DNA from: Chiloscyllium plagiosum
Taxonomy: Eukaryota
Assembly (NCBI RefSeq): GCF_004010195.1
Contig: NC_057718.1
Location: 81,229,912-81,293,911, forward strand
Reading direction: 5' to 3'
Length of the DNA stretch: 64,000 nt
The notes under the pieces are model-generated. The model saw only the letters and a list, made by a program, of their open reading frames with translations. It ran no database searches and was not told where the DNA came from. This document shows positions 1 to 64,000 of this stretch, in pieces (within the stretch, counting starts at the first letter, position 1; each line of letters starts with the position of its first letter). Both the position numbers and the translations under genes were made by a program.

Positions 1-948
1 TAATCTGCTTAAAACATGGGTTCAGGATCTGGGACTAGAAATCTCCACAGAAACGTGGAATGATATCTGGGAAAATGCTAGAAGAATTACTATTTGTAAC
101 AGAACCCAGGCTATCCAGCTGAAGATACTTCATAGGGCCCATATAGCACCGGTTCGATTGGCAAAATTTAAGGCAGGAGCATCTCCAATGTGTCCTAAAT
201 GCAAAATAGAGGTGGGCACTCTTGTACATTGCTTGTGGACCTGTAGTAAGATCCGTAGATATTGGACTAAAGTAGCAAGTACCCTGATAGAAATTTTAGG
301 AACGGAAATTAAAGTGGACCCTGTATCTCTCCTCTTGGGCTTTTCGAACTTTCCCTCCCTGGACACGTACGGGAAGAGACTATTTTCTATTCTTTCTTTC
401 TGTGCAAGGAAAAATATTTTGGTGAACTGGGCGGCTGAGGGCCCCCCTGGACTTTCAAATTGGCACAGATTAATTATGGAATGTATTCCCCTTGACTTCC
501 TTACAAATATGGTGCACCGAAAGACCGAATTATTTTATAAAATATGGTAGCCCTTTTTGAATTACATAAATACAGATATTTCGGCTATCCTAACAAGGGC
601 TTTTATTTAATTGAGATTACAAACCTGGCTGGTCCGGGGCCCCTCGGGGGAGGAATCCCGCACGAATACGGGTTTTATCATATCTGATGTTAACACATCC
701 CGAGCATGTAAGAGACTTAAATATACACCCTGGTTAGTTGTAGGTTAGATTAGTAGATAGTTGAGTTTTGTTTGTTTGTTTTTTTTTTCTTTTCGGTTAT
801 TTTTTGTTGTTTTGTTTTTTTTTGTCAAATTTTGGCTATTGTATATTTGAGCTAATTGTATATCAATGTTTATATCTGAGAGTTTTGTTTATTTTTGTAA
901 ACTTGTAAAAATGTTAAATTTCTAATAAAAATATCTATAAAAAAAAAA
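1..948 (+). mobile_element. L1-clade LINE 3' end: ORF2 C-terminus with CCHC Zn-knuckle, 3' UTR and poly(A)
   Basis: The frame from nt 2 is open (NLLKTWVQDLG...QLKILHR...CPKCKIEVGTLVHCLWTC...FYKIW*PFLNY). TAG at 548-550 is probably premature, with the natural TAA at 608-610. T-rich UTR, AATAAA at 924-929, A-tract at 939-948. Confidence 0.9.
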
Positions 949-1042
949 GATGATTCCCAAAATATTAAGGGATACTGACAGACCATAGAGGGATTTGAAA
1001 AAAGGATGCGAATTTTAAAATTGCGATATTGCTTAATTGGGA

Positions 1043-1226
1043 GGTCGACAAGCAAGAGGCTGGAAGAACACAGCAAGCCAGGCAGCATCAGGAGGTGGAG
1101 AGGTTGTCGAAGAGTTACACCCGAAACATTGACTTCTTCACCCCCGATGCTGCCTGGCTTGCTGTGTTCTTTCATCTTCCTACTTGTCTACCTTGGATTC
1201 CAGCACCTGCATTTTTATTTTGTCTC
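1043..1226. mobile_element. Non-autonomous fold-back element, Penelope-terminus-like (family B)
   Basis: Perfect 26-bp inverted arms at 1064-1089 and 1146-1171, extending imperfectly outward. Central CCCGAAAC remnant and a tail on the right side only. Confidence 0.7.
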
Positions 1227-1639
1227 TAACTTAAATTGGGTGACAGGATTGATCAGCAGACACCAGCAGTGATGGGTGAATGGAACTTAGTTTCAAGTAA
1301 GCGCACAGCCAAACAGAGGACTTCAAGCTTACAGATCCGAATGTGAGGTGCCAGCCAAGAATTTAGAGTAGTCAAGTTTAGATGTAACAAAGGCGTAAAT
1401 AAAGATGTGTTGAAATGGAATGGAGTCGAGCAATGTTCACAGAATCATGAAATGATATCATAATATACTAAAATTGAAATTTGGCAGTCTTAGTGATCAG
1501 AGAGATTTGCAGACTGAAGCTTATTTCCAGGTCAAATCTGTTGCTAAACAGTCTGGATCAATGTCCAAATATTCTTCTGTCTTCCAGAGAAGAAGCTCTT
1601 TCTGTAATTTGTTTTATATAGTTCAATCATTTCCATAGT

Positions 1640-3840
1640 GTTCCTCTTAGATTATTTAGTTCTTTCATTTAATGAGGTTATGGCTGATCTGTGACCTAAC
1701 ATGTTAAAGCTGCATTTGCCCTGTAACACCTAATGTCATTAGTAAGAATAGATCCATCAATTGATATAGCAGCAAATGAGAGGTCCAAACTTTTGTACTT
1801 GTGTACTTCTGAAAGGTCAGACTCTGATTTTTAGATCACTCCCTTTAACACACAACCACTGGAAATAGTTTCTTCTTATCTACCCTGTCAGTATCCCTTA
1901 ATATTTTGAAAATCATCTTTAACCTCATAAAATGTTGACAGCACAACCTCATTTTTTTAATCTCTGCAGACACTTAGAATTGATGATGAACCTTGGCCAT
2001 CTCTGACCTCATCCCTCCAACCCCTCTCCTCCTGCCCCCACCTCCAAGTCCTCTGCTCTCCTATGAGACCAATTTCTCCTCACCTGCTTTCTCCAGATCC
2101 TTCATGATTTTGAAAATTTTAGAAATTAAATCATTTGTCAAATTGCTCTAAGGGGAATAATCTCAGCTTCTTTAATATATTCATACAATTTAAGTTCTTT
2201 ATCCCTGGCACCATTCCTGTAAATGTTTTCTTAACCTCTGTTTATGTTGCCGCATTCTTCCAAAACTATGGTGTCTGGAATTGGACACTGTTCTCCAGTT
2301 GATGCCAAATAATAGTTCACCATGATTCCCTTACTTTTGTGCTATTTTTGTCTTATGTTCCATTTTCTAAACCTCCCCTGCCATTTTCAATGCTCTTCCA
2401 TACATACCCCCAGGCCCCTCTGCTTCTGTATTATGCTTAGAACTGTGTCCTTTATATTGGTTGTCTGCTTCTTCCTAAATCACTTCATACTTCCTGCATT
2501 AAATATTATATGCCATGTGTCTGCCCACTTTACCAATTGTCGATGTCCTCTCAAAGTCTACATATCCAAAAGTTTTGAAATTGTGTCTGCTGCACTCAAA
2601 TCTAGGTCAATAATATAGACCAAGAAAAGAAGGGACCCTTACAGCACTGGGGAACTGCACTATGTACAATTTGAGAGCCACACTTAGCCTTTACACTCTG
2701 ATTTTTGTCACTCTGTCGACTTTGTATCCATACAGCAACTCTGTTTTATTCGTGGGCCCCAATTTGGCTGACAAGCCTGATATGTGGCAGTTTATCAAAC
2801 ACATTTTGGAAGTCCATGTATACAACATTATCCCTACCAAAACAAATGTGATCAAGCGAATTAAACATGCCATGTTTGTAGGTTGTGTTAAACAAATGTA
2901 TGTAGGCTTTCTTAATTAATCCACATTTGTCCAAGTGATTCTTTTATCCTGGATCATTTTTTCTAAGAGGCTTCCCAACATCACAATTAAATTGACAGGC
3001 CTGTAGTTGCTTGGAATATCTGTGTGACAATGCTTCTCCTTTAACAAGGTTATGTTGTCCTTAGTCTTTTTCAAAAGGTGTTGTAAAAGGCAGTTTTGCC
3101 AATATGGCTACCAGAGACTGCCTAAGTCAACAATCAGGAGAGGCCTTTAGGTTTTTTTTAAAAACAGTTGTACAATGAAAGGGAAGTGGCCAGTTCTCGC
3201 AGTTCAGGGATTTTTCTAATTTTTAGTTTTAGCTGGGGACTCAGGAGCTGCTGGAGCAAGAAGAAGTTCCATGCTTCAGCAAATGATCCCTAGCTGATTC
3301 TCTCTGCCATTTCTTTCTCCTGTAATAACCTGTGTTTGACTTTGCCTTTTTGCCAAGGGGTGTGTTTTATGGGGATTTTGCAGGAAATTGGAACAGCTCT
3401 TTGTTACGTTGTGGGGGAAGTATGAAGTGATGTTGGAAGAAGCAGGCAACCAATATAAAGGTTTCAAATCATTGTTCTTCTAAATTCTGTTTTGTTTGTG
3501 TTTCGTTTGGTGGTGTTTAAATAAATTCTGTTTTACTTGAAACCAAGTGGTTTGACCATCTGCATCCCTTCTGGGATATCCACCTTACATCTCCCTGAAA
3601 CAACTGAAAAGTTAAGATCTGAACTAGCTTCTTAAAATGTTTTAAGAGGTCTGGCCTGGTCCATAACATCTGTATAGCCTCTTTTGAGTAAGAATCTGAC
3701 ATTTATAATTGTCCAGACCTCTGGCAGTACCCATGTATCTAAGGCAGATTCCAAGATCGTCACAGTGCCTATATATTTGCACTGCTCTCTCTATCCTCAG
3801 ATGCATGTCATCCAGTCCCTTTACCTTATCTAAGTACAGT
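1640..3840 (-). mobile_element. Degenerate CR1 LINE ORF2 fragments, interrupted by a solo LTR
   Basis: Minus-strand RT motifs such as VVYMDFQNVFDKLPH (2746-2934 ORF) and NYRPV at ~2990-3010. The sequence resumes after 3668. Confidence 0.75.
3023..3668 (+). mobile_element. Solo LTR (Gypsy/ERV type)
   Basis: TGT...ACA termini, perfect 4-bp TSD TCTG (3019-3022 and 3669-3672), AATAAA at 3520-3525. It splits a CR1 coding remnant. Confidence 0.85.
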
Positions 3841-4739
3841 CCGGTTCTTAGAGCCTCTGAAGTATATATGCTCTTAAAATGTACTGTTTATTGTAGTTGA
3901 TAGCTATGGCATTTTTGCATTGAAATGGAACTGAAAATCTTTGAAAAGGTGAATCTATGCAAATGTCATAAATAAATGATCAAAAGTTCTGCAATTGAGC
4001 AGTATTCACTCAAATAATATGATAAATTGTGAGATGCTATTTGATGTTAAGTAGGACCTGCTAAAATAAAAATACTTGCATTGAGACATACAAATCAAAA
4101 TGATTTTACAATTTGAATATCATTTTGGTCTTTTTGCATTTCTATTGAAATTGTTATGTTTAAGTAAGCAAGTGCTGATTTTGTAGGAAACAAATTCACA
4201 GGATTCTCTCAACGTGATTGAGAGAAATGTGAATTAACAGTTAAAAGTTGAAATGATTGCTGAAGCATCTTGGGCCAAAAAACATTCATTTGGTACTTTG
4301 ATGTGCATCAGGTTCAGAAAATAGCTGTACAAATACAAGTTGTTATGAAGTTGATCAGAATAACTAGTAAACATCTTTTTTTTTCAAAAAGAGCTACTTA
4401 CAAAATACTTTTTCAAACTGATGTTCGATGGGAGATGATATCTCATTGAATATTTGTTAACAATAGAAAACAGATTTTCATTCAACTGTCAAAGTTCATT
4501 TGGAAATTACTATACTCAAGTGGTAATGATGAATTTAGTGTTGGAACTGGGTGTTAGCACAGCTACTTGCTCACCATACTTAATTCATTAAATAAAGAGT
4601 GCACTTTAAACCACAAATGTGGGTTGAGCAGTGAAGTTAAAGAAGAAGGAAGACATGCATCTTCAAAAATCATCACAGTTTCTGATGAACAGATGCAACT
4701 ATTATTCTTGGCTAATTGTTTCCACCTATTTCCAACAGC

Positions 4740-5070
4740 ATATTTTCTCCACGTTACCTCAGTTCTTCTCCTGTTCTTGCATCCGTTTCTTCAAAACTTG
4801 ACTGTTCTAGCACATGGCTGGGTAGCCATCCATATTGAACCCTCCAAAAGCTTGCGATCATCCAAAGCTCTGCCTGTCTTAACTCTCACCAAATGTCATG
4901 AACGCATCGTACTTGTGCTTGCTGATCTATATTGGCTTGAATAACAATTCTATAATTTTAAAATCCTTTTCAAATCCAAACATGACCTCCAGCCCTACAA
5001 TCTACCAAGACTTATGCATTCTTCCCAAAATCTGACATGTTGAGCATCTCTGATTTGAGTTGTTCCAAAG
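4740..5070 (+). mobile_element. L2 LINE 3' remnant
   Basis: Degenerate VLTLTKCHERIVLVLADLYWL resembles the L2 ORF2 C-terminal motif LT..K...HITPVLA.LHWL. Confidence 0.6.
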
Positions 5071-5379
5071 ATATTACTGAGGTGAAATGTGTGTCAGTTA
5101 CTGTGATGATTCCATTTGACACACTGAGCAGATTACATAACCAATACACAGGCCAAATAATTTCCCTTGATATATGCATTGATGTTCTACGAAGCTAAAG
5201 ATGTTCTCAAAGTTGATCTGTTACACTTTGCCAGAGTCAGCATTGAAGATGAGCAACCACAAGAATTGGAAAAGCTCTTCATCCAGTGATGATCTGTCAG
5301 TCATGAAAAAATAGTTGAAATGCGTCATTCATTTTGCCATAGAGACAAACTTCATATATCATGTCAAATTTTCAAAGGC

Positions 5380-5900
5380 AAACAAACCTAATATGACTGC
5401 ATTATGACATGTCCATGCTATACTGGAGAGACATGGGTAATGAAGGCATAAATCTGTGTATGGCCAGATTCTGTGACTCATGAATGAAAGTAAGGTAAGA
5501 CGTGCAACCCACCAGTGGAGGGAGCTACTTTATCCACGCCATGTTCTTGGACAAAAGGAACATCAAATCTTTTCACAGTACATGGGAAGTTTACGTCCAT
5601 GTGATGATTACTTGAAAATTTCCATTGGTCGGACAACATAGCAACACAATAAACATGGCAGTTGCTGACATATTGAATACTATTTTCAGTTTAATTGGTA
5701 TATTAGATCAGATAGCATGGTACACTGACAAACCATTTCACAATGCGTACTGGTTAAATCTTTTTATGAAGATTTAAGAATTGCCACATCAGAGAAGATA
5801 TCCTGTCGATGAAAAAAACCAGATCTCATGAGGCCTTGCTTGCTCTGTTGATTTGGACTTATGGTAAACTTTGTGGAAGGTTACTGCTCTGTGATTATAG
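5380..5900 (+). mobile_element. Highly decayed Gypsy-like integrase remnant
   Basis: Frameshifted, ordered resemblances to SVYWP, GTDLF, VDY.SKFP and IFS..GI.D.I motifs. Confidence 0.35.
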
Positions 5901-7589
5901 CTGTCATCCTTGTTGGGCTGTTAATAGTTTTTTTTAAAACAGTCATGAAATATAACTATAGCTATGTATTAAACTTGGTTTTAATCAGTTTGTGATGCAT
6001 CTATCTTGTATTTTTGTACCGATGTGCTGTACTCCACCACCGTTGAAGCCGGTGATATTTGTGGAGCTGCTATCTCCTGTTTTTCAATTGTACTCTCCCA
6101 TTCACAGCAGTATGTAGCAATACTGTAAAGCTTTGAGCTAATTTGTTGGCTGTGGGATTGCTCAGCTGTTCACTGCAAGCTACTTGACAAGTAAGTAGTC
6201 TTATATTGTAGTTCAGAAGGTTGACAACACATTTATGTATGCCTGGTACTTTTCCTAGAATGCTGTCCTGCACTATTCATTGAACCAGGGTTTGGTCCCT
6301 TGACTTGACGATCATGGTAGTGTGAGGAACAAGCTGGACAATGAGGTCACAGATTGTAATTGATTACAGTTTGGCTGCTATCGAGGGCGCATAACACTTC
6401 ATGGATTCCCAGCTTTAAGCTGTTAGATTTGTTCTGAGCCTATCCTGTTCAGTTCATTGATAGTATATCACAGTATGTTAAAAGGGATGCTGATTGCAAA
6501 GGTTGGACTTGTCTTGACCAGTACAGTTAAGTATTCACTCCTAAATATAATGTGAAAGATGCATCTGCTGTAGGTAGTGTGATATACCATATATTCTGAT
6601 TCTTCTTTATCTACCCTACTAGGTTACTTTCTCAAAAAGGTTTGTCCACAAAGCTTTCCTTTCACGTACTTATGTTGATAAATACACAGTCCACAAAGTG
6701 GTGAGGTAGTCCCTAATGCATTTTCACCTCTTCTGCACAAAGCTGAAACATTTTAACCAGGCAGATACTATTCTTTTTAGCTGTGTGTCAGATCTAAATT
6801 TAACAATTGATACAGTATGCATTATAATAGTATCCACTACGCCTTTTTCTCCATATTGTCACTCCCTGACGTACGTAGCCTTAAGCAAGACAATCCAGAT
6901 TTATTTTAAAGAAATTTGTTATCTCAGAGAATTGAACTTTTCCTGGTTGAGCATTCCTTTGCTGTCAGGTTTAAACTATTCTCTCCTTTTTGTAGCTACT
7001 CTTTCCTCATCCTCCCTTGCCTTGATCCACCTTCTTCCATTCCTCTTTTTTTTCAGCCACTCAGCCCCACATCTCTGCAATCTTCCAATTCCCTCCTGTC
7101 TTTGCAAATGCCTCCCCATCTTTTGGCACCCACCTTCTCCCAGCACTCCTTTTATAGCTTTTTTCATCCCAATTCCTCTTGCAACCTTCACCTTCTCTCT
7201 CCTTTTTTTGCAGCCTCCTCCACCCCACCTTCAGTACCCATAGAGCTGCCACTGCCACCTCCGCTGCCTCACGAATTTATCATTGCTACCAAGGGGCTGA
7301 ATTTTCTCCATTTCATCTCCCTTATGATTGAATTTCCTGAATGATTAGGGAGATTTTAGGGGTGAATTTGCCCACTGTGCCTCTGTGTTTTTACTCCTGA
7401 GCAAGACCACAGATTCATTTGAAATAAACAGTGATAATTTTATAATTGAGATACTGGTAATTGGGGGCCAATGTAAGTCAGTGAATATAAGTGGATGGAT
7501 GAACAGGACTTGTAACAAGTTAGGCTATGAACGATAAAGTTTGACTGATCTCAAATTTATGCAGTTTAGAATGTAGGAAGCCAGCCCAG

Positions 7590-7800
7590 AGTGAAGTGAC
7601 ACTGATAGCCCTTGACATTAAGGTTGCATTCAACCAAGTGTTGCATCAAGGCGCCTGAGCAAAACTGGAAACAGTGGGTATAAGTGAGCAAACTCCCTGC
7701 TAATTAGACTCATATCTGACACAGGAAGATGGTTTTGGTTGTTAAAGGTCTGTCATCTCAGCTCCAGGCCATCTCTGTAGGAGTTACTCAGGACAGTGTT
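7590..7800 (+). mobile_element. RTE-X-like LINE RT fragment
   Basis: Translates to ALDIKVAFNQVLHQGA*AKLE, matching the ALDI..AFD.VWH.GL..KL motif. Confidence 0.6.
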
Positions 7801-8689
7801 TAGAGGTAACAAAGCTATGGATGTGTTTTCAGTAGCAATTGAAATGAGTCAGAGATAGATTCAGGCAGTATTATTTGGATGGAAATAGGTGGTCTTTGTG
7901 ATGATGTGGATGTGTAATAAACTTCCAGCATTAAGATTTTGAACATTCTGCTTTCACCTCTGAGCCAGTAGCTAGGAATGGATTTTGTATCTACAACTGA
8001 AGACAGTAGCCTCAGCCTTCCAAATATTTAATCGGAGAAAAAAAGTTGTTGACCAAGTACTCAATGTCTCTAAATTGTCAGACAATGGAGGAGTCGAGAG
8101 AGACAGTTGTGCTAGCTCAGAGTTTTTACATTATGGCAACAGGCACCCTTTAGATGAGGCATTGAAGAAAGACTTTTAGTGGTTCACCAGAGATCAAAGT
8201 GCAGGAATAGTGATATGACTGAGCTGGGAAATTTGCACTGATAATTGCATTTCCCTATTCTGCAAATCATCAAAAATGTGTAAACGCTGAATTTAAAACA
8301 TTATGGTAAGAAATTTGCCTCACTGGCTGCTATCCAGGACAAAAACATTTCACCCCAGGTTTTATCACCAACAAGCAAATATTTATTGTAAACCCACTTT
8401 CTCTTTCGCATATGGCAGAGGAAATAGAAGGGTTACTAATCTGTAAGCTATGTGGCTTAAACTATACCCCTTTTAAATCCCAAACATATGCACACTCTCT
8501 CTTTTCTATTGCTGAGTTTGGATATATCTCGTTACACATCTCTTATCAAGTCAGTAGCAAACTCCAGCTTGACCAATCATAGTGCTGCGTTGTCTCAGTT
8601 ACATTAACAATCTCATTTATACAAGCTTATTGTTTTTATAGAAGTCCAAATGTACTACTTGATCCTTCAGAGGACTGACAGAGAACGAA

Positions 8690-10525
8690 TGTGGTTCCAC
8701 TTTTCGAGATGGGTGGTAGAGAGAGACAAACCAGGGAATTATAGACCAGTTAAGCATAGGAAACAATTGGAGAAAATTCTGAAGGAGAAAATCAATCTCC
8801 ACTCGGAGAGGCAAGGTTTACTCCGGGATAGTTAGCATGGCTTTGTCAGAGAGAGAGGTAATGCCCAACAGATTTGATTAAATTTTTCGAGGTTATGACC
8901 AGGAGTGTGGGTGAGGGTTGTGTAATTGATGTAGTCTATATAGACTTCAGTAAAGCTTTTGACAAGGTCCCACATTAGACACTAATAAAGAAGGTAAAAA
9001 CACATCCAGCCAGGGTAACTTGGCAAGTTGCTTCCAAAATTGACTTGGTGGAAGGTGTCAAAGGGTGGTGATAGACGGTTATTTGTGTAACTGGAACCTG
9101 GTGTCCAATGGTATATCACAGGGATCGCTGCTGTACCCCTTTTATTTGTGATATATAAATAATATCAATGGGAATGTGGGAAGGATGGTAAATATGTTTG
9201 TAGTTGACACTGGACAGGTGAGAATGAGGAAGAAAGTCTTCGGTGTTGCCCATCTCTGAGAGATAACAGTAGAGTATATACTTAGAGAAAGACACTGCAG
9301 AGACACTTACAGCTCTATAAAACTCAATTTATTAAGTAATTAAAACAAATAACATACACTTTTAACTATTAGACATATCCATCCTGACTTCTGTAACTAA
9401 ACCCAAATGTTATTACCTGGAAGAGTTGACAACTGGCCAGGCGAAAACGCTGCTTGACTTCTTCACTATGCCTCCTGATGTAGGATATCTCCTTACCATG
9501 TGAATCTTCAAAGTATTGTTGAACAAATGGATTTCTTCAGACTGTTGATAAGTATTTTTTGTCAAGTGTATGCATTATTTGGAATTATCTGTGCACGTGA
9601 CCAATTCTGAATGTTTTGGCTAAATATATGCCTTATTTGGTAGAGATAGCAGTTACTGATTCCCTGCAGCCTTAGCTCTCAACAGACCTGCATGACTCAG
9701 CATTATTCCATTCACATAACAGCCCATTGTAAGTTCCTGTTACCTTCAACCTTCTCCAACATAGGTCTGCATTCTCCTGTAATGATTGGGCAGTTCAAAG
9801 GCCTTGAAAAGTGAGAGATGATGCACTTCAGAAGAAGTAACAAGACAAAGGAGTATTCCATTAATGGCAGGACACTAGGAAGCTCAGAGGGTTCTTGGGG
9901 TGCTTATCAACAGATCCACAGGTTAATCGGGTAGTTGAGGCATATGGGAATCTTGCCTTTATCATTGTGGCATCGGTTATAAGAGGAGGGAGGTTATGTT
10001 GAAAACTTCAGCAGCTACAACTGGAGCACAATTTGTAGTTCCAGTCATTGCAATCTCGAAAGGATGTGATTATATTAAAGGGGATGCAGAAGAGATTCAC
10101 CAGTATGTTGCCTGGGATGGAGCATTTTAGCTATGTTGAGAAGCTGGATAAGCTCAGGTTAATTACTTTGGAGCAGAGAAGTCTGAGAAGGGACCTGATT
10201 GAGGGGCATGAACATGGTGGATAGAAAGTAGCTGTTCCCCTTAGTTGAAGTGTCAATAACAAGGAGGCATAATTTTAACATAAAAGACAGGGAATTCAGA
10301 GGGGATTTGAGGAAAATATTTTTCACTGAGGGTGGTGGGAATCTGATTTGCACTGTAAGATGGGAAACCTCACAACCTTTTAAAAAGTACTTGGATGAGC
10401 AGTTGAAATGACCTAGCATTCAAGGCTATGGGCCAAATTCTAGAAAGTGAGAACTAGTGTAAATTTAAAGTAGTTTTGTCTGTGCAGAATAATTGGGTTG
10501 AAGGGCCTCTTCTGTACTGTACAAT
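8690..10525 (+). mobile_element. CR1 LINE ORF2 3' part (decayed), interrupted by a solo LTR
   Basis: RDKPGNYRPV and DVVYIDFSKAFDKVPH motifs, with a CR1-type 3' tail near 10500-10525. Confidence 0.85.
9244..9761 (-). mobile_element. Solo LTR
   Basis: TGTTG...CAACA inverted termini. Flanks are TCGG and TAGG (4-bp TSD with one mismatch). AATAAA on the minus strand near 9328-9333. It interrupts the CR1 RT. Confidence 0.7.
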
Positions 10526-10667
10526 TTTGTCTTTGTTTTTTCAAGGTTAAAAACTTTGGTGTTTTCGCTATGTGTCCAACTTTCATTTCATTTTGTAGTA
10601 TAGAAAGAAAAATATACTTGGCTTCTTACATGGAAATAAAAGCTATCCCAGTGAATTTCTGGCTATG

Positions 10668-11222
10668 ATTAGATTTGATTTGATTTATTGTAGTCACGTG
10701 TACCTAAGTACAGTGAAAAGTTGTTTTGCGAGCAGTCCAGGCAGATCATAGCAAACAAGGACAGACAGATCATAGGGTGCTTACAGTGAGGCATACAGGG
10801 TTACAGCTGCACAGGTTGCACAAAGCAAGGTCAACATTATTTGAAGTTAGCGAGGTCCATTCAGCAGTCTAATAACAGCAGGGAAGAAGCTGTTCTTCAG
10901 CCTGTTGGTGCATGTGTTCAAACCTCTATATTTTCTGCCTGATGGAAATGGTTGGAAGAGACCGTTACCAGGATGGGAGAGGTCTTTGATGATGTTTGCC
11001 GGCAATGAGATGTATAAATGGAGTCTAAGGATGGAAGATTGGCTTCCATGATGGTCCGGGCTGTGCACACGACTTTGTGGTTTCTTACAGTCCTGGGCAA
11101 AGCAAGTTGCCGTACCAGGCCCTTACGCACCCGGATAGAATGCTTTCAGTGGTGCATCTTGAAAGTTGAGAAGGGTCATTATGGACATGCTGAATTTTCT
11201 AAGCAACCTCAGAGAGAAGAGG
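10668..11222 (-). mobile_element. Rex1/Babar LINE 3' end
   Basis: IIKDLSHPGNGLFQPFPSGRKYR...TNRLKNSFFPAVIRLLN, with an AATAAA(TCAAA)n tail on the minus strand. Confidence 0.85.
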
Positions 11223-11229
11223 TATTAGA

Positions 11230-11570
11230 TAAGATTGGAAGAGGATAAAAATAAGAAGACTTAGATAAGAATGAAACCAAGTCAGCACAATTTCAGGCTG
11301 GATGTTCGTGTAGAGACTTTTGGAAGAGGATGAAGATATGTTATTTCTATTAAAATGTGCAGACAGGTTCACAGGAAAAAGGGGTATTAGTTGACCTTTG
11401 CCACATTCAAATAGGATATCATCTGTGATTTTGATAAGAACAGTTTTCTTGTTGTGACTGCAGTAAAAAACTGATTGATTGGAACAATTCAAACATTACA
11501 TTTCCTGAATGATGGGCATAGTTTTGGGAGTCAAAAGTACATTCAAGGATTTTGGAGAGGGTAAAAAGGG
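11230..11570 (-). mobile_element. L2 LINE RT fragment
   Basis: TVLIKITDDIL...VNLSAHFN resembles ETAL.KVTNDIL...LDLSAAFD. Confidence 0.6.
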
Positions 11571-11982
11571 AAAAGCCCCTGACCTCACATTCTTTGAGTA
11601 CACACTGTTCTTTTTTTGACGAAGAGAGTAATGATAGGTTTAAATAAGAAGGGCAAATTTATTTTGTAAAAAAAGAACTGTTAACAATATCAGTTCATGG
11701 AGTTTAGAAGGGAATTTATTAGTGGCATTGACAAACATAGTAAGGTATCCGCAGTGTTTCACTAAAACTCCCATTTGACTTTTATGTAAGGTTTATTTTC
11801 ATTTGTAGTACTGAAAAGCTGCCAGACTCAGTTTGTGAATCACCAAGCATATCAAAGATACAAATCGATCAAGTTCTTAAGGGGTTCTTATGTTATTTTA
11901 TTAATCACTTCCAGTTGATCACTTCTCCCTAATCCGCATCATATTCTTCATGGTAAAACTATGAAATAGGGTAAATGAACAT

Positions 11983-12298
11983 TGGCACAGTATTAGCACT
12001 GCTGTGTCACAATATTGGAGACTTGGGTTCAACTCTTTGCCCATTCTCCCAGTGTTTGCGTGGGTTCTCTCCGGGTGCTCCAGTTTCCTTCCACAGTCCA
12101 AAGATGTGCAGGTTAGGTGGATTGACCATGCTAAATTGCCCTGTAGTATCCAGGCTACGTGGACAAGCCATGGTAAATGCTGAACTATGGGATAGGGTGG
12201 AGGAGATGGGGATGTGGGTCGTGGTAGGATGCTCTTTGGAGAGCAAGTGCAGATGTGATGGGCCAAATGGCCTCTACCTGCACTGTGGAGATTCTATG
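11983..12298 (+). mobile_element. tRNA-derived V-SINE (HE1-like)
   Basis: Degenerate A/B boxes, V-domain (GCGTGGGTT..CTCCGGGTGCTCCAGTTTCCTTCCACAGTCCAAAGATGTGC) and a CR1-like 3' tail. Confidence 0.85.
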
Positions 12299-12309
12299 AA
12301 TTTGAGGAG

Positions 12310-13085
12310 ATTAGTAATGTTACTGGACTGATAATCGTGAGACCTAGACTAATGTTTTGGCATGGGTTCAACAGCTGCTGAAATTTGAACTTAGTTCATA
12401 AATTTGGAATATAATGTAATGGTGACCATGACCACTATCTGTGATTGTTGTAAAATACTGATTGGTTCATGAATAGACATAGATTCATAAAATTTTAAAG
12501 CACTGAAAAAGCTAACCACTCAATCCCATTTTCTAGCACCTGACCACAGCCTTGTATGCTTGTGGAGTTTTCAGTGAAAAAGCTTTTCCTCAAATTCTCT
12601 CTGAACCTCTTACCCTTTACCTTAAAGATATGCCATCTTTATATGTCAACTGAGGGGAAAAGTAACTTACTCACTGCCCTATCAATGCTCCTTGTAATTT
12701 TATACAACTCACTAGGCTTCCTCTCAGCCTTGTTCTACTCTAAGGAAAACAACCCCAGCCTATCCAGTATCTTTTTTATTACTGAAATGCTCTAGCCCAG
12801 CCAACATCCTTGTGACTGTCTTCTGCAATGTATCTGTTGCAAACACAACCTTGCTGTATTGCAACAACCAGAACTGCACACAGTACTGAAGCTGTGGGGA
12901 CCTAACTAACACAGTACCCTTAGGGAAGAGAATCTGAGTCTGACCTGCATGTGACTCCAAACTCTCAGCAATATGCTTAACTCTTAACTGCTTTCTGAAA
13001 TGACCTTGCAAGCCATTCACTTCCAGTCCAATTATAGACTGACAATAAATTAAAGATTTTTTAAAAGTTGAATTTTTCATATCCC
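12310..13085 (+). mobile_element. Old SINE-like repeat split by a minus-strand CR1 fragment (~12476-12912)
   Basis: Related sequence lies on the minus strand at ~42300-42560. The insert encodes YCVQFW...RMLAGLEHFS (CR1 ORF2 C-terminus). Confidence 0.55.
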
Positions 13086-13254
13086 ATGTGAATGGATCTG
13101 TGATTTGATTCTGCTTATAGAAATTTATGACAAAACATTATTCTTGTTTATACTGAGTTTCTAGAATGATTTCTTGATATGATATGATATATGATAGCTG
13201 ATGATCTACAACTGTATTGATATAATACTTTTTGTTTGTTCCTAAATTATCATC

Positions 13255-13726
13255 ATCATAGGAAGGATATATTGAAGGGAATATAATGTAAGTTCATAAG
13301 AATGATACCTGGACTTCAGGGGTTAAGGTGAGGAGAGATTATACAAATTAGGTATGTTTTCTACAGAATTTAAAGGTTAAGTGTTGATCTGATTGAAATC
13401 TTCAAGATATTAACAGGAAAAGGAGGTTGGAGTTTCTAGAACTAGCGGTCACAGTCTGAGAATTAGGGCCAAGATTTTCAAGAGACGTTCATAAGCACCT
13501 CTATACACAAAGGATGGTAGAAGTTTGGAACTCTCTTCCACAAATGAAATCGATGCTGGACCAGTTATTGGTTTTAAATCTGAGATTTTTTTTGGTTAAG
13601 CAAAAGTATTAAGGGAAATTGTCAAAGGCAGGTATATGAAGTTAGGGCAACAATCAGCTATTATCTCATTAAATGGTGGAACAGACTTGAAGGGCTGAAT
13701 GGCCTACTCTTTTCGTACGTCCCTGT
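13255..13726 (+). mobile_element. CR1 LINE 3' fragment
   Basis: Decayed DLIEIFKI and VEVWNSLP motifs, with tail GAAGGGCTGAATGGCCTACT. Confidence 0.75.
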
Positions 13727-13862
13727 AACACAAATGAAATACAATTCACTGTACTGAGGAATTCAATGAACTTTTGTGACAGCATTTGGTATCTACATAT
13801 ATACACTACAGTCACAGACAATTCTGTGTCTGGGCTCAAGTTAAGCTATTTGGATGAACTGT

Positions 13863-14334
13863 GTTAAAAATCACACAACACCAGGTTATAGTCCAACAGG
13901 TTTAATTGGAAGCACACTAGCTTTCGGAGCGATGCTCCTTCATCAGGTGATTGTGGAGGGCTCGATCGTAACACAGAATTTATAGCAAAAATTTGCAGTG
14001 TGATGTAACTGAAATTATACATTGAAGAATTGATTGTCTGTTAAGCCTTTCATCTGTTAGAATACAGTGATAGTTTCACTTCTTTCATGTGTACATCACA
14101 AAACCCTTTTTTGAAAGTTGCATTCTCGGGTTAGCTGTTAACAATGGTGATAGCTAGACAATATGTTGAAGGTGTTAGCCCCCTGTGTTCTCTGTCTATG
14201 ACCTGATGTTTAGATTGATTCTAATCTAAAAAGTGAGATAACAGAGTTTTACATAAATTCATGCAGTCTATAGCCTGGTGTTGTGTGATTTTTAACTTTG
14301 TACACCCCAGTCCAACACCAGCATCTCCGAATCA
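13863..14334 (-). mobile_element. Penelope-like family A non-coding insertion: long minus-strand pLTR, short inverted arm and tail
   Basis: Perfect 12-bp TSD TGGATGAACTGT (13851-13862 and 14335-14346). Inverted ends GTTAAAAATCACACAACACCAGG and CCTGGTGTTGTGTGATTTTTAAC. Homologous to the ends of the coding PLE at 42763-47202. Confidence 0.9.
13915..13949 (-). ncRNA. Minimal type-I hammerhead ribozyme (PLE-associated)
   Basis: The minus strand reads CAC-CUGAUGA-A-GGAGC-AUC-GCUCC-GAA-AGCU-A-GUG: stem I CAC/GUG, intact core, 5-bp stem II, palindromic AGCU in place of stem III, CUA triplet. Confidence 0.8.
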
Positions 14335-16862
14335 TGGATGAACTGTATCATACTTCCCTCTGTGTCGTGCTGCAGGGGGACTCTGTAAAATGGAGGCTGG
14401 GACTTTTATGTCATTCCATCATATGCCATGATGCAGTGATGATATCATTTGAATATCCCTTAAAGTTATATTGCATATTTGCTGTGTGACAAAACAACAA
14501 TTACTCAGTAATTCTGAAAACTTTAACAGCTGGTTGAATGATTATGTGACTGAACCAAACAGGCCAGTTCAAGTTGCATGTAACAAAGAAGGGGTAGAAA
14601 TCTATCCTGCTCATGTATGCATCTACATTTTTTTTAAATGAATCAGATAAAAGATAGTTAGTCTCATAGTAAAACAAACTATGTTTTGTATGGTGCAAAG
14701 CTGATGTTAATAGACTTCTATGAGTGTTGTTATAATTACTTATGTATTAAGAAGACTAAATGTATTCCTATAACACAACAAGAAAGGAGAAGAAATTGAT
14801 TTTGTATTTAGCTTTTCATGTTGTGCTCAAAATGGCAGACAAGTGCAGTTAGGTTTTAATAATCTATTTGCCTGAAAACTCTCAGAACAGAATGATTGAT
14901 TTAGCAGCATGTAGCACCTGTTCTGATTATTTGAAAGATGATTCATGCTCTGTCCTGAATCCCAGCTTTTGTCTATAATCCTATAGATTTCTCTAGTCAC
15001 TGTCTGACTGTTATTCACTAGCCTTTTGCTGGAGATAACAACTTTGAATAATTGGTGCAGTAAAAAAAAGTATCTTCAACTTGAAAATCTTTGTTAGGTC
15101 ACTTCTTAAACATATATGCTCAAAAGAAACAGTACTCAACTTTTCTGCATCACAAAATTGAAGACTCTCATATAAGAACTAAAATGCTAGAAAGACTTAG
15201 TCAGGCAGCATCTGGGGGAATAAATAGAGCCAACTTTCAAGTTGATGACCTTTGAAAGTTTTTTCAGAATTTTTCATGTATATTTCAGGTTTCCAGCATA
15301 TTATTGAAGTCACTCATCCTTTGTAACATCTCCCCACTCTTTCTCAGGTCTTCGTTTTTTTTTCTAAAGCATGCTGCCCAGAATTGTTCCCTGTATTGTT
15401 TCTGAAGCCTAATCTATGATGATTACTTTGCTGCTAAATTTTGTATCTAGTCTCCTTCATTTAGCCACCTTGCAAATCAGCACCCAGTCTGAAAATAATC
15501 CATTGGCATCGCTGCATCTTGACACTGAACAAACACACGAATAGCATCAGTTTTCTTTATTTCTGTAAACTTCCATGGAGTCCTGCTTTTTAGAAGAAAT
15601 TACTTGGCCCTTATCTTGTGTTTATGCTTTTCCTTATAACAGTGGTGAAACAATTAGGGCTGTTTAGGTATAACTAAACAAGTGTAGCAGAATTGACACC
15701 TCCACAGTAAAACACAGTTTGAATATTTCTATGTTGCTGAGCAGCTGCATATTAGAGTGTACCCAGTGAGTAGGTAATTGAACAGCCTGCAAGGTTTGTG
15801 ACTTGTTTTTGTTTTGTTTTAATGTGATTTAGCTGCTTGATAACCCTGTGCAGAGGTTGACAAGTAAGTGGCCTGCAAGTGATTGTTAAAGATTACACAA
15901 TTCAAGTAATTATTTTCTTGTCTTTAAGTGGATTTTAGTGAACATAACCCTCGTCACATTGTGAAATACTTGAACAGATTTTTTCCCATATTCAATTTCC
16001 CTTTTTACTTTGTATAGACTGTAATTGTTTCCTTTTAGTGCCTGTTTTCTCATTTCCTCTCCCGACTGCGTCATTGCTCTTGAGACTGCTTCCTTGGAGG
16101 CTGGTGACATTCTTCCCCCTTTTTCTTCACTGCTTTCCTGCCTTTCTAGAATAGATTTACCTGATAGAATTGAAGAAATTATGGTGAATTCTTTGACATT
16201 CTAACATGCTTTCTGCATGATTTGAGAGGAATTCACCAATGTGAAGTAGAATCATATAGACAAGTAAACTTCCAGGCGTAATTGAATCTGAGCAGACAAC
16301 TCATGTAAAATGAGTTCAGTAAACTGCTGAAATAAATGAAGCAATGACAGATGAAATTTAATAAGGGCAAAAGTAAAGTACTGTATGTAAACGATCCAAG
16401 TTGGTGCCGAAGTGTAGTGACATGATACACTTTTCACTGTACCTGAGTATGTGACAATATTAAATAAATCTAAATCCAAACAGAGGTTGGCAGTGTATAT
16501 TTTTGATGAATAATGAAATATCTGCAGATGAAGTTGAGCAAAATCTCTAGGATTCCGTAAACTCAACTTCCAACTGTCAAAGTTTGACTAATGAAACGAG
16601 TAGAAAGCTAGAGCCAAAGCAGATTCCAACCTGTTCCAGAGGTTTGTCATGAACATGTGAGAACAGGTTACTCAAAAGTATCTGTAAATCGAAGAAATAA
16701 TTGGTATAGGAAAGAACGGTTCCATTTCAAAGTGACACTGACACTAGTTCTAGGATAGAGTGGAGCAGTTTTGCTGGAATGGGGTACTGACAAAAGTTGA
16801 GATGAGAATAAGGAGCCAGTTCAAAGAATAAATAGGCTACGGAAAATTATTTCATACAGCCT

Positions 16863-17290
16863 TTCATTTATATACTGATTTAATGCATTTTACAACTTTA
16901 ATCATCTCAAATTGGTTCATGGTAATTATGTATTTTTGAAGTATGGTCACTGTTGTAATGCAGGACAAGTGGTAACAAAAGCTTCCACAAATATTAAAGC
17001 AGTAATGACAAAATAATTTAGTCATTTTTGTTGAGGAATTATATTTAGCTAAGACACCAAGGAGAACTTTGGGAAGAATGTGATCTTTGACATCCATCTG
17101 AGAGGGCAGATGGGGCTTCACTTATGTTATATGTGAAAGATGATACATTTGACGATTTATTTTTCTTTCCTCACTTCCTTTACTGCATTGAAATGCCAGC
17201 TGAGATTTTGTGCTCAAGTCTCTGGAATGGGACCTGTATTCTTAATATTCTGTTTCAAAGACAAGAATGGTACCAAGAGGGTCACTGCTT
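16863..17290 (-). mobile_element. DeuSINE (SacSINE-like), decayed
   Basis: Deu-domain-like ACACCAAGGAGAACT...GATCTTTGACATCCATCTGAGAGGGCAGATGGGGC. A related copy lies at 61290-61960. Confidence 0.6.
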
Positions 17291-17329
17291 TAGATCAAGA
17301 AACTTTACATCAGTAAAATGAGCGAAAGG

Positions 17330-17690
17330 CATGGACAAAATGGGCCACTCAGTGACTAGCACTGTTGCCTCACAGCGCCAGGGACCCGGGTTTGATTTCA
17401 GTGTCAAGTGACCGCCTGTGTGGAGTTTGCATGTTCTTCCCGTGTCTGGGTTTCCTCCAGGTGCTTCGGTGTGCTCTGTTTCCTCCCACAGTCCAAAGCT
17501 GTGCAGGTTAGGTGAATTAGCCAAGCTAAATTGCCCATAATGTTCAGGGATGTGTAGGTTAGGTGCATTAGTCAGGGGAAAAGTAGAATAATAGGATAGG
17601 GGAATGGGTCTGAGTGGAATCTCTTTGGGGAAATTGGTGTGGACCTAATGAGCCAAATGGCCTATTTTCACACTGCAGAGATTCTATGAT
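17330..17690 (+). mobile_element. V-SINE (HE1-like)
   Basis: tRNA-like head (CCTCACAGCGCCAGGGACCCGGG), V-domain and a CR1-like tail. Confidence 0.85.
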
Positions 17691-18655
17691 TTCAAAATCA
17701 GATTCGTCTAAAGATTTAAAAAAGGGATGAGAATGAAATCCAGGTCATCAGTATTTTCAAAAGTAATAATAATTCAACTAATGAAGTGATACAAAATAGG
17801 AGTGTGATAAGTCAAAGTGCATGCTTGAAAAGGTCAGGGCATAAAGACAGGGCAGAATTTATTGCACAATGAAAAGCTCTGAGCACCCATGAACATAGTG
17901 TAAGTCATGAAACAATGAATTAGGAGTGTAAATTCAGATTAAGAGTATATTATAAAGGCCATCATTGAAACATGGCACTGAATGGGCATGACTGGAAGAC
18001 AAGGGTACCATCAAGAATAGGGAAATTGAATAGCAAGATGAATAACAATATCAATACGAGAGACTAATGCAACATTTGGAAGTGGGACTATCAATAGGGT
18101 GAATGGATTTTAGTAGAGTCACCGTGGTGGAACAGAGCAGCAGAAAAGGCTACAGGAGTTGAAATTTTGCTTGTACCTAAACTTATAGATAATGGAGATA
18201 AAGCAGAGAGATACATAAATGCAATGATTAGTATTTAATGAGACCCATGTTTCCAGAGTCCAACTTTATCCCAAACCTGTGCATTAACTGGCCACTCAAC
18301 CTGTCCTAATTTGCAGCCTGTCTCCTACCTCTGGAAATTTGCGAGTAGTTGCGATGCTGTTTTATCATGTAGTCCTACTTCTCGATCCTGGAAAGAACAT
18401 CCTAATCCATAGAATTCCACATTTGATTTGCAAGGGAGGAAGTTGAGTCATAAGCTTAAATTTTAAGCTTAAGTAATGCACATCTGAAAATGATGATGTC
18501 AGAACTAACCACAATAGACTGAGTAGAATTGTAAATTGATACAATGATGGAACAACAGAGGAAGGTGTTCAAATAGATATGTGGCAAAATTAAAATGTAT
18601 ATGCACCTTTTAAAGGGCAAGAACTCTTCCTGTGTAATTAAAAATCCTCAATTAA

Positions 18656-20950
18656 TGAAATAACTGCCCTGTGGTTTTAGCCAGATCTTCGGGCTGAGGG
18701 GCCAGATATGTTTTTCCCCTGCCCTGTTTGCGAGGTAATAACTTTCAGGTGGTCCACGTGTTTTTTCTGGACTGCATCACCTACCTGAATTTTATGAGTC
18801 ACGGGACCTGACCTCGCCTTGTACCCATACAGGGCCATTTCTGTGGGCCATCCTTTTTTAATAGCAGGTGTAAGGGTGCCAAGATGTAAGCCAGGTTACA
18901 TGTGAATTTTTCTTAATTCCCTATCCCAGGGAAAGACCTAAACTCTGGCCCAGACGTGGGAGCCGGGGCTCCTTTGATCACCCTCAGTTTCTCTTCCAAC
19001 TGGTGTAACCCGGTTTTGTCAACTTCATAACCCAAGTAGGTCACTTGGGGTGCCTGGAATACACATTTCCAATCTAAGGCGTATGCCTGCCTTGATAGAA
19101 GTGTTTAAGCACTATGTCCAAATGCTCTTTATTGGTCTTCCCTGTTATTAGTACATCAAGATAAATGGCAACCTGGGGTAGCCCTTGTAAAATTTTCTCC
19201 TTGGTCCACTGGCAAACAGTGCAGGCTGATGGTACCCTAAATTGCAGTCTTGCATATTCATATAAACCCTTCTGGGTATTGATTTTAGCCCAGTCACAAT
19301 TGCAGATAGGCGTGGCTCATGTCCAGCTTCATAAAGGACAGCTTCCCCCCACCAATTCTTCATACAAGTCCTCTCTGCGAGGGACTGGGTATTTATTATA
19401 CTACGAGATGTGGTAGTATAATAAATCCTCACAATCGGTACGACTGGTGCTGCCCATTCTGCAAACTGCACTGGTTTGGTGATTTCTTCGCTCTCCAGCC
19501 TCCTGATTTCCACCTCTAGTTTTCCTCTCAAGGTAAATGGCACCAGGCAGACCTTGCAAACATCTTGGAATCTCCTGGTCAACATATAAAGTGGCTTTGG
19601 CTCCTTTGATAGTTTCAATCCCTTCTTGAAAAACTCATGGGTATTTCACTAGGACTTCACTGAAGCAGCTATTTTCCAATCAAAAGATATTGAGCCAATC
19701 TGGATGAATCTTTCTCAATTAATTCCACCCCAATAGACTTGGGCCCAAGCCTTTACTGCCATTAGTGGTAACTGCACCATCTGTTTCTCATAGGAGTCTG
19801 AAACTGAAATCGTACCCTTAATTTGCAATGATTCCTCAGTCCAAGACCTCAGCCAGACTGAGGACATGCGCAAGTTCACAGGCTGGAGTAATAAGTGAAT
19901 CGTGTGAAAAGCAGATTCTTTGACTACAGATACAGCTGCGCCAGTATTAACTTTCATGGCAACTGGGTGACTATTTAACTAAACATTAATTTAATTAACT
20001 CTGATTTAGGTGTCACTAAGCAATTTAATTGTTCCAACCGACACGTAGGCGGACTTTCCATGGTGTGCGCACTCCTGGGTACTGGCCTCAGAGTTTTCCT
20101 ACTCGAGGTAGGCCTTGTAGGACTTGTTTGCTGTCTTGAGTCTGCAAACCAGCAGTACCCACAACGGCTTTCCAGTCCAGATCCTGAAGAACTGATGAGC
20201 CATTTGGCCAAGGCTTGGCTTTGTTGTGGGTTGGCCTAGGGTCCCTCTGCTCAGAACATGCCCTGCATGAGGCTCTGTGATTTTCTACACTCAAGTGGTG
20301 TTGCCCAAGCTCAGTTGGACAGGTGAGGGTATCCATTTCCATTGGGATGCCTGTAGATCCCATGCTCCACTTGCTGCATTTTCTAATGACAAGGCCAGTT
20401 GCAGTGAAGTCCAGTTGGGCTTCAGCTAGTCAGTGCTTCTGAATGGTTACATCATTAATCGCACATATGAAAGGGTCTATCAGCATTTCAATCAGAGTTA
20501 ATCCAAAATTATATGCCTCTGTCAGTAGTCATAACGTTGTTTTAAAAAAAAAAAAATCCCTTTATGGATTCCCCCAGTTTTCTTGCAGCTGAATAAAACC
20601 GATAGCACCTCAGAACTAGAGGAGATTTTGGATCGTAACATTCCTTAACCAACTCTACCAATTATTGGAAGATTTTCGTGTCTGGTACCTCTGGGAATAT
20701 TAAGTCCCTTACAACCAAAAATGCTATGGGTCCCCACAGAAGGATTACTCATTGCTTTTCATCTGCCCCAGTGTCACTTGCCTGGAAAAAGTATCCCACT
20801 CTCGTCGCCACCGAAATAACTGCACAGAGGCCAGCTCTCATCGCCAAGCCACCCTTTATTTACTACTGCACTGTATACTGGCTGTGGCCAGCCAGCTTGG
20901 AGTCAATCCTTAACTGAGGAGATTCTAATCTTCTGGTGTTTTTTTCCTCA
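18656..20950 (-). mobile_element. Ty3/Gypsy LTR retrotransposon, internally deleted and frameshifted
   Basis: PBS TGGCGACGAG (minus, 20801-20810). Gag remnants, protease VNTGAAVSV, RT VPFTLRGKLEVEIRRLE...WAAPVVPIV and VAIYLD, integrase C-terminus GPVTHKIQVG..HVDHLK. LTR-end motif (T/C)GAAATAACTGC at 18656 and 20812. Confidence 0.9.
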
Positions 20951-21369
20951 TCACCAAGTCACCCTTCGATATACCATAGCAGAGTACACTGGCGATGTCC
21001 AGCCAGCACAGAATCCATCCGTCAAATTAAGGAGATTCCACTCTCCTGTCATATGCTTCTTTTACCCTTGCAAAATCATAATTCTGTTCACAAAATACAA
21101 GGAAATACAACACTACTGAAAATTGCATCACTAATTGAATGAAGCTTGTTTGCACTTGCTGCAGAGGAACTTCAGTCCGGAGCCTACACACGGCCCTTTT
21201 GCTCTACACATAGAACTTGCACACAAAGGTGCATTTTTAGGCCTAAACGCTGAAACAATGGCACAGTGGTCATGTGCTGTCACCAAGCCACCCTTTATTC
21301 ACTAGTGCGCATTACCCTGGCTGTGCCTAACCAGCTCTGAGTCAGTCCTGAACTGAGGAGATTCTAATC

Positions 21370-22310
21370 TTTTTTATTAAACTGTACAAAAATACAAATA
21401 GTCACCAATGAACAATTCACAGCAATTTACAGGGGAATGTGGCAGCAAAGCCAAGCCCCACTGTACAACCAATTCATGGGGAAATGCGGTCAAATCCCAC
21501 TGTAACTTCCAAAGAGCAAACAGTAGACACAAACACATACAACACAGTCCTGACCAACTGAATAATAAAACAGTGCATATCATACAGATACCCCTGGTAA
21601 ACAAGCAAACAACCCGCCCCTCCCACCTTTCGGCCACTCAAATGCAGCCTGCCCCTTTGCACCTTCTGGCTCTCGGTCTGCCCCTAGGTCCACCCTGATG
21701 CACCTTCTGGCCACCTGTAAGACAGCCTGACCCATTACTACCCCGGGTTGACAATGATCAGGACGGCCTAACCACCTCTGGCTCTCGGGACAGCCTACTC
21801 TCTCGCCAGCTCTCGAGGTGACAGCTTTCGGGATGACCTACAAACCTTCTGGCTTTCGGAACAACCTACTAAACATCTGGCTCACAGTAAAGCCTGCCAG
21901 ACCCAGGGACACACAAGAAATAGTGCAGGTAATTAAACCGACTATCAAAAATGCTGAGTCCATTACAAAAACAAAGTCCACACCAACAGGTAGCATCCAC
22001 ACCAGAATGCAACGAATGCACGCCTCATAGTACACACACAGGTTTTTAGCCTCTACAGAGGCCCAGGCCCACTCTCAGAGATATAGTTCATTTGTAAAGG
22101 AATAGTTGACTCACAGGGGCTCAGTCCAATCACGAAAAGGTGAAAACACTTGCAAAAAGAAAGTGCAGACACTAAAAACCACAGTGCAAGGGCCAAGCCC
22201 TGCCACAAGATTACCATTGTCCTTGCTCAAAAAACAAAAAGAGTAACACACAGGCTGCATTCAGCCAGTGAAGTTAAAAAGAAGTTTCCTCCTGAGAAAT
22301 AAAACAGAAC
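21370..22310 (-). other. Unclassified ~940-bp polyadenylated insert (LINE 3' UTR or retrocopy)
   Basis: The minus strand ends ...GTACAGTTTAATAAAAAA. It retains CpGs and interrupts the LTR subrepeats. Confidence 0.45.
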
Positions 22311-22427
22311 ATTTGGAGGTGCTAGTGTTGGACTGGCATGGACAAAGTTAAAAATCACACAACACCAGCTATTGCTTCCAAATAAACCTGTTGGACTATA
22401 AGCTGGTGTTGTGTGATTTTTAACTTT
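22311..22427 (-). mobile_element. PLE family A mini fold-back element
   Basis: Inverted arms AAAGTTAAAAATCACACAACACCAGCT and AGCTGGTGTTGTGTGATTTTTAACTTT, with the tail on the left. Confidence 0.85.
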
Positions 22428-23479
22428 CAAATGGAACAGTATACACTGGCCTTGTCGTCAGCCAGCTCAGAAATCAGTTCTCAAAACGAACAACAGTAAC
22501 AAACTGACCGTGTCACCAGTAAGTTCAGAGTCCATCCCGAACTGAGAAGCCTCTATTCTCCTGGAATTTTAAAATTATTCTTAGTTTTTTGTTTTTTTTA
22601 GCTCGGAGTTAGTCCTCAACTGAAGAAATTCCAATCTGAATTTTTTTTAGTGGCCCTCTGCCATTCAGCAGTAATGCTCATATTTCTCCTGGTTGGATTG
22701 GTCAGCCAAGGCTTTCCTGTTTGGCCCAGGTTAATAACCCCAATCAAGAGCCTCTTAGTTAACAAAGTCAGTCTGATCTCAATCACTACAGTTACCAAGA
22801 GAGGTGAGACAGAGAATAAAAAGGACTTGTGAACAATGGATCTCTACTGATCTTTGATTGCTGTAAAACCTGTAACAGAACAGAGTGCAACTACATTGTT
22901 AGCAAACATAAAAGGAAATAAGATAAAATATTTATGAAAAATAGCAAGGAGCACACTAAAGTTACTTTAGAAATATTTTAAGTAATGTGGGTAAGCGTAT
23001 GGATGAGAAGCATATTAGTGATTACACTGTGTTGGGTTACACAGCAAACCATTTAGATTTGGAAAGAAAATTATGAAAGGACATTGAGAAATTTAGTGAA
23101 CAAACAGAATTTAACAAATGGAGTGCAATGTAAGGAATCTTGAATTTGTTCAGTGAGGATGCAATAAAGTTAGAGCAGTGCATTTTCCAAATATCAAAAG
23201 CCCAGGCTGATCTCTAATGTCTCAACAATTCAGTTACAATGAAACACTGAAAAAATCTTAATTTTTTTTAACTTGGAAGAAGCAGCTGCAAAGTGACCTT
23301 AAGATGTGTAAAGATGGGAAAAAGATCCATTTCCTATAGAAATGTTATAAAGATGTGGAAAATGAATTTAATCTAAAATGCAAACCTGTTTATACGCTAT
23401 GTAGTAAAAATCAATTTAGTATTGATATCCAAAGATTATTTCTGTTTAACATACAGCTTTAATAATTTTTAAAACTAAT

Positions 23480-24420
23480 TAATGGGATGACCATTGTTAT
23501 AAAGTCCAGCACTTACTACCTATCCCTAGTTGACCTTGGGAACATAATGGTGAGCTATTTTTGTGAACTTCTTTCGTCTGCTTTTAGGAAGGGAGTTCAA
23601 GATTTTTTGACTTACTAACAGTGAATGAATTGTTGTATAATTCCAAGTCAAAATGATTAGTGACTTAAAGGGAAACTTGCAGGTGAGAGTGTTACATGTA
23701 TCTGCTGCCCTTGTCTGACTCGATGGTAGAGGTCACATGTTTAGAAGGGGTTGTTGAAAAGATTTGACAAGTCACCTTGGTGAATCATGTAGATGGTATA
23801 TGCTTTCTACTGTGCATCGGAAGTGAATGGTATGCTCATCAAGTAAACAACTTTCTGATGGATAATGACAAGCTTCTTGAGTACTGTTGGAGCTAGACTT
23901 ACCTAGGCAACAGGAAAATATTCCATCACTGTCCTGGCTTGTGCTTTGTAGATGGTGGGGGGGAAAGTCAAGAGCTGAGCTATCAGCTGCTGAATTTCCA
24001 GCTTCTGACCTGCTGTTTTCTTTGTCCAGTTAAATTTCTGGAAAATGGCAACCTTCCAGGATGTTAATGGCATTGAATATCAAGTAGAGATGACTTGATT
24101 GTCCCTTGTTGGAGGTGGTAGTTGGCCAGAGTTTGTGTAGTACTCTACTTGTACACTACTTACCTTTTTTCAGCCCAAGCCTGCATGATGTCCAGGTTTA
24201 CTGCACATGGTCACAACTGTGTCGGTATCTGAGAAGGCACACATGGCACATAACATTGTGTAATTGTTAGCACAGATCCCAATTTCTGATGAAGGAAAAG
24301 TCATCAGTGGAGGGTCTGGAGATGGGGACTAGGTTACTATTCTGGGGTACTTGTGCAATAATGCAGTGGAGTTGAGATGGTTTACCGCCAATAACTGCAA
24401 CTATTTTTCTTCATGCAAGT
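23480..24420 (-). mobile_element. RTE-X-like LINE 3' part
   Basis: Minus strand TIYKAQARTVMEYFP at ~23915-23960. Related copies at ~41780-42270 and ~51555-51705. Confidence 0.65.
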
Positions 24421-25329
24421 AGTCAAGTGGCATGCAAGTAGTCCTGTGAAGGTAAACTTTCATGAATTTGGCAGTAGGGTTGATTTCCTTAATTTTTTTT
24501 CTATTTTCTACAATAAAGGTACAAAAAAACTGCAGGATAAATTTAGGTATTTGTACAAAGGTGCGTTTCAGCAGGATTTGAAAATGGAGTGTTACTTCCG
24601 TATGATTTTATGCAGACACTTAAGGGGAAGATATAATGGTAAGAATCTTCCAGAATCTGGACCATGTCGGCTTTGATAGGAAATTTGGGAAATTAGGTGA
24701 GATTAGCATTAATGAGTTTCTCAGTGTCAAGAGCAGTAGATCCTATGTGCCAGCTAAGTGGTGAACAGCAAGATGGAAATCTCATTGGTGAGCATTGAGC
24801 TTATTTCCAACCTTTCCATGCACTAACATACCATTATTAGTTAACTGCACCATATATATCAGCTTCCTAATGACCCACACCATCAAATAGAAACTAGACA
24901 ACAACAATTCCTGATATGAAAGTTAGTGGTTACCTGACAATTCCTGCTTGCCGCTTGTGATGAACAACTTACAGTGCAATGTCTTTGACACATGTTTACA
25001 ATATTATGTTCTTGTAGTGAGTAATTATACACTGTCTGAAACAGGATAGCTTTATTTCATGTTTTGTTATTTTAAAGTCTCCAACCTTTTAAGCGTAAGA
25101 TGACTTTTTAAATTTAAGCACAGCCCAAGATCTGCCTTGAAGAAAATATGGAATAAATGATTTATTTTTAGTGCAAAATAAATATGAAACCAAATATATA
25201 TAATTATTAATTTTGCTCTCCACTCATCAAGTTTTTATGATACCTGTGACTATACATTATCTGCCAGTGCCTTGAAATTAGGATTATAGTTTGAGAACTT
25301 AAAAAAAAAGAAAGACAATCAAAATCAAT

Positions 25330-25620
25330 CAAAAACAAAAACAGAAGTTGCTGGAAAAGCTCAGCTGGTCTGGCAGCATCTGTGAAGAGAAATCAAAGTA
25401 TGAGACTGTTAGTCCTGTACTGTTCATCAAACTGTACTGTGTCAGTACTCAATGAATATACTTATGTCCATATCAACTCCACTGCTTTGTAAATCGATCA
25501 TCTGATGAAGACCAATATAGAAATTGCTGGAAAAGCTGCATTCTGATGAAGGGCCACTTGATCTGAAACATAAACTCTGATTTATCCCTACAGATGCAGC
25601 CAGACTTGCTGAGCATCTAA
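25330..25620. mobile_element. Two PLE family B terminal remnants (25330-25400 and 25515-25620) nested in the hAT element
   Basis: AACAGAAGTTGCTGGAAAAGCTCAGCTGGTCTGGCAGCATCTG and its complement. Decayed CTGATGA-AGGGCC..GATCT-GAAAC core at 25543-25569. Another copy lies at 27205-27335. Confidence 0.65.
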
Positions 25621-26452
25621 TGGAATTTGGTTACCAATCCATCAATGTCTGCTTAAAGAAATGGAATTGAGACAAACATGACAATTTGTTCTATCACATC
25701 TCACTCTTCAGAGCACCTGTTGAACTCCTCTGCTGACATCCTCAAGTGTGTACAGAGGTTTTCTAGATGGAACCATATTTCCTTGCATTTGACAATTTAA
25801 AACATTTTTTTCAGACTCTGGAGTGTTGCAGCATTGCATTTTTTAATTGGGATTACAACATATTCAGTTTCAGATTTAATGCCTTTACAGCACTGATCAT
25901 ATCTATCCTTTACTGCAGTTCACAGTTAATCATATTCAGCTCTGACCATTATCTGACAGCTCACTACACACTTCATTCCTTCAGCTAAGAAAGGTGATTA
26001 CAAACATCTGATCTAAAAATCTTTGCTGAGTCTTCTGTTGACTTAACACCTCACATCAGCATGGAAGATTAGCTCACCCACAGACAGCATCGTGTTTGCT
26101 GAGTAAAGATTTAAATAATTGGTTCTGAAGGGCTTTTGCTCAAATCAAGTTTACAGTCTTAACTTTGATTCAACAAGAAATGACCATAACTTTGATAAAT
26201 AATGCTTGTTGGGGGTTTACACAGTGGTAATTGACAAAAGAGGGGAAACCAGGATCATTTCTCCAAAATAAATTAAAACCCACATTTCTACCAGGCATGG
26301 TTGGTGCACCATCAGTTGTGATAGAAACCAGTTTCTTGATTGGAACTTTTTACTCAAACATGTGTCTTTAGGCTTTGTTGTAGATATCCTCACTCCTTGT
26401 TCCCTTTTTAAAGATGTGAAAATCCTATTTTGTTGCTATGTCCTTAAAAATA

Positions 26453-26610
26453 ATGATGTAGAGGTGCCAGTGTTGGACTGGGTGGACAAAGTTAAAAAAT
26501 AACAACACCAGGTTATAGTCCAACACATTTATGATGAAGGAGCAACACTCTGAAAGCTCGTACTTCCAAATAAACCTGTTGGACTATAACCTGGTGTGTG
26601 ATTTTTAACT
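26453..26610 (-). mobile_element. PLE family A mini fold-back element nested in the hAT transposase
   Basis: Tail plus inverted arms, with TGATGAAGGAGCAACACTCTGAAAGCT hammerhead remnant at 26532-26558. Confidence 0.85.
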
Positions 26611-28309
26611 GAAAGTAATATGCACCACAATATTCAGCTGGGTTAATCAGTCATGTTAATGATTTTGTTAAACAGGGAGAAGCATTCACAGTACTTCAGG
26701 TCATGCTATAGTTGCTGAAAAATGTCTTTGGACAAAGACACTTGTGTTGCTACTGTGGAAACATCAGGCGATATGTTATTTTTTCTCAAAGTCATTGAAA
26801 TAAGGGTCAGTGGCCACAATCACTGCTGCTTCAAGTGCTTCACCATTTGCCAATTATTTCTATTTTATTTGCCAGTAAATGGCAAATGTGAAATGATCAT
26901 TGTAGGCTTTAGCTTTTGCTATCTGGTTTTAAAAAAAAGATTGTTGAGCTTTCACAAAGGCCTTCAGCTTGTATATTTGCTTTTCTCAAAGCATGCTGTT
27001 CAAGGGAAAATCATCCTTGAGTTTACTGTGCACCAGTGTTTGGTGTCATTCCAAATTCCCCTTTTTAATTATCAATGTACTTTAGTCACATAGGGCAAGT
27101 GCTCTTATGTTTTACAGTTGTGAACAAGAATTTAATTATATTCCTTTTTCTGTGGAAGTTGTACATTTTTGGTCTTTTTTAGGTTCATCATTTGTCATAT
27201 TAAAATAAATAACTGCAAATGCAGAAAATCTGAATCAAGAACAGAAATTGCTAATGAAACTCAGCAGGCCTGGCAGCATCTGTGAAGAGGAAGTAAGGTT
27301 AACATCTCGAACTCAGGGATCCTTCTTCAGAATGCCAGTTCTTCTTCCTTTCCCTCCTACTTGATATTAATCCCAGGCTCTGCAGTTAGGTGGATAGAGC
27401 CTGTCTTATAGTGGAGCCTGTTGCCTTGGAGTTTTATTCAGGCACCCCTGTGGACGTTTCTAGCTCGAGAGCCTAGTTGTGTTTTGTGTGTCCTGCTGAG
27501 ATGCAGGTGCACCCTCCACAGCTTGGACTCCTATAAGATTGAAGATAACAGGCATATTGGAGGTGGAAGGCTTGATAACTTCTGGAATATACTGAGAGAA
27601 TATTTCAAGAGGGGTCAGTCCATAGGTCCTCCTCTGGCTGGATGGCTACTAGTCCTGCCTTGTCATCTTGTGAGGAAGGGGCACCTGGTCTTCGTCCTTA
27701 ACGCCTTGCTCAGCCCCAATGGCTGGAAAAAAGAGAATTGTTGATCTATGCATGTATCTAGTTGAACCTGAGTATACTGGCTTTCCATTGTTTTCTGCTA
27801 ACCTGTCTGTGGAGGCAGCCAAACCCATTCATTCCAGAGGCAGCATGATACAAACAGCAGAATCCTCCAACCTTCAAGTCGTTTATCCAGTGTCTCTGAC
27901 AAATCTTGCTGCTGCTTCTATATCTGCTTGTGCATTTCTATGAAGCTCTGAACTGCTGACACCATTTAGTCCTGTCCTGTCCTGTCTTGGACTGAGCTAT
28001 TGCCTGGTCTCTCTCTGTCCTCACAGTGCCAGTCAGCTGTGAATACTCACTGAGGTGTGCATATCTGTGCTGGAGAAGGGTGCAAAAGACAGCCTTGCTG
28101 ATGCACGCATTAAGGAAGCTGTGATGACTTTCTGCAAGGTAGAGGAAGAGCTGTCTTGCAGTGCCGTCCTGTGTACGGTGGGAATTATATAGATTTGACA
28201 AGTGCAATTCAGATGACAAAGGAGAGAATAAGAAGTGAAAGTGGGTGAAGACCAGGCGTATAAAGAGTACATATGAGAGCAGCACAGCAATGAATGATTA
28301 TTCTTTCTT

Positions 28310-29340
28310 AGTTGCTGAGACATGGAGATTTCAGCATCAGCACTGGATCTATTGCAGTCCTCTACCACTAGGGCAAAGATCTCATCACGTAGGAGGTGGA
28401 GAGATGACTGTCAGAGACCGCACCACTTGTCTTGGCTTGCTCGGCCTTGTTATGGTCTATTTTCCCCTATAGTGAGAGAAAGGAAAGGGTTAAGTGAAAT
28501 GAAAATGGCTGGCTGTTGGAGCTCATGCAGGTTGTGGAAAAGTAGTGAGGTATCCTGAGCAGTTAAACAATGCAGAGGCCGTTCTGATGGAGAGCAAAAC
28601 ACTATTCACTATCTTGTTCTCAGTCACATGTTGTTCAGTTGGCTGAGAACCAATCTCTCAGTTGTTGGCAAGAAAACAAATGCTGCTGTCAGTGATAACT
28701 AGCTGGTCACTAGTCCAGCTGGTCACTAGACCAATTAACTTGTTGCCAGCCAGCTTCATCTATACACCGAAGCCCTCAGCTCCAATTTATCTGCAGTCAC
28801 TTGAATTATCAAGTGTTCAAATTCTGTTTACGCAATGCTTTCCTTAAGTGTCAGGTTACTTGCTCATCAAATATGCAGCAATCCTTTGAAATAATGGTTT
28901 TCAAACAATCCTTGATAATTTCACTTCATAATGTGAAAAAGGCATAAAAGTAAAAATATGTGGCCTTTACATGAGTAAGGAAAGATATTGCGTATAGTTT
29001 TGAGTGTTGAACCATGAGCCTTGGTGCAAGTTGGGTGCAGTAGCAGAGTTACAGGGAGTGTAAGGAAGCAGGAAGAAGATGGTGGTACTTATCCTCAGGA
29101 AGAAAATTGGGAAGATTGTTGGCATTCTAGTGGCATTTCTGAGCATTTTTCTGAACTGTAAAAATGACTCTGTGCTGAGTAGCAACTTCAGATCAGGCTA
29201 GCAGGATCTGTTAGCACAGTGATTTCTAATGATATTGAAGGAAGAGGACAGACTCCATACACCCCCTGTTCACCAGGACCTCCAGGTCCATGTTGGTGAT
29301 TAGGGGTGCCAGTCTGTCCCAGTCCACCGTTTCCAGGGCC
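28310..29340 (-). pseudogene. Harbinger-type Myb/SANT-like DNA-binding protein gene remnant with an intron
   Basis: Exon 1 reads LAPLITNMDLEVLVNRGCMESVLF...QKNAQKCH*NANNL, with a decayed donor (agg|ataagt, ~29092). Acceptor cttaaccctttcctttctctcactatag precedes exon 2 GKIDHNKAEQAKTSG (from ~28467). Confidence 0.6.
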
Positions 29341-29740
29341 AATCCCCAGAAAAAGGGACTGTGCATGGCATGCTAGTCCAGAATGATGGCACATGACTGA
29401 ACGCACAACTTCATTTTGTATATGATACTGACACCAGAGATCCTGCCTGTAGTGAGAGGGAAGAAATGCTGAGCAGGGTGCCATAAAGGCATGATAATGC
29501 AGTCAGTTTTGGAAAATAGCTTGAGAAATCTGATGGCCTCAAAGAGAGAAGCTGCAATGTTTGACCCTAACTGATTTCTGGTTAAATTCAAAAAGGAAAG
29601 GGTTAAGTGAAATGAAAATGGCTGGCTGTTGGAGCTCATGCAGGTTGTGGAAAGGTAGTGAGGTATCCTGAGCAGTTAAACAATGCAGAGGCCGTTCTGA
29701 TGAAGAGCAAAACACTATTCACTATCTTGTTCTCAGTCAC
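28479..29740 (+). repeat. 149-bp direct repeat pair (28479-28627 and 29592-29740)
   Basis: Direct comparison shows 2 substitutions in 149 bp and no indels. Confidence 0.95.
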
Positions 29741-30089
29741 CTCACCTGTGCCTGCCTGCTCTGCCCCCCCCCCCCCCCCCCCCCAAACCAAAAAAGCCAT
29801 CCTGTTAATAATGTTCTTGCAGGAGGCCTGGAAAGTGTGTATGTGCTTAGCTTTTTGATTTCTTTTGCACAAGGTTCTTTGCCCAGTGCTAGCAAAATAA
29901 AAGTTAGATTCTATCCACATTCCAACTAGCACAATGCAAGAACCTGATTTATGTGATGAACTCTTTAGTCTGTACCGTTTCCAGATAAATTGATTACATT
30001 TGATGTGTGACATGAGACCAAGTTTCACTTTGTGTAACCAATTGCAAATGTTGTAACATTTAGCTAGTGTTGGCATGATGAATGGTGAC

Positions 30090-30240
30090 ACTGGCACAAC
30101 ACCATGCTGACTTGCTCTGTTCTCAATTCTGTTTTCAAATGATGAAACTACTTGATGACAGAGATTTTCATCAATGAAGACCTTCTGCATGGTGATGGTT
30201 GACCTGACCAAGGCTTTTGATTCCAGTGATAGTGGAGTTT
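30090..30240 (+). mobile_element. RTE-type LINE RT fragment
   Basis: FCMVMVDLTKAFDS motif. Confidence 0.5.
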
Positions 30241-30723
30241 ATTTGCCCTTTCCTATTGAATGGCAAAGGAGTTAACAGGGCATGTAACGAGTGCCTGCAT
30301 ACAGAGAATAAATGGAGCTGATTACATGCATTGTTAAAAAGCTTCTCTTTTCTGTAGTGTTCCTGATATTTGCATTGGTAATTGTAATGAGAACCAAGTA
30401 ATTCAGAGTTATTTTAAATGTTGCATGGAAAGTAATCATCTTAAAAGAAAGGAAAAGGATGGTGTTGAATGTTAAGGTTCTCCTCTATTTAATTATAGGC
30501 ATGGTGACTGAGCAGTAAATTTCTGGCTGTATAGTAACGAAATGAATGTGACCCTGAAATGTCAGATCTATGTTGCTGGAGCAGTACATTGGCACGGAGA
30601 GAATTTAGCAATGCTGTGCATTGCACTGATAAGGGAGAGAACCAAAAAAGCTGTTAATTACCTGTTTTGTTTGATGTGGAAACTAGCAGTTCTACAATTT
30701 CTTCCCATCAGTGACAGTACAAT

Positions 30724-31013
30724 GGGGTGGCACAGTGGTTAACACTGCTGCCTCACAGCGCCAGAGACCCGGGTTCAATTCCCGCCTCAGGTAAATGTCT
30801 GTGTGGAGTTTGCACATTCTCCCCGTGTCTCCGGTTTCCTCCCACAATCCAAAGATGTGCAGGTTAGGTGAATTGGCCATGCTAAATTGCCCGTAGTGTT
30901 AGGTGAAGGGGTAAATGTAGGGGAATGGGTCTGGGTGGGTCCCTCTTTGGAGGGTCAGTGTGGACTTGGTGGGTCGAAGGGCCTGTTTCCATAACGTAAG
31001 TAATCTAATCTAA
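30724..31013 (+). mobile_element. V-SINE (HE1-like)
   Basis: A box TGGCACAGTGG at 30728-30738, B box GGTTCAATTCC at 30772-30782, V-domain and (AATCT)n tail. Confidence 0.9.
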
Positions 31014-33475
31014 ATACTCAATCAAAAGTTATATTAACAGTGATAATGTTCTCCTTTATCTAGCTAGCAAGACAGGAGGTGAAGAATATGAACGGGATAT
31101 TGTCAGCTGCTGAAAACTTGTCTTGTAAGAGGGAGTGAAGAGCTGTTATTCAAATGTTGTCTTATATTTTTGTATGGCTTTAAAATAATTGATTTATTTT
31201 ATGATAGCTGTTTTCTTCAAAAAATATTCCATCTCTGAGCCTGCTAAGGGGATTATTTTTTAAATGTCCTTTGTTCAAAAACTCATTACTGTTTTAAGTT
31301 ATTCAGTGTCATGTGACTGAACCATCTGTGTGAGAGAGAGAGAGGAGTGATACTGAAAATTTCACTTGTATGAAATAACTCACAAACTGATCTTTCTCTG
31401 GGACGTGAAATACTATTAACTGCAAACTAGCTAAATCATCAAAAGAAATTCCAAGAGTGAAGTAGTAGGTGGAATTTTGCAGTGTTATGGTTTGAGAGCC
31501 GATTGTTCCTTTTGAGGGGAGATTTTTGCTTAAGACTTGTTGCAACAAGAGCTTTACTAAAATCTATATTCATGGTTTATTTCTTGTGTTGTCTTTTTCA
31601 TCCTCACCTGTAGAACTAGATAGAAGTCTTGAATTTTTTCTCCTGTTGGTGGGCAAAAAGCTCTGGTGAATATTGCATTTCTTAAAACATGCATGTGCAG
31701 ATTTTATTTCTCCTAATTGCTGGTGCGCATTAGAGGCTTATGTTTACTGTCAGTCTTTACAGTTTCTTTTGGAAGTTGCACAGAATTTTTGAATGATGTC
31801 ATGATATTTTACATTCAAATTATTCAAGAAATTATTCAGAAATTTGCACTGATGGAAGCAATAGCAACCCGCATCACTGTTGAAAATAAAATATTGGAGG
31901 GCAGATTGTACTAAAGTTCCTGTAAAAATTAGTATTTTGAGACATGGTAATTCTAGCAACCTTAGAAGACTCTAGAGCGATGGTTCCCAAGGGTTTCTAT
32001 CACTGGATTTCTTAAGAACTTCATTATCACTGAATCATGTGACTACTAAAACCATAGAAGGCAAACTAGATGGGCCATTGTCTTTATTTACTCAAAAGTG
32101 CCTATTTTTAAAGTAGGAGTGCACAATAGAATCAAATGCAAAATCTTTTCCTGAAAAGTGCATTAGTTTTAGTTTATGCATATGTTTAAAAATTGTTTCT
32201 CTTTCATAATGGTTTCTGTTGTTGTGTCTACAAACATGCCACTGTTAAGTGTTCACAGCAAGCCTCAAGTTTGTTGTCTGCCTTCCTACAATCCAGTTGA
32301 ACCAGGAAGAAGGTAAAAAGAAAGCCAAGAAATCACCCCATCCATTCAAGTGCTGGTATGCTGCACATTAGGGTACCTCTGAGATTTTTAAATAACTTGT
32401 GCTCTAAATCATCCCCAGGGATATATCAAGAAAGAAAATATATACCTGATATTAAAAGAACAATAGCGTAGTTGTCAAAATGACTTAAATAAATTAAAGG
32501 TTATGAAGTGCTTGTTGGTTTTCAGGGCCAGTATTCATCATTTTTATTTGTACCAGTGTGTGAATAAGTTCAATCCAGAGTACAGTTATTTATAAGTATC
32601 TAATTGGATTTGCTATTTTTAAAAAAATCTGCTCAGTGTTCTGTGTGTATTGAGCAATGTATTTTATCACAATATACTATCTTAGTTGAAGGATGAATTC
32701 TGAGTAGCTATAAGAAAGCAAATAGCTTGTTTGTCATGCCCGTAAAGGTTTAAAGTGCTTTCTATGAACTTACTGCTCAGTTTTTCTTTCATTGTCATGC
32801 ATGTGAGTAGAAACATATTGACAGTTTAGTAGCAATTGATTCACCAAGTACCAACCTACTGTAATTCAAAGAATTAGCAGGTAAACTAGACAAACTGTAG
32901 AGATAAAAGAAAAATGATGGCATTTCTAGCTCTTCCAACTTCCTTTCTTGTACAATCATTAAACTTCTAAAGCCAAAAATTGGCAACATCCATTCACTAT
33001 TTCATATATCATTTCCACAAATCTACACCAAGGTTGAAATGTAGAAATCTAGGTTTTCATCTTGCTCTCATCATAAATGTTAACTCTGTTTGTCTCCCAC
33101 ATATGATACCAACATGTCTCTCACATTTAGTTTTATTTCGAGTCTGACAGCGCATGACATGAGTTATTATCTACATTGCCCACACCAAAAGTAAATATGT
33201 AGTGGTGGACATTCAACTACTTTTATGGAAGCAAGTTTTTGCACTGACAATCCCAAAATTCATCTATTAACTTCCTAACGCCAAACTTCCCACTGGCCAG
33301 TCAGGTAGGTGCCAAAAGCCAGGACTTTTGATCAATCTGTTCAGAACTGTTATGACAATTCTGGAACAGGTGGGCCTTCTGGCACAGAAGGAAGGAACCT
33401 ATCATTGTGCCAGTGAACCCAAACACTTTAATATGGTTTATGTTAATAGAAAGGGATTAGCAAGTTTTATATGAC

Positions 33476-34415
33476 TTTTATGGCCAGGCCTGAAAATTGA
33501 TTGCAGGTTGATTCTTGATCAAAATGCTCCATAGATATTGCTGCATTGGAGAAAGCAGTATGTTCAGTCAGATGGAAGACAATTGGCCAGTAATGAAGTT
33601 AATACCAGCATGTCTGGAAGGGAACATGATGGTTAAACAAAAGGTATGGCCAGAGAGTTTGAAATGGTTTTTGTGTTTTAGCATGAAGTTTATCAGCCAT
33701 TGGAAGTTCAGCAAATAAAAACTAGGTTGTAAGTGTTACTGAAGCTTCTTCAGAATGAATTGAAAAGGTGACCCTGATTAATGTCATTATCGGAAAATCA
33801 ACTGAGAAACATTCACACAACACCAGGTTATAGTCTAAATGGTTTAATTGGAAGCACTAGCTTTCAAAGTGCTGTTCCTTCACCAGGTGGTTGTGGACTT
33901 GATGAAGGAGCAGTACCCCGAAAGCTAGTGTTTCCAATTAAACCTGTTGGACTATAACCTGGTGCTGTGTGATTTTTAACTTTGTACACTGGCATCTCCA
34001 AGTCATGAGAAACTATATATATGTCTGGGTATCAACACATTGTGAAAACCACTTCAGTCATTGGCAGCGTTTTTTTTTCTTTATTCTTTTAACTGTGTTT
34101 GTTCGTCTGTCTTTTGTGTGAATGAGGCTGAAAAGAAAGGTTATCAGGTTTAAATCACAGACATCTATTAGATTACTTTGCTATTTAATTTTATTCTGAT
34201 AAAGTTACTGCATTATTAATAGATGTCTTTTGTTTAAATGACCTATCCAGAGTCGAGAATTGATTATTCAAAGTCTGGGACTGGCTCTTCAAAGAGTCTA
34301 ATTAGGAAGCATTGGGGTAAATTTTAAGGGTCTTCAAAGGTTTTAGTTTTCTAGTTTCATGAATACAAAGGATAAGAACGCTCGTTTGATTAGGCTGTCT
34401 GACTCGGTTGTAACA
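33476..34415 (+). mobile_element. Possible decayed solo LTR hosting a PLE insertion
   Basis: Ends with CGGTTGTAACA and has LTR-like composition. The 5' TG and a TSD are not clear. Confidence 0.3.
33811..34005 (+). mobile_element. PLE family A fold-back element with two opposed, decayed hammerhead cores
   Basis: ~75-bp inverted arms, TSD TGAGAAAC (33803-33810 and 34006-34013), TTGATGAAGGAGCAGTACCCCGAAAGCTAGTG at ~33899-33930. Confidence 0.9.
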
Positions 34416-34882
34416 TAATAATCCATTGTATCATCTTTTAATCCATAATTATTTCAGATTAATAATGGTGAACCTCAGTTAGTTCAAATAGCAGATTTGG
34501 AGTTATGACTGGTTCAGCAAGAATAAAATTAAAATAATATCAAAAATCGGTGAGGGCTTTAAAAAAATAATGAAACAGAGAGAGTGACACAAACATTTTC
34601 GAAAACTCATTTTCCTATCACAGAGCGTTTCTGTCTACAGTCTAACATTTTGAAAGATGAGTATTTATTCTAAAGGCAGACTTTTGTACATTTTAATTAT
34701 GACTATGATATTGCTTAAACAAGGGCAGGATTTGCAATCTAACATTATCATAGAGAAGGAAGAAACAAGAAGACATGAGGGTGGGGGCTAGTGACAATCC
34801 AGTTCAAAATCATTTCAGTGCACCAGTCTTTGTTAATTTTTAAATGTCATTATCACAGATATCCAGAGTAGGTTCAAGGGGG

Positions 34883-35333
34883 TGTGAGAAACAGAACTCA
34901 CTCACAAATCAAACAGCCTGAGACAAAGCCTCGGAAACAAGAACAATTTATTACAGCCTTGCAAGGACCGGACGCTTCTGCTTTCAAGCAGAAATGCGCG
35001 CGAAAACAGAGCATGTTCGCTTTCTTATTCAGTTTACAAGTTGCGGAATCACGCCTCCCTTTTCCCATCCTATCATAAGCCGATTACCTTACTTGTTAGT
35101 TATTTTCTTATCTGGCCATCCTGCTGTCCTTGTCTGCATTCTTTGTTCCTTGTTTGTTACAGCTTGTTCTTTTATCCAGTTTCTCTTATCATACTATAAG
35201 CTTTATTGTGAAATGCCCCTACTGCTTCTTTTTGTGGTCAACTACAACATTTTAAAGTTATTTCCTAGCTTAAAACTATTTTCTTTAAAAGACCTTCTAT
35301 ATTCATTAAAGTCTTAGCCTTAAGTATGCTACA
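34883..35333 (-). mobile_element. Young, CpG-retaining LTR-like element
   Basis: TGT...ACA ends, AATAAA on the minus strand near 34947-34952, GCGCGCG retained. No TSD found. Confidence 0.45.
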
Positions 35334-35579
35334 CGCTACAAGAATTAACACCCCATCCTACCCCCCCCCCCCCCACCTGCAAAAAATACATTTCTAATCT
35401 CCCATAAGGGTACTTTATTTATACTTTTTCTACTAAATAAACTGCCGCAGTCTGTTAGCTTAAACAAAATAAGGTTGGGACTCTCGCTCTGTAGTGGGAG
35501 CATTTGGAGGCAAGAAATGTCCCCAGCACAATTAGTATCCTTTAAAGGGAGTAACTACAGAGCTAAAGCTAAAGGGAAA

Positions 35580-38500
35580 TCATGGCAGCAGAGCTTGCAT
35601 TTTTGATATGTTGTTCCTACACAATGTGAGAAGTCATGGACACTTCCTATGTCTCTGGTGACCCTGTGTGCAGGAATTGTGAGAATTGCAGAGACTGGCT
35701 AACTGCATTTCAAAGCTGAAGTTGCAGGTGAACTGACTGTTGAAGCTGAGATTGTTGTGGACAGCATATTCATTGCAGTGGTTAACCTGCAGGAAAAAAA
35801 TTGAATAGGCAGCAAAGGGATGGGTTACCACCAGACAAAGTAAACCAGGTGACCCATGTGGCTCTCCATCTCTCTAAACTATCCTTTTGGATACTTTTGG
35901 GGGAGATAACCTCCTTGGGATAGCAGAGAGAGCCAGAGAAGAAAGAAGAGTACTGGAATTATAATGATAGGGGATTCATTATTAAGTGGAACAGATAGAC
36001 ATTTTTGTAGCTGCAAAAGAGACCTCAGATTAGCATGTTGCATCCTTGGTGTCAAAATCAAAGATGTTTCAGACAGACCATGTAACATTCTGAAGGAGGA
36101 GGGTGAATAGCCAGCGATAATGATACATATTGGTACAGACAAGGCAGGTTTTAAAAAAAGAATGAAGTTCTACAAGCTGGTTGCAGATAAGTAGAATGCA
36201 AGTTTGAAAAGAAGGCCTAAAAGATAGTAAACTAGGGATAAAGTTAAACATCACACAACACTAGGTTATGGCTGAACAGGTTTATTTGGAAGTATAAGCT
36301 TTCAGAACACTGCTCCTTTGTCATAAACCTGTTGCACTCTAACCTGGTGTTGTATGATTTTTAACTTTGTCCACCCCAATCCAATACTGGCATCTCCACA
36401 ATCTGAGGACAGTGCAAGTTACATCTGGACAAGACTGGGACCATGTCCTTGGGGGTTGTTTGATCGTGCTGTCAGAGAGAAATTAAACTGGAATAACAGG
36501 GTTGGAAACCCCTGAACAGTGAGACAGCGTAAGGGAAAGCAAGGATACAAACTTAAGTACAGAAAAGTAAAAAGCAAAAGGCAGAATAAACAAATGGTAC
36601 GAAAATACAAAATAAAGCTAAAATGAATAAGGTTAAGATGATACTTTTGAAGGCTTTATGTTTTAATTTGTGTAGCATTCACAGTAAGAGATTAATTAGC
36701 AACACAAATAGATATAAATGGTTATGATGTAGTTGCGATTACAGAGGCATGGCTGCCAGGTGACCAATGAGAAAAGAATATCCACGGGTTTTCCTTATTT
36801 AGGAAGGATAGACAAAAATGGAAAGGTGGTGGATTTGCATTGTTGGTAAAGGAGTAGTGAGAAGGATATTAGTCTGGGAAATCAGTGTGGCATCTGTATG
36901 GGTGGAAATAAAAATCATTAATGGGTCATAAAACATTGGGTGTTATCTGTAGTCACTGAAAGAGAAGCAGCAATGCAAGGGAAAACATTAAATAGGAGAT
37001 TAGAAATCCATGCATTAAGGGTGCCAATAATCATGGTGACTTTACTTATGACTTGGGCAAACCCATAAACTGTGGAAGAGAATCTCTAGGAGTGTATACA
37101 TTATGAATTTTCTTAAACCGATATGTTGAGGAACAGATGAGAGGTTAAGCTATCCTCGGTTAGGTCTTGTGAATCAAGAAAGCAATAATTACCAGTTTTG
37201 TTATGTATGGTCCGTTGGGGAAGAATGACCAAAATATAATTGAACTTGCTCATTAAGCGAGAGAGTAACGAAGATGAATGCAAAACTAAGGTTCTGAATC
37301 TAAATAAAGGGAACTACAAGGATATGAGGCATAAGTTGGTAATGATCGATTGGGGAACTTAATAAAAGTGTTGGCAGTGGACAGGCAAAGTTTAATATTT
37401 AAGGAACACATGCAAGAATTACAATAGCTATTCATTCCTGTCATTTTCAGAAGTAAAACTTGAAAGATAACTCAACCATGACTTTCAAAAGAAATCAGAG
37501 GTAGTATTAGATCCAAAGAGACAATACGTGAAATTGCCAGAAAAAGCAGCAAGCTTGAGAACTGGGAGCAGTTTAGAATTTGGCAAAAGAGGACCAAAAA
37601 ATTGATCAATTAAGGGGAAGTAGAGTATTAGAGTAAACTTGCAAGGATCATAAACACTGACTAAAAGCCTCTGTAAATCTGCATAGAGAAAAAGATTAAT
37701 GAAGCCCTTACAGTCAGACATGGAAGTAATTATAATGGGGCAGAGGAATTGAACATGCATTTTGTTTCTGTCTTCACAAAAGAGGATGCAAATGAATTCC
37801 CAAAAATGTTAGGGAACGAAGGGTGTACGGAGAGGGAGAAATTGAAGAAAATCAATATTAGTTTAACAAAAAATGCTAGGTGCTCATGCTAAAGATTGAC
37901 ATATCCCCAGGACTTCATAATCTGCATCCCAAAGTATGAAAAGATGTGGCCCTAGAAATATTGGATGTACTGTGGTCATCTTCCAAAATTCTATAGATTC
38001 TGTGCACTTCCAATAGATTAAAGGGTGGTAAATGTAACCATGCTATTTTTTAAAAAAAAAGGGAGAGAAGAAACTAAGAATTTCAGATCAGTTAACCTGA
38101 TGTTAGTAGTGGGAATATTCTAGATATTATAAAACACATGGTAACAGAACATTTAGAACCATTCATGTGAATAGACTAAGTCAATACGGTTTTAACTAAT
38201 CTTATGGAGTCTTTTTTTAAAAAATAGCACGGTAGAACAGATGAGGGAAAAGCAGTGAATGTGGTCCCTTGGATTTCATGGCAGTGTTTGGTAAGGTTCC
38301 CTTCAAGAGGCCAGTGGGCAAAAGTGAAGCACATGGGATTGGGGTAATATGCTGGCATGGATTGAGCATTGGTTGACAGACCAGAGAAACAGAAGAATTT
38401 CTGGATGACAGGCAGTTACTGGTGGGTGTGCACAGAGATTAATACTTGGTTTGCTGATGACACAAAACAAGTTGGGATTGAGAGGAGGCTAAAGGGTGGT

Positions 38501-38890
38501 CTCGACAAGTTGGGTATGTGATCAAATTGATGGCAGATGCAGTACAAAAATGGATAAATATGAATTTGTACATTTTGATAAAACAGGAAGGCATGATGAA
38601 GTATTGAAAGGGTGATATATTAGGATAATGGATATACAAAGGCATCTGGGTGCCTTTGTACTAGTCAGAGGATGGTCAACCCTGTGGAATTCAGTATCGT
38701 GATGGCCTATTGATTGAATATATCAAGAAAGTGAGAGATTAATTCTTAGATACTTGTGGCATTGAGGGGAGTGGAAAGAAAGTGGGAATATGGCAGAGAT
38801 AGAGGATCAACCAAAATCACATTGAATGGCAGAGCAGGCTCAAAGGGCCGAATAGCTCACTCCACTTCCTTGTTTTTATATTTCTATGCA
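35580..38890 (+). mobile_element. Old CR1 LINE spanning ORF1 to the 3' tail, with deletions
   Basis: ORF1 start MAAELA, esterase IIIGDSL and IHIGTD, APE motif VAITEAWL, RT remnants, tail GGGCCGAATAGCTCACTCC. Confidence 0.85.
36238..36401 (+). mobile_element. PLE family A mini fold-back element nested in CR1 ORF1
   Basis: Inverted arms plus tail TTGTCCACCCCAATCCAATACTGGCATCTCC. Confidence 0.85.
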
Positions 38891-41800
38891 AATTGATCAA
38901 GCAATCAGTGCAACTTGCTGTAACTGCTGCAGTGTAGAGTTGATAACAATGGGATGTGGGCATTGCTGGTTAGATCAGTATTTATTGCTCATCCCTCATT
39001 GTCCAGAGGGCAGTTGAAAATCGACAATGTTGCTATGGGTCTTGAGTCTCATGTCAACCAAGCTAGGCCATAAGATGCAGGAGCAGAAGTAGACAACTCA
39101 CACAATTAAATGCTTTCTTCACATGCCTATGTTATCTTCTCATTCATCCTGTCCTACAAAATAGTTACCATTAAGGCCTTTGACTACCCCACCATTGTTG
39201 TCTTTCCCTCATTATTTCTTAAGAACAGAGGATTCACTTTTCCACAGGACATTAGTGCACTGGATGATTTTTGTTTGCACAGCAATCAACAATAATTATA
39301 GGGTTGCCATCAGCAATTGGCTAGCTTTTTATTCTATGTTTTTGTTGAATTCTAATTCTGTCATCTGTCACAGTGAGATACAGAAACAAATTTGCAGAAC
39401 AGTAGCTTGGGGTTCGAGATAATTCATCCAGTTACATTGCCGCAGTGCCACCACTTCCCCTTTTGGTTTATGTTCTGTAATAGTTTCGAATGCATTTCTC
39501 CAATTTGCTCCATTGTCTGGGTTTGCAGCCAAGTACCACTTTTGCAACAAAGGGAAATAGTTTTAGTTTCTGTCTTTATTTTAAAATGGCAGTGGAGTTT
39601 TGGGGTTGTTTACTGATTTAGCTATGGCAAGCATTAAAGTGAAACTGTCTCCAAGTTGTATTTGAGACAATGTGGGAAATGGTGTCTTGAGGAAATTTAG
39701 GATTACCAAAGTGTTTGATATTTTCCAATTTTACTGCAGAGATTGGTCAGTGTTATGAGAAGCTCGATACTACTGCATGCACTGTTGTGGTGTTAAATAT
39801 AAAGCTGTCATGTGAGTGCAGCTCATTCCTGAAAATGAGGTGCAATTCTCCTCCAGCACAACTTATAATATTAACTGACATGTCAAATGTCAAAGAATGT
39901 TGTCTGTTACTCATTTCTAATTGGTTACTGCATGTCTCATTAATCAATGTTTAGATTCCCAATTAGCTATATGTGGCTCGCGAAATAACTCCAGAGGTCA
40001 GCATCCCGTAATCAACTTTTATTTACAGACCTTCCTTCAGTACTGTGTCTTCAGAGTCAGCTGTCAGAGTGCCAAATTCTCTCATACTCCTCTTTTTACT
40101 TGTAAGTCAGTGCTCTATGATTCGACCAGATGAACAACCCCAGTCAGGGAACTCTTATTCTATGAGGTCCAGCTGGCTGACCTCATTACAGTCACTGCAG
40201 TTAGGAGTGAACATTTTGGACAGTGTGACATTAGTCCAGGAAACCATGAATTAGTTATCAATTTGACTGGTTTTGGTGAAATTAACTTAGAGTGATCTAA
40301 TTATGTGTACTCTGCGTTCAGAGTTTTTGTTAAGTATTGTTAGTTACTCATACTTTCTTCTTGCTGTTTTTGGTTGTAATACACACCATTCTTTATTTGT
40401 TGTGCTACTTAGAATCTGAAAGTTTAGGTTTATATTTTCTTTATTCTCCATCTAGCAGTTATTAATTTGGAAAGACTTATCCATGGTTTATGGTATGCCG
40501 TGTTCCCAGTTGCAGTTCACCTTATGTTCAAATGTGTCAAGTTACTTCATCAGAGAAGAAATTGATTAAGAATGTTATTCCCTTTTGCTAATATTGATTG
40601 AGAGATCAGGGATAGTACTTTCCCTTGAGTTTTTTAGATATACATTTTCTTTGATTTTACTTATTCATCCTCAACGACTGACCTTTTGCTACTTTGTTTT
40701 AAACTTACTGTTTGTTTGGTCTTTTCCCCTTTTCATTGCTGTGCCTGTTGATTAGCTGTATGCTTAATTATAGACTTCTCTGCAAAGAGTCAATTATGTT
40801 TCAATCAACATTTACAATATTTTTTAGCTACTATTGTGTTTTTAGGATCAAGTATTTCAAAGAATGAACTAGCATGTTGATTTATGGGTCTTGCACGGTT
40901 GATATTAAACAATCCAATCTGTACACAGTCTGCAAAGCAGAAAGTGATTTTATTGTGTTTTCCTTTGTGATGTTGGAATTGCTAGCCACATTGAGCACAT
41001 TCAAAATATCAACAATCAATTAAACCTATCGATATCCCATTCACTTGAGTCTGTATTAAGCTTCATACAATTCATGCAATTCGTTCAAAATAATTATTGC
41101 AGTTATTGTGTGTATTTATCTTTTAAATTGGTTAATACACATGCTGCATTTAAGATTTTTATTGGGTTTGTTCCATGTGGCACATATGAGTTCTGAATAA
41201 TGTCTAGTTTGTCAGTCTGTTATCCTCAGTTTTCAATACATTGTGAACTGAGTTGGTGATGTCTTCACTGACCTAGAGTAGGTCCCCCATTATATTACAC
41301 ATATTGTCCTGATTTTCCAAAAAATATATCGCCTCATCCTATCCAAACTTTACACTACACTCCTCCAGCCTTTGTATCCCCCAAATACACCTTAGTCATA
41401 ATTTCCAACCATGACTTGACAATTCATTAAGCTAATTATGTTTAAGCTCCCCACAAACAAAAATGTCCGTTGGAATGTTTGGAACTTAGAAGTTACATAA
41501 ATGCAAAGCTTTTTGCTGCATTGTAATATATTCCAGGTACAAATTATTGTTTCAAGGATTAGTTGAACATAAGGCACTTCATGTTGTGATGTAATTGCTT
41601 AATCTGTGCTACTGCAAAACTCAGATTTTAACAAAACCAAAAATATTTGATGCAAAAAAGCACAAAAATCATCATCAATATCCAGCAAAATAATGAAAGC
41701 AAATGCTGTTGATGTTGGAAATGCCAATGGATGCTATCTTTCTTGCTGCGTATTTTCGAGCGCACTCTATTTCTTTTATGTAGGTGTTAAAGGTCATGAG

Positions 41801-43233
41801 TTGGAAAGTTTTTATCAAAGGAGGCTTCATGCATTGCTACAGTGCACTTTGTATATAATACATACTGCTGCAAATGTGCACTGGTGATTGGGAATGAGGG
41901 TATTAGTGATTGTTTAAGGTTGTGCATGAGGTACTGTTTTCTTGGATGGTGTCACAGTCTTGTGTTGCTGGGGTTGCACTCATCCACATAAGTTCGGAGT
42001 ATTCCATTTTGTTCTTGTAGATGCTGAACAGGCTTTGGAAAGGCAGGATTTATGTTTGCTGCGACAGAATTCACAGTGTCTGACATGATCTTGAAGTATG
42101 TATACGGCTGGTACAGTTCAGTTCTGGTCAATAATCACCACCAGAGTGTTGATAGGAGATTCAGGGACAGTCATGATGTGGATTATCCAGGGAGCCAGTT
42201 AGACTCTGTCTTTGAGGTTGGTTATGGCCAGCATTTGTGTGGTGCAAATGTTACCTTCCATTTCCTTACTGTAGTGCTTTAGTACAACTTAATCTTAGCG
42301 TTAACCACATTGCTGTGTGACTGGAGATAGACGTAAACCAGACTGGGTAAGGAGACATATTTCTTCCCCTAAAAAGACATTAATTTCCATTGGGTTGTTA
42401 TACGATTGATAATTTACTCTTATCCTAGGTTTATTAACTAATTGAATTTAAATTCCCCAGCAACTGTGGTAGGATTTTTGTCGGTATCTCTGTGTCAGTT
42501 CCCCAGGTATGCAGATTACTCATCCAGTAATATTATTGCGATTGTACCAGTACCTCTAGTTATATAGTTATCTAAAAGTATTTCACAAATGAAAATGTAT
42601 AAGCAGCCGAACTGTTGCCTGCCAAATATCCTTACAAATGTGCTCCTTTCTGCTTATGGTGGCTCTGGTTTTGTTTCTTCTGTTGCCCTTACCTATTTGA
42701 TAAACATATTTGTATTTGAGGATGTAACAAGCAGAATGGAGAGAGACAAAAATGTATTTGTAATTAAAAATCACACAACAGTTCTAGTCCAACAGGTTTA
42801 TTTGGAATCACTAGCTTTTGAAGTGCTGCTTCTTCATCAAGTGGTTGTCGAGCAGAATCATAAGACAGAGACTTTATAGCAACAGGATTGCAGTGTCATG
42901 GAACGTAATATTAAACACATTTACCTTAAGTCTTTCATTTTTTAGAATGACCATGTCAGTTTCGGTTCCTTCATATGTAAATTCCAGAACATTTTTAAAG
43001 TTACATTCTCAAAATAGCTTTTAATAATAGGTGTCATCTCAACTCAGATAATTGAAGGTGTGAAGTTAAAGTCTGTCTGTGTCCCAATGTTAGATCAGAC
43101 GTATTTTATTTCTAAAGTGTGAATTACAAAATCTTGCATGGATTTATGCAGTTTTTGAGCAAAATAAAATGTAACTATGCAAGTACAAATTTATCCCACA
43201 AGCTTATGTGTGTGTGAGCATGTGCTGGGGAGA

Positions 43234-43273
<40 letters not shown>

Positions 43274-46164
43274 CTGAGTGTAATGGGTATACGTCTGTGA
43301 GAGAGTGTGTGTGTGAATGAGACAGAGAGAGAGAGAATGGAGTAGTGGGGTCACCTGTTGTGTGACATGAACCCAAGGTCCTGGTTGAGCCCATCCCCAT
43401 GGGTACCAAACCTGACTATCAGCCTCTGCTCGACCAGTTTGCGTTGTTGCCCGACCCGAATTCCTCCTTAGAGGGTGGTCACCCAGAGGTCCGGTGCCAA
43501 ATGTACTGGACCACTGACTGGGAAGGAACACTCCTGCCTGGTGAATGTTGTCCATTGCTGTTGTCTTTGCTCAGTCTTGCTAATGTATTATGCCTCAGGC
43601 ATCCTTGCCTGTAATGTATAAGATAGACAACATTGGCAGAGTCACATGAGTACCTGCCACATACTTGGTGGGTGGTGTCTCCACAAGTAATGGTGGTGTC
43701 TGTCGACATTCTGACATGCCTTGCAGCATCTGCCGTGACAAGATTATATGGTGCTGTCCTGAAAGCAACGCAGTTTGCTGCGAATAATGATCTCTTTAGT
43801 TTGGCGGTTGATTAAAGGCGAGAAGGGGATGCATGTGGAAGGTTCTGCTGAGGTGCTCATCCTCATTGATGATGTGTTGCCTGCGAAGAACATGGTGTAG
43901 GTTTTTGGCTCCTGGGAAGTACTGGACAATGGAAGGTACCCTGTCAGTTGCAGCTCGTGTCTGTCTCCTGAGGCGATCATTATAGTTTCTCACTGTGGCA
44001 CGTCCGAACTAGCGGTCGATGAGTTGAGCATTGTACCCTGTTTTTATGAGAGCATGCTTGAGTACTTCCAAGAATCTGTCATGTTCCTCCTCATCTGAAC
44101 AGATCCTGTGTACACGTAGGGCTTGTCCATAGGGGATGGCTGTATTAATATGTTTAGGGCAGAAACTAGAGAAGTGTAGCATCATGAGGTTATCCGTGGG
44201 TTTACAATACAGTGAGGAGCTGAGGTGCCCATCTTTGATTGAGATGCATGTGTCCAAGAATGAGACAGATACTAAAGAGTCGTCCATGGTGAGCTTGCTG
44301 GTGGAATGAAACTCATTGATATCTCTGTATAGTTGTCTCAGTGACACCTCACCATGGGTCCAGAGGTAGAAAATGTCATCAACATACTTGATATATAGTG
44401 TTGGTTGGAGGTCCTATGTGGAAAAGAAGTCTTGTTCAAACTTGTGCATGAAAATGTTGGCATACTCTGGTACAAATTTGGTCCCCATGGCTGTTCCATG
44501 TGTCTGGATGAAGAATGGTTGTAAAGGTGAATATGTTGGGCTCGAGGATGAAGCAGATGAGTTGTAGGACCATGGCAGTTATTGGTATTGAGTACTGAGG
44601 CTGTTGTCGCGATGCCGTCATTCGTGGGGATGCTGGTGTGAGAGTGCTGAATGTTCCCATTTCGACTGGTCCACGGGTGCTGAGTTTCTGTAAGAAATCT
44701 GTAGTATCGCAACAGAAGCTGGGGGTCCATTGTGCAATGGGTTTCAAGATGCCTTTGACATAGCCAGAGAGATTCTCACACAGGGTCCCCTTGCCTGATA
44801 TGATGGGATATCCTGATGTGTTGGCATTGTGTATCTTTGGAAGGCAGTAGAAGTCACCTACGTGAGAAGTGCATGGGATGAGGGTGTGGTGGGAACTCTG
44901 AAGGACTGGATCCAAAGTCCACATCAATGTCATTAGTTCACAGGTGTGCTCTTTGGTCAGATTGGTAGTTGCCTCTAATGTTCCTGGTTGTTCAGTTGTT
45001 GGTACACTTCCCTGCAGTAGTCCATTCTGTTCTGAATGATGATGGCTCCTCCTTTATCTGCTGGTTTGATGACCATATTGCGATTGATTTTGAGAGCATG
45101 GATGACGTTGCATTGTGATTGGGTGATGTTTTGTTCTACCTTGTGGATGCTGCTGATGAATCTGGCATTTATATATTTCTTGACAGTTTGAGCACACACG
45201 TCAAGCTCAGGTCAGCAGTCCTTCGGTGGGGTCCAAGTTGACTCCTCCTACGGATCCTTGTGATGACTGTTCTGTTTCATTGGTGGAATCACTGCTGGCA
45301 GCTTGACACAATTTCCGGAGGTTCATTCATCTGGTGAATTCCTCCATGTCTGCTGCAAGACCCATGGGGTCCATTTTAGTGGTGGGGCAGTACTCAAGCA
45401 TGCTCTCATAAGAACGAGGTACAACGCTCAACTCATCAACCACTAGTTCTGACATGCCACAATGAGAAACCACAATGACCTCCTCAGGAGACAAACACGA
45501 GCTGAAACTGACAGTCTACCCTTTCATTGCCCAGTACTTCCCGGGAGCCGAGAAACTACACCATGTTTTTCGCAGCCTGCAACACATTATCAATGAAGAT
45601 GAGCACCTCGCCAAAACCTTTCCCACGCTTCCCTTTCTCGCCTTTAAACAACCGCCAAACTTTAAACAGATCATTGTTCGCAGCAAACTGCTTGGCCTTC
45701 AGGACAACACCATATAACCCTGTCACAACAGACGCTGCAAAACATGCCAGTGTGTTGACACGGACACCATCATTACATGTGGGGACACCACCCATGATGT
45801 GTGCGGCAGGTAGTTATGTGACTCTGTCAACGTTGTCTATCTCATATGCTGCAGGCAAGGATGCCTTGAGGCATCATACATTGGCTAGACTGAGCAGAGG
45901 CTAGGGCAATGGGTGAATGGACATTGCACAACAATCACCAGACGGGGTGTTCCCTCCCAGTTGGGGAGCACTTCAGCGGTCCGGTACATTCGGCCTCGGA
46001 CCTTTGGGTGACCATCCTCCAAGGCTGACTTCGGGACAGGCAACAATGCAAAGTGGTCAAGCAGAGGCTGAGATAGGCAAGATTGGTACCCATGGGGATG
46101 GTCTCAACCAGGAACTTGGGTTCATGTCACACTGCAGGTGAGCCCACTGCACTCTTTCTACCAA

Positions 46165-46692
46165 CACACCACGCCCCACACACACATGTTCTCCCCCCCC
46201 CCCCACACACACACACCCCCCACACACACACATGCCCCATATGCTGTCACGCCCATATGTTCTCACGCCCTACACATTGTCTCATATGCCCTCATGCACC
46301 CATCTGCACTCACAACCACACATGCACCCTCTCATACATTCACAAGGCTCACACATGCACCTGCACTCACCTCCTGACCTCTCACCCACACAGGCATCCT
46401 TTCATATGCTCTCAGGCTCCACACATGCTCTCACGTCCCACATACGTTCTCACGCATACACCCGCACTTACATCCACATACACGTACCCTCTCATACACT
46501 CACAAACCCTCACCCACAGTCTCGCGCACACATGCACCCTCTGATATGTTCTCTCTCACTCACTCGCGCACTCTCTCTCGCGCGCACATGCTCACACGCG
46601 CGCACACACGTGCACACATGCTGCCTCTCATGCTCACACACAGGTCTCCCCTGAATGCATGCGCGCATGTATATACACACACACACACACAC
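46165..46692 (+). repeat. Degenerate CA-rich low-complexity tract in the PLE 3' UTR
   Basis: CACA/CTCA-rich array. The counterpart (TG)n/(GA)n tract on the other arm is at ~43206-43335. Confidence 0.9.
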
Positions 46693-47082
46693 GCTTGTGG
46701 GGTACGTTTGTACTTGCAGAATTACATTTTATTTCACTCAAAAGCTGCATAACTCCATGCAAGATTCTGTAACTCATACTTCAGAAATAAAACAAGTCTG
46801 ACCGAACATTGGGACACAGATAGATGTGCATTATCAATGCATTATCTGAGCTTAGAGGCACCTGTTGTTAAGTGCATTATCTGAGCTGAGATGGCACCTA
46901 TCAAAAGCTATCTTGAGATGTAACTTTAAAAAAAGTTCTGGGATTTACATGTGAAGGAACCAAATCTAACATGGTCATTGTAAAAGATGAAAGACTTAAG
47001 CTAAATTTGTTTAATATTACATTTCCATTTCACTGCAATCCTGTTGCTATAAATTCTGTGTCTTGTGCTTCTGCTCCACAAC

Positions 47083-47120
47083 CACCTGATGAAGGAGCAG
47101 CACTTTGAAAGCTAATGATT
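47083..47120 (+). ncRNA. Decayed hammerhead ribozyme in the PLE terminus
   Basis: CAC-CTGATGA-AGGAGCAGCACTTT-GAAAGCTA-ATG. The core is intact, but stems I and II are mutated. Confidence 0.6.
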
Positions 47121-48930
47121 CCAACTAAATCTTTTGGACTATAATCTGGTGTTGTGATTTTTAACTTTGTCCACCCCAGGCCAACACCGGCACCTCCAAA
47201 TCATGTATATGTAGTGTATTTGAATTTCCTAAAGGCTTTTATAAAGTATACACGTAAGTTTACTGCAGAAGATAACAGCTCATTGTGTAACTTAGCAAAT
47301 TAGTGTGGATAGAGGTTGTATACGAGGAAACAGGAAGCAGACTGTAACCAGTAGAGTCCATAGGCGCCAATATTGGGATCTTAATGATCTGCATTAGTAA
47401 CTTGAATTAAGGGGTAACTAATCAGCCAAATTTGCTGATAATTCAAAGCATGGTAAGGAAAGCAAGTGAGGATACAAAAGCATATAGACAAATTAGGTGA
47501 GTTAGCAAACATTTGACAGATTATAATGTGAGGAAATGTAAAATTGTTCACCTTGTTTAAAGTATTATTTAAGAGGTGAGTGGCTGCAGAATACTGCAGT
47601 ACAGAGGAATCTGAATTTCCATGTGCTTGAATCAGTAAAGGTTAGCCTACAAGTGTGGCAAGTAATTGAGGTTTGTAATCTGTATTGCATAGGGAAAGGA
47701 GTATAAAAGAATGAAACGTTGGTAGAATTGCTTAGGACATTGGTGAGACTGCATTTGGAGTACTATGTATAATTTTCATCATTTCAGATAAGGACAGAAT
47801 ATACTTGCATTGGAAGCGGTTCAGAGAAGGTACTGTAACTGATTCCTGGCTTTTCTTTTGAGAAACTGTTCAGCAGATTGGGCCAATATTCATCAAGAAT
47901 TTAGAAGAATGAGAGGTAATATTATTTAAACAAAGAAGATTCTGAGAAGGCTTGACAAAATGAAATACTGAGAGGATGTTTGCACTAATGAGTGAATCTA
48001 CAACTAAGAAGCACTGTTTAAAAACAATGTATGTCTCATTTACTACAGATATTAGATGAAATTTCTTCTCTCAGCGGGTTGTTAATCTCTGGTTTTCTCT
48101 TCCACAGACAGTAGTAGAATGTGAAACTATGCTAAAGGACTGTGTTGGACAGATTTTTGATCGACAAGTTGAGCAAACAGGAAAATGGAGTTAAGGCGAC
48201 AATCCAATCAGCCATGATCTCATTGAATGGTAGAGCAGACTTAGGGGGTTGAATGGCCTATTACTGGGCCTTCTATTATGGTCTTGTAATGTTATCTGCC
48301 AATGGTATGCAGTTAGTCACATTTACTGTATTATGTAAATCTATTTGGCAGATATTTTTCTTTATTAAGAATGGGCTTGTGTTTGGGCTTATAAAATTTC
48401 TTGGAATTTACGCATTTTTTGATCCATGTTCTGAATGTATTCTAATTGATTTAAAGATGGGGAAACTTTCAGAATTTCATGTCCAGTCTGATGATTGTCT
48501 TCTTTCCTGCAAAGAATGAGTCTCAAAGATATGTCACTGAAAATATCTTGTAATTCTAACCAACCCCTCATGGTAGCTTCCCATTGGGATAAGGAACTCT
48601 CTTTTTTCATCTCCCTGTGCCAACTGGCAGTTCAACTCAAAGCATATCTTCAATTGCCTCTATTATTTGGATAGTAAATATCAGGAAAATTAAGTTCCAG
48701 GATGATGTGTTGAGGTTGTAGCTAATGATGATACAGATTAACTCTATTTATTATTGCTCTTTATTTAATATATTTTATTTCTCTCAGGTTTGTTTGGTTA
48801 ATTTAAACCTGATGGTATTTTGATTTTTAAGTATTCTGTGTTTCTTTTGAAGACCAAATGAAGCATAAATTTGCCTGTCTCAGTTCATGTGTTATTGTGT
48901 AACAATTTTTTGTGCCAGGATCGGTTGGTT

Positions 48931-49563
48931 ATAGATAGTTATAGAGATGTACAGCATGGAAACAGACCCTTCGGTCCAACCCATCCATGTCGAACAGATA
49001 TCCCAACCCAATCTAGTCCCACTTGCCAGCACCCGGCCCATATCTCTCCAAACCCTTCCTATTCATATACCCACCTAAATGCCTTTTAAATGTTGCAATT
49101 GTACCAGCCTCCACCACATCCTCTGGCAGCTCATTCCATACACGTACCACCCTCTGCGTGAAAATGTTGCCCCTTAGGTCTCTTTTATATCTTTGCCCTC
49201 TCACCCTAAACCTATGCCCTCTAGTTCTGGACTCCCCGACCCCAGGGAAAAGACTTTGTCTATTTATCCTATCCATGCCCCTCATAATTTTGTAAACCTC
49301 TATAAGGTCACCCCTCAGCCTCTGACGCTCCAGGGAAAAGAGCCCCAGCCTGTTCAGCCTCTCCCTGTAGCTCAGATCCTCCAACCCTGGCAACATCCTT
49401 GTAAATCTTTTCTGAACCCTTTCAAGTTTCACAACATCTTTCTGATAGGAAGGAGACCAGAATTGCACGCAATATTCCAACAGTGGCCTAACCAATGTCC
49501 TGTAGAGCCGCAACATGACCTCCCAACTCCTGTACTCCATACTCTGACCAATAAAGGAAAGCA
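48931..49563 (-). mobile_element. Young 5'-truncated CR1 3' fragment
   Basis: Open 183-aa ORF2 C-terminus (LYRTLVRPLLEYCVQFWSP...VWNELP). Very similar to 56260-56873. Possible TSD TGGTT. Confidence 0.95.
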
Positions 49564-49599
49564 TGGTTGCTCCATCTTTTCTAAAACCTCCAACAGATT

Positions 49600-50080
49600 A
49601 CTTAAATGTGGAGCTAATGGCCAACAGCTTCTGAAATTGAGATTAGGTAGAATGAGCCATGTCACTGGAAGTAATTTTGCTATCTTGGCCAACCATCCAC
49701 CTTGCACTCTAAATTTGAGCTTACACGATCTCTTTTAGCCATGTCTTAGGTTGTGCCAAAGCCAATTCATCTAACTCCCAGCTGACCTACATTTGTTCTG
49801 TGTGACAGCATCTTGAATTTATAATTCTAATCCTTGATCTTAATGTGCTTCACGTCCTCATTTTCCCTATATTTGTAACTGTCTCAACCCGCAACCCTCT
49901 AAAATCACTTCAGTTCTTGTTTCTTGAAGATCCTATTTTTATTTCATCATCTTTGGCGGCTGTGGATCAAATTGTCTTGACCTTAAGCTCTGAAAGAATC
50001 TGTATATTTCTCTGTTGCTTTGGCTCTTTCACAACTTTCTTTACATTCTACTCTTTGAGCAAGCTTTTAGTCCCTTGTAA
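49600..50080 (+). mobile_element. L2 LINE 3' remnant
   Basis: Resembles the 4740-5070 remnant (..ILANHPPCTL..L, NPLKSL). Confidence 0.45.
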
Positions 50081-50861
50081 TAATGGCCCAGATCATTTTA
50101 TCAGTGGCGATGCATCTACATTGTCCCTGTCCACAAAGACCTCTGTGCCCTTGACCTTTTTTGCACTCTTCCAACTAGGATTTCTGTTCCTGGCTAGAGC
50201 AGCAAAGAACACATCAGTGAGTCAAATAGGGATGGGTGAAGAGGAACATTGCAGAAAAAACACTTCCTTTTTCTGACCTTAGCTGCTTCATTCACTTTAG
50301 TTTTTAAAGATATGGTTGTGCTTTCAATGGAACTGATTTATTTACTGCTACTAATCTTACATGTATATTTTGTCTGTGGTGCTTCTCCACTATCACGAGC
50401 ACTCTCATTTTGCTCTGAGGCATTTTTGCTATCCATTCTTCTTGCTCCTCCTTCCTCACTTTTTCTACATTTTAAAACCTGTCACTCTGTCAGTCTCCTT
50501 CAATTTCAAAGAAGAATCATATTGGACTAGAAACACTTTGTTTATCTTTCCATTCCTGCTGCTAGACCTGTTGAGTTTCTCTGTCTCTTACCACCTAACT
50601 TTATTGAGATACGAACTTTACAAGACGAACTTTACTGATATGTCCAAATACTAGCAGATGAAACTAGGTCAATTGGGATGTCTGGTCAGTATGAATGAGT
50701 TGGATCAAATGCTCTGTTTCCATGCTGTATGACCCTATGGCTTTATATTCTGTGTCTTGGTTTATTTTCTGTGTTTTAAGACAGTGCCAGAGAGTACAAG
50801 ATTAAACAAACTTTTCACTGTATTTGTAATATATACACAATAAATAAATGAAATCAAATCG

Positions 50862-51430
50862 GTTATACAGCACGGAAACAGACCCTTCAGTCCAATGTGT
50901 TTGCACCAACCAGGTATCTTAAGCTGATTTCATCCCATTTGCTAGAATATGGCCCATATCACTCTAAAACCTTTCTTTTCAGATATCTATCCAGATGGCT
51001 TTTAAATGTTGTAATTGTACCCGCCACCAACACCACAGCCCTTTCCATACACATTCCACTCTCTGTGAAAATGTTGCCCCTCTGGTCCCTTTTAAATCTT
51101 TCCCCTCTCACCTTAATCTGTACCCTTAACCTATCCTTGAGTTTTGGACTCCCTTTACCCTGGAAAAAAGACCTTAGCTATTCACCTTATATATGCCTGT
51201 CATGATTTTATAAACCTCTATAAGGTCTTCCCTCAGCCTGTGATCTTCCAGGGGCAAAAAACAGCATGTTCAGCCTTTCCCTTTAGCTCAAACTCTCCAA
51301 TCCTGACACCATCCTTGCAAATCTTTTCTGAAGCCTCTCAAATTTAACAACGTCTTTCCGATGGTAGGGAGACCAGATTGAATTCTAAAAGTGGCCTCAC
51401 CAATGTCCTTTAAAGCTGCAACATGACTCT
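50862..51430 (-). mobile_element. CR1 3' fragment
   Basis: Diverged homolog of 48931-49563. Confidence 0.85.
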
Positions 51431-52552
51431 TATACTGATGCACATATTCTAGGGACTTCAAAAGATTTGTATTATTATTTTCTGAGGTGGCTCAGTGTCA
51501 ATGTTCTTATAATGCACCTTAGGATAACTTATCATGTCAAAGTTTTTAAAATAATTCATCCACAGGATGTGGGCTCTGCTGTCTAGGCCAGTATTTACTG
51601 TTGCACTTCCCTAATTGCCCTTGAGGAGGTGGTGGTGACCTGTCACCGTAAACTACTGAAATCCATTTGGTGCAGGTATCCACAATGCTATTAGACAGTG
51701 AGTTATTTAAGTGTCATTTAAGAAGGTGATTCATGGTTCCAAACAAAGATACATCCCAATAAGGAGTAAAGATTCTAAAAGAGGGAGAAGCCAGCCATGA
51801 CTAACAAAGGAAGTTAAGGAGAGTATTATGTTGAAAGAAAGAGGAGGCAAAAGTCAGTGACACCCCCAAAGACTAGGATAAATTCAATATCCAGCAAAGG
51901 AGAAGTAAAACGATAATAAAGGCATAGAACATAAAATTTGATAACAGGAAATTTTTTAAATATATAAAAAGGAAGAGAGGTCAAAATGAACCCATAGGAC
52001 CCTTAGAAAATGTATGGGGAACAAGGAAATAGAGGAGTTGAATAGGTATTTTACATCTCTCTTTACAATGGAAGATTTAAACATCCCATTAATAATAAAG
52101 AATACTAGGGATGAATTAAGAACCATTACTAGAGAAGTAATACTAATGGCACTAAAAGGCAGATAAGTTCATTGGCCCTATGGCTTGCGTACTATGATCC
52201 TAAAAGAGCCAGTTACAGAGATAATGGATGCATTGGTTATAATTTTCTGAAAATCCTTGGATTCTGGAAAAGTACAAAAAATTGGAAAACTGCTGGCGTG
52301 ACACCCCTATGCAAAACAAAATTAACTATAGGCCAATTAGTCTAACATCTATTGTAGGAAAAGTATTGGAAACAATTATTAAGGAAGTAATAACTAAACA
52401 TAATCTAATCAAGCAGTCTCCGTTTAGCTTCATCAAAGGGAAATTGCATCTGACTAATTCAATAGAGTTTTGCGAGGAAGTCTCAACGAGAGTGGACAGA
52501 GCGGAACCAGTTGTTGTTATATTTGAACTTCCAGAAGGTGTTTGACAGAGAA

Positions 52553-52878
52553 CAGGTAGATCCTTTATCCGAAAATTTAAAAACTGAAAAGCTCTGAAAT
52601 CTGAAGTTTTTTTTTGTGAATTTTTTTCTTATTAACAAGGTTGTTTGGCGAGCAAACAGTTAACCCAAGTCGACACCCACTTGATGCATGTCACTCATGT
52701 GATGTGGGGGGGGGGGAAGTGGGCTGTGTGGCCAAGCACATTCTTAGTTAGAAATGTGCTTCTCCGGTAATATTTTTAAAAATTTCACCATTAAACTGTC
52801 ACATTCTGAAAACCAAAAAATTCCGAATTCCGAAAAACAGCTGGTCCCCAGCATTTCAGAGAAAGGAGCTTGCAGCTG
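52553..52878. mobile_element. Tigger/pogo-like MITE (MER46-like)
   Basis: Imperfect TIRs CAGGTAGATCCTTTATCCGAAA and TTTCAGAGAAAGGAGCTTGCAGCTG followed by TA. Inserted within the CR1 FDKVPH codons. Confidence 0.7.
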
Positions 52879-53587
52879 TATCCCACAAAATGTCAAGTCA
52901 TAAGATAAGAGCCCATGGTGCTGACGATAGTATGTTGGCAAGAAACAGCATGTGGAGATGAAAGGGTTCTTTTTCAGTTTGGTGACCTGTGACCAGTGGG
53001 ATATCACAGCAATTAGTGCTGAGATTGCAACTCTTTACAACGTTTATTAGTTACTTGGGAAAAAGGAAGCGAATGTACTATAGCCAAATTTGCAAATGAC
53101 ACAAAATAGGTTAAAGATAGGTTGCGAGAAGAATACAAACAATTTACAGAGAGATATTAATAGTAAGCAGGCAGAAAGTTGGCAATTGGAGTATAATGTG
53201 GGAAAATGTGAAATTGTTCATTTTGGAAGGGAGAACAGAAGAATAGCATAATATTTGAATGGAGAAAAGTTACACAAAGCTGAAACATTAAAGGAACTTC
53301 AGGGTACTTGTGCACTAAAGATAGCACTAGCGCACAAGTGCAGTAAGTAATCAGGAGGGTCAATTGAATGTTGGCCCTTATTTTAAGAGTGTTGGAGAAT
53401 ATGAGTAGGGAAGTCTTATTGAATCTGTGCAAAGTGCTGGAGAAACTACATCAGATGTATTGAGAGCCGTTTTGACCCCATTGAAGAAAGCATATCATTT
53501 CATTGGGACAGTTCAGAGAATGTTCACTGGGTTGGTCCTTGGTATGGAGAGATTGCTTTCTGACCAAAGGGGCCAAACAATTTAGGA

Positions 53588-56500
53588 GGATTCTGGGTAA
53601 TCCAAGATAGAGGACGGGAAAAGTTTCTGGCTGTAACAGTTGCTCCTTTTTTTGAGGTATTTTAGGTGCTGGAGGTGATTTCCTCGAATTCCAGGAGCAG
53701 CAATTACTGTTTTATATGCTGTTGCATTGTTTTGGAACTTTGGAAAAAAAGAGTCAAAACAACAGCAGTTTTAAAAGGGAGAAGAACAGACAAAGGAAGC
53801 ACATGGTCAGGTGAGGTCAGTGCAGGAGAGAAAGAAAGAAAGAAACTGACACAGCCTTTGCTGTTTGAATTCGTGTATTGCTGGACATCAGAGTACATCT
53901 GGGAAAATTAACAAACAGTGAAATTCACAACTGATTTTGGAGGAACTGTTGGGTGAAGTTCACAACACAGAAGCAGATTAGTGTATTGTTGTTTTAAGTG
54001 TGACCTACAGAAAGTTTGTAGTAGAGTAGAGTGTGTTCTTTCTTGATTGTATGTTTTTGGAGATATGTGTCTTGATTAAACTTAAAATATAAGCCATAAC
54101 TATTCATTTAACCTGGTGCAGTGTTTGTAGAGGAATAAGCCGATGTTATTTTCTGGGTCTGTAGATTGTGAAGAAGCAAAAATGGCCTTTAGTAGAGTGA
54201 TATGTACTTGTCTGATGTGGGAGTTAAAGAGAGTTTAAGGGTTACTGCGGATTATATCTGCCATAAATGCTGTTGGTTGCCAATCTTATCAGATCGAATG
54301 GATCATTGGAGAGACAGTTAGAAACAATGAGGAATTTGCAACAGCAACAGTATTTGATGGATGGCAGTTATAGGAAGGGGGGGAAGGTCTCAGATACAGT
54401 CACATAGATGGGTTAACTCCAGGAAGGGTAAGAGAGGTAGGCAGCTAGTGCAGGAGTCTTTTGTGGCTATACCAATTTCAAACAAGTATGTTGTTTTGGA
54501 AAATGTAGGGGATGATGGATTCTCAGGGGAGCGTAGCACGAACAGCCAAGTTTCTGGTATTGAGACTGGCTTTAATGCAACGAGGGGTACGTTGAGTTCC
54601 AAGAGGTCAGTTGTGTTAGGGGATTCTCTAATCTGAGGTATAGACGGACGTTTCTGTGGCCAGCAGCGAAAAAGTATAATGGTGTGTAGCTTCCCTGGTG
54701 CCAGGATCAAGGATGTCTCAGAGAGGGTGCAGAATGTTCTTACAGGGGAGAGGAGCCAGCAAGAGGTCATTGTCCACATTGGAACCAACGACATAGGAAG
54801 GAAAAAGGTTGAGAGTCTGAAGGGAGATTACAGAGAGTTAGGCAGGAATTTAAAAAAGGAGGTCCTCGAGAGTAGTAATGTCTGGATTACTCCCAGTGCT
54901 ACGAACTATTGAGGGCAGGAATAGGAGGATCGAGCAGATGAATGCATGGCTGAGGAGCTGGTATCTGGGAGAAGGATTCACATTTTTGGATTAATGAATC
55001 TCTTTTGGGGTAGAAGTGACCTGTACAAGAAGGACGGATTGCACCTAAATTGGAAGGGGACTAATATACTGGCAGGGACATTAGCTAGAGCTGTTCGGGA
55101 GGATTTAAACTAGTAAGGTGGGGGGAGGGGGGTTTGGTGGTGGGACCCAGGGAGATTGTGAGGAAAGAAATCAATCTGAGACCGGTACAATTGAGAACAG
55201 AAGTGAGTCAAACAGTCAGGGCAAGCAGGGACAAGGTAGGACTAATAAATTATACTGCATTTATTTCAATGCAAGGGGTCAAACAGGGAAGGCAGATGAA
55301 CCCATGACACAGTTAGGAACATGGACTGGGATATCATAGCAATTACAGAAACATGGCTCAGGGATGGGCAGGACTGACAGCTTAATGTTCCAGGATACAA
55401 ATGCTCCAGGAAGGGTAGAAAGGGAGGCAAGAGAGGAGAGGGAGTGGCATTTTTGGTAAGGGATAGCGTTGCAGCTATGTTGAAGGAGGATATTCCTGAA
55501 AATACATCCAGGGAAGTTATTTGGATGCAGCTGAGAAATAAGAAAGGGATGATCACCTTATTGGGATTGTATTATAGACCCCCCAATAGTCAGAGGGAAA
55601 TTGAGAATAATAGGGTGATTATGGTAGGGGATTTTAACTTTCCAAACATAGACTGGGACTGCCATAGTGTTAAGTGTTTAGATGGAGAGGAATTTGTCAA
55701 GTGTGTACAAGAAAATTTTCTGATTCAGTATGTGGATGTACCTACAAGAGAAGGTGATAACTTGACCTACTTGGGCAGGTAACTGAGGTGTCAGTTGGGG
55801 AGCACTTTGGGGCCAGCGACCATAATTCTATTCGGTTTAAAATAGCGATGGAAAAGGTTGTTTTTCAGACTGGAGGCCTGTGACCAGTGGGGTGCCACAA
55901 GGATCGGTGCTGGGTCCTCTACGTTTTGTCATTTATATAAATGATTTGGATGCGAGCATAAGAGGTACAGTTAATAAGTTTGCAGATGATACCAAAATTG
56001 GAGGTGTAGTGGACAGCGAAGAGGGTTACCTAGTATTACAAAAGGTTCTTGACCAGATGGGCCAATGGGCTGAGAAATGGCAGATGGAGTTTAATTCGGT
56101 TAAATGCGAGGTGCTGCATTTTGGGAAAGCAAGTCTTAGCAGGACATATACACTTAATGGTAAGGTCCTAGGAAGTGTTGCTGAACAAAGAGTGCAGGTT
56201 CATAGCTCCTTGAAAGTGGAGTCGCAGGTAGATAAGATAGTGAAGAAGGTGTTTGGTATGCTTTCCTTTATTGGTCAGAGTATTGAGTACAGGAGTTGGG
56301 AGGTCATGTTGCGACTTTACAGGACATTGGTTAGGCCACTGTTGCAATATTGCGTACAATTCTGGTCTCCTTCTTATTGGAAAGATGTTGTGAAACTTGA
56401 AAGGGTTCGAAAAGATTTACAAGGATGTTGCCAAGGTTGGAGGATCTGAGCTACAGGGAGAGGCTGAACAGGCTGGGGCTGTTTTCCCTGGAGCGTTGGA

Positions 56501-56873
56501 GGTTTAGGGGTGACCTTATAGAGGTTTACAAAATTGAGGGGCATGGATAGGGTAAATAGACAAAGTCTTTTCCCTGGGGTCGGGGAATCCAGAACTAGAG
56601 TGCACAGGTTTAGGGTGAGCGGGGAAAGATATAAAACAGACCTAAGGGGCAACTTTTTCACGCAGAGGGTGGTACGTTTATGGAATGAGCTGCCAGAGGA
56701 AATGGTGAATGCTGGTACAATTGCAATATTTAAAAGGCATTTGAATGGGTATATGAATAGGAAGGGTTTGGAGGGATATGGGCCAGGTGCTGGCAGGTGG
56801 GATGAGATTGGGTTGGGATGTCTGTTCAGCATGGACAGGGTCTGTTTCCGAGCTGTATATCTCTCTGACTCTA
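53588..56873 (+). mobile_element. Younger CR1 LINE, 5'-complete, with ORF1 (Zn finger + SGNH esterase) and an internally deleted ORF2
   Basis: 5' UTR, ORF1 from 54181 (MAFSRVICTCLMWE; VVLGDSL; VIVHIGTND), APE endonuclease (IAITETWL, YYRPP, GDFNFP, SDHN), RT (GVPQGSVLGP, YINDLD, KFADDTK) and a GACTCTA tail. Confidence 0.95.
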
Positions 56874-58170
56874 TTCATTAAAATTTAGAAGAATGAGAGG
56901 TGACTTCATTGACACATATTGAATTTAGGGGATTTGCAAGGGTAAATTCTGAGAAAGTGTTTCCCTTCATGGGAGAGTCTAAGACCAGAGGGCATTGTCT
57001 CATAATGAAGGGATGGCAACTTAAGACTGATGAAGAGTTTCTTCTGAGTGGTGAAAATTTTTGGAACTCCTTACCACAGAGAACTCTGGGGACAGAGAGC
57101 TTGTGTATCTTTAAGGCTAAGATATATTCCTGATCAGTCGGGGAATCGAGGGTTATAGGAAAAGGGCAAGAAAATGGCCATGAGGAATTTTTGATAAGCC
57201 AAGATCCTATTGAATGGTGGACCAAGCTTGAGTGGCTGAATGATCTACTGCTATTTTATGGTCTTAAACATTAGCTGTTGATGCTTTATTGCATCATAAC
57301 AGTCCCCAGGTGACATGATGCATGAAGACCCAGGTCCTGGCCAAATTTTGGGAGCAGGTCATTTGCAGACATAAAACTTGTAATGATGCATCATTAATAC
57401 TTGTACTAATTTGCTGGAAGGAAATCCATGATTGGATAGGCAGAAAAGATGTCCAAAAGAACACAGTCAAATGCATATGTTCCTTCTTTCTGCCTACAGT
57501 GAAGGTGTTGTTATTATTAAGGTACCTAATCTATATTCCATATTTTGTCTGTAAAAGATTAGGGCTCCAACCGGTTTAAAGATTATGTAATCCTGCCTTC
57601 AAATCTGACAAAACTTCCATAGACTTGTTGCCAGCTGCACAAGATCCCCATGGTGAAAGTTATTTCACACCTGATAAAAACATTGATTTTGAAAAGGTGC
57701 CTTTGACTGTTGTTAATTGGAAGAAACAAATTTAGTAATCTTTGCTCTTGAATCTGACTTGAGATGAAGGGCTGATTCTCTCCAGCGGTGAAGGTCTACA
57801 TAACTGAGCTCCATCCAAATAAATGGACAGTTCTGTTGCTTCAATTTGCTTTGCTGTAATATTGTGGCTGTCTAAATCAGATGACCAGGTAGCAAAAGTT
57901 ATTGCATATTCATGATTTTGATCAGAGATTCTGAACTATTTTCTGCTGCACCCTCATTTTTATACTCTTATTAAGCATGACCACTAGCATGACCCCAACA
58001 TCAGTGAAAACAAAACAGCAACAAAGTGACTTAACATTCTGTTCATAATTGTTAAACTTCATGTGTTATAGGTTAACATATGAAAATTGCATGAATATTA
58101 CAGTCTGAATTTTCAAAATAATTTGTAACCAAGTTATTATATATACTTGTGCCTAGGTTTTTTTCCCTTG

Positions 58171-58420
58171 GTTGATTTGATTTATTGCGGTCACATGTAT
58201 CTAAGGACAGTGAAAAGCTTTGCTTTTTGAACAGTACGGGCAGATCATCACAAATAAGGGCATACAGATCATAGGATGCTTAGACAGAGCAAGGCATACA
58301 GGTTACAACTGCACAGGAGATGCGCACAGCAAGATTAACATTATTTGAATTTAGAGAGTCCGTTCTAAAGAACTGTTCCTAACCTGTTGATGCAATTCAA
58401 TCTTCTGTATCTTCTACCTG
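58171..58420 (-). mobile_element. Rex1/Babar 3' fragment
   Basis: Homologous to 10668-10940. Confidence 0.8.
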
Positions 58421-59014
58421 TAACAGGAAACTCAAAGGAACTCTTCTTCAACTCCAACACACATTGCCATCAGTCCATCTCCCCACCTTCACACACACAC
58501 ACACCACTTCCCAAACCCCTCCCTCACTACTCATGCACACATTCAGCAGCAAACCCCTCCCCACTCTCTTGCTCACTCAGCAGTAGCCCCTGTTCCACAC
58601 CTCCCTCTTTGCTCCTCACTCAGCAGCAACACTTGCTAACTTCCCACCCCCATATTTGATCAGTAGCCCTTCTTCCCAAGCCCCTCAACCTCCACTCACG
58701 CAGTAGCCTCTCTTCACAATTGCAACCTTCCCCTAATGCCCACATGCTCCAGACTCTGCTTTATTTCTTTTGGTCTAGTTTGTGATACTAGTGAAGGAAA
58801 GTCACTACTCTGCGATAAGGCACCTCTCCAGCAGGTAGTAAGGGGCAGGAACACAAAAAAATCGTAAAGCTTTCATTCTGCTTACTGACATTTTGCATTA
58901 CTTTCCAGTTCTTCCTGCACTCAATGACTGAATTACACCTGCTGGCTTCTGTTTGCATCACATACACAGCTTCACATCAATAGGTCCAGGCTTTCACAGC
59001 AGAAGCTCTGGATA

Positions 59015-59325
59015 GGGGCAGCACGGTGGCTCAGTGGTTAGCTCTGCTGCCTCTCAGCACCAGGGACTCAGATTCAGTTCCAGCCTTGGGTGACTGTCTG
59101 TGTGGAGTTTGCACATTCTCCCCATGTTTGTGTGGGTTTCCTTCAGGTGCTCTGGTTTCCTCCCACAGTCCAAAGATATGCAGGTCAGGTGAATTGGTCA
59201 TGCTAAATTGTCCATGGTGTTAGGTGCATTAGTCAGAGGGAAATGGGTGGGTTACTCTTTAGAGGATCAGTGTGGACTTGATGGGCCAAAGGGCCTGTTT
59301 TCACATTGTAGGTAATCTAACCTAA
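59015..59325 (+). mobile_element. V-SINE (HE1-like)
   Basis: A box TGGCTCAGTGG at 59027-59037, V-domain and CR1-like tail. Confidence 0.9.
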
Positions 59326-59898
59326 AAAGAAAAGTGAACAAATATATTCTAGTTTATTTTTCTAATGAAATTGGTAAATTCATGTGAAAGTTAGGCTGAT
59401 AATGTCAATAATATATAAATAAATCCATTAACTTGCCTTTATTCTAACTCATCTGCATAGCTAATGTAAAGGGTGAGCATCAAGCATTCCAAACCAACAT
59501 CTACTATGTAAAATATTTCCATTTCACCATTTATTTAACATTTTATTTGAAGTGAAAATTGAGTGCAAGTGGGAGGCTATGTTTCTCACCCAATGCTCCA
59601 CTTTTATTCCTCCAAAGATGAGCACATGTTTAACACAAATGAAATACGTACTAACCATGATGAGGTTCAGACTTCAGTTATTTAATGTGACACTGAAAGG
59701 AGCAATGGGTGGTTATGTGTATTTGCTAAATTAAGAAATCCTTTGATTGAGAAAAGGTGGTATCACTGATATTTATTTTTCTGGGGAGGTGGAAATTGTG
59801 CAAACTTTCAAGAATGGGAAATAAATCCTGGCCAATCCTTGTTTTAGATGAACTAAGTCAAACGTTAAATAATGGAATAACTCCAATACACTATCACA

Positions 59899-60160
59899 TT
59901 GTTGTGGTTCTGTTCGCCGAGCTGGGAATTTGTGTTGCAGACATTTCGTCCCCTATCTAGGTGACATCCTCAGTGCTTGGGAGCCTCCTGTGAAGCGCTT
60001 CTGTGCTGTTTGTGATCACAGAAGCGCATCACAGGAGGCTCCCAAGCACTGAAGATGTCACCTAGACAGGGGACGAAACGTCTGCAACACAAATTCCCAG
60101 CCCGACGAACAGAACCCAACAACGAGCACCCGAGCTACAAATCTTCTCCCAAACTTTGAA
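59899..60160. mobile_element. PLE family C fold-back element (~106-bp inverted arms, 11-nt loop, 38-nt tail)
   Basis: Arms 59899-60005 and 60017-60122 are near-perfect complements. The unpaired tail is 60123-60160. Confidence 0.9.
60046..60085 (+). ncRNA. Minimal type-I hammerhead ribozyme
   Basis: GCA-CUGAAGA-U-GUCACC-UAGACA-GGGGAC-GAA-ACGU-C-UGC: stem I GCA/UGC, palindromic ACGU, GUC triplet. The mirror copy on the minus strand (59937-59976) reads GAAAUGUC. Confidence 0.85.
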
Positions 60161-61289
60161 CTGTATCACTTTAGAAACACTCTGGACAGGCAGAGTGCAT
60201 TAATTGCACTAAAGGAAGGAAATGAAGCAGAGCACTTGCTCTGTGGGGTGCATTGAGACAACAGGTCAGTGTTGCCTTGTTCCAATTTTTCTTTCAAATG
60301 CCTGTTATTTTTGTCAGTGTCCAAAAGCCCAAAGTTCTGCAAGATATACTTTCTATAATAATATGGATTCTATTGACAAAAAGTTAAAGGTATAATAATT
60401 GCAGGTGATAGTATCTTGAGCAAACCTTGAGCAGGAATTTGTTCATTTTAATTCATTGTTCATGACTTTTTGATTATTTTTCTAATCAACCTGTTCAGAG
60501 ATGTTATTACATACATCTGGAGCAAGGTGGGACATGAACCCAGGCCTCCCAGTCCAAGGCTAGGGACATTACCACTGCATCACAAAAGCAACAACTTAAA
60601 CCTGCCGTTGTTCCATAATTAAATAGTTACCGTGTAGAATTAACAATAAAGGGCCATGCTTCCAATAAGAAAAAATTGTTTTGTCGCTTTTGGTGATAAA
60701 GAGCTTCTTTATATCATAGTTTCTGTACAAACGGTTTGCCTCGTTCTCTCTGTTTTTGCATATGCTTCTTAATTAATGCTTTCCTAATCCTGATCTTCAA
60801 AAGGTTTTGCTTCCATTTAAATTGATGAAAATATTAGGAGGACTTGCAGTCCCAAGCACACACACTTCTTGATATTTATAGTGAGGAAAGGAAAGTTTGG
60901 GGAGCACAGTGTTGTGAGAAAAACTTTGTAAGGTTGGGAATGCAGAGGCCTTCCAAACTTAAAAACCATTTTTTTCCTTGAGTTTGTTACCAAACAATTG
61001 ATCAAATTAACAGACTGGCCAGCAGCAGGAGGCCATGACTGGCGAACCTTAAATGTCTTCTGCAATCAGGAGGGAAAAGGAAGTAAGCAATTGGGCTGCC
61101 TCGAGTGATTATGGTCGGTGTAAGAGAAATTATTAAAGGGTGATCTTGGAGTCGACAGTAGTGAAAGATGGGAGATTACAACGTAGATCATAGGCAGAAG
61201 AGAGACGCTGTTTTGAGGAAGTAAAAGCTTGCTTGTGCCTTGGGGAGTACCAGCATCCACCACAAACTGATATCCCTGTACTCCCACAG

Positions 61290-61960
61290 GGTGACATAAT
61301 AGATCCCATAGTGCTATTTTGGAAAATAATTGAGGAGTTATTGTCAGTGTGCTGGCGAAGAGTTATTCCTTCGTTATAGAATCACAGAACTGATATAGCA
61401 TGAAAGGAGGACACTCAGTCCTGGCTCTCCAAGTTAGCAAATTCCCTCTTACCTTCTCCCCATAACCCTGCACATTCTTCCTTTTTAAAAAAGCAGTCGA
61501 TAATTTCCTAAAGCAATTCAATTGACTGTGCTTCCACCACTTTCTTAAGGCAGTACATTCCAGTCTTTAACTGTTTATTGCATAAAAATGTCTCTCCTAT
61601 GTTGCCTCTGCTTCTTTAATAAATTGCTTTAAAATTAGTGCTCGCTGATTTTTCTTATCCTTTTCCATACAGGAAGCATTTTCCCTCCTGGTTCTGTCCT
61701 GACCTCTCAAGACCTTGAAAATTGCATTCAAATCTCCTCTCCACGGACAACATACCTACCCATTCACTCTCCGCATTATTGAAGCTCCTCAACCCCAGAA
61801 CTGGTTTTCTAGTCATTATCACATTGCTGTTTGTGGGATCTTGCTGTATGCAAGTTAGCTGTTTCCTAAATTAGAATTGACTGAGCTTCAAAAGTAATTA
61901 ATTGCTGTGATTCACTCTGGGATATTGTGTGTTCTTAAAGAGTGCAGAAGAAAGGCAAGT
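61290..61960 (+). mobile_element. DeuSINE split by a minus-strand CR1 fragment (~61375-61805)
   Basis: AGATCCCATAGTGCTATTTTGGAA before the insert and GTCATTATCACATTGCTGTTTGTGGGATCTTGCTGT after it. Confidence 0.65.
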
Positions 61961-61998
61961 CTTATCTTTTTTTTTCCATAAGATGTACGAGCAGAATT

Positions 61999-62312
61999 GG
62001 GCAGCGCTTGCTGCCACCCAGAATCGATTCCAGTCTTGGGCAACTGTCTGTGTGGAGTTCACACATTCTCCCTGCATCAGCTTGTGTTTCCTCCAAGTAC
62101 TCTTGTTTCCTCTCCCATCTAAAGATGTGCATTTTAGATGGAGTGGCCATGCTAATTCACCCATAGTGTCCAGGGATGTGCAGGCTAGATGGATTAGCTA
62201 TGGGAAATGCAGGGTTACAGGGATAGGGGGTGATCTGGGTAGGATGCTCTTTGGAGGGATGGTGTGCACTCGATGGGCTGAATGACCTGCCTCTGCACTG
62301 TGTGGATTTGAT
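61999..62312 (+). mobile_element. V-SINE (HE1-like), older copy
   Basis: V-domain CTGTGTGGAGTTCACACATTCTCCC with a CR1-like tail. Confidence 0.8.
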
Positions 62313-62344
62313 CATTCTGTCTTCCTGGAACCAAACAACATCCT

Positions 62345-63680
62345 TCTCACTGTCAAGAGGAGGCCATTCAGCCCACTGAGTCTGCTCCATCACTCAATGA
62401 GATTATGGTTGATTTGATAATCCTCAACTCCACTTTGTTCCCTTTTCTCGAGAGCTTTTGATGCTCTTACTGATTGAAAAATCTATGTTATCTCAGCCCT
62501 GAATGTAGTTATTGATGCAGCCTCAACATTGTATCAGTGGCAAAGAATTCACCACTTGTCACAATCTTCGAGAAGAATTCCTGTTCATTTCTGTCTTAAA
62601 TGTACAACCCTATATTCTGAGATTATACCCTCTGGTCTCAGGTTCTTCCCACAAGGGGAAGCAACCTTCCTGCATCTCCTTTATCAATCCTCTCAGAATT
62701 CTGTTTCAATAAGATCACCTTCCTTTCTTCTAAACTTCACGAGTACAATACCAACCTATTCAATCTCACCTCATAAGGCAGTTCTGCCATTCCTTGCATC
62801 AGTGAACTGACCCTTCTCTGGATTCCTCCAATACCGGTGTATCTTTCCTGAAATAAGGGGTCTAAAGTATTCCGACTGTGGTCTGACTAAAACCTCGCAA
62901 CTTTCACACTTTGAAATAATGGCTGACGTTTCATTTGCCTACACTATTACCTACAGATTGCTTTTTGTGATTCATGCATAAGGATTCCCAAGTCCCTCTG
63001 TTCTGTAGCTTTCTGTAGTCTTTCGCCATTTAAATAACATTTCGCTCTTCTGTTCTCGTGTTTTCCGCAAGTTGGATTCCATTTGTCAAGTTTTTGCCCA
63101 CTCATTTAACCTATCTATATCCCTCTCCACATTCTGTGACATCCTCATCACTTGCCTTCCAAACTATTTTTGTATCATCTGTAAATTTGGCCATATTTTG
63201 CTCACTTTCCTCATCCAAGTCATTAATATATATTCTGCATAATATGTATTGTGCATTCAACACTGTGGTACTCTGCTGACTATAGATTGTCATCTTGAAA
63301 ATGTCCCTTATCCCAAATCTGTTTTCTATTAGTTAGCCATGCTAATGTACTATTTCGAACACCATGGGCTTCAAATTCCTTGTGAAAATCCAAATGTTCC
63401 CTTCATTTATCCTGCTTGTTACCTTCTCTAAAAATTCTAGTAAATTTGTCGGGCATGATTTTCACATCAAGAAGCCATGCTGACTCTGCTTGATCATATT
63501 AAATATTTCTAAATGCTCATCCTTTATAATAAACTCCAACATTTTCCCAATAACATATGTTAAGCTAACTGGCCCATAGTTAACTCTCTCTTTTTTGTTT
63601 TTTTTAAACAAAGGTATTACATTGGCAATTTGCCAACCCTTTTTCCAGAATCGGAGGATTACTGGAAGATTACTACTAAC
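62345..63680 (-). mobile_element. CR1 ORF2 3' half, decayed
   Basis: IYINDLDEE...AKFTDDTKI, with the 3' tail at ~62360-62440. Confidence 0.85.
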
Positions 63681-64000
63681 AATAGAAGTTGCATATCTGC
63701 GTCAATTCTATTTGTTTCTACATGAATGCCGAAGGACATAATAGGCTGAAAAAGGCATTGAACCAACTGAAACATAGCTGTCACTTGTTTGCATGCAGTG
63801 GAATGATTGCCTTTTTTTTGAAGTTAAATTTTGCCAAATTTTTCTTAAATATCACACTGCTGTCACAAACAGAACAATGAGACAATTATATCAACAATGA
63901 TTGTGAACAGTACTATAAGTACAGTAATTGTAAAAAGTATTATAAGTATTGTTTTTGTTTTGCCGGCTGCTCATTTTTGATGTCTGTTCGTAAACAAGTA

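Follow-up and report, generated by a model that had tools for sequence, protein, structure and literature searches.

A minimal hammerhead motif in the pLTR of a solo, truncated PLE insertion of the shark Chiloscyllium plagiosum

Introduction

Minimal hammerheads (min-HHRs) have been described in Neptune, Poseidon and Xena PLEs of fishes, mostly as solo copies in truncated PLEs; a single min-HHR showed no detectable cleavage, and dimers and trimers cleaved little (PMC4209133). The hammerhead of PAc, a Poseidon PLE of the green anole, cleaves only in the presence of the element protein, with rescue at C3/G8, and insertion in vitro does not depend on it (PMC11167929). Neptune and Poseidon are the only PLEs reported from the vertebrates sampled in bioRxiv 10.64898/2026.07.22.740005, and a Neptune element is recognized by an RT followed by a CX2-5CxxC linker and, at the C terminus, GIY-YIG (PMC8557442).

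The motif described here lies on the minus strand at 13949-13915 of the window, the whole 64-kb stretch of C. plagiosum DNA that was analysed. It shares with the published min-HHR the core, the additional nucleotide that separates positions 9 and 10.1, the G10.1-C11.1 pair, a palindromic 15.2-16.2, the lack of helix III, the pLTR site and its solo occurrence (PMC4209133). Helices I and II are 3 and 5 bp in the shark, whereas they are 4-5 and 7-8 bp in Schistosoma and 2-5 and 6-8 bp in the examples overall (PMC4209133). The accessible part of that survey reports fishes and does not name sharks; the shark motif may already be listed in the supplements or figures of PMC4209133 or PMC11167929.

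The insertion that carries the motif resembles those of endonuclease-bearing PLEs in its truncated inverted piece beside a direct piece, its one-sided tail of 30-40 bp, its target-site duplication (TSD) and its empty-site logic (PMC3846280, PMC8557442). It differs in that the TSD is 12 bp, against approximately 8-10 bp in rotifers, and in that its direct piece, of no more than 67 bp, lacks a hammerhead. PAc likewise has a pLTR hammerhead and a tail, the latter defined in PAc by RT start sites, but it belongs to another clade, has no Cys-linker, starts its ORF in helix II and has measured activity, whereas the shark copy is known from sequence (PMC11167929). The AUG within the core of the shark hammerhead meets a stop six codons on. 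Non-LTR retrozymes are also non-coding and carry a type-I hammerhead of PLE origin; however, they form tandem arrays whose units each hold a ribozyme, whereas the shark insertion is a solo inverted stub (bioRxiv 10.64898/2026.07.22.740005). Two or more tandem units, each with a hammerhead, were not found at 13863-14334. Judged by the features compared, the 13949-13915 motif is a PLE min-HHR with a predicted cut site, and belongs neither with the canonical hammerheads nor with the retrozyme arrays.

Results and Discussion

Read directly, the minus strand at 13949-13915 forms a minimal type-I hammerhead with an intact core. Helix I (13949-13947 with 13917-13915; 3 bp) is followed by the intact CUGAUGA core (13946-13940) and by an extra A (13939) between positions 9 and 10.1. 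Helix II (13938-13934 with 13930-13926; 5 bp) encloses a 3-nt AUC loop, and its G 13938 and C 13926 make up the G10.1-C11.1 pair. The GAA (13925-13923) precedes the AGCU palindrome (13922-13919), which replaces the absent helix III as the palindromic 15.2-16.2. A17 lies at 13918, which makes CUA the NUH triplet and puts the predicted cut between 13918 and 13917. The catalytic positions C3-A9, G12-A14, A15.1, U16.1 and H17 are all present. The first-pass annotation of this DNA had proposed an intact minimal hammerhead with an AGCU palindrome and a CUA triplet, and the minus-strand letters agree with it exactly; its cut site was reproduced from the position of A17.

The full descriptor (core, paired helices I and II, and palindrome) matched once in the 64-kb window and in none of 200 order-3 Markov simulations, and a 30-letter pattern allowing up to three mismatches matched twice, compared to zero matches in 100 shuffles. 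The hammerhead is more than a product of chance. The features of a canonical type-I hammerhead (a helix III with a loop and a 6-bp helix I) were absent, and no Rfam hammerhead model matched; among the 17 Rfam matches up to E = 10 there was no hammerhead family, which fits a hammerhead that lacks helix III. The best Rfam matches were palindromes scored by miRNA models, far below their gathering scores, and were rejected.

In hammerhead geometry, closing helix III at this site would require the A15.1-U16.1 pair to form around two nucleotides. Since that pair would enclose only these two, a monomer cannot close helix III. Dimer cleavage of PLE hammerheads has reportedly been described by Lunse et al. 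The earlier assignment of the motif to the minimal PLE hammerheads, which complete helix III only as a dimer, was supported. The computed double hammerhead lay 3.5 kcal/mol above two monomers. The probability of helix II was 0.98 with 5 nt of upstream context, 0.01-0.09 with 15-150 nt and 0.56 with 300 nt; because it recovered at 300 nt and was high at 5 nt, folding argues only weakly against activity. An engineered tandem dimer of the 13949-13915 motif might still cleave slowly in vitro.

Six composite insertions of the family were delimited in the window: the 13863-14334 copy and those at approximately 22311-22430, 26453-26610, 33807-34005, 36240-36403 and 42764-47204. The last is an older, longer inverted copy of a related subfamily that retains a broken RT, the Cys-linker and GIY-YIG, and it gives the clade of the family; it is 4.4 kb long, contains a CA-rich spacer and is flanked by an 11-bp TSD whose copies differ by one mismatch. 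The 13863-14267 piece is collinear with 46745-47165, the 3' end of this longer copy with its RT and GIY-YIG remnants, at 73% identity over 279 columns, and this collinearity places the hammerhead in the pLTR of a PLE. Among 159 candidate proteins, 27 were relatives of the RT fragment of 42764-47204; all of those named to species were from sharks, and the closest were shark proteins with 76-77% identity. Two of these relatives (P0005 and P0008) carry the RT, a CX4CxxC linker and GIY-YIG. The order of RT, CX2-5CxxC linker and C-terminal GIY-YIG was thus found in 42764-47204 and in these two proteins, but not in the non-coding 472-bp stub. By this linker and domain criterion, rather than by an RT tree, the family is classed as a Neptune-type PLE.

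All six of the other hammerhead-bearing family copies in the window are decayed: letters of the core or pairs of helix II are gone, mainly at the two CpGs inside the hammerhead. One of these CpGs is altered in six of the six copies and the other in five. The other minus-strand copies lie 20-29 kb away, and their hammerheads are damaged at A6 (33890), at several places in the core (36320) and at C3 and G12 (42810). No intact hammerhead partner on the same strand was present within the 64-kb window. A palindromic insertion of a second family (59917-60105) has a hammerhead-like half on each strand. Its plus-strand half (60049-60082) has an intact core, an ACGU palindrome and a GCA/UGC helix I, and in its minus-strand half the ACGU is altered. 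The ACGU motif cannot partner the AGCU motif.

The insertion in the host is 472 bp (13863-14334) and is flanked by identical 12-mers. The 12-mer of the left TSD copy (13851-13862) occurs once in organisms B and C, whose allele is empty, and the right copy (14335-14346) is identical to it at 12 of 12 letters, which together with the empty sites confirms the perfect 12-bp TSD claimed in the first-pass annotation. The 13863-14267 piece, with its sense on the minus strand, is the inverted and 5'-truncated 3' end of a PLE, made up of 3' untranslated sequence and the pLTR. It is joined to a plus-strand direct piece (14268-14334) of 67 bp without a hammerhead, consisting of a 29-bp arm (14268-14296) that mirrors 13891-13863 with 28 of 29 letters identical, and a 38-bp tail (14297-14334) found at this end only. 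PLE tails of 30-40 bp have been described (PMC8557442, PMC11167929). Inversion with 5' truncation, a one-sided tail in this size range and a TSD with an empty site were therefore all present at 13851-14346. When contigs and reads were aligned to the element, the family sequence diverged from that of this copy beyond 14267. The junction at 14267/14268 is blunt, and the direct piece begins at the equivalent of 13891, 2-5 nt before the family poly(A) sites. The three clearest TSDs of the family (14335, 34006 and 47203) begin with TG or ATG, letters that would extend the end of the tail; these three cases hint at short microhomology or at a target preference. CpGs are retained in the element, as had been noted before, with six present and an observed/expected ratio of 0.35 compared to 0.23 for the window.

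The age of the insertion was assessed by comparing 4 of 24 listed runs with 13200-15000, namely DNA contigs of organisms A, B and C and the RNA run X21. Two contigs, X10 record 3 from organism B and X11 record 10 from organism C, each join 13850 directly to 14335, so that an empty site with a single copy of the 12-mer was found in both of the other species compared. The flanks of these contigs differ from the window at 25 of 838 letters (3.0%) in organism B and 28 of 837 (3.3%) in organism C. The empty site in two related species indicates that the insertion is lineage-specific. The element was matched by 71,663, 86,304 and 59,102 contig records in the three species, and the family is plentiful in all of them; summed contig depth was not taken as a copy number. 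X7 records 15 and 21 suggest that the insertion is also present in a second individual of organism A, but they reach only 22 and 25 letters into the element, short of the 31 letters required, and were not counted as evidence of presence.

The 472-bp copy departs from the family majority at no fewer than five places. At 13995, 14027 and 14329 the share of depth without the majority letter falls from 23, 21 and 25% in organism A to 9, 0.2 and 2% in organism C, as expected for alleles of a subfamily that expanded in the lineage of organism A. The C at 14094 is private to this copy (0.06% of family depth), and 14273 differs between the two arms of the insertion. The CpG at 14328-14329 was rejected as a private mutation, as its G is a minority family allele. 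At the shark mutation rate of 7e-10 per base per generation (PMC10587355), one to five changes in 472 bp correspond to 3-15 million generations, a rough figure that uses a minimum count of private changes. The copy is therefore young relative to its kin, though not necessarily recent in years: the youth proposed in the first-pass annotation holds in the relative sense, given the empty sites in both other species, but not as an absolute age.

Expression was assessed in X21, a single-cell poly(A) run sampled at approximately 2 in 100, in which 3486 reads fell on the element region and 81 of these were at least 99% alike. No reads covered 14359-15000 or the non-repeat bins of the left flank; of the 451 reads at 14094, 450 carried the family letter rather than that of this copy. 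There is nothing in favour of expression of the 472-bp copy, and one run cannot prove its silence; at this sampling and with 81 of 3486 reads so closely alike, low-level RNA from the locus may occur elsewhere or in another tissue.

The family reads in X21 mark where sense RNAs end. A variant poly(A) signal, AUUAAA, lies on the minus strand at 13901-13906, 11 nt past the predicted cut, and is AAUAAA in several other copies. Among the loose ends listed, poly(T) ends were carried by 483 reads at 13886 and 399 at 13889, two family-level minus-strand addition sites that are ambiguous by a templated A. The site at 13889 is 12 nt past AUUAAA and 29 nt past the predicted cut, and that at 13886 is 15 nt past AUUAAA and 32 nt past the cut. 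The DNA downstream of both is GU/U-rich and not A-rich. From this one run we infer that sense RNAs of other family copies are truly polyadenylated there. Polyadenylated family reads continue across the predicted cut, with adjoining bins at depths of 1076 and 834, and no pile-up of read ends is listed there; the tailed RNAs that were seen thus look uncut. No cleaved fraction can be derived, because short cut products were probably lost in a poly(A) library. The 152 RNA loose ends behind 13915 were rejected as cleavage ends because they belong to family reads without the 2-nt insertion of this subfamily. In a further 224 reads, one foreign sequence gives way to the family at 13958, which is 9 nt upstream of the hammerhead; it looks as though a single host transcript ended in a family stub and used its poly(A) signal. 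Poly(A) sites 29-32 nt behind a PLE hammerhead cut were not found in the full-text literature covered or in the accessible parts of PMC2377424, PMC3846280 and PMC8557442, a coverage outside which most subscription papers lie.

A motif scan returned two matches (L001 and L002) in metagenome contigs and none in genome or viral contigs. Both come from marine metagenomes, repeat the shark 35-mer apart from loop II, have a helix I of 5 bp and lie inside a PLE with an RT and the Cys-linker/GIY-YIG. Their DNA could not be aligned to the shark element outside the hammerhead. The catalytic positions and the palindrome are identical between shark and L001/L002, with loop II varying, and the recurrence of one motif in otherwise unalignable PLEs indicates selection on it at family level. 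Both contigs also carry AAUAAA shortly after the hammerhead. Although labelled as metagenome they hold a PLE of animal type, and probably derive, as host or by-catch DNA, from a marine animal unrelated to the shark.

Taken as a whole, these data are very probably best explained by a pLTR hammerhead that one recent, partnerless and silent copy has inherited from its family. Every copy of the Neptune-type family would inherit the hammerhead in its pseudo-LTR, and selection would act on it in active source elements and not at the 13863-14334 locus. A source RNA may have been reverse-transcribed at a nick made by the GIY-YIG endonuclease of the element, as the literature on the enzymology suggests, and would have been inserted in two parts, a short tail piece and a truncated 3' end in inverted orientation, with duplication of the 12-bp target, the anatomy seen here. 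In a double hammerhead, two AGCU tetramers would form helix III and helix I would be swapped between the partners; such dimer cleavage would probably be protein-assisted and take place in tandem source RNAs. The hammerhead of the 472-bp copy is intact because the copy is recent; with no partner and no sign of transcription, the copy is most likely a silent passenger in neutral decay. The earlier suggestion that it may still be active was not supported, in view of its solo state, the damaged partners 20-29 kb away, the lack of locus RNA in X21, and the published inactivity of solo min-HHRs and weakness of dimers. As it stands the copy adds a further solo min-HHR, from a shark PLE that is abundant, to a kind known in metazoan PLEs, and matters little; being clean and lineage-specific, and having its empty site proven, it offers a convenient natural sequence for the question of PLE hammerhead function.

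The 35-mer could instead be kept mainly for a role other than cleavage, such as a transcription start, an RT stop or a protein-binding element of the pLTR, and never cut in vivo even in active elements. Catalytic mutants of the anole element insert normally in vitro and no RNA-seq ends fall at its cut (PMC11167929), PLE clades without hammerheads spread well (PMC8557442), and the polyadenylated shark reads cross the cut site. However, a role of this kind sits poorly with catalytic positions and a palindrome that are identical in the PLE of an unrelated animal while loop II varies, and the anole motif does cleave with its protein (PMC11167929). We consider this reading unlikely, and it does not conflict with the silence of the 472-bp copy.

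It is more doubtful still that a minus-strand host or read-through transcript ends at the poly(A) signal of the stub and is cut, in trans or by PLE protein, 29-32 nt before its tail, so that its RNA level is lowered. The core at 13949-13915 is intact, family RNAs are polyadenylated at 13889/13886, 224 reads run from foreign sequence into the family at 13958, and a family this abundant means that trans partners exist. Yet in X21 the unique flanks are free of reads, and the 14094 letter of this copy occurs in at most 1 of 451. No host-gene domain exceeded the Pfam cut-off in any of the 445 ORFs of at least 50 aa, a scan that could miss short exons and in which only LINE RT and endonuclease passed. 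A trans dimer would be held by only 3+4+3 bp and scores worse than the monomers, and no pile-up of RNA ends is listed at the cut.

The less familiar point is that family RNAs are polyadenylated approximately 30 nt after the predicted cut, with a signal that is also present in the PLE of an unrelated marine animal. Cleavage at this position would part a PLE RNA from its tail or release a downstream tandem unit. A conjecture with a slim chance of being right is that the pLTR is a conserved module of hammerhead and poly(A) signal, whose dispersed stubs would give host transcripts their 3' ends and whose intact cores would be predicted to cut off the tail via family RNAs in trans or PLE protein. 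PLE activity would then be a genome-wide switch on host RNA stability. The use of the poly(A) sites was observed at the family level in one run, and cleavage and any role of the 472-bp copy are hypothetical.

Finally, a non-LTR retrozyme unit, or an independently mobile non-autonomous 472-bp family spreading via circular RNA, is hardly credible, for although the retrozymes of animals descend from PLE pLTRs and have been reported in a chondrichthyan (bioRxiv 10.64898/2026.07.22.740005), the site has one hammerhead and no tandem array, inversion points differ among copies with many different joints in the contigs, and a PLE that bears ORFs has a 3' end collinear with the 472-bp sequence.

The remainder of the window holds other repeats. 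Weak Pfam matches to IL12, TSP1 and a glycosyltransferase fell below the cut-off and were rejected. LINE remnants occur at 48937-49564, 50864-51427 and 54600-56870, with RT and endonuclease Pfam matches at 55378-56446, and 48937-49564 forms an inverted 628-bp pair with 56870-56258 at 90% identity. A 149-bp direct repeat (28479-28627 and 29592-29740) has copies that lie 1.1 kb apart and are 98.7% identical.

Follow-up and report, generated by a model that had tools for sequence, protein, structure and literature searches.

Short hairpin-forming insertions recur along a 64,000-nucleotide stretch of the shark Chiloscyllium plagiosum (hereafter the window), and they raise the question of whether they form a family that copies itself or arise from something larger at each site. 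They are end-pieces of Penelope-type elements joined head to head, a pattern that is for the most part already known, and formation afresh at each site is likely, rather than propagation of a self-copying family. The new detail is poly(A) on RNA of the family A end, closely 3′ of the ribozyme motif.

A sequence-only reading had proposed at least ten inverted-arm insertions from three Penelope-like families. Its coordinates are correct and three sequence families are present (Table 1), but inverted arms with a tail occur at seven of the ten named sites, namely those beginning at 1042, 13863, 22310, 26452, 33813, 36236 and 59899. At 25330 and 27205 just one arm is present, and the insertion at 25508-25613 is an inversion whose two pieces meet on the template with about 3 nt in common, essentially without overlap, and form no hairpin (folding z -1.2 for 25518-25612). 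The seven hairpins fold with z-scores of -5.7 to -22.2 (60 base shuffles each), and at all seven the tail lies on one side, as had been claimed, measuring 32-48 nt in family A and, from self-matches, about 36-38 nt in 1043 and 59899. Sub-threshold microRNA-like matches in the hairpins were all that Rfam returned, and a microRNA identity was rejected as a hairpin artefact. Motif scans of metagenome and viral contigs gave no matches, and the family B motif was likewise absent from the collections.

Table 1. Positions of the mini-elements and of the parts of the large element in the window; positions with a sign count from the ribozyme core (+1).
Feature	Position	Strand	Target duplication or remark
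Family A insertion: 405-nt inverted arm with the minimal hammerhead intact (minus strand, core 13946) and 69-nt forward arm with tail	13863..14336	+	12/12 bp
Family A mini: arms 59 + 59 nt, junction +25..29/+61, without core	22310..22427	-	weak
Family A mini: arms 80 + 79 nt, junction +2/+41	26452..26610	-	weak
Family A mini: arms 87 + 83 nt, junction +2/+41 as in 26453	36236..36405	+	not found
Family A mini: arms 84 + 112 nt, junction -10/0, a mutated core in each arm	33813..34008	+	8/8 bp
Mini of a divergent family B-type subfamily: arms 62 + 126 nt, core decayed	1042..1229	+	8/9 bp
Family B single arm, without partner or core	25327..25399	-	none
Family B insertion: 30-nt reverse piece and 76-nt forward piece, the latter starting 5 nt before the core	25508..25613	.	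about 8-12 bp
Tailed family B arm without partner; begins 5 nt ahead of its decayed core	27205..27335	-	folding z -1.0
Family C mini: two arms (112 and 149 nt) agreeing at 93.5%, each strand with a hammerhead	59899..60159	+	weak
Decayed, putatively Neptune-type Penelope-like element, itself a fold-back, family A	42764..47205	.	ATGTATTTGTA/ATGTATATGTA
Large element, minus-strand arm (RT, linker, GIY-YIG, pLTR to T end)	42764-45389	-	2.6 kb
Large element, plus-strand arm (RT end, GIY-YIG, pLTR, tail)	45390-47205	+	1.8 kb
Minimal hammerhead region of family A: core at +1, GAAA at +22..+25, cleavage predicted after +29	47086..47117	+	in this copy the helices are weakened
Site of the poly(A) signal (reads A[A/T]TAAA in family copies but is mutated in this one), poly(A) addition at about +56..+59, then GT-rich stretch	47124..47144	+	

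Family A ranges from 118 bp up to 4.4 kb with an identical layout, and the termini of its minis are, as first proposed, homologous to the ends of the RT/GIY-YIG element (73% over 279-291 nt and 76-89% within the final 80 nt). Since this coding element shares the layout, with arms of 2.6 and 1.8 kb, the minis are the smallest form of the element. It carries a PLE-type RT with a YVDD motif followed by a C-terminal GIY-YIG-like stretch with two inner cysteines, the order found in EN+ Penelope-like elements, and it matches residues 3-641 of the shark protein P0008 at 39-73%. Both contain a C-x4-C-x2-C linker motif, of the CX2-5CxxC kind described ahead of the GIY-YIG for the clades Neptune and Nematis (PMC8557442); this motif, and Neptune being the vertebrate clade, suggest the label Neptune-type. 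Pfam gave nothing relevant on the RT and GIY-YIG fragments of the window and the RT domain only on the homologues. The family A minis, too, have the features of EN+ Penelope-like insertions: pLTR-homologous ends, an inverted copy, a tail and a variable duplication. Of the three families, A is thus Penelope-like by homology to a coding element, whereas B and C appear so from their architecture, and no coding partner for either was seen in the 64,000-nt window.

Target duplications, sought anchored at the insertion ends, are 8-12 bp and vary in length and sequence. They are significant at 13863, 33811, 1043, 25508 and the large element (p 0.000-0.027) and weak or absent at 22311, 26453, 36238, 59899, 25330 and 27205 (p 0.10-0.97). 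No fixed-length TA or 8-bp duplication, which had been named as the sign of a DNA transposon, emerged; the variable duplications, the one-sided tail and the coding copy of the same layout support the proposal that these are Penelope retrotransposition products.

How, then, would such hairpins be made? We consider it probable that short Penelope-like end-pieces are joined head to head afresh at each site, with the element's enzyme cutting both DNA strands and copying a short stretch of its RNA from each cut. A staggered cut would yield the duplications that are seen. The first cDNA would start at the far end, E (+119 in family A), and the second at T, producing the one-sided tail; the two start sites are carried over from in vitro work on Anolis Poseidon (PMC11167929). 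In all six family A copies T lies 32-48 nt upstream of E, and 3′ ends pile up at 47198-47205, that is, at E. Both cDNAs would then stop early and be end-joined through microhomology, of which the observed junctions carry 0-4 nt. The T arm reaches further upstream in six of six family A copies (not in 1043), but since T starts upstream anyway this was set aside as an argument for a single RNA template.

The RNA data bear on why the arms are short. In one single-cell RNA run (X21) of one sample, 1,540 reads fall on the family A end and 310 of them (134 + 176) bear poly(A), a count of reads rather than of loci or independent molecules; a further run from that sample yielded 0 reads. The tail starts 13-15 nt after AATAAA or ATTAAA, between the ribozyme and both insertion ends, on RNA of the ribozyme-sense strand; we found no paper describing a poly(A) site in this position. 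Such a site, at +57, would remove T and E from the RNA 3′ end, and T and E would probably be used in the terminal-repeat copy near the RNA 5′ end, so that the RT would run off its template immediately short of the hammerhead core, leaving short arms. Poly(A) addition just past the ribozyme fits this scheme. In the DNA run X1 the summed depth is 1.4 million over the terminal 150 nt versus 10-32 thousand over the upstream pLTR, a drop that partly reflects subfamily divergence from the reference. Four of the nine short family A arms start at -10 to +2, and in family B the starts of arms 25538 and 27335 each lie 5 nt ahead of the core. The other five family A arms begin downstream of it (+25 to +61), a position that run-off by itself leaves unexplained.

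Priming near the RNA 5′ end of LTR elements gives a short run-off cDNA known as strong-stop DNA. More tentatively, and with rather less confidence than in the joining scheme itself, the terminal repeat could be organised like retroviral U3-R-U5, with the RNA starting just before the core and polyadenylated about 57 nt after it. The hairpins, on a hundred-thousand scale, would be pairs of strong-stop-like cDNAs primed at T and E and captured without strand transfer, sometimes from two RTs in step, and long copies would require a jump by way of the R-like overlap of 60 nt. Near-equal arms (59/59, 80/79 and 87/83) can be read as two RTs in step.

Whether the insertions are independent can be judged from their central junctions, the comparison suggested from the outset. 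These are mostly unique, with four different junctions among the five family A minis, but 26453 and 36238 share one exact junction (+2/+41). Local copying or chance remain as its origin. A one-off local event, with a mini or a single RNP event as the template 10 kb away and all other minis independent, is a serious contender, at somewhat less than an even chance: the exact junction, the same subfamily letters, the 10-kb spacing and the junction's rarity elsewhere speak for it. The flanks of the two copies are without similarity, however (p 0.31-0.92), the pair shares one diagnostic letter per arm, no more than other pairs do, a chance match has a probability of 0.3-3% in the window, and equal arms (two RTs in step, 39 nt apart) could yield the same junction uncopied.

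In place of two cDNAs, a single antisense template could fold back and copy itself, as proposed for Penelope in Adineta; such junctions were read as self-priming on an antisense template by Arkhipova 2013, where the case is argued in the Discussion (PMC3846280). The head-to-head geometry and a 4-nt palindromic AGCT at the 22311 junction agree with this, yet most junctions lack both symmetry and a palindrome and leave 10-373 nt of one arm unpaired, the pieces of 25508-25613 essentially do not overlap, and the polyadenylated RNA is of the ribozyme-sense strand. Self-priming is unlikely here.

Still less probable is that certain fold-backs act as non-autonomous retroelements, each transcribed and then copied again whole by the Penelope machinery, as the sequence-only reading had allowed. 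The pair 26453 and 36238 does align end to end across the junction (82% over 159 nt) between unrelated flanks and shares two letters absent from other copies. Depth past the shared junction is tiny next to that of the arm, however: 67 versus 432,150 in X1, 268 versus 873,159 in X14 and 31 versus 40,486 in X19, or 1.6-7.6 x 10^-4 in these three DNA runs, so no large family carries this junction. The test covers one junction of seven and its sensitivity is incomplete, the locus's own contig being missing among the pieces listed. Among these, X1 and X14 each contribute one gap-free spanning piece, and the two may well come from the 36238 locus (5 other letters versus 6 expected). Each of the remaining three family A minis has its own junction, and four strand-switch joints, among the 15 of 75 joints listed, all differ and occur in 1-3 contigs per run. 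Many copies with one junction, the mark of a self-amplifying unit, were thus not found for the junction tested, and at about 2-8 in 10,000 of arm depth or less, amplification as a family is unsupported.

The ribozymes themselves might set the insert ends by self-cleavage, the minis being working ribozymes or retrozymes. Hammerhead cores are indeed far above chance: three arms (13946-, 59973- and 60049+) match a strict minimal descriptor, against none in 30 shuffles, and the 22311 start lies within 1-5 nt of the cut. Yet none of the arms begins precisely at +30, the predicted cut, and RNA reads cross it without a pile of ends, in a poly(A) library that cannot show a short cut product. The minimal PLE hammerhead is whole in 13946- and 60049+; in 59973-, which has a stem III change, the palindrome is lost. 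The core letters persist without the helices in 47086+ and 25543+, and the cores of the remaining arms are mutated or cut off, so the claim that every sufficiently long arm contains a CUGANGA-stem II-GAAA core holds for three arms. In seven family A arms 81% of cells are paired versus 19-52% when slid, but covariation of core and stems amounts to one double change, equalled or exceeded in 301 of 500 shuffles. Rfam found no hammerhead, and RNAalifold did not recover one. Further CTGANGA..GAAA matches at 7997, 22461, 24307, 25502, 52921 and 57027 fail the descriptor, and the CTGATGA at 25502 is target duplication plus element end rather than a core. By eye, the stems differ between families while the shape is kept. 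Where a complete fold-back has two long arms, the prediction is that the core pairs with the opposite arm, and neither tandem same-strand units (at least two define a non-LTR retrozyme) nor any direct tandem units appear in the window's self-comparison. Ribozyme-set ends are accordingly very improbable; the hammerheads would be passengers that decay after insertion, and the genome would be seeded with ribozymes in sequence only.

That the insertions are MITEs of a DNA transposon, as their short, non-coding sequence and inverted ends might suggest, can practically be dismissed, given the one-sided tail, the variable duplication length and interior, the homology to the RT/GIY-YIG element and the lack of symmetric terminal inverted repeats.

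Hairpin-plus-tail insertions matter mainly for annotation, where they mimic MITEs and microRNA hairpins. Family A ends are very common and may serve as poly(A) signals for host transcripts, and a poly(A) site between the ribozyme and two RT start sites would explain the tiny size of most copies.

Among known systems, LINE-1 twin priming uses two primers on one insertion to give an inversion, with non-overlapping cDNAs and priming at the poly(A). The insertion at 25508-25613 resembles such an inversion; unlike in LINE-1, the shark arms overlap and both starts are internal. EN+ Penelope-like insertions are described as an inverted 5′-truncated copy with a 30-40 bp tail, and the hairpins share their head-to-head arms, one-sided tail, 8-10 bp duplications and strong 5′ truncation (PMC3846280, PMC8557442). 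They differ from the insertions described there in that most units are just two 60-150 nt ends, without a direct pLTR pair or ORF, and in their density of about one per 6-10 kb in the shark window. Opposite-strand hammerhead pairs 100-700 bp apart have been noted before (PMC4209133), and the shark cores likewise are type I, with an extra base before stem II, G10.1-C11.1 and a palindromic AGCU or ACGU replacing helix III, although stem I has only 3 bp in the shark copies. The non-LTR retrozymes reported from a chondrichthyan are also non-coding, pLTR-derived and equipped with a type I hammerhead, but form head-to-tail tandems with same-strand ribozymes, whereas the shark minis are head-to-head pairs (bioRxiv 10.64898/2026.07.22.740005). 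Anolis Poseidon PAc belongs to another clade, and the parts of its account considered here describe neither a fold-back product nor a poly(A) site nor a run-off model; even so, in vitro it cuts and extends both strands, its two internal RT starts downstream of the hammerhead bracket the tail, and the ribozyme cut is unneeded, likenesses that it shares with the shark minis (Frangieh et al. 2024, PMC11167929).

Self-comparison, alignment and folding resolve seven of the ten named sites into two inverted arms with a one-sided tail. The sequence-only reading had given all ten this inverted-arm design, which holds for these seven but not for two single arms and 25508-25613 (table). Family A is numbered from the C of the core CTGATGA (+1, at 47086); the tailed arm ends at about +119 (point E) and the other arm at +71 to +87 (point T). 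Arm lengths are near-equal at 22310-22427 (59/59), 26452-26610 (80/79) and 36236-36405 (87/83), as if two RTs had advanced in step. A 40-nt offset is also seen in one of the four strand-switch joints among those listed (47079/47119). The first reading lacked a further old family B remnant at 15170-15300, where a reverse arm reaching the core region accompanies a forward tail piece.

Fold-back insertions of the window, with central junctions (5' end of T arm/5' end of E arm) and target duplications
Position	Family	Structure	Junction	Duplication
13863	A		-319/+54	12/12, p<0.001
22311	A		+25..29/+61	weak, p 0.10
26453	A		+2/+41	weak, p 0.10
33811	A		-10/0	8/8, p 0.0015
36238	A		+2/+41	none
1043	B			8/9, p 0.026
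25327-25399 (25330)	B	single arm		none
25508-25613	B	reverse and forward pieces joined, ~3 nt template overlap		10/12, p 0.027
27205-27335	B	single arm		none
59899	C			weak, p 0.13
42764-47205	A ends	large coding element		10/11, p 0.0015

The decayed Penelope-like element (PLE) at 42764-47205 is the structure of the minis on a large scale: its longer arm (2,626 nt) corresponds to residues 3-641 of the shark protein P0008 and its shorter arm (1,816 nt) to residues 391-641. Along the full extent of the RT piece at 44012-44413, matches to shark proteins reach 76-77% (27 hits, bamboo sharks first), which places the window in a cartilaginous fish, probably a shark. The element carries an RT YVDD motif, a GIY-YIG-like stretch and a C-x4-C-x2-C linker; going by the motif in PMC8557442, it is putatively Neptune-type.

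In a test anchored at both insertion ends, with random window pairs as the null, target duplications are significant at five of 11 insertions. They differ in length (8-12 bp) and sequence rather than being fixed-length, which excludes MITEs and bears out the earlier view of the insertions as PLE products. At 13863-14336, 33813-34008 and 42764-47205 the duplication starts with TG/ATG, overlapping the element's last letters, possibly a short primer-template match at E.

The window holds other repeats: a 149-nt direct repeat followed by a C-run (28479-28627 and 29592-29740; 98.7% identical, 1.1 kb apart); inverted repeats of 36 nt (946-981/1885-1920, bracketing the 1043 element) and 46 nt (2449-2494/3416-3461), each about 94% alike and ~1 kb apart, possibly small inversions; APE/RT LINE fragments, presumably CR1-like, in both orientations and 72-90% alike (48937-51427, 55381-56870); a dispersed SINE-like family of ~300 nt (12036-12293, 17348-17663, 30726-31014, 59025-59326, 62016-62308); and an imperfect 36-nt palindrome unrelated to families A-C (19391-19426).

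Hammerhead cores had been expected in every sufficiently long arm; three arms match a strict minimal descriptor (none in 30 shuffles) and the rest fail it. The three are of the PLE minimal type described in PMC4209133, with palindromes AGCU (family A) and ACGU (family C). Across seven family A arms 81% of helix cells pair in register, but covariation, the check proposed earlier, is no higher than in shuffles; by eye, arm changes are mostly CpG-type decay. Predicted folding pairs the core in the whole 59899 and 33811 hairpins (unpaired probability 0-0.15) and leaves it at 0.43-0.54 in 26453 and 13863; lone arms, too, seldom form the hammerhead helices. The motifs are probably inherited passengers. 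RNA run X21 (single-cell) has no piled starts or ends among those listed on the reference 46720-47260, a result that speaks neither for nor against ribozyme cleavage.

Public sequencing runs (organisms coded A, B and C) served for the genome-wide view. On the same reference, DNA runs X1 and X14 placed 26,722 and 24,115 contigs. Summed depth peaks at 47157-47175 (1.4 and 2.7 million) and is 10-66 thousand at 46929-47042; set against single-contig depths of about 5-11 and 11-22, the peaks give roughly 10^5 family A arms. Contig 3' ends pile up at 47198-47205 (490, 717, 1,016 and 848 contigs in X1).

The ribozyme-sense strand of the family A end contains an apparent poly(A) site. X21 (2% read) yielded 1,540 reads, from one sample and counting neither loci nor independent molecules; X22, from the same sample, yielded none. 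In the rows listed (941 further), loose A-run ends follow 47141 (+56) in 134 reads and 47144 (+59) in 176, 13-15 nt past a hexamer and right before a GT-rich stretch, as at ordinary poly(A) sites. The hexamer is AATAAA in most X21 reads (47125 C>A in 317/505 and 49/76) and ATTAAA in 13863 and 33811. At this point the dominant orientation drops to about half its depth (530 to 256), and window copies have no genomic A-run at this position. Family A ends could thus provide host transcripts with poly(A) signals.

Applied to the five family A minis of the window, the junction comparison proposed earlier found 13863, 22311 and 33811 each unique, and 26453 and 36238 identical: collinear through the junction (82% over 159 nt), with unrelated flanks. 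Three DNA runs plus an RNA run were mapped to 26492-26549; this stretch includes 40 nt from one arm but 18 nt from the other, and short-side depth therefore requires the junction. Arm depth is 432,150 (X1), 873,159 (X14) and 40,486 (X19), against 67, 268 and 31 eight bases beyond the junction, summed depth being no copy number; one of 17 RNA reads crosses. Among the 24 pieces listed (2,419 others), most spanning ones are gapped and the two without gaps may both derive from the 36238 locus itself; the locus's own contig is absent from the 24, so sensitivity is incomplete. Near-identical copies by the hundreds with the +2/+41 junction, the one tested by depth, should nevertheless have appeared as a deep contig; for this junction the suggestion that some minis self-amplify is not supported. 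For the pair there remain local copying, two RTs in step, and chance, at 0.3-3% for one such exact-junction pair among five minis, depending on the model.

In Frangieh 2024 (PMC11167929) a PLE protein cuts and extends both strands, and RT starts at two internal sites bracketing the tail; this two-start mechanism likely applies to the window hairpins. Each cut DNA end would prime a cDNA starting at either E or T, and both cDNAs would stop early and then be joined. Since the 3' end of an RNA that terminates at +57 carries neither T nor E, RT would start from these sites in the upstream repeat, close to the inferred RNA 5' end, and would run off near the core. Four of nine short family A arms begin at -10..+2 and two family B arms at -5; none of these 9 and two begins at the predicted cut (+30), and the five family A arms beginning further in would require premature stops.

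What is usefully added is a junction test with a negative outcome and a poly(A) site. We found no description of the latter, though subscription papers, Repbase/Dfam and supplements, outside the search, may hold one; Schostak 2008 (PMC2377424) maps a Drosophila start site, with no passage on poly(A) in the parts examined. Retrozymes consist of tandem units, which the window minis lack, and are rejected. The hairpins belong to the known PLE layout: hairpin-plus-tail is already described in PMC3846280, PMC8557442 and PMC8969392, and opposite-strand hammerhead pairs in PMC4209133.

What the first reader, a model, noticed from the sequence alone, without database searches (positions are those of the whole stretch)
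59899..60160. Near-perfect 224-bp hairpin carrying opposed hammerheads (GUC type)
The two ~106-bp arms each encode a hammerhead on opposite strands. The plus copy (60046-60085) is intact with an ACGU palindrome, and the minus copy has a C-to-T change in it. Any read-through transcript would contain one sense ribozyme and its antisense, so the long dsRNA stem should mask the ribozyme and be a Dicer/ADAR substrate (inference). The sequence is unrelated to family A, which implies a second PLE lineage.
Basis: partly seen in the sequence, partly recalled or inferred. Interest (0 to 1): 0.7.

Follow-up and report, generated by a model that had tools for sequence, protein, structure and literature searches.

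The report
Truncated Penelope retroelement fold-back stub
This hairpin is two short, head-to-head end pieces of a very abundant Penelope-type jumping gene in what looks like a shark genome, each carrying that family's usual small hammerhead-ribozyme motif, so it is a tidy example of a known insertion by-product and not a new RNA device.

Summary
The hairpin is real: arms 59899-60005 and 60017-60122, 100 of 107 positions alike, folding z = -21, one minimal hammerhead per arm. The plus copy is intact; the minus copy has ACGU changed to AUGU. Both arms are the pseudo-LTR of a Penelope/Poseidon-type retroelement. They translate into the start of one shark RT protein (P0001) and the end of a shark RT/GIY-YIG protein (P0014, 17/17). 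The layout (head-to-head truncated copies, 38-bp tail on one side, junction palindrome, possible target duplication) is the published PLE insertion pattern. Opposed minimal hammerheads were reported in 2014, recur in 3 of 80 unrelated PLE loci, and five more such hairpins lie in this window. The family is very high-copy. The seven arm differences look like private decay. Masking of the ribozyme is true in folding terms but matters little: lone minimal hammerheads are reported inactive, and one RNA run gave no reads on the unique flanks. Dicer or ADAR action is untested. The scan noted this kind of element many times elsewhere in the same genome. Ordinary.

The parts
59892..59897 (+). Left copy of a candidate target-site duplication (TATCAC), 1 nt from the element end
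   Evidence: Same hexamer at 60164-60169; 0.8% of 20,000 random flank pairs give such a match at the offsets allowed, which were chosen after seeing it
59899..60011 (-). Inverted, 5'-truncated pseudo-LTR stub without tail (left arm; pairs over 59899-60005)
   Evidence: Matches P0014 residues 447-463 at 17/17 and P0001 residues 4-41 at 33/38; loose ends pile at 59899 and 60011
59937..59976 (-). Minimal type I hammerhead motif, decayed: ACGU to AUGU at 59943, loop II change at 59955
   Evidence: both letters depart from the family majority
60011..60020 (.). Head-to-head junction: perfect 10-bp palindrome; 60012-60016 do not match the family sequence seen in the loose ends
   Evidence: Read directly from the sequence; family continuation, table 7
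60017..60122 (+). Direct, 5'-truncated pseudo-LTR stub (right arm)
   Evidence: Matches P0001 residues 7-44 at 31/38 and P0014 residues 449-463 at 14/15
60046..60085 (+). Minimal type I hammerhead motif with all core letters intact, ACGU palindrome, predicted cut after 60082
   Evidence: layout as in PMC4209133
60055..60057 (+). ATG formed by hammerhead positions A9, the extra U and G10.1; likely start codon of the family ORF, 28 nt before the cut site
   Evidence: Aligns with the first Met of P0003 and a Met at the start of P0004; position
60063..60065 (+). TAG in hammerhead loop II; stop codon of the frame in which P0014 ends
60123..60160 (+). 38-bp PLE tail, present on the right arm only
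   Evidence: Loose ends with mixed flanks at 59899 (mirror of 60122) and at 60158/60160; continues P0001 in frame to residue 54
60164..60169 (+). Right copy of the candidate target-site duplication, 3 nt from the element end

Best explanation
A dead-on-arrival insertion of a very high-copy Penelope/Poseidon-type retroelement, now decaying neutrally. Shown: both arms are the family's pseudo-LTR, which overlaps the end and the start of the RT/GIY-YIG ORF and carries a minimal hammerhead; the arms meet 5' end to 5' end; one ends at the family's tail-less end (+68 from the ATG) and the other at the tail end (+106). Inferred: the element's endonuclease nicked both target strands, and reverse transcription started once at each of the two internal start sites that flank the tail, as shown in vitro for Anolis Poseidon. 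Both copies stopped after 113-144 nt and were joined head to head through a short fold-back at the junction. The left arm holds 6 family bases (60006-60011) that the right arm lacks, so it was not simply copied from the present right arm. The stub has no ORF and stops just short of the family's TATA-like box, so it cannot copy itself. If read through on either strand it would fold into a ~107-bp duplex that blocks both hammerheads, with the antisense arm made first in both directions; this is a side effect of the layout.
For: Protein links. Clade: 0 of 38 relatives with both RT and GIY-YIG motifs (of 121 proteins held) have the linker C-x2-5-C-xx-C; family A has it. Copy number: summed contig depth 0.28-2.4 million over the element against 5-26 on the flanks in two DNA runs (a rough indicator, not a count). 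Two element ends with mixed flanks, and other head-to-head joints of the family with different break points, e.g. 59939-60054, 59955-60070, 59993-60056 (tables 5, 5c, 7). All 7 arm differences are one-sided departures from the family majority, 2 left and 5 right; none of the 40 rows shown is a matched change in both arms (68 weaker rows not shown). Five more PLE-stub hairpins in the window, z -9 to -16. Same layout before PLE ORFs in L018 and L028; 3 of 80 related loci have opposed hammerheads. Literature: PMC4209133, PMC8557442, PMC3846280, PMC11167929.
Against: No single full-length DNA copy of the family was seen; the link rests on two predicted proteins that overlap each other (P0001, P0014). 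The empty site was not seen and the target duplication is only 6 bp and 1-3 nt off the ends. Pfam gave RVT_1 but no GIY-YIG call for P0014 (only P0119, E = 0.024); the endonuclease is called from its motif. The two-primer route is inferred from one junction. Seven differences are too few to exclude weak selection on the stem.
Confidence: 0.88

Rival explanations
1. The locus is transcribed by read-through and acts as a hairpin RNA: an ADAR substrate or a source of siRNAs against the parent PLE.
For: Very stable duplex on both strands, -194.5 (plus) and -228.8 (minus) kcal/mol; five A-C mismatches on the plus strand, a context ADAR favours (my own knowledge, no call); Penelope inverted repeats gave siRNAs in transgenic Drosophila (PMC3681739, passages).
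Against: Zero RNA depth on the unique flanks in run X21; 484 of 485 records fit only partly and 17 of 485 were at least 99% alike, so they come from other copies; the A>G differences at 59943, 59955, 60053 and 60105 are also in DNA contigs; no pile-up of read ends. No host exon among 142 ORFs of 42 aa or more in 52000-64000 (the one weak hit failed). This is weak: one polyA single-cell run, 2% read, no small-RNA data.
Confidence: 0.07
2. A self-propagating non-autonomous fold-back element (MITE-like or retrozyme-like) that moves as a hairpin unit.
For: Compact, bounded by a possible target duplication; family extremely abundant; organism B appears to share the insertion, which shows it persists.
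Against: Other copies continue into shared family sequence beyond 60011, and head-to-head joints differ in position from copy to copy; no second copy of this unit in the window; hammerheads are opposed, not tandem as in retrozymes (bioRxiv 2026.07.22.740005, part 1).
Confidence: 0.04
3. An assembly or library artefact (fold-back read).
For: Inverted repeats can arise from fold-back artefacts (my own knowledge).
Against: Arms differ at 7 positions; four DNA runs of two samples hold 0.92 of the words of 59600-60500 and three runs of a second study 0.58-0.77; contigs of a second organism reach into both element ends from the flanks.
Confidence: 0.01

Closest known systems
Complex insertions of EN+ Penelope-like elements: inverted 5'-truncated pLTR, one-sided tail, TSD, junction palindrome (Arkhipova 2013, PMC3846280; Craig 2021, PMC8557442; passages read)
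   Same: Head-to-head inverted pLTR, 38-bp tail on one side (published 30-40 bp), palindrome at the inverted junction, short target duplication, pLTR encoding the first residues of the ORF and the tail extending them
   Different: Here both copies are cut down to 113 and 144 nt, so no ORF body remains and the whole insertion is one hairpin; the candidate duplication is 6 bp against 8-10 bp in the rotifer examples
Minimal hammerheads of metazoan PLEs (Cervera and de la Pena 2014, PMC4209133; parts 1-2 of 4 read)
   Same: Type I, no helix III, palindromic 15.2-16.2, one extra nucleotide between 9 and 10.1, G10.1-C11.1; the paper reports pairs 100-700 bp apart on opposite strands and ties lone motifs to truncated PLEs
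   Different: Stem I is only 3 bp and stem II has an A-G mismatch; the passages read name fishes, coelacanth, frog and reptiles, not sharks; activity of this motif is untested
Poseidon_Ac of Anolis carolinensis (Frangieh 2024, PMC11167929; parts 1-2 of 4 read)
   Same: ORF begins at hammerhead stem II with the cut site 26 nt after the start codon (28 here); two reverse-transcription start sites flank the tail; both strands are nicked and extended
   Different: One published start site lies at +111 to +118 of the ORF; here the two ends are at +68 and +106. Sequence relatedness to Poseidon_Ac was not tested
Penelope inverted-repeat copies that give siRNAs in Drosophila (Evgen'ev 2013, PMC3681739; passages read)
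   Same: PLE copies with inverted repeats able to form double-stranded RNA
   Different: Those were transcribed, with siRNAs mapped; here no transcript or small RNA was seen

Membership tests
EN+ Penelope-like element (parent family) | pLTR next to an ORF with PLE-type RT (DKG, YxDD) | tested here: met
   Arm plus tail is in frame with P0001 residues 4-54; P0001 has DKG and YVDD and RVT_1 at E = 3.9e-11. Shown through proteins of other copies, not at this locus
EN+ Penelope-like element (parent family) | C-terminal GIY-YIG endonuclease with two cysteines inside the core | tested here: met
   P0014 has VVYKIPCKDC..HYIG and ends in the arm's peptide, 17/17; Pfam GIY-YIG did not call P0014 and scored P0119 only weakly
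EN+ Penelope-like element insertion | Inverted 5'-truncated copy at the 5' end and a 30-40-bp tail on one side | tested here: met
   Head-to-head arms; tail 60123-60160, 38 bp
EN+ Penelope-like element insertion | Short target-site duplication | tested here: inconclusive
   6-bp match 1 and 3 nt from the ends, 0.8% by chance with offsets chosen afterwards; empty site not seen
Penelope/Poseidon clade | No C-x2-5-C-xx-C zinc finger in the RT-EN linker | tested here: met
   0 of 38 relatives with both domains have it; absent in P0014, P0003, P0004
Penelope/Poseidon clade | RT groups with named Penelope/Poseidon references in a tree | not tested
   No named reference sequence was among the hits; the tree has none. 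Hydra and other clades are excluded only by motifs
Neptune clade (family A of the window) | Linker zinc finger and sequence likeness to family A | tested here: not met
   Family A has C-x4-C-xx-C; its RT is 24-25% identical to P0001; no DNA likeness
Minimal PLE hammerhead | Core CUGANGA and GAAA-NN-UH, extra nucleotide before stem II, palindromic helix III remnant | tested here: met
   Plus copy fully; minus copy with AUGU in place of ACGU
Minimal PLE hammerhead | Self-cleavage (as dimer or protein-assisted) | not testable with these tools
   No pile-up of RNA ends, which is not a test of catalysis
Non-LTR retrozyme | Tandem units, each with a hammerhead in the same orientation | tested here: not met
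   Two opposed motifs, no tandem unit
MITE-like fold-back element | Fixed unit with the same ends and interior at many loci | tested here: not met
   Variable junctions and continuation into PLE body in other copies; only the best-supported rows were shown
microRNA precursor | Match to a curated family at its gathering score | tested here: not met
   Best 37.1 bits against a gathering score of 88; generic hairpin matches
Hairpin-RNA / endo-siRNA or edited inverted-repeat locus | Locus-specific transcript with A-to-I edits or 21-22-nt products | tested here: inconclusive
   No flank reads in 2% of one polyA run; no small-RNA data

The most novel reading that the evidence does not exclude
At family scale, shark genomes may hold thousands of such head-to-head pLTR stubs. 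Those inside transcribed regions would be a shark counterpart of inverted Alu pairs: a dispersed source of double-stranded RNA that ADAR edits and Dicer cuts into siRNAs aimed at exactly the stretch that holds the parent's start codon, stop codon, ribozyme and reverse-transcription start sites. The element's own abortive insertions would then build its brake. This locus would be one member, with no sign yet that it is expressed.
Probability: 0.12. Interest if true: 0.5.

Novelty: new member of a known kind. Interest (0 to 1): 0.12.

Why it matters
As a single locus it matters little. It is a clean small example of how Penelope-like elements insert: both internal start sites were used once each, in opposite directions. 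It shows that Neptune-type and Penelope/Poseidon-type families coexist in this genome and both leave fold-back stubs. One practical warning: four of the five plus-strand A-C mismatches sit where the family majority letter is G, so reads from other copies mimic A-to-I editing here; only reads anchored in the loop or flanks can test editing. If the family-scale silencing idea held, it would give cartilaginous fishes a large, unstudied source of double-stranded RNA.

Tried and rejected
Exact-pattern scans for the hammerhead found 0 matches in metagenome contigs and 0 in viral contigs; the protein scan of viral contigs found no relative. No RNA holder was listed among indexed runs; this is no evidence on expression. 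Rfam has no model that catches the motif; its miRNA matches are far below gathering scores. PDB search with P0001 gave only 2 weak unrelated matches. A weak MGAT4 C-terminal Pfam match at 60838-60978 (E = 0.005 among 142 queries) was followed as a possible host exon and found no support; ORFs before 52000 and ORFs under 42 aa were not scanned, so an intronic position stays open. The sigma-70 scan does not apply to a eukaryote and was ignored. The many joints '59899-60123, opposite strands' were read as ordinary arm-plus-tail copies that fit the left arm better because of the right arm's 1-bp deletion, not as inversions. A>G differences in RNA were rejected as editing because DNA contigs show them too. 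The idea that the extra hammerhead nucleotide is generally the U of a start codon was rejected as a rule: 7 of 32 motifs in related loci read ATG there, and in the 2 of these that I translated (L018, L024) the ATG frame closes after 17 and 33 codons. My first wording 'tail-to-tail' was wrong; the arms are head to head. The tree is the quick version only and is not used for the verdict. Lunse et al. 2016 is not held and is cited only through a review. No supplements were opened; those of PMC4209133 may list shark motifs.

Full report
Observation. Arms 59899-60005 and 60017-60122 enclose an 11-nt loop and span 224 bp; 100 of 107 aligned positions agree, with six substitutions and one 1-bp gap. 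The plus strand folds at -194.5 kcal/mol, z = -21.4 against 100 shuffles; the minus strand folds at -228.8 because five of the six mismatches become G-U pairs. Each arm holds a minimal type I hammerhead: a 3-bp stem I, CUGANGA, one extra U, a stem II with one A-G mismatch, GAAA, then ACGU and C17. The plus copy (60046-60085) keeps every core letter; the minus copy (59937-59976) has AUGU in place of ACGU, which loses the self-pairing of the palindrome (-1.7 against +2.6 kcal/mol). A descriptor written after seeing the motif found 3 hits in the window and a mean of 0.0 in 50 shuffles. Rfam found no hammerhead among 15 matches at E <= 5.

The parent. No genome is held and the window has no other copy of this sequence, so I searched proteins with the right arm's open frame. 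Both hits (2 of 2 candidates) are named Chiloscyllium punctatum proteins. P0001 carries a PLE-type reverse transcriptase (DKG and YVDD motifs; RVT_1, E = 3.9e-11). Its residues 4-41 match the left arm at 33/38, residues 7-44 match the right arm at 31/38, and after the right arm's 1-bp deletion the match goes on through the tail to residue 54. Among 544 relatives of P0001 (best 120 listed), P0014 is 88% identical to it, runs through a GIY-YIG motif with two internal cysteines and ends in a peptide that the left arm encodes at 17/17 in another frame. The arm is therefore the pseudo-LTR: it holds the ORF's stop codon (60063-60065, in hammerhead loop II) and its likely start codon (60055-60057, made of A9, the extra U and G10.1). 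That the window itself is from a shark is my inference from these hits.

Lineage. Of 121 proteins held, 38 have both the RT and the GIY-YIG pattern, and 0 of those 38 have the linker zinc finger whose absence marks Penelope/Poseidon (PMC8557442, passages). Family A in the window has that finger, its RT is 24-25% identical to P0001, and its terminal DNA shares at most 8 nt with the arm.

The family in sequencing runs. I laid four of the 24 listed runs on 59450-60650. Summed contig depth is 0.28-2.4 million over the element and 5-26 on the flanks in the two DNA-type runs, with 17,315 and 20,299 records laid. The tool warns that this is no copy number, but the family is clearly huge. Loose ends with mixed flanks pile at 59899 and at 60158/60160, the two family ends, 38 bp apart, on either side of the tail. 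Past 60011 other copies continue into one shared sequence (agreement 0.71-0.9) that contains TATAAA on the sense strand; this locus stops short of it. Other head-to-head joints appear with different break points (59939-60054, 59955-60070, 59993-60056). All seven arm differences are one-sided departures from the family majority: 59943 and 59955 on the left; 60028, 60053, 60102, 60105 and the deletion near 60116 on the right. None of the 40 rows shown is a matched change in both arms (68 weaker rows not shown). Contigs of organism B reach from each flank into the element by 27 and 24 nt (records 20, 23), below the tool's 31-letter rule for bridging, so the shared insertion is suggested, not proven. 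Its flanks differ by about 3.4% (36 letters over 1071, my hand sum of records 17, 18, 20, 23, 24; record 19 duplicates 18), against 6.5% between the arms, which fits an insertion older than the A/B split.

RNA. In run X21 (polyA single-cell, about 2% read) 485 records were laid; 484 fit only partly, 17 were at least 99% alike, and the unique flanks had zero depth. The A>G differences at 59943, 59955, 60053 and 60105 are the family's majority or common letter and stand in DNA contigs too. No place had many read ends. This gives no support for read-through, editing or cleavage, but it is a weak test. No host exon turned up among 142 ORFs of 42 aa or more in 52000-64000; the one candidate failed.

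Masking. In the full hairpin all eight hammerhead pairs tested have probability 0.000 on both strands, and in either direction the antisense arm is made first. But in isolated arms stem II pairs reach only 0.015-0.29 and stem I at most 0.016. Cervera and de la Pena found no cleavage by a single minimal motif and low cleavage by dimers (PMC4209133, parts 1-2 of 4; also the review PMC6765202, passages). The Anolis Poseidon motif cut only with protein, and cutting was not needed for insertion (PMC11167929, parts 1-2 of 4). So the masking is real in a folding sense and probably of no consequence.

How ordinary is the layout. The window holds five more hairpins of PLE-type stubs: four of family A (33808-33977, 26480-26610, 22339-22427, 36236-36372) and one of an apparent third family (1042-1193), z -9 to -16. 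Among 80 metagenome loci kept from 518 that encode RT relatives, 29 of 80 carry a minimal hammerhead (32 motifs; 0-3 in 10 shuffled sets), 3 of 80 carry opposed ones, and two minus-strand copies show the same ACGU to AUGU change. L018 and L028 fold into the same head-to-head hairpin just before the ORF. In print: dual minimal hammerheads 100-700 bp apart on opposite strands (PMC4209133); an inverted 5'-truncated copy plus a 30-40-bp tail (PMC8557442, passages); inverted pLTRs with tail, 8-10-bp target duplications and junction palindromes, mostly head to head (PMC3846280, passages); siRNAs from Penelope inverted repeats (PMC3681739, passages). Two searches for shark PLE hammerheads gave one paper each: a review whose one 'shark' mention is the animal's head shape (PMC6155905, passages) and a whale shark genome paper seen only as a listing. 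I did not find this family described, but supplements and Repbase were not seen. The scan's own notes list 105 of 187 findings in this genome under the words Penelope, hammerhead, hairpin, and the eight shown reach the same general reading or concern the same elements; they are unchecked notes and I count them as no evidence.

Mechanism. Shown: pLTR identity, head-to-head layout, one arm at each family end, one-sided differences. Inferred: the endonuclease nicked both strands; reverse transcription began once at the tail end and once at the tail-less end, matching the two internal start sites and two-strand extension shown for Anolis Poseidon; both copies stopped early and were joined at a junction that now reads as a 10-bp palindrome (60011-60020). 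The left arm has six family bases that the right arm lacks, so plain fold-back copying of the present right arm does not explain it; a later small deletion in the loop would. A 6-bp repeat beside both ends (59892-59897, 60164-60169; 0.8% by chance with offsets chosen afterwards) may be the target duplication; 3 of 7 other PLE stubs tested show repeats of 8-12 bp.

Verdict. Observation confirmed; PLE origin and second lineage confirmed; functional reading unsupported. A new member of a known kind, interest 0.12. The boldest reading still open is a family-wide source of double-stranded RNA that restrains the parent element (probability 0.12).

Noticed in passing
window 33808-33977, 26480-26610, 22339-22427, 36236-36372: Four more fold-back stubs of the Neptune-type family A, z -9 to -16; the one at 33808 has an 8-bp flanking repeat (33803, 34006).
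   Followed up: partly
window 1042-1193: Hairpin of an apparent third PLE family with a decayed hammerhead-like core; no likeness to family A or B beyond 11 nt.
   Followed up: partly
window 42764-44069 and 45386-47204: Long inverted pair of broken Neptune-type PLE copies (RT, linker zinc finger, GIY-YIG) with an 11-bp flanking repeat with one mismatch.
   Followed up: partly
window 13863-14339: Family A stubs in inverted orientation about 300 bp apart, bounded by a 12-bp exact flanking repeat; the sequence between them was not examined and could be captured DNA.
   Followed up: no
window 60055-60082 and proteins P0001, P0003, P0004: The hammerhead is also coding sequence: the start codon sits at A9-U-G10.1 and the GAAA-CGU-C core reads K-R-L at residues 8-10; the same Met to K-R-L spacing is kept in a fluke protein and an unnamed one, so cleavage would cut the start codon off the ORF. 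Their DNA was not seen.
   Followed up: partly
proteins P0001, P0003, P0009, P0044, P0084, P0098: The nearest named non-shark relatives of this shark PLE protein are fluke and tapeworm proteins at up to about 50-55% identity, and a quick tree puts the shark rows in an unresolved group with flukes. Could be database bias or old horizontal transfer; not tested.
   Followed up: partly
window 60475-60590: A second high-copy repeat 315 bp to the right of the element (summed depth up to 230,000); looks like a tRNA-derived SINE on the minus strand (label from recall).
   Followed up: no
window 59025-59326, with copies near 30726, 17348, 12036, 62016: Dispersed SINE-like repeat family, 75-84% alike between copies (label from recall).
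   Followed up: no
window 54637-57045 and 48937-49597: Broken LINE with esterase-like, AP-endonuclease and RT Pfam matches; its 3' part is repeated at 48937-49564 (90%) and 50864-51427.
   Followed up: no
window 28479-28627 and 29592-29740: 149-bp direct repeat, 98.7% identical, 1113 bp apart; could be the terminal repeats of a young element.
   Followed up: no
window 60838-60978: Weak Pfam match to the MGAT4 C-terminal domain with a donor-like site; no support from two protein searches, probably chance.
   Followed up: yes
L018:1704-2059, L028:1732-2222, L063:2889-4420: Unrelated PLE loci from public metagenomes with opposed hammerheads; L018 and L028 fold into long head-to-head hairpins just before the ORF.
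   Followed up: yes
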